Source of the DNA: Botryllus schlosseri
Lineage: Eukaryota
Reading direction: 5' to 3'
Assembly: GCA_051294905.1 (NCBI GenBank)
Contig: CM119385.1
Coordinates: 16,058,001 to 16,122,000 of the forward strand
Length of the DNA: 64,000 nt
The translations under genes and the position numbers were made by a program. The notes beneath the pieces are model-generated. The model ran no database searches. It was given only the letters and a program-made list of their open reading frames with translations, and was not told where the DNA came from. Shown piece after piece: positions 1-64,000 of the stretch (the first letter of the stretch is position 1; every line of letters begins with the position of its first letter).

Positions 1-1504
1 AGTACATTCCTATAGCAATGGTAACTTGTAATATCTGAATCAAAATTCAAACTATGATCCAATTGCACCAAATCAAACATAAATAGCGTTTTTCTGCAAT
101 GAATGTATTTTGCACTAGTTCTCGCTGGATTTCTGGCTGAAATAAATACAAGCTGACTCCATGTGCTTACGTGATACGTCCTACATGGTATGGCTAATAT
201 TAAATAATACCGATATTCCTGCCAATAATGACTCTGACTATTAGTGATCGCTAGGGTGATTTTTTTGACATTGCAAAATAAGTCAAAATTGTAGCGTTTT
301 TGAATTCAATTTATTGCTAACAATTTCATCATTTCAGTACAGCACTAGACTGCGACACAATGAAAGATAGGAAGTCACTAAGTCAAAAATTTTTGCAACC
401 TGCATTTCGTTTGTATCGTACATGTGTGCACTTGGGCTCTTCAAAAATGACTTTTTTCTCAAATCGTACTGGCTACTTGATAAAATTGTTAGGTAACCTA
501 CTTTGAGCCTACACACCAAATTTGGTTCATTTCCAACCAGTAGCCGCATTGCTACAGCAAAAGAAAGTTTCTATTTATTATATAAAAATAAATAGCAAAA
601 ATTTTTCTGTTCACCCCATGAAAGTGTTAGGTTGTGTATAGAAACGATGTTCACCAAATTTGGTTCAATTCTAACCAGTGGAAGCAGAGTAATGGCTGTC
701 GAAAAAATTGGATTATGAATAAAATAGTGTTCACAGTGACCAATTCTTTATTTATTTATTGTAGTGGTGCCCACTATTTAATTTTGACTGTAAGCAAGAA
801 AACGATCAGATTAATTCAATCTGGGCAATCACAATTTACCAAAATACTATTTTCAATCTTCGCAATTGGAATTGTGTCAAGTTAAATTCAAAACAGTCAG
901 TATATATTTATATAGTCTGCATCTACAAAAAAAGCCTATCCTTCATACAGTGATAACTCGAAAATATTTGTGCGGGAGGTTTTTGTTTAACCAGTCTTAA
1001 TTTTTGTTAATTTTGAAATCAGGACACAAAAGCTCATCGTTTGTGACTACAGGACACAAAAAATTTTGATTTTTTTTCCAGTCAAAACCCTACTGTACTG
1101 TCCATGTTATGATTTAGTTGGTTTTAAATCAGTCTCACTCAATGTGTAGTAGTTACCTTCTGTTTACCAGAGATTGTTAATTGGTCGGTAATGAAATATT
1201 TTTACTTTGCACTCAATAAGGTGTTCTCTACTTCTTCTTCGCACATGAATGTTTCTTTTGACTACTTATATTTCGACAGTTTTCAAAGCCAAATTGTCTT
1301 CAGCTTTCTGTCAATTTGAAGTCGATTTTTTTTTATTTGCATCATGCTATTTATTCTTTCCTCGCCATATATTCATCATCAAAACTGGCATCGGGGCAAC
1401 ACACCACTCTGTCGCATTCACTCCGAGTACACCAATGTAAATTTTCGTTGCCCAATGCCCAATTTTTATTCCAGTATTAAACACTCACATTACGTTTTAT
1501 GCAG

Positions 1505-4500
1505 CGAAGAACGACTATACAGAAAGCTTCCCTGCCAAAATCAACGTTTTTACGAGACTTTCTGCCCCAGCATCAGTATCTATAACTCCAACAACCAACA
1601 ACATATCGATGGCGTGGGCACCAGTGGACAAAGTGCAACATTACGAAATCGTATACGCTGCCACAAAGCATCGCATGAAAGGTGCATTTGAAACTTATTT
1701 GCTTTAGGAGAATGTATAGTGATATAGGTACTTTTAGTAGTTTATGGAAGCATGGATCAAAGACCACGAGACCGCGACAAGAGAATAATAATTAGGGAAA
1801 TCAGTGTTTTCTATTTGTGTTGCAAAAGTACATGATAATAATTACCCGTGCTTTGTTTATCCAACAAGCTTGAACGTTTTGGTTGGATTTTCAAATAATG
1901 GACATAAAAATCGTTGGAGGATTTGATGCAAATTTTGCATCAGTCTTGTGTCAAATCAATCTTAATATATTTCATCTCCCAAGAAAAATGAATTAACTGG
2001 TATGTGATGCGGGACCGCAATTGATCCATCGATATCTTCAGTCGCCACCCAGCCGAGCATAAACTTAACAAATTGGAAGATGTAATTTAAAAAACAAATG
2101 AACACGAAATTCAGACAGTGAGACAGCTTATAAATGGACTCGAACCAAAGGTGTCTAACTTATGGCCCGTGTAATGCTAGCAAATGTAAAAATGTCGTTA
2201 TTATTCACCACATTTCTATCAAAAGTTGAGATTTGTAACAAGAATTACTTCGCGTAAATCATCCCCAAGACAGTTGCATATTTACTCTAGTCATTCGTAA
2301 TAACGAATCTGTGAGTCTGTGGCAATGTAGCCAAATTCAGAGAAAGTAAAAAAGTTCACACTGGAGGTTTCTGGAAAAATCATTCATGAGGTGTTTAATC
2401 ACAAAGACAAAATGCTAATGATAACCCGTTTTACATAAGAATATAATGCAGGTATCTGCGGACGCACCACTATATAACCAATATAACTTCTGATTCCAAA
2501 GGTTCCCCGGCCTTACAAAGCAATTGGGTGTATTCTAATGTGTACTTTCAAAGTATCGCAGGTAAAAAATTCTTCACATTTCCCACTTTCATTTGTGTGG
2601 TGAGTCGGTTCAGTAAGGCGCTTCAATGACCTTTTTTATGTCATGATGTGCAACTGACAAATCGCTTCTCAAAAGATTTGGTGTTCTAAACATAGAAGAT
2701 ATGAAGAAGCTAGAAATTGCCACGTTTATGTATCAAATCCATTGCGGTCAATGTCCCTCAAATTTCAACGACTACTTCACCTCGGAGTCAAAAGCGCACA
2801 AGTACAGCACACGCTCGTCAACGAAGAACAAATACCATATGATCAGGACGGAATACAAGAAAACGCATTGCTCTATCAAGTATGCCAGACCCCAATTGTG
2901 GAACAGCATCTCGCCGGCTATCCAACAGTCGTCGAGCATGTCCGCATTGAAGTCGAAATACAAGCATTTTCTTCTAAATCAGTGGTTCCCAACCTGGGGG
3001 CGTGTAAGCATCTGAAGGGGGGCGTGAAGAAGCGGTCAACTGATTTTTTTTAGTGCTCTGCGTCATTTTTACCTCAAATTCACGTGTGTTTCTCTATATA
3101 TAGACTAAATTTCATATTTTTCAATTCTCTTATCAACAGTCATAACCTTCCATGCCATGAAACAATCTGTTGGGGTTGCTAGCATCCTGGTTGGATTTTG
3201 TGATATGACGATAAGGGGGGCGCAAAATTTTTCACTATCACAAAGGGGGGCGTGGAACCACCGTTCTAAAGGAGTACTAGCCAGCCTTCAGGATTACCGG
3301 ACCACGACCTAACATCGACCTCGCCCTCCGTCACATGCCAACTCATTTTGTCGCTTGCGTCTTATATTCTCTGCATTACTTTTCACTTAGTGTGCATGCC
3401 TCTTCTTTACTTCGCCTATGCTAAGGTGGGTGTCTGATCTACTAGCTACTCCAAGTTGTTTCGATACCTTCCTATCTTTTCATTGTATCGCAGTCTTGTG
3501 ATGTTTTGAAATGATGAAAATATTAATTAACTGGTTGATTGATTGACCCAATATCGAGTTTTTGGGAAACCAAATTGTTATTTAATAATCATGAACAATG
3601 GTTAAAGAGTTCTGCGTTTATTGTTAAACCTCTTCTATTCCTAACTGCGCACACGTAGGGCCAAGACTGCATCACAAGGAAAGAGAGCATAAAAATATGC
3701 CTTTTTATATGACCATGAGCCTAGGTTAGAACCACTGCCTTAGTGGTGTACAGCAGTATTCAATCAGCAAATCATTGTATTTTTACCAATTACATCGATT
3801 TTGATTAAAGATACTTCTAGCATTAAGTCTGTGTAACCTGTGATATTCCATATTATGTATGGGCTTAAATAGCAGCATCCCACTGTAAAACAAAGGTATG
3901 GTCTTGGTGGTAAGGTTTTGGTATAATCTGACTGATCTAGGACGCAAACAATCAGTTGGTTTGAATACTGCCGCCTGTGACACAATTTGAGTTCGACACT
4001 ACTGATCTTCTGTACATGCTGACAAAACACAATGAGCAGTTAAGTTCGTCGGTTGCGTTTCCTCTACTGAAATTCAATATACCGGCCAACTAGATGTGTT
4101 TTGTATTTGTTAATGAATTCAGGAAGATACATTGTACAAATCTCATTAAGAAAATATGTCATCCTTTTGCACCACTTCAACTAAAGCCACCCTTAGATAT
4201 ATGGAGTTAACCAGGGCAAACAGATATATGTTCAAAAGTGATGCCGCAGTTTCTATTCACATCCTTAGGCCATGTCCATGGTATTTGAAATTTTAATGAG
4301 TACGCAATCATATTATCTAAAATTGTATAAAAATGAAGCCAATATTTTGGATTGCTTACTGTTTCAATGGCGGATATGCGTAGTCAGCATTAGGTATGCC
4401 GGCTCAACACCAATGGTTAGTGAGAGCCAGTCAAACAGCTTTTGGCTCCAATCCATGCTCATTTGCTCAACTGTCGGAGTCTCGTACTGGCTAGTCATTG

Positions 4501-7500
4501 TCAACCAAACTACTTACAGAATTACTTGTAGACTTCAAAGTGTCAGAGTTTACAGTGGGTAGTGGAAGCACCTAAGGGTAGAAAGCTACTATATGTTACG
4601 TCCCATCTACTACGCGTTCCGGATAATCCCACAGCTAAAAATGATTATTTATTTCAGAGGAGGACAAAGTATGGACTACTGTTGACATTGATGAACCGCA
4701 ATTATTGTTGACCAATCTGACACCCAATACCAAGTATGAGATGAGAATATTTTCGGTAAATGTTTTCACTAAGAGCAATCCCACCATTATGGAGAAATAT
4801 ACAAGTATGCTAGATAGCAATATTCTGACTACAACTTTACTTTATTCCATTCTAAAATCAGGGCTCCCAGTACCAGAAAATGTGGAGGTCAATAAAGTGA
4901 CTGACAAAGAAATCTCCCTTAGTTGGACTGAAGTTATAGGTAGCAGCAGCTACAAGTGAGTACTATTCTTGAAGTTATAATCGGATTACAATAGTTCAAT
5001 AAAGGTTTTGCTGTAGATCTACCCATCTCTACTCAATTTCATTGCAATGTTTTGAACAAATTATGCGTATCATCCACCACATGTCCTGAAAATCAGCAAT
5101 TCATATTCATAGAGCCTTTCTGTAAGCCTTGGCACTCAGCACAATTTCACAAATCCGGGTTTTTGCAGGCTTCATATTTCGAATTCTGACAAACAGCCAA
5201 CCACATGGAAAAAATCCACCAAAAAGACTCTATACACGTTTTCTGCGTTGATAGCAAATCAAGCACATTACATCTTCATCAAAGCTCACAATTCCGATAC
5301 GGATAGCCTTCCGTTGAAGCTGTACCGGCACACAAGTGACAGAGACAGTTTGACACCTGCTTGATTTCGAACTGACGATTTGCGTTTGAATTTTAGAGCT
5401 CCCAAAGCCGGATAAATTGTCGATTACTGAAATCCGGGATAAGTCAATCCGGGTTAGGTGGAGAGCTGTGACGAATGCGGAAAAGTATCTGTAAGCTGTT
5501 AATTTTTTACAGTGCTGTAAATGTGCATAGTAGGCTATATTCTATTATTCGCATTGATTCATGCTGAGATCTGTGAGGGTTCTCAAACGGCCGTTACCGA
5601 CATATTCCTCGCTCAAATTTATAATCTGTATGACGTTCATATTGCTCTTCAGCACTCTGTGTATTGCGTATGCATTAGGGTTGTTCAAAAATAGCTTTTT
5701 TTCCTGAATCTTGCTGGCTACGTGATTAAATCGTTAGGTAGCCTTAAAAAACGACGCACAGCAAATCAAATTTTAATTCATTCCAACCAATAATCGGAGA
5801 TTTCGTACGGTTTGAAAATTTTTAATTTACTCAAAGATGCAAAATTTTTTTTTTTCAAATTTTTCTGTCAACCCCATAGAATTGTTGCGGGGTCTTCAAA
5901 GACGATGCAAAACAAATTTGACTCAATTCCAACCTGAAGAAGCGGAGTTATTGGAGTTTTTTGATGATAATTCTTGGATTATCCACCGATCAAGGATAAT
6001 CCCCGAATTATCGAAGAAAAACTCAAATAGCCCTAGTATGCATGCATAGGATATATGCATCGTTTGTCCGTTTATTTGGAAATTTCATCATTTGAAAACA
6101 CCACATGTAAGATAGTCGAGATCTCACCATCAAATGGTCACAAATATCCATTTTCTAAAATTTTACTACAGTAAACAGAGAGTTGATTTCATATCAACAT
6201 AAGAATTGATTGTATTACGAAAACAATTGATAGGCATCAACAAACCTACCTAAGCAATTCCGCAGGATTCCAAGCCCAACCAAATCTAAATGTTTATGGA
6301 GGACATATGAACCATGTCCATGGTTAATCTTCGGTGTTCACGGGTGTCATAGTTGTCTTCATTTGAAATTGCACAATTTTAAGTGTAGGCCTACTTAATT
6401 TAGGGAAGTGTGGGGCAATACCGAAAGTAAGCTGAACAGGAAAGCTTATGTCTACCTGACACGACAGGACCATGAAAATGTAGATTTATTTTCGATCTAT
6501 ATTAATAACACTTCTTTTAAAATAGTACGGTACCAGTTATTCATTTTCTTGAGATTAACATGTTTACGCTGCTTTGTTTAGAATTTTGCTATTCAGTTTA
6601 GTCTGTTCTCTTACTGGCGTGATATGGGCAGAATAAATTGACATTTCATTCGTTTCATCAAGAAGTGGTCTTATAGAAATTTCCTATTTCCGCCAGACTT
6701 ACAATGACAGCAATGTATAACGAATCGAAGCCAGACGAAAATCCTCCAGAAGATGCCGTCTCTGAAATGAGCATGGCTGATTGGACTCCAAAAGGTCGCA
6801 CAAGGCGGCAGACTTTCAGAAACAGGTAAGTTTAATGTTCAAAAAGCAGGAAGGATCGGTGTCGTGAGTTTATTGCGTTCAAACCTTATCGTTTTTGCTA
6901 CTGTAATTCAATTGGGTATTTTGCGGTACTAATAATGTAAATGATTGACTCCGGGATATGTCGTTGGCTGTACTATTACCAGCGTATGTCCGAAGTTGGT
7001 CAATGTAGTCTCTTAAGATACCTGCATAGATACGAAAGTAATGTCCGAGTCAAAGTAGTCCCAGGCCCAAACTTCTTCAAGCGAATAAGTTTAAAAGAAG
7101 TTTTGACACATGCCATTGCCAGGTTATATCTTCCAAAGTCACAGGCTCAGCAGAGTTGAAAGCTCCGCAAAATCTATTTTTTATCAACTTGCTAAGAATC
7201 TTCTGATGATTTAGAGCAGGGTTTCTCAACCTTTTTTGCTGTGGCCCATTTTCTTTTTTGAAAATGTTCTGTGGTCGCCTGAAAAGCTTGATTTTGCAAT
7301 CCGTTTATTCGATAATATAAACATATTTTGAGCGAATAACGTAACAAATATAAGTAAACTTCACTCACTCAACAATTTTCCAAATAGCTCTGTGGCCCAC
7401 CTCAAAATGCTCCTGTGGCTCATCAGTGAGAGCCCCTGATTTAGAGTAACCATACTTGTTTCAATTTTGGGGGCAGGTGCAAATCTAAAAGCTGCTTTTG

Positions 7501-10500
7501 ACTGGCTTCCAAAATATCACGTTACTAATGGAAATGGTGTAATAAATTTAAAGCTGTCACGCATGTTGGCGCAATAGACTAGGCCACTCTCTGGAAGCAT
7601 AACGATTCTATTTTTGCCAATCTGGTGTTATACTTTCACATATGTAGGCCCACCTGTGTTAAGCACATATATATGCTACTAGCTGCTCAATATCCACCAG
7701 TAATTGCTTATTCTAAATTAGGCGGCCAGTCCGACTACACATATCATATTACAACGTAATTTAGGCAGCTCATGATTCACATAAGTCACCCGACGCTGGG
7801 ATTTCGCATACATGCACTCTCGTACATAGCAATTTCCTGATTGTGTTTGATGGTGATTGCTGTTTCAGAGTGATGAATATATGTGCAGTAAGGTTTTTTA
7901 GTCAAGTGAGCTGCAGCAATCTTGTTTTCCTATACGCAGATACGTCAGATCTGCGCCAGGAACACAAACAACCGAAGTACGATCCATCACATACAGAACG
8001 AGTAAAAACACGAAAGCATCGCACACACTATTTCCGAATCAAGACGGACATTATGAGTTGAACGTTACTAACCCAGACGTAATATTTGGGAAGCTGGATC
8101 CTGGGGTGAAATATGTCGTCGTTCTCCGCGCCTGGAATCCGCTCACAGACAGCTTGCCTGTGAAAGAGGGAGCTTTTACAAGTAGGCTCAATGGCTTATA
8201 CAATATGCATGTATTTTCATGGCGGATTTGTAATTAGAGAGTAGGCTTAAAATACATGTATATATGTCTCAAGCCAGTAGACTAACCCTAGAATAAGATA
8301 CTGGGTGAAATCATATTTTTTCAAGTGAATCCTGCAGAATCACTTTTGCATGCCTGGCCAGACAATTACAGATATTGCACTGAAAACAACAGTGTAAGCC
8401 TATATAAGCTATTCCTGTTTCCGTTTTATAATATCATAATAACATTTCATTTGATGTTATTCGAGATAATTTCGTAATGCATAAGTGTTCTGGGATGCAA
8501 AAAAGTTGACCAGCATTTCTCTATGTAATACAGTCACTAAATTACGATCTCGTCAAGTAATTTCCTGAGTACATCGGATGCTCATAAGATTAGGTATTAT
8601 GGCGACGGTCGCTGATGTACGTCGTAAAATTGAAGATGTAACCGGCTATTGACAAATAAAAGGCAGGCTTGGGTCACACAGCCTGCTTCTTCAAGATACT
8701 TGAGCCTTTTGCAAGCCTTTTCAGTACTTGTGTAGCGTCAACGGCAATTTAGCCCGCTTCTGTACTGAACAATTGTCGATGACTGCAACCTCACAGAACT
8801 GGGAAGTCCTGTCCGCCTCGGTGTAAAAGAAGAGAGTGTCAGTAACGACAGCTTCATCTTGCAATGGATAAGAGTGGAGAAAGCAAGCTACTACAGCGTA
8901 ACTGTTATTTCCGAGAAGACCGCGTACATGCGAGATTCAGATGTGAAAAAAATCAACGCTATCACTGTCGATTCGGAGGTACCCGAAAAGTTATAAAAAG
9001 TCATGCGAGATCGATCTCCATTTTGTGAATATTTATTGCAGATCGCGGTGCTGGGCTTGCAAGCCAACACACGGTACACAATTCAAGTCCGTGCTGGCAA
9101 CAATCATATCCAAAGTTATCCGTCTGTCGTCGAACAAATCACGAGTGTGTGATTAAGTCCGGTCATTGCGCCGCTATGCTTTATCAATTGATACTTTTGA
9201 TACTGTCCGTAAATGAAGGAGACTGTCTCACAATAGTCTGACATGACAGTGTGATTTGACAATAGTCGTATTGTAAAATGCTTTTTCCTACCTGTAATAT
9301 GATCGTTGCTTAGTTCTTTCCTTATTACTTCAATCATTCCAAACCAATTCCGAAAAAGTACTCAATACTATGAAAGAACAAGTCGATTAATAGCTCCGCT
9401 CGGCCTAGAATGCTGAATTAGTCTTGCTGTCGACTGGCAAGACAACTTCTGATATAATCGATCAATTAAACTGATTCATGATTACAAACACATAGGCATT
9501 ATCATTGTTTCAGAACTCTCTGCCGTTGAAAATCTGCACGTAGTGAACTCCTCCGTCACTTACAAATCTTTTGAAATCAGTTGGAATCCCGTCGATCATG
9601 CTTCGGGCTACACGATCCTAATCAGGTTTGCACGGAAATTTGACGCCCACATTCGATTGGATGACGGATACCGTGCCCTTTTTCAGCCCGCCCCTGCGAA
9701 CCGGCAGAAGCGAGCTTTCGGTGTCGGCCACCCGTACTAGTATCGTTCTCAGCCCGCTCAAAGACACCACCAGCTATAAAATAGCGGTGAGCGCTCGCAA
9801 CAAACGGACAGACGGCGTGGTACGTTTTCTCACGCAGTTCACAAGTGAGTCCACGTCGCTGTGTTGATATCTGCCGATCTTACGCATTCATGTGCAGCAA
9901 ATGAACAAAAGCATTTCTGCATTACAGTGTATCACGTTGATTTTAGTAAGGCAGAAACTTGAATGCTCTTTGTGAGGCGCTTGTATTTTGTGACTTGTGT
10001 AATGGTCACTTGTCTTGAGAAATTCGAAAAATGCTCGTTCACAAAAGATTTGTAGTAACTGGTGCTTTCCAAGATGCTCCCAAGTACGGCAAGCATTCAA
10101 CAAAAAAATACTGAGGCTTAGGCAAACATCCATGTTGTGCTGCGATAAAGATGGGCTACTATGTTGAAATGGAACATGCACCATGAATTGATACAGGGAA
10201 CGGTAGCATAAATAATGGAAAGCAATGAAAATAAGGAGGCATGTTTTCGTACGGCGTACAGGCGTAGTAGATGTGTAAAAATCTTGATGCAGTGATCTCA
10301 AACAAAGTCTACTGATGGAGAATTACATCTCCAGATTCGTAATATGTTTTTTACTTCCATCTTTATGTGACATCAGATGCATTCCTTCCATCGAACAACA
10401 CACCGATGGAAAACATTGGCGCAGCCACCCGATGTATTTAAGATTACCTTATGTGTTAGATTCTTTCTGAAAAGACTATCGTGTAATGTAGGGTGTGATT

Positions 10501-13500
10501 TGTGAATCAGAATACCATCAATTTTGACTTTTAGCATCATATATATGTGCGCATGAAATCTTTAATTCAAAATTTTTCAGAACTACTGAATCCGGCAAAT
10601 TTCAGCATTGTGAAGGAATCTGTGACCTCGTCCCGTTTCGCGATAGAGTGGTTATCGGTACGGGCGGCACACGAGTACCATGTGCGATTATTTGATGACG
10701 AGAATGAAAACATCACCTTCAAAACACTAAAAACGTAGGTGTTTTCGTACGAGTATTAAGCACAAAAGTCATGATAAATTTAGCGGTCGAATATTGAACA
10801 TTTACCATTTACCGTCGAAGTTAAAGTATGCATGATAAGTAATAATTGTGGCAAAGCTGCTTGAGGCAGATAGGCTGGTTTTGTCTAGATCGTAACATCA
10901 TATTTACCAAGCTCTTGTCACAATCCTCAAAATTAATGTGGTACCGCAAATTTTCCGTGTTAGTGTTTCAACTTAAACATGAAGACAAAGTAGTGAGCAT
11001 TTCTGCTCGGGTGAGGGAAATAGAGGTAATGCCGTAAATTTCAACTCAATTACCAGTAGGAGTAGTGATTTCAGGGATCTGCTATAACTACTGGATTATA
11101 AGTATAAAATGCCAGAAAAGTTCTTGAATGTAGTTTAAAAGGTAGATTTGGGCAAGTGGTCGCATGTCCAAGTGCAAACAGTAAGTAGTCTTGCTTCAAG
11201 AACTGTCAAGTAGAAGAGGAAGAAGTCTGAAAATATAACCGCATGACTAAGTAGTGGAAGTAGCAGGATTGTAATGACTCGAGTCATGACTCGAATCGGA
11301 CTCGAGTCACAATTTTTTGGCGACTCGACTTGACTTCTTGAACATGGAAAATGACTCTTCTTGTCAATTTGTCAATTGACTCGACTTGTACTCAAGCCAT
11401 TGTGTATGACTTGACAACTTCTCTATGAATAATTCGTGTCTCACGTATCAGGACCGGCAAATGAAAGATAGGCACAGAAAATATCTTTTATCTGTTTGAA
11501 TGAAAATGTTAAGAGTGAGAAAAATGAGTATGAGTATGAGTATGGATCCGAGGCCTTCGATATAACCCAAGAGTTTCACTGCTGTGAGTTGAACCTAGCT
11601 TGGACTCGATTCTGAACACTAAATAACATGACTTGTAGTCGGACTTGACTCGGTGGTGAATTGAAATTGACTCTAATTGACTCGAGTCAAAACTATAAAA
11701 ATCCAATCGACTTGTGATTCGGGACCTTGTGACTTGGTTACAACTCTGAAAAGTAGGCAAGGTTATTTGTGGGCATTTGTTTCGAGCATTCATGTCAAGA
11801 CAAGACAGTCGAACAGAGAATATCGAGCAATTAGCGATCAAACTTTTGTGAAATATGTCACCGTCGACGTGTAATCATTTTCAAGCACCAAGACGGAATT
11901 TCACAAACTCAAGTCCGGCCACAAATACCAAGTGTCTTTGATGGCGCACAACGAGCGGCACGGAACTTACAGTGACGAAGTATTTGTCGGAACATTCACA
12001 AGTGGGTACACTAAAGTCTACGGCCTCCTAAGAAAATCCAACGTAGACATCGCCCTATTCAGAGCTGCGTACGCCAGACAATTTCACCGCGGTTGATAAG
12101 TTGAATACTGATGTGTCGTTGTACTTTTCTTGGAACGCGGTGGATCTGGCCCAACTTTACAAGGTCACGTCTATCATCAAACCGAGAAAGAGTGATGATA
12201 ATACGTAAGTCTTGCAGATTAATTGGAAATTGTCTCTTGCGTACGAATTTGTTTATTGTTATTATGCAGTATTTATCAGCACGTGAAGGAAAAAGTGCAG
12301 TATGCGCAAGAGACTTCGATCAGTATCGAACATCTGAGACCGGCGTCCAACTATATAGTTATTATGAACGCCATAAACCAAGACACCGAAAGTGAAAACG
12401 TATCTCTCACGGTGTTTACTAGTAAGTTCTGTAGACTGTCAAGGCATGGTGTGGTTCCTGGTCATGAAATGGTAAAGTATTACCATAGGTTGGTAAAGGG
12501 TCCACAGTAAGTCAATGAATATAACTTGTCCTGTCCTATATCCGTACTGTAATTGATTAGTGGGTAAAATCATGACTGTTTTAAAAGATTTTCCATGGCA
12601 TCATTGATAGATACCAATGAGCCAACACCAATAATTGTAATTGGTAGGCCACAGGGATAGGATTTCTACTTTTAGACTTGTTCGGTGCAGGTATTTGATG
12701 GAAATATGCGGATTTTTTGCTTTTTCTGATGATGAGACGTCTCACATGGAATTTTTTCCATCAAAAGTATTTTATCTAGAATGAGGAAAGTAAAAACTGC
12801 ACAACGTAGACAAAGTCCTCCGTAAAAGATATTTGATGTTATGATGATTGTTTTGGGTGGAGACGTCACAAAAATCTCGATTACGACACTTTATTTTTAG
12901 AACTCACGGAGCCCGCCAACTTAACGTTGAATAAACATTTCTACATGGACACAGAAGCGGATTTTACTTGGTTCAAAGTCGACAAGGCCAGTAAATATGT
13001 CATCAAGGTTGGATAATCGTGTCGTTGTCGTGAAACTACCTTCTGAACGATTGCTTTTCGAAGGTTTACGATGCTGTTGACGTTGTTACCAGAAAGAGGG
13101 ACGATGAATGGGCAGAGGTAGATCCGTGGGAGGAGCCTGACGTTGGCGTCGATGATGAAAATGTTGTGGTAAGGATGCAAAGGACCGCCATATCATTCAG
13201 AATTTGTAATGGCAATGGCACACACACACCAATTGTAGATAGGGCAAGGGAAAAGTTTCCATGCGGTCAAATAAATTCCGTCAAAGATACTCGTGTGCAG
13301 AGTGAGCATATATAAACTGTCGTTTACCGACAGTTGAATGGTACACATGATGCATCAACTGCACCATGACTGCAGCTGACTTGATGACCACGCCTCTTGA
13401 ATGTAATCATATCGCTGTGATTGTCTATTTCGAGTATTAGTGCGAACTCGTATTGAACTAAAAATGAATCTGTCTGTCTTTCTATACATATTTTTGTGAT

Positions 13501-16500
13501 TTTAGGTGTTTTTGAGCCCTTCTCGTATTCCGCTTCTGTGAAGTTCAAAGGTTTCAGAGTAATCTAAATTATAAATCCAATTCGCGGGCCGCACACCAGG
13601 GTTGTAACCAAGTCTCAAGGCTCCGAGTCATAAGTCAATCTCACTTTTATAGTTTTACTCGAGTGAAGTCGAGTCATTTTTAACTCACCGCCAAGTCAAG
13701 TCCAAATCATCGAGCAGAGAGTCGAGTCCGAGTCATGGTATTTTGACTCGAGTATGAGTCCAAGTCAATATGTTGACTGCTCAGTTTCCAGTTAAAATCT
13801 TGTTAAACTCACTTTTTATAACTCTGTTTGGTGATATTGAATGGTTCGCATTTATAATATACCAATTTTTCTCACTTTTAGCAGTTTTTGGTCACATTTT
13901 TAAGTACTAGTACCAATAGACGTAATCCCAATAGGGTGGTTACTTCAGTATTATTCGAAATTACAATGAAATGTCGGCCTTGGCCTTTTGTGTCTCGAGT
14001 CATATGACTTGGTTCGAGGCATGCGCAATGACTCGAGTCTAGATCGCGTCAATACACAGACTGGAGTCGAGTCTTTTCCGTATTTTTAGAAAATAACTCG
14101 AGTCAAGTCGAGTCATCAGAAAATCGTGACTCGTGTCGAGTCATTACAACCCTGCCGCACACCAGTCAAAGTTGCCATTTGTTCGTCGGCTTCTGACTTT
14201 TCTTTGCTGGCCGCAGGTTGATCACCTATGATTTATAGCAGCACTACCCGCTAGCAACTTGAAATGCCAGATTCTTATCTGATATGCATCCATGGCCCAG
14301 CAGTCAGCACCGAGCGATAAAAGGTTGTACGTTTTCAATTTCGTGACGTCCAGTTATTTTCCAGTACAACTACAGCAATATACGTGCTCCTTTCCATACT
14401 GTGAGTGGATTGAAGCCAGAAACTGCGTATGTCGCAGCGGTTTCTGCTAAAAATCCGGACACTGTTAGCGATTGGACGACGCAGGAGTTTACCACAAAAT
14501 GTAAGTGACCTCGAAACATTCAGCGCCACTCGATTGTGGTGATTACCATAAAATCATTTATGTAAGGAATCGGATGAAGATACTTATTCCGTGTAAGAGT
14601 ATGACTTATGCACGCTGCAAGTATGAGTGCAAGCAAAGTTGTCAATACTTGCTTTGAGCGCGTAGTGTCCACATTGAGAATTGAGAAAATAGTAGTTGCC
14701 TACATCCAATTTACAAGTGAGTGGTCGGCTGAGACATATAAACATTTGCAGGACTCGCGAGCCTTGATTGCGTAATGCATACGCATGGCGTGATTTCAAC
14801 TATAACTCAGCTTCTACCTCGTGACTAATCCAATTTTAGCAGTTTCGATTGTATTGGTCTTGGGCAGCACTGGAATAAAGCCCTGACGGGATGAGTAGAA
14901 GACAGCTACTAATACCCTAGCCCTGAGGAGTTTGACCAGATTTGTCTCTAGTAGTTAACTTTCTAAATTGTTAAACTTGAAGCATTGACAATTTTGGAAA
15001 ATAAGGCTTCTTGTAGTTGCAGCGGGTGAACTGCTATCTTGGTCTAATGCAGAAGTGTCAAACTCAAAAAACGTTGCGGGCCAGATTCAACACTTCAGAT
15101 CGCTCGCGGGCCGCACCAAAATTCCTCGATCCCAAAATAGCTCAAAATCCATCCTCTTATTTTTCATTTGAATACTTCATTAACAGCGTATATACACAAT
15201 AGTATATTACATTATATTACAGATCATAGGGGTTCTATTCTAGCTGCACCTTTCATTCGCAAACAGTGGAATTGGCAATATCACGATGATATAACTTGGC
15301 AGACTTCTATGCTCCTTTCCTAGGCATCAACCCCGCGTATGCGTCATGAGGAATGCAATAGATTTAACTGTAAACGCGGGCGTTGGAGTTTGCTTCATAT
15401 TATTATATCACGATTTAAGTTTCTCTCAAGGCTGGAGACCACTATTATATTTTTCATGTAACCTGCATGTCAGGGTTCTTGGCGTTTTAGCTTCTGTGAA
15501 TATCACTAGTTTTTGGTCAGTGAAATGAATTCACACTTTCTTGCCCAGCGATAATGGTTAATAGAAACCACAGCAACGCAGTTGGGTGGTTATAATGTGG
15601 CCAATAAACATACTCGACATGTGCTATCTTGAAGGACTATTTAATGGAAGTATATTTCTTACTAAACATCTCAACATTTGTTGAAAATGTGCTGGATAAT
15701 ATACGCATTTTTCAATCTACTCAAAATTGCTTCGCGGGCCGGATGAAATCACCTGGAGGGCCGGATGCGGCCCGCGGGCCGTATGTTTGACAACCCTGGT
15801 CTAATGAAAAAAAAATAGCAGGATAGCAGGATAAGGACATGGAGAACCAGAGCTCATTGACAATCTTACGAATTGTACAAAGATCATTATGTAATCGTTT
15901 AATGATGAAATAGGACGGGCTTCGAGATGTCTTGCGTGGAATTTACCATAGAGAGCAGGGAGTCTCTTGGAAAAACCTCGTTAGACTCTCCCAAACTTAT
16001 ATATATTTTTCAAGTCGGTACAGATTTCAGACTTAACTGCTAAATTAAGTTTCGGACGAGCATAGCCGTTGCATAGTTTTATATGGAATTTTCCACTTTG
16101 GAGTTGTTAGAGTGGTGTGGGAATAGACATGCTTGGTTGTCACTCGCATCCATTCTTGTCATTCCAGCTGCTTGCTCCGACGATTTCCATCTGTTTCCTT
16201 CGACGCAACTGTCCCAAGCGTTGCCGATGGCAGAAAAGAAAAATCTGACCCTCGACGAATGCAAGGACTTGTGCTGCTCAATACGTATGTTCAAATGTCG
16301 GTCGATATCCTTACATAGGGAAACGTCTGACTGCGCGCTGTATGCCGAGGACCGGAACACTGCACCCCCTCTCGGACTTAGCAAGGTGGGTCTCGGTACG
16401 GAGTCGAATACTTGCGGTGGCTCTCAATAATTTCTGTATTACCATCGTTCTGTATGCTAATAATAATGTCTCAAGATTATGTCACCTCTAGGGTTGACCT

Positions 16501-19500
16501 ACGCTCGGGATCGGAGTTTGACAGAAATTTTGAAATAGGCGAGAATTTCCCTTCACTTAGTTTTTTAGAAATATGAGAACCCAACCGTAACAAATATGTA
16601 ATTAAGTGTGGTCCATCGAGGTATACTTGTGGCCAAATTTACTTAGCGTACTGGTGAATGGGTAAAAAGGTCCATACCTGCAATTTTGATTTCCAACTGT
16701 GCACTTCTCGTGATGTTCATCACGCATCATGTAATTTGCGACTTTTTGCCCGGCTTAAAAAAATTGAAACCGCTATAAAAAGCTAATACCAGACCTACCA
16801 CATCGTTTATTTCTGGCACACTGCGACGGCCCTTTGTACACGTCTTGAAGTGCATACGTTTGAGAATTCTTGAAGCGTGCACGTCAAACGAAAGCTCGCC
16901 TGCATTTTGCCAGCGGCATTGACGAGATTGAAAAGAGAATGGTAGCCGTCATTGTAAGGTCATAGTTAGAGCTTTGCAAAATCACGTACAGTGACTCAAT
17001 TCAATTTCGAATATCAATTAATACTTGACTCGGATTCAAGCACATAAATCATTGTTCCACGCCCTAGACGTATGCGCTGTTGTTGAATGCTATAGAATCA
17101 TGGGCCACGGAAGCGTTTCACACAATTACCTCCTTGGAGGCACAGAACTTCAATATACGATTGAATAGTACGGTATATTTATATTGAAATGAACCCGAAT
17201 ATCAAATACACCAACCCACAAACTCTGTCAACAAAAGTAGTTCGTGTACCACCTGAAAATAGTACATTGAACGCTCTCTCATTCGAAATTTCATGCTGGT
17301 GATGTCATATTTTGTGATATGATTGTTGATATACACTGTTCTTTCCAGTTCTTTACTAGTTGCTGCCGATTACCCCTGACGAGTGTCAGCCGATAATATT
17401 CAATATGAATAAACTATACAATTACCTCGACATATGTGCTACATGCCGTTCCAGTTTACATCTCGGCAGGTGTGCTCTCTTTTTTAGTACTACAACCACT
17501 ACGAAAGAAAGTTTTGGGAGGAGGTGTCCGGCTTTCAGATACGTTCCCTCTCCCACAACAACATCGCCGCGGTCAACAAGACAGTGGAAATCACGCTGAC
17601 TGTGAGTTGCCGTCTCGTCCCTTTGATATATCGTGAAATCGTATCCAATGCGCCACGTATTCCAATCAGTTTGTTTATGTGGGGAAAACCGGATGCGTGG
17701 AATGGGATTTGGGAGAAGGCACGAGACGCTACCACCGTATCCTAGACACGGACTGTTCGTACTTGTGTGAAAACGCGCCGCCCGGGACGAATTGCACAAT
17801 CGTGCCGGCAAACCCCATCGAAAACTCGAATCAAATCAAAACCAGGTGCGAAAGCCAGATACGACTATTCATTTTGTGACTTCATATACCAATACTAACC
17901 CTAACTTTAACTCGCATGTTCATATGGATATTAGGGATGGTGTGAACCCCTGAAAAGGTGGTGTGAACGCGAACCTTTTTGAAAGGTTCTGTGTGAACAC
18001 GAACGTGAACCTTATGACGTCACGTGACGTCATATTGCTAATTCCAGCCCTACATTTCAGTGAAATCATATAATGTACGCCTACACTATACCTAGCGACG
18101 ACTCAGGTCATATTAAGCCACAATGCTGAAATACATTGTGACTTATCCAAATGTATCAACTGGAGCTATCATATACAATATTAATTCCATAAAATCAATA
18201 TCGTACGTCGCTTTGCCAACAATTTCGACGGGGACTTGCAAGGGAATAAAAGCTTACGCCTTAACGGTGTAGGCCAGACCAGACAATGTACTCGCCGTCT
18301 GAAATTGCTACATAGATATTGAGCAGAGTGTAAAACGGGTTTCTATACTAGCTACCGATATTATCCCATAAACAAGTTGCAGAGTAGCCAACACCCCCAT
18401 CGCACGAATTCGATTTTTATGATACAATATACATATCAAATCAAGATTTTTTACATCAGACAACGATGTATTATTTATATCACTTTCGATGACTGGTTGA
18501 TGAAGCATCATTCGTTGACTACCTAGATGTAGTGTATTTCATTCTTGATGTTGTATGATTGCGGGTCAAGCTCACAGCAGTGAATCACTAAATATTCACA
18601 AAACTAAAAAACTGAATATTTCGAGTAAACTTTTGTAACAACGCGTGTAAAATCGTTGAGATCGACAAGGTAGCGGTACATGCTCATTTAGTGTATATTT
18701 TTTATGGTGCAACCGCCATGCACAGTGTGGTATGATGTTGAAATGCAACGAATTTCAGCCAAAGATGTTATAATGACGCGAAAATTGTAATATATGACAA
18801 GGTTCACAGTGCAGAACCTACCAAGGTTCGTTTGTGAACGTGAACCTCTAAATTTCAGAGGTTCACACACAGAACGCGAACGTGAACCTCACGTTCACAC
18901 CATCCCTAATGGATATGTTTTTATTCACCACACCAGGACACTAGAAATAAGATACATAACAAAATGGCAATGTATACTAGGTGGTGACGATGAGGCATTC
19001 ATAATTTATCCCCACCCGTAAGAGTATTTGATGCTAGGTGCCAACTATAGCTCATTACATTGATATATAATAAACACGCACACATGCATACCTAGCTACT
19101 ATTCAGATTATGCATGCTACGAGATGGACCCATTACCTTTGAATTTTACAGTCACGTTTACGATATGAACAGTGTGTACATTGTCCGAGCTAATGTGTCC
19201 GATCAGGGTCGATATGAAGTGTCGGAATTCAAGGTGGCGATCAACGAGAAGGGATGTATATTTCCGCAAATCGTCATCGAAGAGGATGCTAAGGTAGGAA
19301 ATAACACATCGCCGCATGTTCAACGGTAGAAATTCCGGTGCTGTCCATTTTTCTGCTTTATTCACATCGCGTCAAGTTTGCTTTCTATCCAGTTAAATTT
19401 GTCATTCCGACTTCCGGGCATGAAAAACAAGTCCTTTCTCTTCAGAATGTTTTGTTGCCAAAAGAATTGCACAAATCCAGCAAGCTCGTTCTGTCGGCGA

Positions 19501-22500
19501 CGCCCACGATATTGTGTGACACTTTTCCCGGGGTCAAATTTGAGTGGACCGCCTTGGTGTTTGAAGGTATCGATGTTTTCTGTCGATAATCGGGAGAATC
19601 ACTTTTCATTGTAGGTCTGCTTTGAGGGCTTGTGATCTTCGAACGCATCTGTATCTTCCACTTTTGAATGCTGGCTGTTGACAGATATATAAGCAGGGTT
19701 GCCATCAACATGGACCCAAAAATAAGGACAGTCGAAAAATTAGATTAGCACGAAAAAGCGTTTTTGTACATACTTTGTATCTATACGAGCTGTGGCATAT
19801 CACATTCCATACTTTTCACCAGAAATATTCTGCTCCAGCAACTCCTATTTATTAGAAAGTGCTTCATGGATCTCACGACATCTCAGGTCTAGGTTTACCT
19901 TTATTCAGGGCCGCAACAGCACTTCGTCAGCCCCCCCCCCAAAAAAAACCGTTGGTCTTGCCCTACCCTACCCCTAGGGTGGTAAACCAAATTTCTCCAC
20001 CTCGTTAGAGGCGTCAACCAAGACGGGAAAAAAGCCTTACACCAAGGTTAGACAAAATCATTTTAGAGCGGATGGAGCAAAAACTCCAGTAACAATGCTT
20101 GTAGTCTTGGTCCTGGCGGAAGAAAACTTATTTGCAATGTTGGCATCGGGGAATATAGCTTTGAACAATTGCGATATGCAATCGATGGTGATGAATGATT
20201 GCTGGTGTTTGACACTATGGAATGCCCATAGGTACGTGAGGTACCCTCAGCAGCAGCTGCCTTGTAGTCTGTGGTCGTTGGTGCTGATCGACTTGTGGAA
20301 AAATCATTCATCGACTGGCTCAAATTAATCATCATGACACACTTCTTGTGTTTCGGGGTATCAATGTGAGTTGAAATAGCAGTCTTTTCTATGGCCTCCA
20401 GGCTAATGTCACAATTGCAGATATTGATATGTGCAAAACACTCCCCCTTCAAGTTTATTAGAAACCCCTGGATTCTCTCTCATAATCGTCACGAAAAACG
20501 TTTTTCCGCCTGTTCATTAAAACTAATCAGATTTGGCCATGTAGCAAAAACTATAGTATAATATAATTTTAAAAAATTGTCAATGATCTATACTCTATAG
20601 GGTTACTACTTTTTAACCAATGTGTCGACTGCACTGCGCCTTTTTTCACCACGCAATAAATGCTGCCTTCCCCACAGCATGAGCTTATTCTGCTGTAGAC
20701 CAAACAGCAGGAACCTGGTACTGCTGTTTACTACTAAAATGACGTCAGCTGCGGTAGCTTGGTACAAATGAAACTGCGACACCACGACTCACTTTCCAGC
20801 TATCTCACCACTTAAAAGTCAAATCTTGTGGTGTGTACGTCACGAGAGTTCCTTTCATTTATAATGTCATAAAATCTCGGCGGAAAAGCATAATTTTAGG
20901 ATATTATGCAACACAGATACCAGAGGAAACTGATCGAAGTTCTGTGGCGGTTGAAAATAAGAGAAAATAAGGACGCAAGTCGAAAATAAGGACATTTCTT
21001 AGAAATAAGGACAGTTGAGTTTTCTAAGACGTGGCCCTTCAAAATAAGGACGAATCTTAGAAATAAGGACGGTATGGCAACCCTGTATATAAGGCTACGT
21101 CTTGTCATCTTATGATTTGAATCCTTTAATATGTCTCAGTGATTTAGCTCGAGTGATTTAGCACTAACTCTACATCAGTTCTTGTGATAAGTTGGACAGT
21201 GTCACACACTTATTTCTACCTTTCAAAAATAGCAATTTGCGACTCCAGACTCGGCTAGATTTCAAGTAGCGTCTATACTTCACACTCGGCTCTTTTACAA
21301 TTTGAATACAGACTTTGACTATTGCTTGGAATTTTGTCTCAACCCCGAATCTCTATACCAACTTTACTGGGCTGTTTCAATTCGATTGGGAGCCAAGAAA
21401 TTTGTATTAGACAAAGAATCTCTGTTGTTTGTCGAATCAAATTCGCCTATTCTCACTCATAACTAAAAATATAGGTGGAATAGAATTAAAAATGAATTAA
21501 AAATGAAAACAAAAACTTATGGACACTGGTTTGAATACCCGCGCATGCGTGAAACTTTGTCATTTGACACGCCGCACATGCTGTAATAATTGCAATGTGA
21601 AATTTGGAATTCCTAGAGTTTCTATTGCTGGGTTATATTGCAGTAAACTCCGGTACGGTGACGGACGCTCTTGAACTGGATTCGTTCGGGTCCGAGATTT
21701 TAATCCCACCGTTAAAACTCGACCTCGGTCGCTACATGATAACGTCCAGCCTCGAACTGCTCGATGACGAACACGATTTGAAGGACACCGACTCTGTTTA
21801 TATATCAGTCGTGCCCACTCCGCTGTTCGCCGTTATCAAGTACGTCCCGTAAGTTTAAAAGGGAAGATGTCTTGCATGTCGTGTGTTTTCAAGGGGCGGC
21901 AACATGAGAACGGTGGGGTACGAAAGGGTGGTCACGTTCGACGCCAGTAGCCTGTCGCACGATCCTGATGTGCTGGGACCTGGGAGATATGATTTGGAGT
22001 TTATGTGGTTTTGCAGGAATTACACCGATAAAAAGTGAGTGACACAGGCTACTTTTTATCCATGGAAACGCAAGACTTATTGTAATTTTTTTTACATTTT
22101 TCTTTATCAAGACTTTCCCAACTTGGGAAAGCGGAAATTTACTTGTTTGGTCTTACCTCGGGTTTAGAGCTGGGCACAACAATTTGAATATCCATTGTAA
22201 TCATTTGATTTGAATAGTCGAGCTGATTTTTTCGCGTAGGTATACCGGTAATATAAATGAAAAATCTAGTTTTGATGCGGCATATTCACCGTTGGAGACT
22301 CAAAACTTGAGAAATCCGTAACAAAGTAGTCATGGTCCAAAAAATAAAATAATTATTTCTACGATGTCAAACTGGCATCATTTTTCTTGTGGCTTCAAAT
22401 AAAGTTGAACCCTTCAGAGTCGGTAGGTGGTACTTATCTAGGGCATATCGAATCAAAAATTTGGATACCACTACAATCCGACTCCTTCATACGAATTAGA

Positions 22501-25500
22501 ACGGGGCCATATTTTTTGTCTAAATTTCGAATCCAATCTAATTTAATCCGAGCATTTTGTTGTCTATTGTTCCAAGATTCAGATTTTCCAATGCTCGCCA
22601 CCATCATTCGGCTTCGTGACTACCTTTAGAAAATACAGCCGTATATGTTAGATATTGCAATATTTGAAAGTGACGTGCGTCGTTTTAGCTGGTAGAACTG
22701 TAAAACGCATATTCTTTCAGAGCTGAGCCTCTCAAGTCAGGCAGCTGCTTTTCGGACATGAGCTTTCTGACATTCGACGGGCCTGGTCTTTTCCGTTTCA
22801 ACACGGCCATCATGCACCTGTACGTCGAGTATGAATTCGAAGTCGTGGTGTCCAAAAGCGACCGATCGTCCCTTTACAAGCAACAAGTTATCGTGAAGGA
22901 GGGAAATCCACCGGAGTTTTATATCGAGTTGGTTTTCTGCTATTGTCTCTCGTCGGGTTTCATGCTTGATATGTTGGCACCCTCACAGTGGTTTCCAGCC
23001 AGTGTTGTCACGAATTTCAAGATGTAACTCAAGATGTCACAATTAGTCGATTCCTGACAGATATGGGGCGATTACCGTATCATTATAACCAATTACCATC
23101 ACGATTACTTGACAAACATACGATTACAATTATGAACACAGCGAAATCTTGCATTATAGTGACTATACTCGACTATAAGGCAAGATTTTGCTGTGTTTGT
23201 GCTGTATTAATTGTAATCGTGTGTATTTTTATTAATTGTGATCATAATTGATTACATTGATGCAGTAATTGCCCAATATCTGTTCCTGACCATAAATTTA
23301 ATCTTGCTATGACTGGACAGGAACGGAACTTGGATAATATCCGTCAAGTATTGAGATTATTAAACGACTGGGGTTGCGGGCCGGATTAAAACCTTTGGTC
23401 GCTTGCGGTCCGGACCGGTCAAGTGATTCTAAAATGTACCTCCAAATCCATACTTAGAGACTAGGGTGGGCCGCCTGGGACGAAATAAGGTATTCAGCGG
23501 CGCGACCAAAGATAATTGATTTATATTCTTAGTGTAACTATTATATTTTACACGTACCTTACTTAAAACGGTTTCACCTTTTTGGTCCATTTTTAAGTGT
23601 GCTCTTTCTTGCCTTTGCAGAATTTGGTATCAACGCTCCCAGTATTGACTCGAGTGAAAACTCAACACTGCCTTCAGATGGTTATAATGTTGCTTATGAA
23701 CAGGTTCCACTGTTGCTGTCTTGAGGGATTATTTACGTTGAAGTATTTGTTACTAAAAATCTGAACCATTGTTGGAAATGTGCTGGATAATGCAATAATT
23801 TTCCAATTACTTTGAATTGTTTAGCGGGCCGGATAAAATCGTCTGGGAGGCCGGATGCCACCCGTGGACCGCATGTTTGACACCCCTGCGGTACACCAAT
23901 GTTGGTTTCCATTTTTAAGACTACATTTTACGAATCCGGGATCACAGATGGAACCGGATTATACTCTGAAATTCAATTGAATAGTATATTCATATTGGAA
24001 TGAACCCGAATATTTTCGGCTGACACTCGTCAGGGGTAATCGTCAGCAACTAGTAGAGAATTCAAAAGAACAGCGTATATCAACAATCGTAACACAAAGT
24101 ATGACGTCACCAGCACGAAATGTCGAATACAATGTACTATTTTTAGATGATACACGAACTCTTTTTGTTGACACAGCCTTGGCTGGTGTATTTTGAAAAT
24201 GAAAGTGTGAGCGACCCTTTCTGAGTATGCGAAATCTGTCGTCTCGATAATTTTTCGCACAAGCGGAATTATCCGACAAGTGTTTGCCAATTGCAGAATT
24301 TATGGCCTTTGATTGTTCCGCATCAATTTTGAGCGGATGAGTAAACCTGTTCATCCCTATCGCATCCTTAGTTTTTTCTATTAAAACTGCAAAGGCAGAC
24401 GTCGAATTGCCTATGTTTCGAAGAGTATGACACATTATGCTATAGTCATGGCTGTTAGATCTAATCTGCTCAACTTTCCTCCCGTCTATGGTTGGTAGGA
24501 ATTAAGCATCGATTTATCACAGATGTAATGAAAATTGCAAGCGTAAGATGAACCCGACGCAAGCGTTAGCGTTGAACGCCATCTGTGTGAACTGCAAGAA
24601 AAGGCGGAATCCTGTCTACAAATGGACGTTGTTAGAAGTGATTCACAAGCCAGCTGTTGCGAATGACGATGCCTTGCCAACTGGCCTACCTCTGGATGGG
24701 TTGGAAGATGATTTTGACGAAGGTAAGCATGGGTCACTTAACTATCAATCTATCAAGTTCAGATTATGTATCGTCAGAGATGGCAGAATGGAATTGCGAA
24801 AATGCAAATATAGAACTGCAAAATAGAAGTGTTAAACTGCAACTATTTCTGTTACTAGTACCACAAATTGAAATGAAAAAAAAACTAGAAATTTGGTAAG
24901 CACTCCATCATGTGATCTTCAAAATTACTTTGTTGGGCAGTCATCTCTGACCAGTTACAAATTTGCACGTATCGTGACTAATGCAAAATGGATTTGACGT
25001 CTCTGAAGTAGACGCCTTTTCAAAGCTATGTTCTGCAATTTTAATATGGGGTTTGTGTACTGGTCAGTATATTTTATCAATTTCACTTGTATAAGTAATG
25101 TCAATGTATGGGAAACTCTATCGCTTCGACAACATTTGAAGTGTTAAACGTAGATCGTTTGGAAACGACAAAGGCTGTTGCAACTTATCGCTGACGATGT
25201 ACTCTGAATGCATTTTTTTGTTTGCAATAGTTAGAACGGCAGAATATTTCAATCAACTGTGTAGTGTGGATAATACGTCAAACACCAGGAATCTAGCCTA
25301 ACTTCGAAGCACTGGGGATGTCATGCTGAAATCTGTTCTAAGCATAACTTGAAGCTTGTATTGTATATTAACGCTCCAAGGATCGTGATTGAGCTGTCCG
25401 TCCAATGTACCCAAAAAGTCAATACCCATGTGGCCAAGGTTTTAGTAATGCATTATCCTGACAGACTTCGAAGCATCAGATGACGAAGACGAGGCGAAGC

Positions 25501-28500
25501 CAGAAACGAAGCAGATAGTAAGCGGACTTTTGTGTAAATACCCGTCTCGGTATATAGTCATCTGGTGGTGCCAACACAAAACTCTGTCGAGCTTGACTAG
25601 ATCAGGGGTGGCCAACCTGCGGCCGGCCGCCGACACGTAATTCAATTAGTATGTGTTCGCGGCAGTCGACATGCAAATTGAATTTACGAATTAACTCCGG
25701 AAATTTTTGAGAGATTTTCATTAATCTTAAAATTTTCTTCGCGCCGTCCGCGATTCAATTCTACTTCATTTTTTGATTTTAATTAGTAGCGCCCTTCGCT
25801 ATCTGAGCCCCACTGTATAGATGCGAACAGCAGTGGAAATGATGCGCCCCATTTAGATATACCAACTCGGAATCGTGTGCTCCTCACGAAATATAATATG
25901 TATCCGGGCCGTTTGGCCGATTCCAATATATTTCCACTATACCGACAATCCTGATGGGAGGTCAAGAAATAACAGCATGCAACTAAGTGACTAATAACAA
26001 TTGTATCTCCCAAGGATGCATTATCATTTATGACCTGCTCTAAATTTACAAAGACACCCCCTCCATCTACTTTACTGGTGAATCTGACCACGTGGGCTAA
26101 GAAAGGATGAATGTTTGAAAGTATATATGAAACTACTAATATCATAAATTCATCTTTGAATCTAAAACAATTTAATGCTTTGCGCGATAATAACCGTTCC
26201 CATTACATGATGGTGCGTACAGTAAGCCGATATGAATAAGTAGATTAGTCGGGAGTTCACCGGAAAGTTACATGGACAGTTTAACATGGGTATTTGGCGT
26301 CCAGCTAGTTCATTACGATTATGTCCTGGATTGCGGCTGTAGGCTACATGATCAATTGTGAATAGTAAAAAGGTTGGCCACACCTGGACTAGATACTATT
26401 CTGATTATATACAATTAAATAATATATTCATCTTCCCAATAAACCCAGATATATTCGGCTGACACTCGTCAGGGGTAGTCGTCAGCATCTAGTAGAGGAT
26501 TTTGAATGTATAGAAAGTAACACATTCTCTCTATTCTAGTCGGGCTGGGAGGCTAACACGACGACAGACATCAAGTCTGCGATTTTGGTATTGAGAAAAA
26601 AGTCTTTGCCCAGCGGAAAGAGTTTCATTTTGAGGCTTAACATTAGTATGGACGGGTTAGACGGCCGGGTGCACAGCTTTTCCGACTTTTCGTTCAACAC
26701 CAACATTCCACCGGAAAACGGGATATGCTCGACGCTACCGGCGGAAAGTACGGTCGTAGCTGATGTTTCGATTCATGCACTTTCCCCTGTTATTTTCGTC
26801 ATAATTGTTTCAGAGAGCTGTCAGAAGTTCAGGATGTTCCCGCAAATGAAACCTCAGGGCGTGGAGCCGCAGAAAAATTACTTGGGCATCACGGAGAGCG
26901 AATGCTCCCGGAAATGCTGCCTCACGAGGTCGGTACAGAGAGGTTGAAGGCATTACCGGGAGCTTTTGTGTTAATTATGACCGGACAAACTTGACAGTGG
27001 ACTCAATTTTAGTTCAAAGATTTATAGCTCATTTATATTTGAAGTTTTATGAAATTACGATAGAATACCCGGCAGCATTTTGGGACTGGATGATAGTAAT
27101 TTTATCCGTGTGAACGCAATTTAAGTGTGCCTTATCGCTTCCCTGTGTTTGGTCGAATATCTACTTAGCTTATTTCATGTCGCCAAATATTTTTTCTCAT
27201 GCCCAGGATGCGACATAAATTTGCTTTTCCCACCGTCCATCTTCATAATCACCTTATCTCACCTGGTTGATCAAAGCTGTCAGTGAAACTGCACTGAAGC
27301 CGCTACAAAAACTGCAACATCAGGCCCCAGAGGGACCAGGATGTGTGTCCGACAAACCTCTGCTCAAAAGATTTGGTGTCTTAAACATAAAAGATATGCG
27401 GAAACTAGAAATTGCAAAGTTTATGTATCAGTTCCACTGCCACTGCCCCGAAAATTTCAATGACTTCTTTACTTCGGTGTCAAAAGTGCATAAGTACGAA
27501 ACACGCGCATTCACGTCGTCCAACTATCCATCAAATATGCCGGACCTGAAGTGTGGAACAGTATCTCGCCGGCTATCCGACAGTCGTCGAGCATGTCCAC
27601 ATTCAAGTCGAAAAACAAGCAATTTCTACTGTATGAATACTAGTCAGCCCTCACCATTTACCGGACCACGACCTGACATATCGATCTCGCCTGCCGTCAC
27701 TTGCCACCTGATTTTCTCGCTTGCCATTTTATATTATCTTATTTTACTTTCGTTCAGTGTGCATGCTGCCTCTTAACATCGCCTAGGCCCAGGTGATGTC
27801 TGATCTCAAAGACTACTCGCAGTCGTTTCGGCATCTTCCTATCATTCACTGTATTGCAGTCTTGTGATGTTTTGAAGTGATGAAATTTTATGAATAAACT
27901 TGAACTGGAACTTGCTTCCTCTTCATCCCTGAAACTACTTTCAGGGAATTCCTGTGTCTGTCGTTCACATATAACGCCCGGAAGTCGAACTGCAGTCTGT
28001 TTTCGGAAGACCGAAAAACCTTGGAGCCGGACATGTATTACGATTACTTCGAAGATTTCCATGAAAGAATTTTCTATGTCGGCGGCGCTGTTGTTGACGA
28101 GGTGCTGTAGTAAACCGGACATTAGGGCTCTTCAAAAACAATTTTTTTCTTCAAATTTTGCGACGATTTCATAAACGAATGTTAGGTTGGCTAGAAAACG
28201 TTGCACAACAAATTTGACTCAATGGTCCAACTTGCAGATGTGAATTTGAAACAAAAAATTTCAAATTTTACTGTCAACGCCAAGAAATTGTTGAGTTGTC
28301 TAAAATAATGATGTATAACGATTTTTACTCACTTCCAACCAATACAAGAGAAGTTGATGCAGTTGAAAATTTTGGATTTGCAAAAATAGCATTGATGACG
28401 GGTAATCCCAGAATTATTAATGAAAAATTCAAAAAATTTTGCCTCTACGGGTTGAAATCGCTTCCAATGTGTTTTGAATAGAAGCCTTCTGTCAGGTTCC

Positions 28501-31500
28501 AGTTGACAAGCTAACCTATTTGCGTAAATTTGAGAAATGCTGGATTCCACATATGTATTTTCATACCTTATTCCAGATATTCTTTGAATGCCGAAATTGG
28601 CGCGATGAAGGTGAAGCATTGACTGCGGACGATGACAAAAGTCATAAACCGACTCGACTTACGTATAAATATACAGCGCTGCCTTACGGAAACCATACCG
28701 AATCATTGCTTTTGTACTTTGGTACTGTTACCAAGACACCGGGTTAGTAAATATTATTTGATTGCAATGAATGTCTTTTCCCTCATCAAATTTTGACTCT
28801 CAACTCATATTTTGGTACTGCTAATGCGTAATAAATGTAGTCACCAAGTTATGTTCTGGTTACTTTCAGTTGGTTTGAAAATATACATTGTACATATCCA
28901 AAAAAAAATAGAATAATTTCCTTCAACAGGCATTACCATGACTTTGGGCGATCCAGATGACGATTACGTTGTCTTTGTTGTTGTACAAATCTGCGATATG
29001 TACGGTGAATGCGCGACATCAAACACAATTACGATACAGGTGCAGTATTATTTGCATGTAGATTCGTTGATTTGCGAGGACGGTTCGAGACGGTCACGAT
29101 AGGCAGTTCATATGGATTGCTGCATATCGTTCGAGTGCCAAAAACAAGCAGTCTAACGACAATTTCGGGATTAATCCTAGCCTCAAAATCATTTAGGTCG
29201 TTCCCCCAGACACGGCAAACGTCGGCGACACGCTAAGCACGCTCACCAGCGGCGAAGGCAGTAAATTGGGCATTTTTTCTACAACCGGAAATAGCAAGGC
29301 CGCCGCCCAGCTGGTGCAGTCCATCGGTAAGCAGTCGCGCAAAAGCTCGGTCTCTGAATATCGATATCCGTTTTGTTTGTAGCTTCTATAATCAATATGA
29401 ACGAGGAGGAAGAGAATATGACGTTAGGCGGTAATGCGACCGCCGACGGGATGACGACTGTTGCGGTATTGGTGACCACGGCGTCTCCGATGGAGGAATA
29501 CTTCTTCACGAACAGCTATCATGAGATGAATGGGACAGAGAATAAGACCGGTGTCGTGAATAAGGATTTGAAGAAAGACGTGAGATATCTGATGCGTTTC
29601 ATAGGTTCAAAACGAGATTTGGCACGGGAGCCATGTCAAATAAAGATTCGATTTTGAAAAAATGTCAATGGATGTGCCAATAAGGGTTAAGGGGTCGGAT
29701 ACCGTCGCAGTAAATCTGATGTAGCTACTTCCAAAATTGAAAGGCGTGTAACAAAATGACCAATGACACTAGAAATAGACACAATCTTTGAAAATAGATT
29801 TATTTACCCAGATACAGGGGCTGTTTCAAGTAATAGATATGACAATTTCACTCATAAATGATGTAACATAATCTCAAAACCCCACTTTTCAAAGGCCAAG
29901 TACTTAGTTTTGCCTAAAACTCAACTACTTGAGTAAGTAATTCAAGCAGGCAAATCCTACTTGAGTATTATGACAAAGTAGAAGTACTTCGTTACTGACC
30001 TCTTACCATGGTATTTGCGGCAAATGACTAATTGAGTTGGCAACCTGTTGGTATGGGACTGCCTAGTTTAACAGTTTCCAATATTTTTAATCTTTGATTT
30101 ATAGATTGTCTAGTAGCCAATGTGTGATAATCGATGTTAATAGTTTTTCGCCTACATTGTAACTGCAGCCATCATGAGTCGTGTGTTGCTTTTAATGATT
30201 CGAGTAGTGTGAACCAATTTTATCCAGTACCGAATATGGGCGAATTTGGCGCAGCCCTATTCACTTCCGTTCTCATGCAGTTGAGGAAGAACGTCGTCAA
30301 GGCATTGTCCGCGGCTTCCGGCGGTATGACGTCTATCGACAATCTGAAACAAATGACCAGCGCCATGAATTCGATCACTCAAAAACCTGACGAAATCACC
30401 GTCGATTCACAGGTATTTAGCATGTTTTTTTCAATCAATGTTCCGATTTGGCTGTCACCGACTATCGAGATTATATCGGTGAATAACGGAAATTTTCAGT
30501 TGGACGCTTCTGAAACGGTGTTGCGGATGGCGAATTCTCTTTCCGATTTCTCGGGTGAAGCCAATAAGGAAGATGTGGCAGGCGCAGCCTCAAATATCAT
30601 TGGATCGCTCGGAAGTGTGGCAAAGGTACCAGTGTTTTTCTATCAATTCGGAACATTGCGGAATCTGCTCGTTAGCTGGAATTTAATTCCAGTTTTTTTC
30701 TTGTCAGTACTGGTGAAAAAATTGTCTCCGAATCCATTGTTTAATCTATCGCCATAGTGCCGCCAGATTGTTTCTAAAAAGCATATCCAATTGTGTTCGG
30801 AATCAATTCCACTAATTGGTTAACACTAACTAATTGTGGAGATAGAGTAATAGAATTCAGCCAAAGTCACCGACGCAAATAGATTCAGGTAAATTCGAAA
30901 AACGGACTTTGTACCAAGACAAGACTAGCTGACCTATCAACTCATAGCCACATCAGAAGTAGTTTTACCACATAAAGACGATCTTTTTCCAAACTTTCCC
31001 TTACCCTTCACTCGTCAACCGCGGACAATCGTTGCAGTCGTCGGAGACGGACATGACCGATTTGAAAGATCAAATGCTGCAACCAAAGGAAATCAACTTT
31101 GCCACGCTGGACGTCGTGGACCAGTCCCCGGACGAATTCGAGTACTACAACAAGATCAAGTTGAGGAGAGAGAAAAAGAGAGTGCGCCGCAGCGCTTTGG
31201 ACGTATGATAGACCCGTAAATTGTGTTGTTGGTTTTTGACGTTATTTGATGCCCGGGCGGCGTCTAGTCGAAGGTTATTTTCGGAAGTCATTCAATGAAA
31301 ATCAAGTCAGTCAAATGAATCGTACAGTTTTTCAGTTGAATCGTGTCCTTTAGAAGTTGGCTAATTTCCCGGGCTACTGATGTGGTAAATCCCAGATTTT
31401 TGTTCTCTGTAATTTGTTTTTGTAAGTACCCTAGCACCTGGACGTTTTTTTCTACGTGTGACATGACTCGCCACTGAAGATTTAAAATTTTTTTCTTTCA

Positions 31501-34500
31501 AGTCCCAAGTGGTGATGGGGTCGGCGCTGAACGCAATTGACGGCACGGCAAGCTCCCTTCTCGACAAGCAAATGTCTGGCGAGCCGGCCGAGACTCTGAG
31601 CGGCGAGAGAATGGAAATGATGGTAACTTTGCGGCGTTTCGGCACCAAACGTTTTTGTTTATCTCAACGCGATTTTGGTCCAGGTGCAAAAGACCGATCG
31701 TAATCGTGCCGGTAACAAGAAATTGACCACGGGAAAAGGTACTAGCATCAAATTGCCTGGTGTTGAAAGTATGCTCGGTGGAAATTCAACTAATATCACG
31801 GATTCCGTCGACTTGCAGGTAAGATCTGGCGTGGTTTTGATTTCTCTGTCTTTGTAATACCTTTGCGTATGCGTTATTAGGTGCCATTTGTGAGTCTGGA
31901 TACTTGTCATTAGCCATTCCTCAATGATTTCAATCAAGATGTATGGGTCTGTACGTCAGGGTTGTAACCAAGTCACAAAGCTCCGAGTCACAAGTCAATC
32001 TCACTTTTATGATTTTGACTCGAGTCAAGTCGAGTCATTTTCAATTCACCACCGAGTCAGGTCCGAGTCCAAGTCAGCGAGCAGAGGGTCGAGTCCCAGT
32101 CAGGGTATAATGACTCGAGTCCGAGTCCAAGTCATTGTGTTGACTGCTCAGTTTCCAGTTACAGTCTTGTTAAACCCACTTTTTATAACTCTATTTGGTG
32201 ATATTGAATGGTTCGCATGTATAATATACCATTTTCCTCACTTTTGGCAGTATCTGGTCGCATTTTCAAGTACCTGTACCAATAGACGAAATCCCAATAG
32301 TGTGGTTACTTAACTATTCTTCGAAATTACAATGAAATGTCGATCTTGGCCGTCTGAGTCTCGAGTCATATGACTTGGTTCGAGTCATGCGCAATGACTC
32401 GAGTCCAAGTCGAGTCAATACACAAATTGACTCGAGTTGAGTCATTTCCGTATTTTGAGAAAATGACTCGAGTCAAGTCGAGTCGTCGGAAAATCGTGAC
32501 TCGAGTCATTACAACCCTGCTGTACGTCGTCTACGTGTGAGATTTTTGCGCACAGTTTTGATATGTTATTTCATTTAATAATATTAAATCACTTCAAAGC
32601 ACTGGATAATCGCGTTACCTATGACAAGTGGAAACGATTTGATGAAATCCATTGCTTTAGGGCCTGATGACGCCCACAGCTTGTTGACCGATGAAATCGT
32701 CCTTGTAGCCTATGATGGTAGCTGTATTGTGGTTACGTTAATTTTGTGAATTGCTGGGACTATCGCCAAATTGGAACCAATTCTATTTGAATGAGAATGA
32801 TAGTGCCGAATTAATGATTCGATCTCAATCGGATTTTGAATTTCATTGGTCATTTTATATACCGCAACAATTGATTTAAATATATAATCAACAGAATGAA
32901 TAATTCATTTGTTTCAGTCAGTTCCGAATATGCTGTATTCACCGGTCATGTTACTGGAAACCAGATTCTAGTGAATCCACATTTTGTGTAACCGCTCGAG
33001 GATTGCGTTTGCGTTCTTTGCAGGTCATGTCTTTCGACGACAACCCGCTCGGCTTCTCGGAGGACGCAGCTCTCATCAATTCCCCGGTCACGATGCTCAA
33101 AATAGGCGGGACAGGCAACTCGGGCAATGACACGGAAACCGCCGAAGGTAGATCACACGGAGATAGTTTTTCGACCCGCGTGATGCGATCGCTATCTTTG
33201 CCGGGCTGAATTCTTAAGATTTTGCCGGCTTGCACAAATGGTTATGTTTTCAGACTTACTTCTATTTCTACTTGAAGAGTTTTTGAAAAGTACAAAGTAA
33301 TTTTCTGTTGAGTTTGTATCATTTTACGAGTGAAACTGCTTGAAAAAGCAACTGTATCACAGTAAGTGAATATGTTTTGTTGATTACACGTATTGGTAGC
33401 GTGATTAGTAGGGCCATTTAAAGTCAATAAAGTCATATTTTTCTATGCATCAGTAAGTCGCGAAATCAATTTTAACGCAAAAACCGCACCCCTATGAGGT
33501 ATATGACAAAAGTTATAAAGTCATATTTTATTGGTTATGTCGTAAATCAGCTTTTCAATTTACATAGTCATATTTTTGAGTTATAAAGTCATATCGTTGT
33601 ATACTTTTAACAAAAAATACCAATTTGAGCGGTGAAGCAATTAAGCACTAAGAAAGCAAGGCAGCTACTCGTTGGGGTAGCTGGTTAAATGTTGCTCAAT
33701 ATGATGCCAAAAGACCTCCACAAGTTGAAGAAATACTCAATGCATAGGAAGGTGGAGGAGTTATTGTAATGAGCGTCAAAAATTCAGTCAACGATCCAGA
33801 GTTGACTAGTCAGGCAACAGAAATATGCCTCCCCTATAACAATATTTCAAACTTATACTCAAAATGGAAAACTGTACGTACACCATCAAAGCGGACCATG
33901 CTGATCTAAATGACCTTGTTTCGGAAAAGATCCGTTTGAGCTCAGAAATTACATTAAGAAGCGATTGGACAAAAAGATGTGAAACAAATTATGGAGCTAC
34001 AAAGACAATACATTTCACCAGTCTTGTTTTTCAAAATGTCTCTAGGGGTCGGGATATCAATTCCGAACACCAAATTCAATCCTGAAGAGGACATGATAAC
34101 GGTCGAGAGACACGTGAATGATACCGGGCTGTCGATTAGCAAGTTCGAAATGGTCTCGCTCAACAATGCCATTCTGATACTTGTCGAGCCGGAAGACGAC
34201 AGGTTAGTTGTTGGTTATATCTTCAACGCTGGCTCGCAATGCAGCTACTAGAGAGCGGTGATTGTAAATATTGTTGTGAAACAAATATTTTTACGCGAGA
34301 TTTATCCTTTTTCTTAGTGGTCACATGAAATCATCTGCTTTCCCGTGTTGTATGAAACCGATAATTGTAATCGGCGGTTCTATTATTTCCAACTGCTCTG
34401 GATAACGAACGATGCGACAGACAGGACACAATATGATGTCCGATATTCAATTATGATACAACGATGCGAACGGCGTCTTACAGTTCATTTTTTTCTTCAT

Positions 34501-37500
34501 TTTTATCAGTTGAATGATAACTTACCTGTAATACTATTAGTTATAATAGGAACGAACATGACACTGCCAATGCGAAGTTCTCTCTGTTGCCATATCGAGC
34601 CATATCGAACGATAGAATTTGTGATGCTATTATCTTTTATTTTGGATCATGGCAATTGCTTTTCCGACCAACGTAGACAAGTTTGAAGTTTTGACATTTC
34701 AGTAGAAACGTGTCCAGCATGAAATCAACGCACCAGCACTGTTGCTTACCAAAACACTCAGCTACAGATCAAATACGACACTATGAATATTCTGCTTGAT
34801 TAGAAGTAGTTATCCAAATATTTCTGATAGATCGAAGCTCTTTTTCAATTCATGTACTGACTCGCCTTAAACCTCGTCACTATTTCCAGTAGAAACACTA
34901 CGGTAAACAGTTTATTCATGCCGCAGGAGCAAATTCGACGTCTACATGAAATTCAACATGAAGCCGACCCCGGAAAGCTTCGATTTCAAATTCTCGCTGC
35001 CGCACGACATATGGGACGTCACAATGACCGAGGATCTCTTCAAAATCTTCATACCAGAGAAAGACGTCAAATCGACAGGAATGGTTTTCATCGGAATTCG
35101 CGACAAACGTAAGTAAGACTCTCTGTGCCAGACCAGAGTCGGTCAGAGTAGTAGCCTTGGTACCGATGTAGAAGTAGAATAATGTCTTCCCAATTACACA
35201 TACAAGCATATGCTCTGAACTCAGGTATGCTAAGTACGCCTGTACAAATTTAGTGAACGTGACGGCCACCGGCAGCGAGCACAGAGCCCGAGTACGGAGA
35301 CGTAGGTCGCTCGGCTCCGAGAACTCAACGACGTATCACATGCTGATATCGACGCCGGGATGTCGCAGATTTGACTCGGGCACGAAAAAATGGACCGGGG
35401 ACGGATGCCTGGTATGGTAGCGATCTTTATTTGTCGGTGTGTGCGTTTTCAAAATGTTGCCGATACTGTTCAAGTAGCGGCTTCCAATGTGGAGCGGAAC
35501 TATTGGATGTGAAGGTAGCATTTCCAAACGTTCTTTTGAGCAGCGCAGAAAGGTCAAGGTCATAGTTTTTTAATTTGCTGTGGCTGGTGTGAAAATAATG
35601 CCGCCGATCGTCGCCGCTGGTCATTACATCAGAATTGAAAAAGTGACGAGTAAATGTGTGTGCAATCGGGAACAGAATAGAGTCGTGAGCCATAGCTGCA
35701 ATTTTATTCTTATTGAGAATCCTACGGCACCTGAAACGTTCTACCATTACACAGCAATGCGTTTTCGCGACTGTAACAATTCAAATTTTAACTCCGCCCA
35801 ACACAGGTCAGCGAGCACAGCACGCCCGAGACCACCGAATGCGTGTGCAACAAGCTGTCGCCCACTTCGATATTCAGCGCCGAGTTTTTCGTGCCGCCGA
35901 ACACCATCAACTTTGCGACCGTGTTCGCCAAGATCAACATCGCCGACAACCCGGCCGTGTTTTCCACTGTGGTGTCGCTTTTGATTTTGTACATCTTGTT
36001 GACCGTGTGGGCTCGTAGGATGGACAAAACAGATAAGATTAAGGTGAGACATCTCGAGCGATTTTTGTGTACTTAAGATTTAGGCCATGCAGAGGTAGAC
36101 AAACTAGCCATAGTAGCTACTCAGCCAGAAGTAGAGGCGATAATTTCACAGACATTGTTTAAAGCTAATTCGATGGGAAGTGGAAAACGAAGATATCAAA
36201 AGTCTTCGACTAAGTGGCTTAGCTTAAAAATGTAGATATGTAAGAGAGTTGAATACTTATAGCAGTTAAATGTAGATGACCGAGTTTGAAATTGCGTAAT
36301 TCGTCTTCTCGACTAATTTAAAATGATTGATTACAACACAAATAGGTGCAATATTCAAAAGCACAGTCAGTTACTGGGATACGGGGCTATTTTCATGTTG
36401 GCATGATAATGTCACTCGTAAACACTGTGCAAAGATATCCCAAAACTAGTTTGTTCAGAAAATCCAAAGTGTAAATATTAAGTATTACTGCTTAAATAAA
36501 CGATATGCAGGAGTGAAAGTAGTCTACAACCTTAACCGTTTGAGTAGGTGGGGAAAGTGGGCAATACCTAGTTAAGTACTTCTAAAAAAGTAGAAGTACT
36601 TTGTTGCTGACCACCTCTGGGGTCAAGATTGGTGCGTATGTGAGAAAGAATGCAGCGAGCTTTCTTTCTGGCACTGTACCGGTCATATTTTGTAACTCTC
36701 CCCCATTTGTGACGCTGAGATCAGCAAAATGTGTCGCCTCATTTGTTCAGTGGGAACTGAAGTCGGTCGCCGACAATCGCAAAGAAGACCGGTACCTCTA
36801 CCAAGTCTCGGTTTTCACGGGCTACGGAAAGTGCGCCGGGACGCAGTCGAACGTGTTTTGCGTTTTATTTGGCGAAAACGGCAAGACCAGCCCCAGGCAA
36901 TTGCGGACGCGGGAAGTCAAGGTGAAGAAATTTACGTCGTATTACTGTACAGGAATGTCATTTCTATGAACAAGGGTAGCTTTCTGCTGTATATGGTGAA
37001 TGACGTGCTGCCTCGCTACCTTTCAAGGCTCCGGCAGTGGCAAGACAGAATTACAATGACAATTTCTGTTCATAATATAAGAAGGAGTCACAAATTACGT
37101 CACACCAACACAGTGAATCTATACACACAATCCTAGTTGCCCGATTTTTCAGCGCTATTGTGGATTGTTATTTTTCCATGGCAGACCCCGTTCGGCCGCA
37201 GCAGCGTCAATCATTTCTTGGTGCGAGTGGACAAGGCCCTTGGCGCGATGACTCATGTGCACGTATGGCACGATAACACGGGCAAAGGGGATAATCGCGG
37301 ATGGTATCTGGATCAAGTAGCGGTGCAAGACGTTCAGACAGGAGAGAGGTGTGTTATGAATAAATCTACGTGTAAAATGCGAAATGCGCTCCTTTATTCC
37401 TTAGTATGCCGTTGAAATTAGCGAATTTAATATATTAAAATCGTAATCTGTTTATGGATATGAGTTTCAAATCAAGTCCTATTCTGGCTATGACTTAAAT

Positions 37501-40500
37501 TTATCCGCATTGTTCTTTGTGACAGCAAACCTGTGATCCCTTTATGGTTTTCCGGTAGTTTTCACACCGGACACCAGGTTTTCCTGCTGCGAGCCTACCT
37601 ATTTTCGTAGGCTTTGGCTGGTTCTTGACTGCATATCGCTTGTCGGCGGCTGGTAGTTCTAGCGTGAGCAGCCGATACGATTTGAGCCTGGACCTGCACG
37701 CATTGAGAGACCAGCGCTCTGACCGCTAAGCTACAACGGTTGTCCTAAAATTAATTCATATGGTGTGTTTCTGCTAGGAAAATGTGCTTGCAGACATGGG
37801 ATTTTCTCAGATTTCATTCACTAAAAGTGTAATGTATCCTACATTTCTGCAAGTAATACATACTGTAAAACAAAACGATCAGGAATACACACACTACTCT
37901 ACTGAAGTAGATACTCAACAGATACTTATGACACTGCACATGATATTAGCCGTGATGGAGTCATTGGACAGGCCGATACACAAAATCAATAACCGACGCG
38001 GATACTTCCACAAGGACATATATCAGTCAGACTATAATCAGTCCGCCTCGGCCGCCGAAAGGCTCGTGTGTCAAAATCTGTATTGTCGTCTCCAAAGTAT
38101 TCCCTGTTTGAATATTCTTCCAGATACTACTTTATTTGTGACAACTGGCTGGCTGTCGATGAGGATGACGGCAAAGTCGACCGTATATTACCGGTCGCGA
38201 CCGCTGAAAACATGACCACCACCCACCGGCTGTTCCTCACCACGACCAGTCAGAAATTCACCGAGGACCATTTGTGGATATCTGTGAGAGCAAAATTGCG
38301 TACGCGAAAAATCTTGATTCCACAGCGAACATTAAACTGTTGCAGATATTTTATCGGCCGACCAAAAGCGACTTTACCAGGGTGCAGCGGCTGTCGTGCT
38401 GCGTGCTTTTGCTGTTTTTGACCATGATCGCGAACGCAATGTGGTTCGAAAGCGGGCAGCGGTCTGGGGCTAGCGCCACTTCGACTTTGAACGTGGGACC
38501 CTTTACGTAAGCGCCTCGACTCGAATCTGGCTGCTGATGTTCAGATACGATAAATATGGAATACGGAAAAGTTTAGTTCAAAATACCGGCTGACCTGAAA
38601 TTTCGTATATTTTCTTCTCTGCTACTGGTTACGTGACTATTTTTTGGCATTTCTTTTGGCAGAAACCAAAGCTTTGTCACCATACCTCAACTGATCATTT
38701 CTTTAAACACGAGCGAGTCTAATGGAGCCAATGCTATTTCACATCTATGATTGTACTTTAACCGAACTACTGGCGTCTTTGTTATTAGTACGGAAGTAAC
38801 GACATAACGTACTGATTTAAAAGTTCACGTCCAACCCCTTGTCGTAGGATTTCGCCGATACAGCTTTGGACAAGCTTCTGCAGCACACTGATGGTCGTGC
38901 CGGTCGTAACATTAGTTGTTACGCTGTTCAAGAAAGCGAAGACTAAAAAACAGGAGGAATTCGACATCAAAGCCAAGAGAAGGAGGGAGCGTGCGTTGCA
39001 AAAAATAAAACGCAAGTGTAGTTTTCTGTACCATCACGCCCATAGAACACTCTATTGAACACGGGAATCACCCTCAGACGTATGAAAAATATGTATTTAT
39101 GCAAGGGACAGGTGATGAATAAACTCACCTATCGTATTGAATGCAAAATTCACGTCTTACATTTGATCATAGAATTTCGACCATATAGCGTTGATCTCTG
39201 GTGGCACTGTTTTCAAATCTGTATTAACACAGGGCTGTGGAGTTGGAGTTTTGTGAATTTTCTCATGATGAAGTCAAACCAACCGAATCTTGTAACACCC
39301 TTCGGAGTTGGAGTTTGCGACTCTGAATTCCATCTACTCTAACATGAAACCAAATGTTCACAAATTCACTAAAAAAGTGTAGTTGCGGAAGTGAGCTAGT
39401 TCTTTAGGAACCTAATTTTTTTTGCAGGCACAATTTTCTTTAATACAGATAACATAGTTTGATACAAATTGTAATACTAATAACTAGAAATCAGGGTTGT
39501 AATGACTTGAGTCTTGATTTTCTGATGACTCGACCGGACTCCAGTCCTTTTATCAAAACACGGAAATGATTCGAGTTGATTTGTGTATCGACTCGACTTG
39601 GACTCGAGTCATTGCGCATGACTCGAACCAAGTCATATGACTCGAGACTCAGACAGCCAAGACCGACATTTCATTCTAATTCCGAAGAAAGGTAAAGTAA
39701 CCACACTATTGCGATTTCGTCTATTGGTACTGGTACTTGAAAATGCGAACAGAAACTGCTTAATGTGAGGAAAATGATTATATTATAAATGCGAACCATT
39801 CAATATCACCAAGTAGAGTTATAAAAAGTCGGTGTAACAAGACTTTAACTGGAAACAGAGCAGAGCGAGCAGTCAACGCAATGACTTGGAGTCGGACTCG
39901 AGTCATAACACCATGACTGGGACTCGACCTTCTGCTCGCTGACTTGGACTCGGTGGTGAATTGAAAATGACTCGAGTTGAAACTAAAAAAGTGAGATTGA
40001 CTTGTGACTCGGAGCCTTGTGACTTGGTTACAGCCCTGCTATAAATGTAATGAACATATAGTTTTCTGGGGATATTTACAAGACTGTTGAAGTCGACACT
40101 ACTAAGATAATAAAGTGAACCGACTCCACAGCCCTGACTGACACCAACATAAACCCTTACATCTCTCTCTCTCGTGCGCACTTCCAGTTGAACTGTAGTT
40201 ATTCTCAGGACGCCGACACGACAATGCATCCACTTTACCGAACCCCTCGGACATTATCGGAAAAGATGCAGTCTACACCATCGACGATACTGGCAAGATA
40301 GAGGCGAAAGCAAAGACGCAGCGAGTAGTGCCACCGCCGCCCAACACCTGGCCGCACAAATGCGTGTACGTCGCCTGGACGCTGGTCACTCTGGGTGTCC
40401 TACTGTCTGCGTTCTTTGCGATCCTGTACAGCTTCGAGTGGGGCCGAGAAAAGGCGGACCGGTGGCTGAGCAACATGATGCTGTCGTTTTGGCAGTCCGT

Positions 40501-43500
40501 GCTGATCGTGCAGCCAATCAAGGTGGGCAGGAAATTTGGGGTTTGTAGTTCGTTGTTGAGAAGAGCTTGCTATGAACTTGCCAACATTGATGGTGATTGT
40601 CAACTGTGTGCTTCGACAAAGCCTAGGTATGCAGAATCATACATGCCCTGAGCATTTGCAATTGGTGGACGGTGATATTGGAAAAGATAATACTTCTCGA
40701 TGAGGATAAGAAAGAACACTACACCTAAAATTTGTGACGATGTCCCGGTTTGTGATATTTAATGCGTTTCGTTTAGGTGATTATTTTGTCGCTGTTTGTG
40801 GCGATCGTTCTGAAAAAGCCAGACGAGCGTGTCATGGACTCGGTGCAGGACAGAGACGTGGAGGAGGCGGACAAAAAGTTTCTGGACGTTTGCGCGGAAA
40901 ATATCGGTGAGTCCCGTCAACCCGAGAATGGCTTTGCTTGCGTTTGACTCGGACGTTTCTTCTTTGATAAATACGTCAATGTTAGGATTGTGCAACTGCG
41001 ACTAGAACCTGACCGATGTTAAAAATTTGATGCTGATCTCACATATTTATCTACTATTAACCCTACAGAATCGATGTCAATCGTCGGATGATAATATTCT
41101 CCCCTAAAGTTACGACCCGATTTGAAATCAATTTCTTTTAGAATCGGAAATCCAACAAAACGAAATCGTTCCGCCGAAGCCGCCGAGTCGTAAACGCTTG
41201 CGTAGGACCAGAAAACTCCGAGCGAAAGAACGCGCCATGTCCGACATCGTGTGGGAAGTGATCGTGTACATGTTTTACATTTTGGTCCTGCTGTTCTTGT
41301 GCCACGGAAGCCGCGACTCCAAAGGGTTTCGTATCACAGACTCGATAAAAAAGACTTTCGTGGACCCAAAGTTCGGTTTACAGTCCGTGAGTATCGGTCG
41401 AATACCCAGCTTCACGTGCAGTCGGCAATAAATCAACGTATTCGACTGCTAGTGTTCAAAAATGGACGGTGCATTGCAGTTTTTCTTCCTGTACTGTTTC
41501 TATATAAGATTGTATTCTAAGTAGCTTACTTGCCTGTCAACCTACTTTATCAAATAAAAATACATGCTGTCCCGATCCACTATCATGAAAAGCTTACAGA
41601 GATGATAGTATTCTTCGCTGTATCTTCCTGAGTCGGTTGCAGAGATGCAAGCTGTCATTTTGCTATCATTTTAGGCTTTTGGTAAAAGTAATTTGGCGTC
41701 CCGATCTACCGACAAAGGGTATGCAGCATGCACACAATAACATTATTCTTTTTACGTCCCATTTGGTCACTCTATTCAGGTTGACAGGCTGTTGAGATTT
41801 TCAAAGAAACTGCATATACAATGCAGCAGTGCATAGTCAATTTTGCTCGTGGTGAAGCTAGTTGATATCAAAACGATCAAAACATAGCCCTCACTTGAAT
41901 CGGAAATATGTCCTTGCGGAGCTGCAGTGATCATTAAGCGTTCACACTGTCACAGGCACGACGTATTACACATTAACAATCGCAGGTCACGTCGGTCGAA
42001 TATTTCTGGAGATTCATGAACGTGACCTTGCTGCCGAACCTGTACCCGGTCGAATGGTACAACGGCAACAGAAAGACGTGGCGCGAAAGAAGCTTTCTCG
42101 TGGACGAGCAGTCGTATCGCGTCGGCCCGGCCCGACTGCGGCAAGTCAGAGTCGACCCGTGTAAGGGAATAGCTCTGTTTTTACATAGTCCTCGGTTAAT
42201 TTAAAATATTTTAAAAATATTGACTCCTTGATGAAACCAGTGATTTTCGAGTATAGGTGGTGATGATTTAAGACTTCTTCGACCATCGCTTGATAATTTT
42301 CATTTTTCAGGTAAAAGCTGAAGCTAGAATACATTTTACTTACTCAGAAATCGCAACTCTCTGGTTTTTCTTGAGTAGGAATTTATGACACTCTTTCTAC
42401 TTTTTCTTAACAGCTTTCAGTTTTTAAGATAAAATGAACCAAGAATATCTACTTTTTTACTTGAAAATTGCTATTTCTACTTGTACTCAAATGTAAATTT
42501 ACGCCGTTACTTTTACTCTTCTACTTTAACTTGAAAAAAATTTCCATTACTTATAGTTGATATATTCACTGAATGTGCACAGTTGAAATGTGTCCCCCTA
42601 CTCTGTGCCTTATACTGTGTCACGATTTTCAGCCGCATGCCCTCATAGTAGTCCCGGTCAAGAGGAATGCCGTCCGCACTACGCGTTATACCGCAACGAC
42701 GACTTGGACTACGAACCGGGCTGGGTCCAGTCCTCATTGTTGCCTCACGATCAAAGGACCGACGATGAAGACGTCGATGACTTTCTGGCAATGGCGTGGA
42801 AATATCGGTCGTGGATTGAATTGAAAGGCGTGCCCGTGCTGGGCGGGGTCACGGCGTATCCGGGAGGCGGATACTGTGCCGAGCTCGGAGTCAACTACGC
42901 GGTGAGGATTTACTCAGATTGTCATAGTGTTTTCTATAAAAGGAAGAAAATTGCTCTAAATTATGTTCCAAGTCTCTTCCGATTATTTTGTATTAGAATT
43001 TTAAATTGTAAGTGCGAAAGTTGCAAGTATATTCCTCGCTATTTGTCGTTTGGTTTAAGTCGTGAAGACGCATATTGCGATTTTGGAAACCATCGCCAGT
43101 GATTGACTATCAACACTTCGCGACGCCATGTCCCCTCTTGAAACTTACTTACTTGGGTAGTTTTTAAATGTTTCGTTTTATACCATTTACTTGAATTAGC
43201 TGGACATGTGATGATGATAGGTATTACTGCTCCTAGTTGATTACACTTGTACATGAAGTAGCTTGGCCTGTCTTGAGAACAGCAACTTGTAATTGAGTAC
43301 TTCTAAAGTAGCTTAATAAGCTTGGAATGAATTGAGAATAGCAGCTGCGTCTTCTTATTGAGTAATTCTACTTGGAGTCGAAGTAGTTGGCATGTCTTTA
43401 GAATAACTATTTCTCCTTTCAGTTGGGTACTTGTACTTTAAGTAGCCTGCCTGGATAATAGCTTCCTCTAACTCTAATCGAGTTCCTGGATCTCTGCTTG

Positions 43501-46500
43501 AAGTACCTTGACGTGTCTCGTGTATAGCTACTACTACTTCAAATCAGATAACAGTCCATTTGCTACAGTCTGGAAAGTTCATCGCGGATTCCTTGTACCG
43601 GGACGCGTGGATCGATCATCGCACCCGGGCGGTTTTCATCGAGTTCACCATTTACAATCCGAACGTGAATCTCTTCACGACGATCAATCTGATGGCGGAA
43701 TTTCCACCAGTGGGCGCCGCCATGCATTTCACGAACGTCGTCACGTTCCGGCTGTATCACTACATCGGCACGTACGGCACTTTGGTGGTTTTGGCCCAGG
43801 TATGGTGTTTTCAGTGGCAGTGTACAGCGGGTTTATGCGACCTTTTTGAAAAGCGGGCCAATAAACAGCACGCCATTAGCAAGCATTCTATGAATTGAAA
43901 GGTTCGTCATCTCGTAGGAATTGCATCTATATACAGTGTCATTGGTCAAAGCGACTATCTCCTAGCATAATTTCCTTTTCTGAAACTCACTTCAACTTCT
44001 ACTTCTAATTGAGTAACAATACTGACTACTTCGATCATCTGTGCTCAAATGAACAGCTCTGTTTCTGGATTTTCCTACTTCTACTGCCGAACTTTAGATT
44101 TGCCTTTAACCGGCAGGCGATCTTTGTAATCCATCTTCTCTACGCGACGTACAAGAGCATCAAGACGTTGATCGCGACAAAGAAGAAATTTGTCCAAGAT
44201 CTTTGGAATATTTTCGAAGCGATCATCCTGTTCTTCGACTGGACGATAGTCGGACTGACGGCTTTGCGGATGGTGCTTACGAATAAAACGATCGACTCTT
44301 TTCACGAAGATAAAAGTATGGTTTAAAAGCAATGTGACTTAATGTAAAATCCGTGATTTAATCTCATCAAAAGCTTCGTCTGAATATTTTTAAACATTCA
44401 AGTAAGCCGAATCTATATCAAGAATCGATGATATATTGCAGCAATGGAGAGCCAAAAACTAGTAAAAGACTTGGATTCTAACTTTACGTCCATCTCTAAT
44501 TGAGCTTTACTAGCAATGGGATGTATCCAAATTCATGGAAACACCAGGCTCTAAGCCATAGCCGGCAATTGTTGCATATTTGATAGGGTTGAATATTATT
44601 AGGGAATCATTTCAAGTCATTGCTTATATCTGTAATGCAACACGTCTTTACCTTATGCGTGATTGTGATTGCCTGGCATTGAAGCACCCCATTTTATAAC
44701 CCAAATCTTGCCCGAATCTTACCCATAGCCCCAACCTAAAGTTAGCGTTAACCCACATGCTATAGTGTAGCGTGCTCACGTGCCTACCAGGGAAAAGCAC
44801 ATATTGGGATGTACATCTAGTTTGTGAAGTTGTATTTGGATGTTGATTTTCTATCAATTTATAGTTTTCATACGACTTAATAGAATTTCAGACTCGAACT
44901 CAATCTCTGATGTCCACAGACCCTCACTCACAGTGGTGGCTTTTGGGGTGGGCGAAGTGGGCGGTCGCCCGGGGCCCCCTCTTTGGTTAGTAGAGGTAGT
45001 TTTGATGTATAGTCTATTATTGCATATAATAGATATGACCTGTTCCAGCGCCTGGCTCAAACCTTCACGTGGTGTGCTGGCTCATTACTAATGACAGCCG
45101 ATAGCTTTCCAGATTAGTGTGGGTCTATTTAGCCTGCAGCAGTTTTATCGCTATTTCACGTTACGTGCCATACATCTTCAGCATGAAAGCATTAGCTATA
45201 GTTAACTGGTTCACTTTTTTTTTTATAATTTTACAATGTATGATAAAAGTAGGCTCAGGAGTTTAAAGCAGTTCAATATTCCAGCCTGTTTCAATGCCGT
45301 GTTCTTATGTCAAATACACATCAAGTAATCTCATATCATATGGTTCACTAATAGTGAGTTGGTGACAATAGATGCGCAAGGGGGGTCTGCCCCCCAGAAG
45401 CTGCGATTACATACTTATAGGGGCCATCCGGAAGTCTCGCCCAGCCCCCCCCCCAATCATAGGGCCACCACTGCTCACTCATATCATGACTGTAGATCAC
45501 ATCGCAGATGCATATTCCTAGGAAAATACGTCAACTTTCAACAAGTCACCGCCGTCGACACGATGGTCGGATACTTCCTGGCGCTGTCCGCGTTCATGGG
45601 CATGCTGAGATTTCTGAAGCTGCTCCGTTTCAACAAGAGAATCGGAATGCTGTCGTCTGTGCTGAAATACAGTGCGCGGCAGTGGCCCGGGTACTTTGTG
45701 CTGGCGGCCGTGTTCTTCATCTCGTTCATCCACGTCGGGTGAGTAATTAGAGATGCCGTCAGTCTAGCAGCATCGCTGGAGCGAGCTTGTCGTTTTGAGT
45801 TACCTTCTTTTACTTTTCATTCAGTGTACACGCCTCCTCTTTACATCTCCTGCCCTAGACCAAGATTGGTGTCTGATCTGAAAGACTACTCCAAGTCGTT
45901 TTGACACCTTCCTATCTCTTGATTGAACCACAGTTTTGTGGTGTTTTCAAATGATGAAATTCCTAATGAACTGATATTTTTACTGTTATTGATATTCTTC
46001 CGATTATCTTAAAATCTGGATTTCATCCCCAACTTGGCAGACAAAAATAATTCTTAAATATGCATTGCAATAATATATTCAAATTCATATATTCAATAGA
46101 TTTCAAGTAAACAATCGTCCGCAAATGTGAAATTTCAATAACTCATGTACAATTTCTTATAATTCATGACTTACCGACTATTGCCCGTGAAAGTTCTCCG
46201 ACCCAAATAGACGCTACAAAATTAGTCTTTGATACATCATATTATCTGACATAATCCGCAATTAGGCCTATATAGACATAACTTTTGTTTATGCTTAGGT
46301 AGTTAGGCACCATGTTCTCATGTCACGTATTCAAATGTCGACAGGAGTAGCATTTGATTCGGAAGGTTGTTGCTCCAGCATGGCATCTTTGCATGTCACT
46401 ATATAAGCAAGTCATTCCCTGCGAATGGCATTCTGTGGCCTTCTTGAAATGTATAGTTAGTCTTGTGTCCAGTGCTTTCCAACCTTTTTCAGTTTGCAAC

Positions 46501-49070
46501 CTACTTTTGATGCTAGTTTTATTGTGCGGCCCACTGCGAGATATTACTACGAAAAACAAATTAATAAGAAAAGAAACAATCTATACTCATAAAATTTGCT
46601 ATTTATGCGAAAAATGTGATTGCGTATTAGAAATACCTAAAATTGAGGACGGCCTACAGATATTTTCGACCAACCGCCACGTGCAACTGCTATCATACCA
46701 ATTAGAAGATTGCTGGAATTCCATAACCATCAAAAGCAGCTACCTCTATGACATATTGAATAGAAAATTGTAACATTTAGATATGTTTTTCGACCCACAT
46801 AAAATAGCTTCGCGGCCCACCCACTGGTTGGAAAGCACTGCCTTACACCGTGCTATAAGGGTTGCCTCAATTGGCGAAAGACATAGAATATGCTGTGCTG
46901 AGGCCTTAATTTATACTGTCATTTTCAGATACGTCGTATTTTCTCCGTTTCTTGAAAGTTACAGCACCTTGATCTCGACGGCCGAGTCCATGATTAACAC
47001 CATGGTCGGTGGGTATTTAAATTTTCGCGTTTCAGACGCCTGTCTGCCTCAATAACTACACTATTTACGTATCACAGGCGGAGAGGGATACCCCGAACTG
47101 CGTGACACTTACAGATTCTTCGGTCCCGTGTTCTACTTTGTGTTCTGTTTCAATGCGCTGTTCATCGTACTGAATGTGTTGATCGCGATTATCGGCGAGT
47201 CGCACAAGCAGACCAACGGCGATCTCGCAAAGGCAAGCAACCAATACGAGATGATCGACTTTATGACGAAGAGATTTCTGAAATGGACCGGCATGCAACG
47301 ATACGTCGGGAATAAACAGAGTGAGAGCTTTTCTGTTTTCTGGGATTGTTATGCGTCGGAGGATGTCTGTCGTTTAGTCGTCAGATTTTGAAGTTTTCCA
47401 ACTGCCGTGCACGACTGCAGTTATTGACAGATCTAGAGTAGAAAAAACGCTTTTATACCTGGCTTATAGAGCTGGACACTATGATTTGAGTACTTGAAAC
47501 TGAATTGTCTTTAACAACCGAAGTCGAATAGTGAGACACGATTTTTTCAAGTACTTAAATTAGATGCCCCTTCATACTGAGACTTTCATTATTACTAAGA
47601 ATTATAGCATCAGTATTTTTTCCCAACATGGAATCTGTGAAACTTCAATTGGACGTATCACAGCCTCCAAAACATGACATTTCCATGACTTCGTTATCAG
47701 TATCAGTTATTGTTAATAAATGTTTCATATCAAAACACCACAAGACTGCGATGCAATGAAAAGATAGGAAGTTCATCATCATTGGTTTATTAGCAATTTT
47801 ATCAGTTCAATACACCACAAAAATGCGATACAATGAAAAGACAGGAAGATGTCGAAGCGACAAGGAGTAGTCTATGGAATCTGACACCCACCTGTTGCCG
47901 AAACGAATTGGAGTAGTCTGTGAGATCAGACACCCACCTGGGCATAGGCGATGACGCAATCGCATGCACATTGGATGGAAAGAAATGAAGGAAAACTAGC
48001 AGTATTGCTGCAAAGTGAAATGAAATAAGCATAGTCGAAGAAATGCCAAAATTATCCCTATGTGTTGTAGAACTAGAATTATATCCTGTGTGAAATCAGT
48101 AAAATCAATTTTCCATTGCAACAGAGACCGGGCCGGCTGCAGAAAATCATGTAGTGCCGTCAAGTCCTACCGGAGACACTTCTGCAGGTCTGCAATATTT
48201 CACATACTAAAATTTGTTGCACTTATCGCTAGACGTGACAATTTTTGGTAGTGCCGAGTGAGGAAAGAGCGGCAAATTCGGAAGAAGCTAAAATGAAGAG
48301 TTTCCTGGATATTCAGAAACGGTTCGACGCTTACTCCTACGAGTTGGAGACGAAGTACAAGAAGTTGCTATCGTTCGACGAATTGAGATCGGAAGTTATT
48401 GCGCAGGTACCTTTCGGTTTGACCCATGGGCTAATGTACATTGCGCTCTAGCCTGATGGTTTGAGTGCAAACCTGGCCTGAATCCAAAGGCCTGATAAAC
48501 GTAGGAAAATACTTGAAATATTGTCAATTTTGGTCAATTGCTCGTAAATTTTTCGTCACAACCATGCCATTCTGACACAAATTATATCACTCGCAAGTGC
48601 TACTTGCGTTCCTGTTAATTTCGAGCGCTCATTCCCGAATTAACTGAATGCTGATATTTCACTCGGTCTATATAGTAAAACTGCCCATATGTGTTGATGC
48701 TCGGTCGCCTCGGTACTTTGGAATTTGAACCAGGGCTTTGGGTGAGCGAAATGTTGAACCAATCTGGCTCCAGAGTTTTCTTTTTACATGAACTAGCTTC
48801 AATGTACCGACCGAGAACCGCTTCCATTTCCAGATGAAAGCGGACGTTGAAGAGCAAAAGCAGAAAGCGGAAGCACGTAAGAACAAAACCCTAACCGCGG
48901 CCAGGATTTATGCGAACGTAGCTTATTTTTCAGTATGTCCCGAAACGCAGAATCGCGAACAGCCTTCAACAAGCAGAGGACGCTCCTCTGCCTACCGCAC
49001 GTCTCACCTCACAACGGTGAGCGGGCCATCCAACGACAAGGCTTCACTTTTCTCGGCTAAGAAGTCATGA
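1505..49070 (+). CDS. Polycystin-1-like (PKD1/PKD1L/REJ family) 11-TM receptor-channel subunit; multi-exon, 5' end incomplete
   Basis: Exons read by hand: (1475 or)1505-1681, 4658-4804, 4862-4955, 5169-5335, 5397-5490, 6697-6825, 7940-8181, 8797-8978, 9042-9144, 9514-9625, 9687-9844, 10581-10734, 11886-12001, 12063-12204, 12270-12421, 12901-13007, 13064-13168, 14365-14500, 16168-16385, 17488-17601, 17670-17845, 19152-19293, 19446-19566, 21644-21839, 21894-22034, 22721-22927, 24523-24722, 25465-25517, 26540-26747, 26814-26928, 27945-28101, 28577-28742, 28930-29039, 29197-29326, 29383-29579, 30281-30412, 30500-30625, 31038-31202, 31503-31622, 31684-31818, 33024-33147, 34046-34202, 34927-35108, 35254-35411, 35807-36043, 36751-36921, 37185-37348, 38124-38283, 38346-38506, 38848-39011, 40209-40522, 40777-40906, 41142-41386, 41986-42160, 42633-42901, 43569-43799, 44117-44315, 45522-45738, 46929-47008, 47078-47320, 48252-48406, 48834-49070 (TGA). 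Total 10,019 nt = 2 + 3,339 codons, and every intron phase matches. Family motifs: REJ 'GGNMRTVGYERVVTFDASSLSHDPD', GPS 'C..F.....W...GC...CVC', PLAT 'YQVSVFTG...AGT..NV...WHDNTG..GWYL', 'DFTRVQRLSCC', TOP 'YPGGGY', 'WIDHRTRAVFIEFTIYNPNVNLF', S4 'RFLKLLRFNKRI', S6 'LNVLIAII'. Confidence 0.95.
2657..3545 (+). mobile_element. 5'-truncated LINE 3' end (CR1/L2 group), interrupted by a MITE
   Basis: Reads LLKRFGVLNIEDMKKLEIATFMY...SIKYARPQLWNSI...KSKYKHFLL, typical of the ORF2 C-terminus after RT. It is followed by a 3' UTR shared with 27640-27905 and a (TTGA)n tail. Confidence 0.8.
2980..3263. mobile_element. hAT-type MITE inserted in the LINE
   Basis: TIR CAGTGGTTCC / GGAACCACCG; TSD TTCTAAAT/TTCTAAAG; internal sequence shared with 54431-54661. 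Confidence 0.85.
5676..6035. mobile_element. hAT-type MITE (TAGGG ends)
   Basis: Ends TAGGGTTGTT / AATAGCCCTA; perfect TSD GTATGCAT; related fragments near 430 and 28123. Confidence 0.8.
7217..7438. mobile_element. hAT-type MITE
   Basis: Ends CAGGGTTTCTCA / TGAGAGCCCCTG; perfect TSD ATTTAGAG. Confidence 0.85.
11264..11748. mobile_element. GACTCGAGTC-rich hAT MITE, older copy
   Basis: Ends CAGGATTGTAA / TTACAACTCTG; TSD GGAAGTAG/AAAAGTAG (2 mismatches). Confidence 0.7.
13597..14154. mobile_element. GACTCGAGTC-rich hAT MITE
   Basis: TIR CAGGGTTGTAA / TTACAACCCTG; perfect TSD CCGCACAC. Confidence 0.92.
15050..15798. mobile_element. hAT (Charlie/Buster-like) non-autonomous element
   Basis: Ends CAGAAGTGTCAAAC / GTTTGACAACCCTG; subterminal GCGGGCCG motifs; perfect TSD GTCTAATG. 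Confidence 0.88.
16168..17511 (+). other. PAN/Apple domain 1 of the PKD1-like protein
   Basis: SACSDDFHLFPSTQL...LTLDECKDLCCSIRMFKCRSISLHRETSDCALYAEDRNT...YYNHYERK shows typical PAN Cys spacing and the terminal YYxxYE motif. Confidence 0.85.
17161..17410 (+). mobile_element. Penelope-like 3' fragment with a short inverted terminal piece; hammerhead degenerate
   Basis: 17203-17410 matches the reverse complement of about 23990-24200; 17161-17202 is an inverted copy of the repeat end. The core reads CTGACGA...GATA and the GGGT stem strand is deleted. Confidence 0.7.
17512..19293 (+). other. PKD-like Ig domain preceding the REJ module
   Basis: 'VEWDLGEG' resembles WDFGDG, followed by 'HVYDMNSVYIVRANVSD' (H-x-Y...Y-x-V-x-x-x-V-S). 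Confidence 0.6.
17932..18908. mobile_element. hAT-type non-autonomous element with GTGAAC subterminal repeats
   Basis: TIR TAGGGATGGTGTGAAC / GTTCACACCATCCCTA; perfect TSD ATGGATAT. Confidence 0.92.
19694..21085 (-). mobile_element. hAT deletion derivative retaining an N-terminal zinc-finger remnant
   Basis: TIR CAGGGTTGCCAT / ATGGCAACCCTG; perfect TSD TATATAAG; repeated AAATAAGGAC subterminal motif. The minus-strand ORF 'ICNCDISL...ISTHIDTPKHKK' resembles the C2H2 finger at the start of hAT transposases. Another left end occurs at 60883. Confidence 0.88.
23370..23888. mobile_element. Degenerate copy of the 15050-15798 family
   Basis: Shares the right end 'gcgggccggat...gtttgacacccctg' and internal 'aaatgtgctggataat'; the left end is eroded. 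Confidence 0.65.
23972..24440 (-). mobile_element. Penelope-like retroelement 3' fragment (GIY-YIG C-terminus plus terminal repeat)
   Basis: Minus-strand frames read 'SAIGKHLSDNSACAKNYRDDRFRILRKGRSHFH' and, frameshifted, 'FIFKIHQPRLCQQKEFVYHL'. This is recognised from memory as the C-terminal part of PLE GIY-YIG endonucleases. A terminal repeat with a hammerhead motif follows. Confidence 0.75.
24004..24037 (-). ncRNA. Minimal type I hammerhead ribozyme motif, intact core
   Basis: Minus strand ACCC-CUGACGA-GUGUCAGCC-GAAA-AUAUUC-GGGU: stem I ACCC/GGGU, core CUGANGA and GAAA, palindromic AAUAUU stem III, predicted UUC cleavage site. Confidence 0.7.
25603..26386. mobile_element. hAT-type non-autonomous element
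   Basis: Ends CAGGGGTGGCCAACC / GGTTGGCCACACCTG; perfect TSD GACTAGAT. Confidence 0.88.
26420..26510 (-). repeat. Solo Penelope terminal-repeat fragment; hammerhead degenerate
   Basis: ACCC CTGACGA GTGTCAGCC GAATATATCT GGGT: A15.1 and the cleavage triplet are altered. Confidence 0.7.
26814..28070 (+). other. PAN/Apple domain 2, nested inside the REJ module
   Basis: KSCQKFRMFPQ...ITESECSRKCCLTREFLCLSFTYNARKSNCSLFSEDRKTLEPDMYYDYFE aligns by eye with PAN domain 1. Confidence 0.85.
27260..27910 (+). mobile_element. Second LINE 3' end of the same family
   Basis: ETALKPLQKLQ...KPLLKRFGVLNIKDMRKLEIAKFMY..., then the same 3' UTR, AATAAA and a TTGAACT-like tail. Confidence 0.8.
29197..35900 (+). 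other. GAIN domain with a degenerate GPS motif
   Basis: Helical subdomain exons, then the beta region 'VMSFDDNPLGF...INSPVTML', then GPS 'PGCRRFDSGTKKWTGDGCLVSEHSTPETTECVCNKLSPTSIFSAEFFVPPNTINF'. Confidence 0.85.
31957..32519. mobile_element. GACTCGAGTC-rich hAT MITE
   Basis: TIR CAGGGTTGTAA / TTACAACCCTG; perfect TSD CTGTACGT; collinear with 13597-14154. Confidence 0.92.
36090..36619. repeat. Representative of a dispersed, old AAGTAG/CTACTT-rich element family
   Basis: Ends CAGAGGTAG / CCACCTCTG. Similar AAGTAG/TACTTGAGTA-rich tracts lie near 11040-11260, 29700-30045, 42200-42550, 43140-43540, 52540-53150, 54830-54960 and 57715-57870. Confidence 0.45.
36751..38200 (+). other. PLAT/LH2 domain
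   Basis: 'RYLYQVSVFTGYGKCAGTQSNVFCVLFGENG...FGRSSVNHF...VWHDNTGKGDNRGWYLDQVAV...YYFICDNWLAVDEDDGKVDRILPV'. Confidence 0.93.
37500..37740 (-). mobile_element. tRNA-derived SINE (degenerate); 3' extent approximate
   Basis: Minus strand 'ccgttgTAGCTTAGCGGtcagagcgctggtctc...caGGCTCAAATCgtatcgg': A-box at 37723-37733 and a degenerate B-box at 37679-37688; no complete cloverleaf. Confidence 0.6.
39230..40136. mobile_element. Older MITE (CAGGGCTGTGGAGT ends) hosting the 39492-40038 insertion
   Basis: Ends CAGGGCTGTGGAGTTGG / CCGACTCCACAGCCCTG; TSD not clean; related fragment near 56910-57030. Confidence 0.6.
39492..40038. mobile_element. GACTCGAGTC-rich hAT MITE (opposite orientation)
   Basis: Ends CAGGGTTGTAA / TTACAGCCCTG; TSD CTAGAAAT/CTATAAAT. 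Confidence 0.88.
45795..45970 (+). repeat. 3' UTR fragment of the same LINE family
   Basis: Shares 'gtgtctgatct..aagactactcc..gtcgttt..acaccttcctatct' with the two longer copies. Confidence 0.7.
46470..46840. mobile_element. MITE with a 15-bp perfect TIR
   Basis: CAGTGCTTTCCAACC / GGTTGGAAAGCACTG; no matching TSD seen. Confidence 0.7.
47715..47975 (-). repeat. Reverse-oriented LINE 3' UTR fragments with an internal duplication
   Basis: Reverse complement of the same UTR; the blocks 'caccacaa.a.tgcgat.caatgaaaaga.aggaag' and 'ggagtagtct...ga.acccacct' each occur twice. Confidence 0.65.
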
Positions 49071-49651
49071 TCGCTCTCGGATAGCATCGGTGTAGTGTGG
49101 GTTGGCGAAGCTTTGATGTCGCTGTGTTTTTTGTGAAGCTTGTGCGACTTTTTATTCAAAGAAAAATGTGTGACGTATGTGAAAAATATAGTTTCCATGT
49201 AGTAAGCTTGGTCTGCTTGTTGGGTTCGTCGAGTAGCTAGTATATTGTGTGCAGGCCTTTTCACACAGCCCGATCAAGGGTAGGTGGTCTTCAAGTTTCA
49301 CCCAGACAGGTTTTAAAAGCACCCAGTTCTCGACAGCGAAACATTGCAGGATCACATCTGCGAATAGTTGATGACTAATTTACCGACCGCCTATATGGTG
49401 TTGCAATGCATCAGAACTCTCATGAGGTTAACCAGTTGTTATGAAGTGCTCCGTACATCATACTGCTGTTGGTTAGGATTACATGACTAATTATTCCAAA
49501 TCAACCTGATAGAGATTTCACTACCGTAGGGGGTTTTCACGCCTCAAACTAACATAAACTGGGCAGTCCGATTGAAGCTTCGCTTCAGACATATTGGTTT
49601 TTCTGCTCAACCAAAATCACTCCTTGTGAGGCTGGCTGGTATTCTCTGGTA

Positions 49652-50933
49652 CAGTGGTTCTCAACCGCCGGTCCGCCAGGTATATTCCAATTTTATACCT
49701 TAATTTCACGATGCAATATGATGAAGGCTTGTCCATTGAGAAAATATTCAACACATCAAATTTTAAACTGGTTTAGAGCTTCATGAGGTAACATATTTGA
49801 TTTGACTTGAAGTTCAAGCCGTTTCATTTGAAGACATGCGAGAGACAAGTAAAAGCTGCCTCGCTAAACCGCGATTATTCGTTTTCATTTCATTCCTTTT
49901 GTGCGGGACCGTAACTGTAGGGTTACCATACATCCTCCTTTTTAGGGTTTTTGAAAGTGTCCTCCAAGGACGCCTAAATATCTTCCTTTTTGGCAATTCG
50001 TCCTCCTTTACAGCTAGGATAATGGACAGATTCCAGTGAAAACGGGCATTAATGACGCTAAATAGCAAAGACGGTAATACGAAAGTGATGACCTTTTTTT
50101 AGTCAACCCACCCAAATTTACAGCAAAAATAGCGAAATCGGCTTTTTTCAGTCTCGATCAACTAACTTTACTCATTTGGTGAAAGTGTTCTCCTTTCCCG
50201 ATTCCAAAATATGGTAACCCTACGTAACTGCCGCACTCGAAACCTCCAATTGGAGCGGAGCCGAGCTTGAAGGGGCCTAAAATTATTATGTGAATGAACA
50301 TAAATTATGGAGTACTTTTTAAAAACTTTTTTTCAATTTTTTCGTACTTTGCGCCATTCAGTGTCACTAAATGTCTTAATTATTGGGTGTCGTTCCCCAA
50401 GAAATACGCATGATTTAGCATTTATTCGTATTTCGGCGTCAGCCATTACCGGGCTACAACCCACCAACACATAATGATGTTTAGGCTATTATGGGACTCC
50501 GAAAAGTGTGCCAAAAGTTTGGCAGCGGTTAAACCTTCACCGAGACGGACTGACCTTTGTTGACCGAAAATTTCGATATATATATATGTCTAATTGTCCA
50601 TAGGCGACTGAATGGCTGGCAACTAATCTCGCTTTCCTCGCAATCTATACCCCACATGACAAATGCCATACCACGTTTCTCTGGGCAAGGTAATTTTACC
50701 TCGACTCAGCAGACTCACTTTCGTAAAACCACATAATAGAAGCCATCTTCAAGATAATTGAGATAATTACGATCAAAACCCTGAAAATTTCACTCTCTAA
50801 CACCATATACTAGCAAGAAAACGGTTGTATACTTTACATTAGGGTTAATTTCAATTTTAGAAAGTCCACCGTTCTGCCAAATATTTTTTGGAATTTTACT
50901 GGTCCGCGAGGTGAAAAAGGTTGTGAACCACTG
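49652..50933. mobile_element. hAT-like element between the two genes, containing a nested MITE
   Basis: Ends CAGTGGTTCTCAACC / GGTTGTGAACCACTG (14/15 match); TSD not matching. Confidence 0.55.
49918..50222. mobile_element. hAT-type MITE
   Basis: TIR TAGGGTTACCATA / TATGGTAACCCTA; perfect TSD CGTAACTG. Confidence 0.88.
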
Positions 50934-52168
50934 CTAGTACTCATTTTGATTCTAGCGACTGCAACAATGGTCTGACCATTCAGAGATATTCGAAAAAGTT
51001 TCAAGGTCAAGTGTATGATAGATCCAGTTTATTAGACTGCTGCCATAGCAGAGATTTCGATAGAAATAATATATTCGCAAAACACCCGACATATAGCACA
51101 GAAAAAAAACATCCGTTAGTAATACGGGGAGTGTTATTAAGGCAACCACCGCGTAGGTTCATAACTAAAAACCAGGTACATCACGTGGAGCGAACAGACA
51201 TCCACTTATAACAACACATAAAGTTGACATCTCGGGAATCCACACTATAGGTGGTTCATTCATAATTATGTGCAACAACGCGCAATAGATGCTATTGCTC
51301 GGGTTTTTAATGAGAGAACGGTAAATTTCCGGAATATACCAGCTATAATATATCACCATTGAAACATAAAATCTATGGAGCCACGCTATATGTTACGAAT
51401 TTACATGAAAAAGTATGAAATTTTCAACGCATTGATAAACAAAATCCAACGTTATTAACAAAACAAACAGGGTATAAACGCAGACTATATTCGCTTAGAA
51501 GCGACACGACGATGCCAGGTGGAAGTAAAATTAATTCAACTGTCAGTAAAAGAAGAATAGGTTACGGAGAAAAATTCGTAAACACTAATGTTCAGGAGAG
51601 CAGTAGGAAAAAGCATGGAACTAACTCGTAAATGCGTGCGTAAAGTGTGTACGTATATATCTTGCTTACATAACGCCGTACGAAGTAGAACACTTAGTTT
51701 ATTACCAGTCCACAATGTAGCTGTGCGTCGACACAGTTAAAATGGACAGCAAGAAATATAAGTATTCCGTAAATTCATGATAGCAAACGATTTTCATAAA
51801 GTTTCAACCAGAGACTCGGAAATCGGCATATGTGACGGTAAGAAATACCCTCAATCGCGTATGCCGTCTCTCAATAGAGATTGACAAAACACGCCTCGTT
51901 CAAAACTCTGGAAGATATAATTACAGAACAGAAAGACAGTCACTCTCCCACGCATACGTACTCCCACGAAATTGCATTGGCTCACAATGATTCGAAAAGA
52001 AAAACATCAGACCTCGTATGATACTTTCAAGACGGCATGCTGGCATACACGAGAACGCGCCGCGCCAGGCTGCCCTAAAAAGCAATGGCACGCACGCTCT
52101 ACACCGATAATTGCACGAGCTGATGTGGCCAATTGTAAGTTCCAAGCTTCGCATGTCGCGAGTCGCTT

Positions 52169-55100
52169 TTAGAATTTTGACGGTTTCCGCTGTCCCGCCA
52201 TGCCCGGTTTAATTCTAGTCGCGGACCTGGCATGCACCGAGTGACTGGGCAGGGGCTGGGCCGCGAAATGCGGGTGGTGTCCGTTTTCGGCGTCGATAAC
52301 GCCATTGTTGTTATTTGTGTTCATTCCGCTCGTGACTTTTTTCAATTCCGCTGCCATCCCGATGCCAATAAGCCTCTCTCCTCTCATCGAGCCGCCCTTC
52401 CGACTCGGCATTCGGCCCACTTCGAGTCTGCCCTTGTTACCCGCTTTCATCCCTGGAACGACACACACCCAGACGTCAGCGACATCGTACATTGAACCAA
52501 GCTTAGAGTCAGTTGGCAGCATAGCAGATTTTGCCTTGCTGAAGTGGTTATATTTTCGGGCTACCGTTTCTTCCAGTTTTTTCAGGCATAACTGGGCCTA
52601 GAATACTTACTTGCACTACGTACTCAAGCAGATGTGTTTTCAATTTCTACTTGACAGTTTTCAGATTTTTAGGCAGAACTGGTCTTGCACTATGCAAAGA
52701 GGTTGCGTTTCGGAATAGTTGACTTCAGATGTCCAATACTGTTTGCAATTCTTTTTCTGTAGCATTATTGTTGCTGTCATGTCTTTCAGTTGGATAAAGA
52801 TACGTTTCTCTCTCTCACTGAAGTTACTTGCATTTACTGTAAGATTTTGAGAGGATCTACAGCGCTGACACCCCCCTAAAACCGGACTATGTAGCTGGAA
52901 ATTAACACAGATTCTAACTTCGAAAATCGAAACGGGTGAAGCTAGCGGTTTTGTCGTTCTGCTATTGTAACGTAGTTACGTAGACACATGTCGCGATTTT
53001 AAAAGCCATCACAGGCGATTCAGCTATACAAGTCATTCGAATACTTTCCAGACTGGACATTTTCTACTTGACATGTCGTGAAAATTGTTACATCTACTTG
53101 CAATCAAGTACTCGAGCACCATAGACGGCTACTACCAACTCTGACCTCATCTCAGATTAGCAAAATCAGTGATGAATAGTAGATAGTAATGGCGGGAGAA
53201 CATCAAATTCAGACTGTGCCTTAACATGAGAGAAACACATACGGCCGAACTAGAAGTGCCGCTAGTAACGGCCGGCTTAGAGCTAAATTTTGTTAAGCGA
53301 AAACCATCGGACTTACCTCCCCTGGGTTCCAGCGTGTCCCGAACCACGTCCGGGGTATCGTTCTTCTCGTCCAGCTTCATCAATTCATCGAGAGCGCATT
53401 TCATTGTCGAATCAATGTCCTACGGAAGCGCAAAGTTTCGGTTAATACAATGTTATCAAAGATTACTGCAAATGACCCCTGCTTAGATAGGACGCCAAGT
53501 GAAATGACTGACTATCAAATGAGAGGGTTGGAAATTATGCGACTTTCGGTGATAAGATCGAGACGATCGAATAGTGCGATGTTGGAAGGCGGGATAGCGG
53601 CGCCGAACAGAATCGAATGTTTTCAGTGCTCAAGAATTACTCTAAAATGACACCTCACACAAACAGTCGATGTGGAACAGATTAATGAAAAACGATGACC
53701 CTCTATCGATAAAATCTTGTCACATCATTGATGGTGCGATGATCCAACTGCGACAGAGTGCTATGTCCGAGAATTAGAACATGCGGGTCGTGAGCCCGAC
53801 GACAAAGGGTTAGTGTGTCATGATAAATCACAAAATCACCGCAGCAAAATATAATTAGTTCGAGTCGTGTTCGGTATAGTTTTTTTTCGGAATATCATGC
53901 GTTTTCCAGTAGGGCAGAACCTCATCCAAGATGTGAGATAGCACAGAGAAACACAGACTCGAACTAATCTGGTAACGCCGCAGAACAAACTTTAAACAAA
54001 AACGAGCGACAAAACAAAAACAATTAGCGGACAAGCTGCAACGTAATGTTAACGAAACCAACGTGACGGCGTGAGCAAACAAGACAAACGCATTCAAAAC
54101 AAATCCGGCCGTAAAGCGCGGCCCAACGGAAACGCGCCGTTCCGGCGGAAGCCTTACGAGTTTTCTGCTCGGGTCGAGACGGCGCGGCATCGTGCTGGAG
54201 CCTTTCTGCTGCGTCAATAAAACGTTTCCGGGTTAACGTAGGGCAGCCCAGTACCGCGCGGGTCAAATTAAAAACACCGCAACGGACACGCGACACACTC
54301 AACAGAAAATAAACAGCACACTCTTGTGTTTCTCCTACCGGCGGATGTTTCGGAGTCCTCGGCTAAAGCGATGTTTAGAAAAACAACAAAAGCTATGTTA
54401 TTAAATATGTAGTTGTCTACGTGGCTAACGCAGTGGTTCTCAAACTGGAGTCAACTGAAAATTTTTACCTCCAATTCATAGCACAGTCCGAATTTCATAT
54501 TTGAGAATTTTCTCATCAACAGTCATAACCTCCCATGCCACCAAACTATCCGTCGGGATTGCTAGCATTTCGGTTGCATTTTGTGATATGACGATAATGG
54601 GAGCGTGAAATTTCTCACTATCATAAAGGAGGGGGGCCTAAAAAAAGTTTGAGAACCATTGGGCTAACGTAAATAACATCAATCTTGTATTCTGTTCGTT
54701 GTTTTTGTGACATCCTTGCTGAATTAACATGATTCCTAGTACTAAAACAGCTTATCCGACTTGGTGCGTTATTCACGAAGATCTGCATTCGAAAGTAGCC
54801 AACTCCCATCGACTGCTTACAGTATGCGAACTCTCGACTAAATCTACTCTTCCAAACTACTTCTTCAGTTCATACTTTTCATTTTCTACTCCCACCTTAC
54901 ATGTGTAACAAGTCCCTATTTGTAGCCGTAGTGAAGTAGAAATCTACAGCGGTACTTCCAAAGGCTGATCATTTTGATTACCTCTCAAGAGTTCATAGAT
55001 GTAACACTACCAGCCCAGTGAACATAATCCACACCTAAACAACATCAAAACGATTTTGAAACTAGCAAACTATCCCAACTTGTAGATCCACTTTCACAGT

Positions 55101-58100
55101 CACCCATGCCAAGAACACCAACAACGGTACTAGTACATACACACATAAACGACATTGAAGCTCGCATAGACAACGGGGCATTGAAAATTTCCAAGGCAAC
55201 GCAGACATATCTACGCTTCTACCTGTATGGTCCCGGGGTCGATGCCGGCCGAGTTATTGCTTGACGTTCTCTTGAACATGGCGACCCGTTCGGCCACAGA
55301 CAGCCTGGACGCGTCGCTGGTCGGCGAATCGTCGATATTCGTTTCTTTGAATGAGTTCGACGCGCTCAAAGACGTCGTGTCCGAATTTCCGCGACCTGCT
55401 TTTAGAAACAGGACATTTCTTACGGTGTCACCAGTGAATTTCGCACTTTGTGTATTATGTAATAACTAGGGCAAGTTTTTGCAACTTTTGCAACTTTTTT
55501 TTACAGCTTCCGGCAGCTTCCTAAATTCTCGTAAGATATGTAGAATGCTGTTTTAAGCTGTTTGAAGGAATCTTATAGTGCAACTTTTTGCAACTTTTGT
55601 CCATTTTTTTCATGCAACTTTTCGCAACGTTTTTGATTTTTCATGAAAGTATTTTCAATTTTGGTGAAATACACGGCTAAATTCGACTGAAACACCGTAA
55701 AACAGCACCGAAAGAACGATTTTACGGGTATTTCGGGAGCTGAGCCGGAAAATTGCCCCTTTTTTTTTAGTCAACCGAGCAAAATGTGGTCAAAATGCAA
55801 CTTTTGCAACTTTCTTCAAAAATAAATAAATAAATGCAACTTTCCACGGATTTAACTGCAACAAAAACTTGCCCTAGTAAGAACTATCATTATTATTTAA
55901 GCGATGCACCAACATTGTATTAGTAAATTTGTAAGTGAATGTTTTACGGAGTATGAGTGTGAATGTGATAAAGCACTTGATGAATTTGGCGCTACACACT
56001 TGGCATGGATGTAGTGATGTCTTAAGGATAGGGACTTGGAGCTGAAGAAAATTACGACATTATGAATGCAGGGCATTCTACATCACTCGAGCCGAATTGA
56101 AAAAAGTGGGTTGAACCGGATTGAACTCAAAACTGAACAGCCAACAGAACGACTTGGACTCAAACCACTACACTATGACTCGGACTCGACCCTCCACTTA
56201 GCGACTTGGACTCGGACTGGACCCGGTGGTGAATTGAAAATGACTCGACTCGACTCGAGTCAAAACTACAAAAGCGAGAATGACTTGTGACACGGAACCT
56301 CCGCGACTTGGTTACGACTCTGCAGCGCAATGCCCTTGACGCACGTCATACCTTTCTTGGCCTGCTTCTGACTGTGCCTATGCTTGTGGAGATTGTCCTG
56401 GATGTTGTTGTGCCGGTCCAACGACTTGGACTTGTGCGCGATCCTGCTCGAATCCGGATTGGCCACCAAGTTGTCCGAGCTGGCACGCCTGGCGATGAGA
56501 TGGCAGTCAGAAAACAATCGGCGAAAACCACCATCGGTGCAAGGTTCATGCATGTTTAGGGAAGCATGCGTCTAATGGAGGTGTTACTCCTTTGTCCATG
56601 CTGCATCTGACAACACTACGAGGTGCAGGGATTCGCTATGATCTTGCTAGCATGTTAAAGTTGAAACAGTCACTGGCGTAGTCAGGGAGCTCAATATGCC
56701 ACGTCCTTAATTTTTGTCACCCATACGTTATTATGTGCTCGGGTCATTGTAGAAAGTTAGACCCCTAACAATTTTCAACAGGATTTGATCCGAAGAAACA
56801 CGACTGCACTTCGGATTTGATCCGAAGAAACACGACTGCTAAGTTTTCAAGTTCCAGGGTCTTATTCGAGTATTCAAGTACACGCTTGTTTGTATAACTG
56901 ATGTAGCATGCCAGGCTGTGGAGTCCCTTCACTATACCGCCGACTCAAACTCCGATTCCGACTCGAGACATATTTAATACACCGACTCTTGACTCTGAGA
57001 AGCTTACACACACAAACTCCGACTCTAGCCTTCCTGTGAATTACACGTTTATTTAGTTATCAGTATTACTGAGTTCATCAACAATTTAGAATAAAATATT
57101 TGTGCTCGAACAAACACACCAAGTTTGCTAGGGACCGCCCATTCGAATAACTCAATAACCGCAACGACACTTTTGAGTAACATTTCAGATCATTTGCTCG
57201 GAATGCAAAGTAACCAGAGTCAGAGTCAAAGCATTTTAACAAGCTAAAAACTCCAAGTAAACGTCAAGTAAAAATGTAAAGAAACTACTCCACAGGCTTG
57301 GCCGTATGCCCATTACAACAAAGCGTCTACGATTAGTTAAGTTCGGCATGTCATGTCGGTCTTCTACTAAAAACTTAATCTCCGCACAGTGCGACCCAGG
57401 TCAGTGATACATGCGGCACAACAGTCACCGACATGCAGGCGCGGGCAGGACGCGCCCCTCTAACCTGGCTCCGGGATGATGAAAGAAATGGTCAGACCTG
57501 TGCGGGGACTGCGGTGTGCCGCTGCCGTCTAGGCTAAGCTCCGATTCCGCCCGGCTCGAGAGCACGTCGGAAAAGTCGTCTCTGCAACGAATTACAAGGT
57601 GCCATTAAAGGGAATTGGTAAACACGATGCAAATTGAACGGCCCCGGTCGTACTGCCAGCGTAGCGCCTCGACTGAGGTTCTAGCAAAATCGAGTGCCTT
57701 TGCAGTTCAGCTCGCAGAGGTGGTCGAAGTAGACATCGTTACTACTAAACTACAAGCAGCCATTTTCAAGTAAAAAAGTAAGAATTCCAGGATTAATCAG
57801 GTCTACATAACTGTAGCGAAAGTAGGCAAAACTAACTTGAGTATTCTTAACAAGTAGAAGTACTTTGACCACCAGTCGATACGAGAAGGCCGCGCTACGT
57901 TGGCAATAGAACAGGGTTCGAAATCGACCGAAACCATTTGACAAGCGATTAGAATCAAGTTTCGATTTCACAAATTCTACGAAAACCGATCACATTCGAA
58001 AGAAAAAGTTATCGATACAAAAAGGTGCCCCGTTTCGTACTGTCGCGTAACGGACTTGTCTCAGTCCGAGCGGACTTGAAACGCGTCGAAAAGAAATAGA

Positions 58101-61100
58101 GCTGTCACAGGAAAGTAATCGGACAAGCGACTGCACAACTTGTGCACTGAAACTACTACACAGTCAATCACGTAACACCGAGATTTTGTTGATCAGTTTC
58201 AAATTATTCAGAACAAATTGAAAGTTAACAAGGCATCGATTTGATTAGTGCGAGCGGAATGAAGTTGCTGTGAGAAATTCGACACAGGATATCGAACAAT
58301 TATCCTGGAAATATCTCTACGACCGTGAACAGCGTAATCCACAGTTTTGAAATATAGATGTGATGCACAATTAATACTTAATTCTAACACCGAAACGTAA
58401 TACGACTATTAAAATATATACTGACGAATAAAATAGCGGCAGGCAGATTAGATAGAAAACTAATTTTGTCTCTCATACAACATTGTGACAATGCAGACGG
58501 TTTCGTCCAAGAAATGTGATTGATGTGAATATTAATAGGCTTAAATAACCGTGAAGGGAGCACACTTTGTGCAAAATGTCTACATTCGCTAGGCAACTCA
58601 AATTGTTGTAATTTCCACAACTCAACATGTGTGTGAAGTAACGGTCAAGGTTTTCAATCAAGTCCAGGTTCGATTTGGCATAACAAATAAAGTTGGATTA
58701 ATATAATGTCAATTCGACAGCAAACCCAACAGAACAAAACAGTTCATCGATACGAATTAAACAAAAAAATTACAGGAAACAAAATTTTGATAAAAAGCGA
58801 TTCTTACACATCTGTAACGGCAACCAACGGAGTTTCGCCGCTACCCCTGAAATTCATTTCATCAAATACAAAAACCAGATGCCGTGGTCAAAATAGTGAA
58901 AAAGATATTTATTTTGAAACCAGAGAGACGCGTCAGGACTTGCAATCGAGTGGAACACCACAGTCTCGACGACCAGAAAGCAGGAAGAGAATCTCTCCAA
59001 AAATTACCACTTTCAAAATTTCTCTACCAGTTTCAAAAGGTACTTCACAAATTCGCGCCCCAAAATCTGAAGACTGCAATATACAACTGCATAACATATT
59101 CGTATTGAAATAAACCCGACGTCGCAGGCATGAAATTCGCCTTGAATATTCATATTTTTGTGTCGGCGACGTCATATTTGTTTGATATACAAAGTGCTTT
59201 TGAATTCTCTACTAGTTTCTGAGGATGATCCTTGGCGATGGTCAGCTGATAATATTCGGGTTCATTTCAATATGAACATGTTACAGAAGTAGAACTGTAT
59301 CTGTCAACAGCCCATGCGCTGCTGCGAATTTGTGCCGTTTCGGAGATATGTTTCAACGTAACGACACAATCGGCTAAGTCGTCCAGGAGTAGTGGCGTTT
59401 ATACTCTAAAACTCTTCTAAGCATTCCGAAAACTACAAAGAAGAACTAGCACGGTCTAAAATCAATACCTCTACACCTACGACTGACGATTACAGTAAAT
59501 TACAGTCCCGGGCAGTGGCGTCAACTCACATCTCTGTCACCGTGATGTACGTGTGCGGTATGAGGCCGTCCTTGCCGTTGTAGCTGCCCTCCCACCAGTC
59601 TTCGGACGCGCGTTTTGTCAGGGTCAAGACGTCGCCCTTGCGAAATGATAGTTCGCGCGCCGAACGGCCCTTATACTCGTAACGGGCGACGGCTTCGTAA
59701 ATTCTTTCCGATTCTGAAAATGTGATTCGAAAAGTCCCGATTATCATAAACGTTGATTAAACGTCCGTTTACTGTAGGTTACACTGTTTTATGTGTAGAT
59801 GCTCGTTGTTGACTTATGTTCCTTCTCGAAAGAGCTACGTGGAGATACAGAGCTACAATATACAATTGCATGGTATATTCGTATTGAAATGAACCCGAAT
59901 ATTTTCGGCTGACACTCATCAGGGGTGATCATCAGGAAATAGTAGAAAATTGAATGACTATGTTTTTCTAATTCTCTACTAGTTGCCGACAATGCCCCTT
60001 GCGTGTTTCAGCCGAAAATATTCGGGTTTATCTCAATATGAACACACTATTCAATTGTTTCATCTCTGTATACATAGGTTTGTTCACAGGCGACAGCTAT
60101 TTTAAAAGCTAGTTTTACGACCTGCTTTGTTTTGCGGTAGACCTATTCCAGAGATTCCTTAGATGACACCGCTTAACTGTGAATATACATTTCAACCTTC
60201 ATCTACCGAGCATGGAATTTGAAATCGATTTAAAAAGTGACCTCAATAAGTGTCCTAATATTATTAGAAGCAGTTGTGACGGAATTTCAGTTCGACTTTC
60301 GGATGAATCTGAATTGCTTACCTAGCTAGGCACGGACACGGATGTCACCATGATGACTCTTGACTTGGGTTTTAATACATGCCTACTGTTTTATTTCCAT
60401 GACAGTACCTATCAACACATCGACGAGGTCGTGCTGTTCAAAGTACGGTACCGGTAGTGCGCGAATAAAAAAGATGAATTCCATCCCGTTCAAGGTTACG
60501 AACATCAAAACAGTCATCAATTATTCATGGCATTACGTGAATATGCTTTGTGCCCGTCCTGTTCGATTTTCAGAAAAGATTATTTGTAGATACAACGCAA
60601 ACGCATCGACAACTGGACCAGTGCCTTGCGATTAACACTTGGGACGATCGCTTTTATAACAAGCCCATGTCCGATATAATCGAAATTTGAATTTTCCAAG
60701 ATAACTATATGCTGGAGAAGGCTTTGAAAAGACCCATGTTGCAAATTGGGTTGGCTTTGAGCAAGTGGCATTCGCTTCATTTCAAATTATAGTTATTAGA
60801 GGCCGAGAATTACACATATAGGTAAGTCGTACATTGCTTCTTTGTGACGAGGCAAATTCAAAGACTGCATACCAATTACAGCCAGGGTTGCCATCGACAT
60901 GGATGAAAAACTGAGGACAGGCAAACGCGATGTTTGTTAACTGATGACTGAAAAAAGGTCAACACTTTATCCAGTCCTAATCACGACCTTATTGTCGAAG
61001 GTCAGGTCAAACTTGCCGCAAATAAGTACAGAATAAGCCACCCAAGTCTCGAGAAACAAGGATAATATGGTTTAATCAAACTTTGATCAACAAAATAATG

Positions 61101-63137
61101 ACAATTCTGAGAAATAAGGATGATACTCTAAGATACTCACCATCGTCACTAACGCTGGACACCGCATCCACGCTTTGATGTTCTTCGGATAGCTTATCGT
61201 CATCGTCTGCGTTTGTTGTTTTCTCGCCACCGTCTGGCGCGTTTTCTTCCACGAATTCCTCGGAAGCCATTAATTTTTCATACTTGGGCCCGTCTAATGA
61301 CTCGGGGAATATATCGTCGTGGTACATGATGATAGTCTGAAAAACCGCCCATTAACAGTAAAGACCACGTCTGCCATACTAATATATCGCCAATTTTAAA
61401 TCCCGCAATTAGCAACCACGTTTTCATTGTAATGTGACAGGAAGTGACATTGAACACTTTCTGTTGGATACATATTACATTCGGACACAACAAAAACAGC
61501 AAAATAATTTGAGAACGGCTCCAGATTTGAAACGCTACTATTCAGAAATACAGTAGAACTATAAAAGATAGACGGGGTCTTTTGAAGGTTATTATTTTGC
61601 CATTACGGGTCATTGTCAGAATACGTTTAGTACCTCTATACTAGCAGGTTGAATAATTTCAGAAAAAGCATCGCACAGAAGTGATTTTCTTACATTCACC
61701 TAATCTAATATGCGTTTACAAATATAGTATGGTAACTATGGTCACACGTCGGCTGCATAACTTTGAGTCTCTGTTGAAACAGGTCGCAAACTTCTGTCTT
61801 TATAAAGTTGCAGCAAACACTTCAGAAATGACAGTGCCACATTCACCATCTATTCAGCCAATCGCCCCAAGTTGCAAAACATGACACCCGAATTTGCACT
61901 GTGATCAAACCCCAACCCGTCTTTGTTAAATCCTTGAGTCACGGACACCGACAGTATGCATCACACCTCGTAATCTCCTGTACACAATGCGTTAATCATT
62001 AATCTCTACCGGGCCGCGCACCTTGATGATTTCATTGACGTTGGCTTGGCAAGACACTTGATCGTAACTTTCCGGAACTTGCAACAGCGTCGGGCCGAAG
62101 CAGACCGCGAGATTGTAGGCGTCCATCATATTTTCGTCGTTGTGCTGGGACAAACTGAAACGGAAGCAAATAAGCTGACAACATTGCCGCAATAAAATTT
62201 GCCTACAGATGTGTCCCAACATAATCTTCGATTGGGGCAAAATGGAATAAAAAATACCAGTATTTTGGTAACGATTAGCTCATATAGCAGGATTTCTACG
62301 AAACTAGGAAGCTGCTCAAAACTACACGTGTAAAAATAGGGCCTCAATTGGGATTCACAAATTGGTTCAAAATCCGGATTAAAAAATCCATCGAATCTGT
62401 GAATCAACCTAAAATTTTCACTTGAACACCTGCATAATTTCTAATTAGCCTACCATTACCAAAATACCAATCACGAATCAGATAGCCTATAGTCTATCAT
62501 AATTTTTATGGAGACAATTTTAAGAGGTATGCCAACTCGAATTCAAATATCGACTGGCGAAATAGCTATGTCATCATCATGACTGATCCGTGAGTACATG
62601 TCCATTTTGGGGACAGGCTCAACAACATCATTGAGGTAACATAAAATGGTTTTCTGCATCACAATGGTGACACCTTCCATAATTATATTTCCATAATAGA
62701 TGAAGCATTACTATGCAGCTGTAAAGTCGAGTACGCATGAAGCTAATGAATAGCAGGCATGAGAGATTGATGTAGCAATGTTATGTCTAATAATGTTATG
62801 CAACATGTATCAGATCAATTTATGGCGTAATGATGACACCAGCTTCGGAATTTTATGGAACGCTAAATTCAATCACCCTACATCAATATCCCACGCGACT
62901 AAATCCGCCCACAAATGACAGTATTATGAATTTGATTCGATGGCGACATAATACCGATCAATATCATTGATCTGACTGCGTGATCACAAGGAAATTATGC
63001 TAAAAATATACAGGACACAAATCATACTTACTGATTGAGGAAAGCAAAAAGGTAACGCATAACCACCAACACGGATTCGGGAATATTTAGAAGCGTCCGT
63101 CGAATACTCTCAACTCTTTTCTCTGAGTCTTGAATAT
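52169..63137 (-). CDS. SRGAP: SLIT-ROBO Rho GTPase-activating protein (srGAP/ARHGAP4 family), 3' exons; gene continues beyond the right edge
   Basis: Minus-strand exons: 63032-63137 ([25 protein letters not shown]), 62022-62154 ([44 protein letters not shown]), 61141-61336 ([11 protein letters not shown]), 59530-59713 (SH3: [21 protein letters not shown]...RASEDWWEG...DGLIPHTYI), 57498(or 57465)-57581 ([14 protein letters not shown]), 56352-56488, 55223-55395 (DPGTIQ), 53317-53419 ([13 protein letters not shown]...[10 protein letters not shown]), 52169-52452 (TAA). Phases match. These motifs closely resemble remembered vertebrate srGAP sequences. The acceptor of the last exon is less certain. 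Confidence 0.93.
54158..54205 (-). CDS. SRGAP: Candidate 48/51-nt cassette microexon of srGAP with a NAGNAG acceptor
   Basis: Minus strand reads gacgCAG CAG|aaaggc...aaactc|GTAAGG. Phase 0-0; encodes (Q)[16 protein letters not shown]. Confidence 0.5.
54431..54661. mobile_element. hAT-type MITE (same family as 2980-3263)
   Basis: Ends CAGTGGTTCTCAAAC / GTTTGAGAACCATTG; perfect TSD GGCTAACG. Confidence 0.88.
55466..55877. mobile_element. MITE with GCAACTTT internal repeats (superfamily uncertain, possibly PIF/Harbinger-like)
   Basis: TIR CTAGGGCAAGTTTTT / AAAAACTTGCCCTAG, flanked by TAA on both sides. Confidence 0.75.
56130..56322. repeat. Partial GACTCGAGTC-family MITE end
   Basis: 'ggtggtgaattgaaaatgactcgactcgactcgagtcaaaactac...gacttggttacgactctg' matches the end of the 11264 and 39492 copies. 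Confidence 0.7.
56781..56839 (+). repeat. Exact 27-bp direct repeat (32-bp period)
   Basis: GGATTTGATCCGAAGAAACACGACTGC twice, separated by ACTTC. Confidence 0.9.
58808..58846 (-). CDS. SRGAP: Candidate 39-nt cassette microexon of srGAP (after SH3)
   Basis: Minus strand reads aatttcAG|gggtagcggcgaaactccgttggttgccgttacagatgt|GTAAGA. Phase 2-2, no stop; adds [14 protein letters not shown]. Confidence 0.5.
59095..59280 (+). repeat. Penelope-like 3' fragment; hammerhead degenerate
   Basis: 'gacgtcata...gatatac...ttttgaattctctactag...aatattcgggttcatttcaatatgaac' is shared with the other copies; the core is mutated. Confidence 0.65.
59868..60057. mobile_element. Inverted pair of Penelope terminal repeats
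   Basis: 59868-59950 (minus copy, intact hammerhead) faces 59968-60057 (plus copy, degenerate core). Confidence 0.75.
59893..59926 (-). ncRNA. Minimal type I hammerhead ribozyme motif, intact core, sense to srGAP pre-mRNA
   Basis: Minus strand ACCC-CUGAUGA-GUGUCAGCC-GAAA-AUAUUC-GGGU; identical to the 24004 copy except at the variable N7 position. Confidence 0.7.
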
Positions 63138-64000
63138 CTGAAGCAAAAAAATTCCGCGTCATTGCATTCGTGTAGATCATCAGCGGGATATGTCCAGGAG
63201 TTTCAAAGCCAACGGAAACAATTTAGTTCAGTTCTCCGGTATATCAAATGGATTTGTTTAGCAGGATTTCTGTGACTCACAACAGTTGTATAAGAAAAGT
63301 CTGTAAACGAAAGTACAGCGCAGATCTTTGATCTTGGCCGGTAATTGGCAGAGACAAGCATGAATCAGGTCTCGAAAACACTTCAGGTTCCGATCGCTTT
63401 TGGATTCACCTGTTCATTACTATTTTCAACTGGACTAGACAGGTTCATCTATCGGACAGAAATTGAGATTGTCCAACAAATTCAGCCTTGAATATCCATG
63501 AATGGCCTAGGTTGCGACTTGGACATTTGCCTGTTGAAGATTTGCAATTCAAAATCATAAATATACTCAATTCCTGGCAAGGGCAACTGCACGTTGTGGC
63601 GTTAACGGTAAACAAAATTGAACCACATCATTTCATGCGCGGAAGTCAATGAAACGTAGTCATCCCCATGAGTCATTGCTTGCCTCCGACCAAATGAGGC
63701 CGCAGTCATAAATCTAAATTACCCTGAGCCAATACAGTTCTGAAGGCAGCAAAAACAAACAGTCTGCATCACTATTGCAGCGCTTATGACAAACGGCTTT
63801 ACATTCAGTGCGACAATGATAACAACGCACATTATGTTCGTCGGTGATCTCACATTGCGTCAATATCACTAAAAAAAAGGTAAGCCTGTCAGATCCTAGC
63901 AACAAACTGAATAGAGAGATGCATACGTCAACTAATCAGGAACAATGAGCTACGATTACATGAATATGCATCACATAAATGAATGCAACTTCACTAGGAC

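What the first reader, a model, noticed from the sequence alone, without database searches (positions are those of the whole stretch)
1505..49070. Polycystin-1-like receptor with an unusual ectodomain: FN3 x8-9, PAN, PKD, REJ(+PAN), GAIN
Seen: an intact ORF of at least 3,338 aa with the full 11-TM PC1 scaffold. Established: vertebrate PKD1/PKD1L and sea-urchin REJ proteins carry LRR, WSC, C-type lectin, SUEL, EGF or PKD repeats in front of REJ. Inference: a long FN3 stalk plus two PAN/Apple ligand-binding modules is a combination I do not recognise in this family. It may be a lineage-specific sensory, mechanosensory or gamete receptor. No PKD2 partner is in this window.
Basis: partly seen in the sequence, partly recalled or inferred. 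Interest (0 to 1): 0.72.

Follow-up and report, generated by a model that had tools for sequence, protein, structure and literature searches.

The report
Polycystin-1-like receptor with FN3 stalk
This is a real, intact and transcribed gene for a giant polycystin-1-type membrane receptor whose outer part is built from 15 fibronectin-III repeats and two PAN/apple modules, a combination I found in no paper; it is a new variant of a family already known for swapping its outer domains.

Summary
My splice model has 75 exons, all GT-AG, with no stop or frameshift. It encodes 3,935 aa, starts with a signal peptide 15.9 kb upstream of the window, and ends at window 49070.

Domain order:
- signal peptide
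- 15 FN3 repeats (8 complete in the window, 7 upstream)
- PAN-1
- one PKD-like Ig domain (motif level only)
- REJ with PAN-2 inserted
- GPS-like motif (His replaced by Lys)
- TM1, PLAT, TM2-5
- polycystin/TOP domain and a six-helix TRPP channel half

Exon-level Pfam hits confirm FN3, PAN_1, REJ, PLAT, Polycystin_dom and PKD_channel.

Spliced contigs from public runs join the last FN3 exon to the PAN-1 exon. They also join PKD exons to each other and to the first REJ exon.

A related organism carries a collinear orthologue of exons 61-71, and the PAN-1 exon is conserved in other samples.

Five other REJ loci in this genome show no FN3 or PAN upstream. No paper found places FN3 or PAN on a PKD1-family protein.

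Earlier scan notes report other polycystin-like receptors with unusual ectodomains elsewhere in this genome, but not this architecture.

Verdict: new variant of a known kind; function untested.

The parts
1505..14500 (+). Exons 15-31: last strand of FN3-7 and FN3 repeats 8-15. Each repeat is split into 2-3 exons, and every repeat border is a phase-1 intron.
   Evidence: Pfam fn3 on exon 16 (E 1.6e-8). Leave-one-out HMM E-values of 4e-5 to 5e-20 for all 15 repeats. FN3-HMM hits fall only in model exons. Intron phases.
16168..16385 (+). Exon 32: PAN/apple module 1, six Cys, a complete domain in one exon.
   Evidence: Pfam PAN_1 at 25.6 bits against a cut-off of 21.4. Spliced contig joint 14500->16168/16170 links it to the last FN3 exon. 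96% and 79% identical in P0025/P0026 with the same donor border. The AF2 model is weak (pLDDT 62) and its best-probability fold matches are apple/PAN proteins, not significant.
17488..19293 (+). Exons 33-35: a single PKD-like Ig domain (WDLGEG ... HVYDMNSVYIVRANV) with a Cys-containing insert.
   Evidence: Motif level only; no Pfam hit on single exons. Joint 17601->17670 seen in a spliced contig. An alternative acceptor at 19107 is possible.
19446..29579 (+). Exons 36-48: REJ module.
   Evidence: Collinear Pfam REJ hits on exons 37, 38, 39, 40, 42 and 46, at profile positions 29-89, 90-131, 146-208, 210-248, 261-325 and 381-411. Joint 19293->19446 seen in a spliced contig.
26814..28101 (+). 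Exons 43-44: PAN/apple module 2, inserted in REJ between profile positions 325 and 381. The two exons total 272 nt, so skipping them would break the frame.
   Evidence: Pfam PAN_1 at 26.9 bits on exon 44. Same six-Cys spacing as PAN-1 (alignment). Phases.
30281..35108 (+). Exons 49-56: region between REJ and GPS, presumed GAIN subdomains. Predicted exons only.
   Evidence: Open, frame-consistent GT-AG chain. No Pfam hit.
35254..36043 (+). Exons 57-58: polybasic RVRRRR|S, a GPS-like motif (GC...W...GC...CVCNKLS, with Lys in place of the catalytic His), then TM1.
   Evidence: Read directly from the translation. No Pfam GPS hit. TM1 hydropathy 2.33.
36751..38283 (+). Exons 59-61: PLAT/LH2 domain in the first cytoplasmic loop.
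   Evidence: Pfam PLAT on exons 59 and 60, at profile positions 1-32 and 44-93.
38346..41386 (+). Exons 62-66: TM2-TM6.
   Evidence: Hydropathy peaks. Exon borders matched by the orthologous contig L005.
41986..43799 (+). Exons 67-69: polycystin (TOP) domain.
   Evidence: Pfam Polycystin_dom collinear at 5-55, 70-132 and 143-199. PDB hits to PKD2, PKD2L1, PKD1L3 and PKD1.
44117..47320 (+). Exons 70-73: S2-S6 of the TRPP-type channel half.
   Evidence: Pfam PKD_channel at 16-79, 82-150 and 183-223. S6 aligns without gaps to PKD2 S6.
48252..49070 (+). Exons 74-75: charged, heptad-like C-terminal tail and the stop codon. The 3' end is uncertain.
   Evidence: ORF chain. No AATAAA/ATTAAA within 3 kb downstream.

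Best explanation
What it is (shown). One gene of about 65 kb, with 75 exons, encodes a 3,935-aa member of the polycystin-1 (PKD1-like/REJ) family. After a signal peptide, the ectodomain is a chain of 15 canonical FN3 domains. These are followed by a PAN/apple module, one PKD-like Ig domain, and a REJ module that carries a second PAN/apple module. A GAIN-like region then ends in a GPS-like motif. The membrane part is the standard PC1 scaffold: TM1, cytoplasmic PLAT, TM2-5, then a six-helix TRPP-type channel half with a TOP domain.

How it arose (inferred). Phase-1 FN3 cassettes were added and amplified onto a PC1 paralogue in this lineage.

How it works (inferred). It is the receptor subunit of a polycystin complex and probably assembles with a PKD2-type channel such as the one at G000:C12:18.71 Mb. 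The FN3 chain, roughly 50 nm if extended, would play the role that the 16 PKD repeats play in vertebrate PC1: a long, force-bearing beta-sandwich tether. The PAN modules are the likely ligand or matrix contacts. Because the GPS lacks the catalytic His, self-cleavage is probably lost. A furin-type site about 45 residues upstream could provide a cut instead.
For: Intactness:
- Intact ORF across 75 GT-AG exons.

Domains:
- Exon-level Pfam hits for fn3, PAN_1 (twice), REJ (six collinear exons), PLAT, Polycystin_dom and PKD_channel.
- 11 TM helices plus a signal peptide.

FN3 array as part of one gene:
- All 15 FN3 repeats recognise each other.
- There are no stray FN3 exons in introns or on the other strand.
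- Every FN3 border is a phase-1 intron with a T-K/R-L junction.
- Exon 15 starts inside FN3-7, so the window part cannot stand alone.
- PAN-1 (218 nt) and PAN-2 (272 nt) are not multiples of 3, so both are needed to keep the frame.

Transcription:
- Spliced contigs show 14500->16168, 17601->17670 and 19293->19446.

Conservation:
- A collinear orthologue covers exons 61-71 at 50-93% aa identity.
- The PAN-1 exon is conserved at 96% and 79%.

Channel half:
- S6 and TOP match PKD2, PKD2L1, PKD1L3 and PKD1 structures.
- A PKD2-like locus exists elsewhere in the genome.
Against: - Only three of 74 junctions are seen in RNA-derived contigs, at low depth, and the runs' RNA status is a guess.
- The PAN-1->PKD junction (16385->17488) and all upstream junctions are unobserved.
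- The PKD domain and GAIN/GPS have no profile support at exon level.
- The spliced protein could not be submitted to any tool, so there is no whole-protein domain scan, fold or phylogeny.
- The start codon and signal peptide rest on my own gene model.
- The 3' end is uncertain, with no poly(A) signal within 3 kb.
- Partner, ligand, tissue and cleavage are all inferred.
Confidence: 0.75

Rival explanations
1. There are two transcription units, or a dominant short isoform. A secreted FN3x15-PAN protein would end by read-through after exon 32, where a stop lies at 16428-16430. A separate PKD-REJ-channel gene would lie downstream. On this view the fusion is an artefact of my model.
For: The junction 16385->17488 was not seen in any contig. 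Reading through the exon-32 donor reaches a stop after 14 codons. Depth over the exons is very low.
Against: Exon 33 and the following exons have no ATG plus signal peptide of their own. Phases fit exactly across exons 31-32-33. A contig starting at 17486 carries the two bases AG before exon 33, as expected from the end of exon 32, but this is only 2 nt. A PC1-type ectodomain needs a signal peptide, and only exon 1 supplies one.
Confidence: 0.08
2. The gene is real, but the architecture is not special. It would be one of many lineage-specific, exon-shuffled ectodomain variants of PC1 paralogues. Similar FN3- or PAN-bearing PC1 proteins would already sit unnoticed in automatic annotations of related animals.
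For: PKD1-family ectodomains are known to vary widely, and SpREJ7 has a split REJ (PMC1934368). Earlier scan notes list other odd polycystin-like ectodomains in this same genome. FN3 units are phase-1 cassettes, the classic shuffling module. At least five other REJ loci are in the genome.
Against: No paper found describes it. None of the five other REJ loci has FN3 or PAN hits within 20-40 kb upstream. The available libraries hold almost no animal proteomes, so this cannot be settled here.
Confidence: 0.35
3. It is a decaying or silent pseudogene, or an assembly chimera.
For: RNA signal is very low. The GPS His is lost.
Against: An 11.8-kb ORF stays open over 75 exons with all GT-AG introns. 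Spliced contigs exist. Orthologous exons are conserved at 50-93% aa identity with identical exon borders. The repeat periodicity continues smoothly across the window edge.
Confidence: 0.03

Closest known systems
Vertebrate polycystin-1 (PKD1) and PKD1L1/PKD1L2/PKD1L3/PKDREJ
   Same: REJ module, GPS-type motif before TM1, cytoplasmic PLAT, 11 TM helices, TOP domain and a TRPP-like last six helices, and a long tandem beta-sandwich ectodomain.
   Different: Human PC1 uses LRR, WSC, C-type lectin, LDL-A and 16 PKD repeats (PMC3677617). Here there are 15 canonical FN3 domains, two PAN modules and only one PKD-like domain. The GPS has Lys in place of His. The S6 exon matches PKD2/PKD2L1 structures, but not human PC1, at E <= 0.1.
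Sea-urchin receptor for egg jelly proteins (SpREJ1-10)
   Same: Invertebrate PKD1-family paralogues with variable ectodomains. SpREJ3 and SpREJ4 have 11 TM helices. SpREJ7 has a REJ domain split by 428 non-REJ residues, a precedent for an insertion in REJ (PMC1934368).
   Different: SpREJ ectodomains carry C-type lectin, EGF, SUEL, PKD and WSC modules. No canonical FN3 array and no PAN are listed. Here the insert in REJ is an identifiable PAN domain.
FN3-like folds hidden inside the REJ module of human PC1
   Same: FN3-type beta-sandwiches are already thought to be part of PC1 mechanics (PMC3677617).
   Different: Those are cryptic, divergent folds inside REJ. Here 15 sequence-canonical FN3 domains (Pfam fn3; W/Y/LxPxTxY signature) lie N-terminal to REJ.
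PAN/apple modules of HGF/plasminogen N domains, factor XI/prekallikrein and apicomplexan microneme lectins
   Same: Pfam PAN_1 above the cut-off and a six-Cys pattern. The weak fold matches with the best probability are SML-2 apple domains and HGF NK1.
   Different: These are found on soluble proteases, growth factors or adhesins. I found no report of them on a polycystin scaffold.

Membership tests
Polycystin-1 (PKD1-like/REJ) family | REJ domain in the ectodomain | tested here: met
   Pfam PF02010 hits on six exons, collinear over profile positions 29-411. Three reach the 25-bit cut-off on their own.
Polycystin-1 (PKD1-like/REJ) family | GAIN/GPS immediately before TM1, with the HL|T autoproteolysis site | tested here: inconclusive
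   The four-Cys plus Trp GPS pattern is present directly before TM1. There is no Pfam GPS/GAIN hit on single exons, and the site reads KL|S, so the catalytic His is absent.
Polycystin-1 (PKD1-like/REJ) family | PLAT/LH2 domain in the loop after TM1 | tested here: met
   Pfam PF01477 on exons 59 and 60, at profile positions 1-32 and 44-93.
Polycystin-1 (PKD1-like/REJ) family | 11 TM helices, the last six homologous to TRPP channels, with a TOP domain | tested here: met
   Hydropathy. Pfam Polycystin_dom and PKD_channel, collinear. PDB hits to PKD2, PKD2L1, PKD1L3 and PKD1.
Polycystin-1 (PKD1-like/REJ) family | C-terminal coiled coil and assembly with a PKD2-type subunit | not testable with these tools
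   The tail looks heptad-like and charged by eye. A PKD2-like locus exists at C12:18707790-18708377. No binding or co-expression test was run.
Fibronectin type III domain | About 90-aa beta-sandwich with conserved Trp (strand B), Tyr (strand C) and the LxPxTxY motif, matching Pfam fn3 | tested here: met
   fn3 at 31.9 bits on the single-exon repeat and 35.1 bits on a half repeat, against a cut-off of 25. All 15 repeats score E 4e-5 to 5e-20 against an HMM built from the other 14.
PAN/apple domain | Match to Pfam PAN_1 and the conserved Cys pattern around a helix packed on a beta-sheet | tested here: met
   PAN_1 at 25.6 and 26.9 bits against a cut-off of 21.4. Six Cys at the same spacing in both modules. 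The AF2 model gives strand-helix-strand-strand but at low confidence, and the fold search is not significant.
PKD (Ig-like) domain, PF00801 | Profile match, with the WDFGDG and HxYxxxGxYxVxLxV signature | tested here: inconclusive
   The signature is visible (WDLGEG; HVYDMNSVYIVRANV), but there is no Pfam hit on exons 33, 34 or 35 taken singly. The spliced domain could not be submitted.

The most novel reading that the evidence does not exclude
This lineage has rebuilt the force-bearing ectodomain of a polycystin-1 from different parts. It uses 15 FN3 domains where vertebrates use 16 PKD repeats, and adds two PAN ligand-binding modules. It has also given up GPS self-cleavage (His to Lys) in favour of a furin-type cut just upstream. 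If so, it would be a natural PC1 that signals without the classical tethered-agonist exposure, and a ready-made test of whether stalk mechanics or GPS cleavage is what matters for polycystin function.
Probability: 0.2. Interest if true: 0.6.

Novelty: new variant of a known kind. Interest (0 to 1): 0.4.

Why it matters
What polycystin-1 senses, and how its huge ectodomain couples to the channel, is still open. A paralogue keeps the whole REJ-GPS-PLAT-channel core but replaces the PKD-repeat chain with FN3 domains, adds PAN modules and lacks the GPS His. That is a natural domain-swap experiment: it says the core tolerates, and perhaps only needs, a generic extensible beta-sandwich tether. It also adds a clear case of phase-1 cassette shuffling onto an ion-channel receptor. 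The value is comparative and hypothesis-generating, because nothing here shows a new mechanism.

Tried and rejected
1. The search of protein representatives with the TOP-domain exon returned only 24 hits, nearly all exon-sized fragments. The library holds hardly any animal proteomes, so I obtained no full-length homologues, no phylogeny and no architecture survey.

2. The search for homologous proteins with the REJ/PAN-2 segment and with the last FN3 exon found nothing. The PAN-1 segment gave two fragments, but their contigs could not be fetched.

3. My first ab initio exon chains dropped FN3 half-exons and read through short in-frame introns. I replaced them with an anchor-guided chain and hand-checked the splice sites at 9625/9687, 12001, 22927 and 30412/30500, and the new exon at -194..-87.

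4. A candidate FN3 half-exon at window 146-241 was rejected: it has no usable splice sites, and the real exon lies upstream.

5. An optional 66-nt exon at 44920-44985 was rejected, because the orthologous contig aligns exons 70 and 71 contiguously.

6. Exon 64 against the PDB gave only chance hits to viral polymerases. Exon 71 gave none.

7. Pfam on ORFs upstream of the predicted start and on ORFs at 49-64 kb gave nothing, so the neighbouring genes were not identified.

The species stays undetermined.

9. The AF2 model of PAN-1 was weak (pLDDT 62) and Foldseek found no significant match.
Full report
**Location and setting.** The window is G000:C15:16058001-16122000 (+ strand) of a 495.5-Mb assembly. 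It holds no N runs. GC is about 40-45% throughout.

**Building the gene model.** The + strand between 1.5 and 49 kb is full of short open segments with recognisable FN3, REJ, GPS, PLAT and polycystin-channel strings. No tool here predicts eukaryotic genes, and no spliced protein can be handed to the tools. I therefore built the model myself.

- I used a dynamic-programming exon chainer with codon-usage and splice-site scores trained on the locus.
- I then guided it with anchors in the evidently coding segments.
- I checked doubtful splice sites by eye on the DNA.

**The gene extends beyond the window.** Exon 15 (window 1505-1681) begins with the last strand of one FN3 domain and the start of the next, so the gene cannot start in the window. 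I fetched 20 kb upstream (L003, L004). It contains seven more FN3 repeats on the same strand, and an ATG followed by a typical signal peptide (MLNTACIIIFLVWCPLHVTCG) at window coordinate -15890, which is L003:4110.

**The final model.** It has 75 exons and 74 introns, all GT-AG. Median intron length is 400 nt, 20 introns are under 100 nt, and the largest is 9.3 kb. The coding sequence is 11,808 nt, encoding 3,935 aa, with the stop at window 49068-49070.

**Domains confirmed by Pfam on single exons in frame**:

| Domain | Exons and result |
|---|---|
| fn3 | Complete match on the one FN3 encoded by a single exon (L004:8485-8757, 31.9 bits); half-domain exon 16 (35.1 bits); weaker hits on other halves |
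| PAN_1 | Exon 32 (25.6 bits) and exon 44 (26.9 bits), against a cut-off of 21.4 |
| REJ | Exons 37, 38, 39, 40, 42 and 46, strictly collinear at profile positions 29-89, 90-131, 146-208, 210-248, 261-325 and 381-411 |
| PLAT | Exons 59 and 60 |
| Polycystin_dom | Exons 67-69, at profile positions 5-55, 70-132 and 143-199 |
| PKD_channel | Exons 70, 71 and 73 |

- The second PAN module (exons 43-44) therefore lies inside REJ, between profile positions 325 and 381.
- Hydropathy gives the signal peptide and ten strong helices. With the charged S4, that makes the 11-TM PC1 layout, with PLAT after TM1.
- The TOP and S6 exons match solved PKD2, PKD2L1, PKD1L3 and PKD1 chains. S6 aligns without gaps to PKD2 S6.

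**Two claimed parts are weaker.**

- *PKD domain (exons 33-35).* It shows the WDLGEG and HVY...YIVRANV signature, but gave no Pfam hit exon by exon.
- *GAIN/GPS.* It is seen only as the Cys/Trp pattern GC...W...GC...CVCNKLS directly before TM1, with Lys where the catalytic His of HL|T should be.
- A polybasic RVRRRR|S lies about 45 residues upstream. Similar sites lie at residues 35 and 2460.

**The FN3 array.**

- The spliced protein shows 15 consecutive repeats of 81-116 aa, each joined to the next by a T-K/R-L junction created by a split codon.
- In a leave-one-out test, each repeat scored E 4e-5 to 5e-20 against an HMM built from the other 14.
- The HMM of all 15 repeats, searched over every open segment of both strands of the 84-kb region, hit only model exons. 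It hit nothing in introns, on the minus strand or upstream of exon 2.
- All repeat borders are phase-1 introns, the classic shuffling cassette.
- The PAN-1 exon (218 nt) and the two PAN-2 exons (272 nt) are not multiples of three, so each is required to keep the frame.

**Is it one transcript?** Only one read-laying run of up to 6 kb was allowed, so I laid four runs on window 14000-19990. Low-depth contigs from two runs are spliced, and so derive from RNA.

| Junction | What it joins | Detail |
|---|---|---|
| 14500 -> 16168 | Last FN3 exon to PAN-1 | Reported as 14500 -> 16170 with two letters between, one a polymorphism; GT..AG; run X2 |
| 17601 -> 17670 | PKD exons 33 to 34 | GT..AG; run X3 |
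| 19293 -> 19446 | PKD exon 35 to the first REJ exon | GT..AG; run X3 |

The junction PAN-1 to PKD (16385 -> 17488) was not covered. The downstream part has no start codon or signal peptide of its own, and the phases fit, so I rate a separate-gene reading at about 8%.

**Conservation.**

- A 7.6-kb Logan contig from another organism (L005, SRR23343704) is collinear with exons 61-71 at 50-93% amino-acid identity, with the same exon borders.
- Two ORF fragments from another sample carry the PAN-1 exon at 96% and 79% identity. Both run into an intron at the same donor.

**Family context in this genome.**

- Pfam REJ and Polycystin_dom searches of the whole assembly find at least five other REJ loci: C11 27.07 Mb, a tandem pair at C11 19.24-19.26 Mb, C16 5.97-6.0 Mb, C1 5.89 Mb and C13 4.34 Mb.
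- They also find a strong PKD2-like locus at C12:18707790-18708377, in a 902-aa uninterrupted frame.
- None lies in the window.
- I fetched 7-40 kb on the 5' side of each of the five and scanned them with my FN3 and PAN HMMs. There was no hit below E 0.08, against 30 hits at this locus. The FN3/PAN ectodomain therefore looks specific to this paralogue.

**Literature.**

- Searches for polycystin/REJ together with FN3 or PAN, and for PKD1-family genes in lancelets, returned nothing describing this design.
- The survey of the ten sea-urchin REJ proteins and five human PKD1 proteins lists C-type lectin, EGF, SUEL, PKD repeats, WSC, REJ, GPS, PLAT and coiled coil. It notes that SpREJ7 has a split REJ (PMC1934368).
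- Work on human PC1 describes cryptic FN3-like folds inside REJ and 16 PKD repeats that act as mechanical elements (PMC3677617).
- A canonical N-terminal FN3 array and PAN modules are therefore, as far as I could check, a new ectodomain variant of a family already known for variable ectodomains.
- Earlier scan notes report other polycystin-like receptors with odd ectodomains in this same genome. That lowers the surprise.

**Mechanism (inferred, not shown).** The protein should sit in the plasma or ciliary membrane with a very long, glycosylated ectodomain (38 N-x-S/T sequons).

- The FN3 chain would act as an extensible tether, as the PKD repeats do in vertebrate PC1.
- The PAN modules would be binding sites.
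- The channel half would co-assemble with a PKD2-type subunit.
- With Lys for His at the GPS, autoproteolysis is probably lost, and the nearby furin-type site may substitute.

**What I could not do.**

- A whole-protein domain scan, fold prediction or phylogeny.
- An architecture survey of animal proteomes.
- Tissue or cell-type assignment.
- Identification of the species.
- Characterisation of the 49-64 kb part of the window.

Noticed in passing
window 412-777: A repeat of about 350 bp has more than 70 copies at 85-92% identity across the genome. Many copies lie as adjacent pairs in opposite orientation, which suggests a foldback or MITE-like element.
   Followed up: no
window 2647-3050 and 27249-27773: Two related open segments, probably derived from transposable elements (...LLKRFGVLNI.DM.KLEIA.FMYQ...), lie in introns 15 and 43 of the gene. 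The second gave no Pfam hit.
   Followed up: partly
window 35254-35875: The GPS reads CVCNKL|S, with Lys in place of the catalytic His, and RVRRRR|S lies about 45 residues upstream. Further furin-like sites are at model residues 35 (KRTKR, just after the signal peptide) and 2460 (KKRVRR).
   Followed up: partly
G000:C12:18707790-18708377: This is the strongest Polycystin_dom match in the genome (E 9.6e-63). It lies in an uninterrupted 902-aa open frame, apparently an intronless PKD2-type gene and the obvious candidate partner.
   Followed up: no
G000:C11:19237463-19261176: A tandem pair of REJ + polycystin-domain genes has very long open frames (830-895 aa) around the channel part, unlike the finely split gene in this window.
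   Followed up: no
window 49071-52070: There is no AATAAA or ATTAAA within 3 kb after the stop codon at 49068-49070. Early model runs proposed alternative last exons at 49255-50165. The 3' end of the gene is not settled.
   Followed up: partly
window 19107 vs 19152; 44920-44985: An alternative in-phase acceptor 45 nt upstream of exon 35 would add 15 residues. A 66-nt in-frame candidate exon between exons 70 and 71 is not supported by the orthologous contig.
   Followed up: partly
window 13516-14230, 31894-32540; L003/L004 (window coordinates -7911..-7500 and -3816..-3600): Similar repeated open strings (...TRVKSSHF..., ...SRVESFS.HHRV.SESKS...) recur in several introns of the gene. They look like an intronic repeat family.
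   Followed up: no
window 14000-19990: Most contigs and reads of the same species label are only 95-99% identical to the window, which points to a highly polymorphic species. Intronic repeats at 17.0-17.4 and 17.8-18.9 kb are very abundant in RNA-derived contigs.
   Followed up: no
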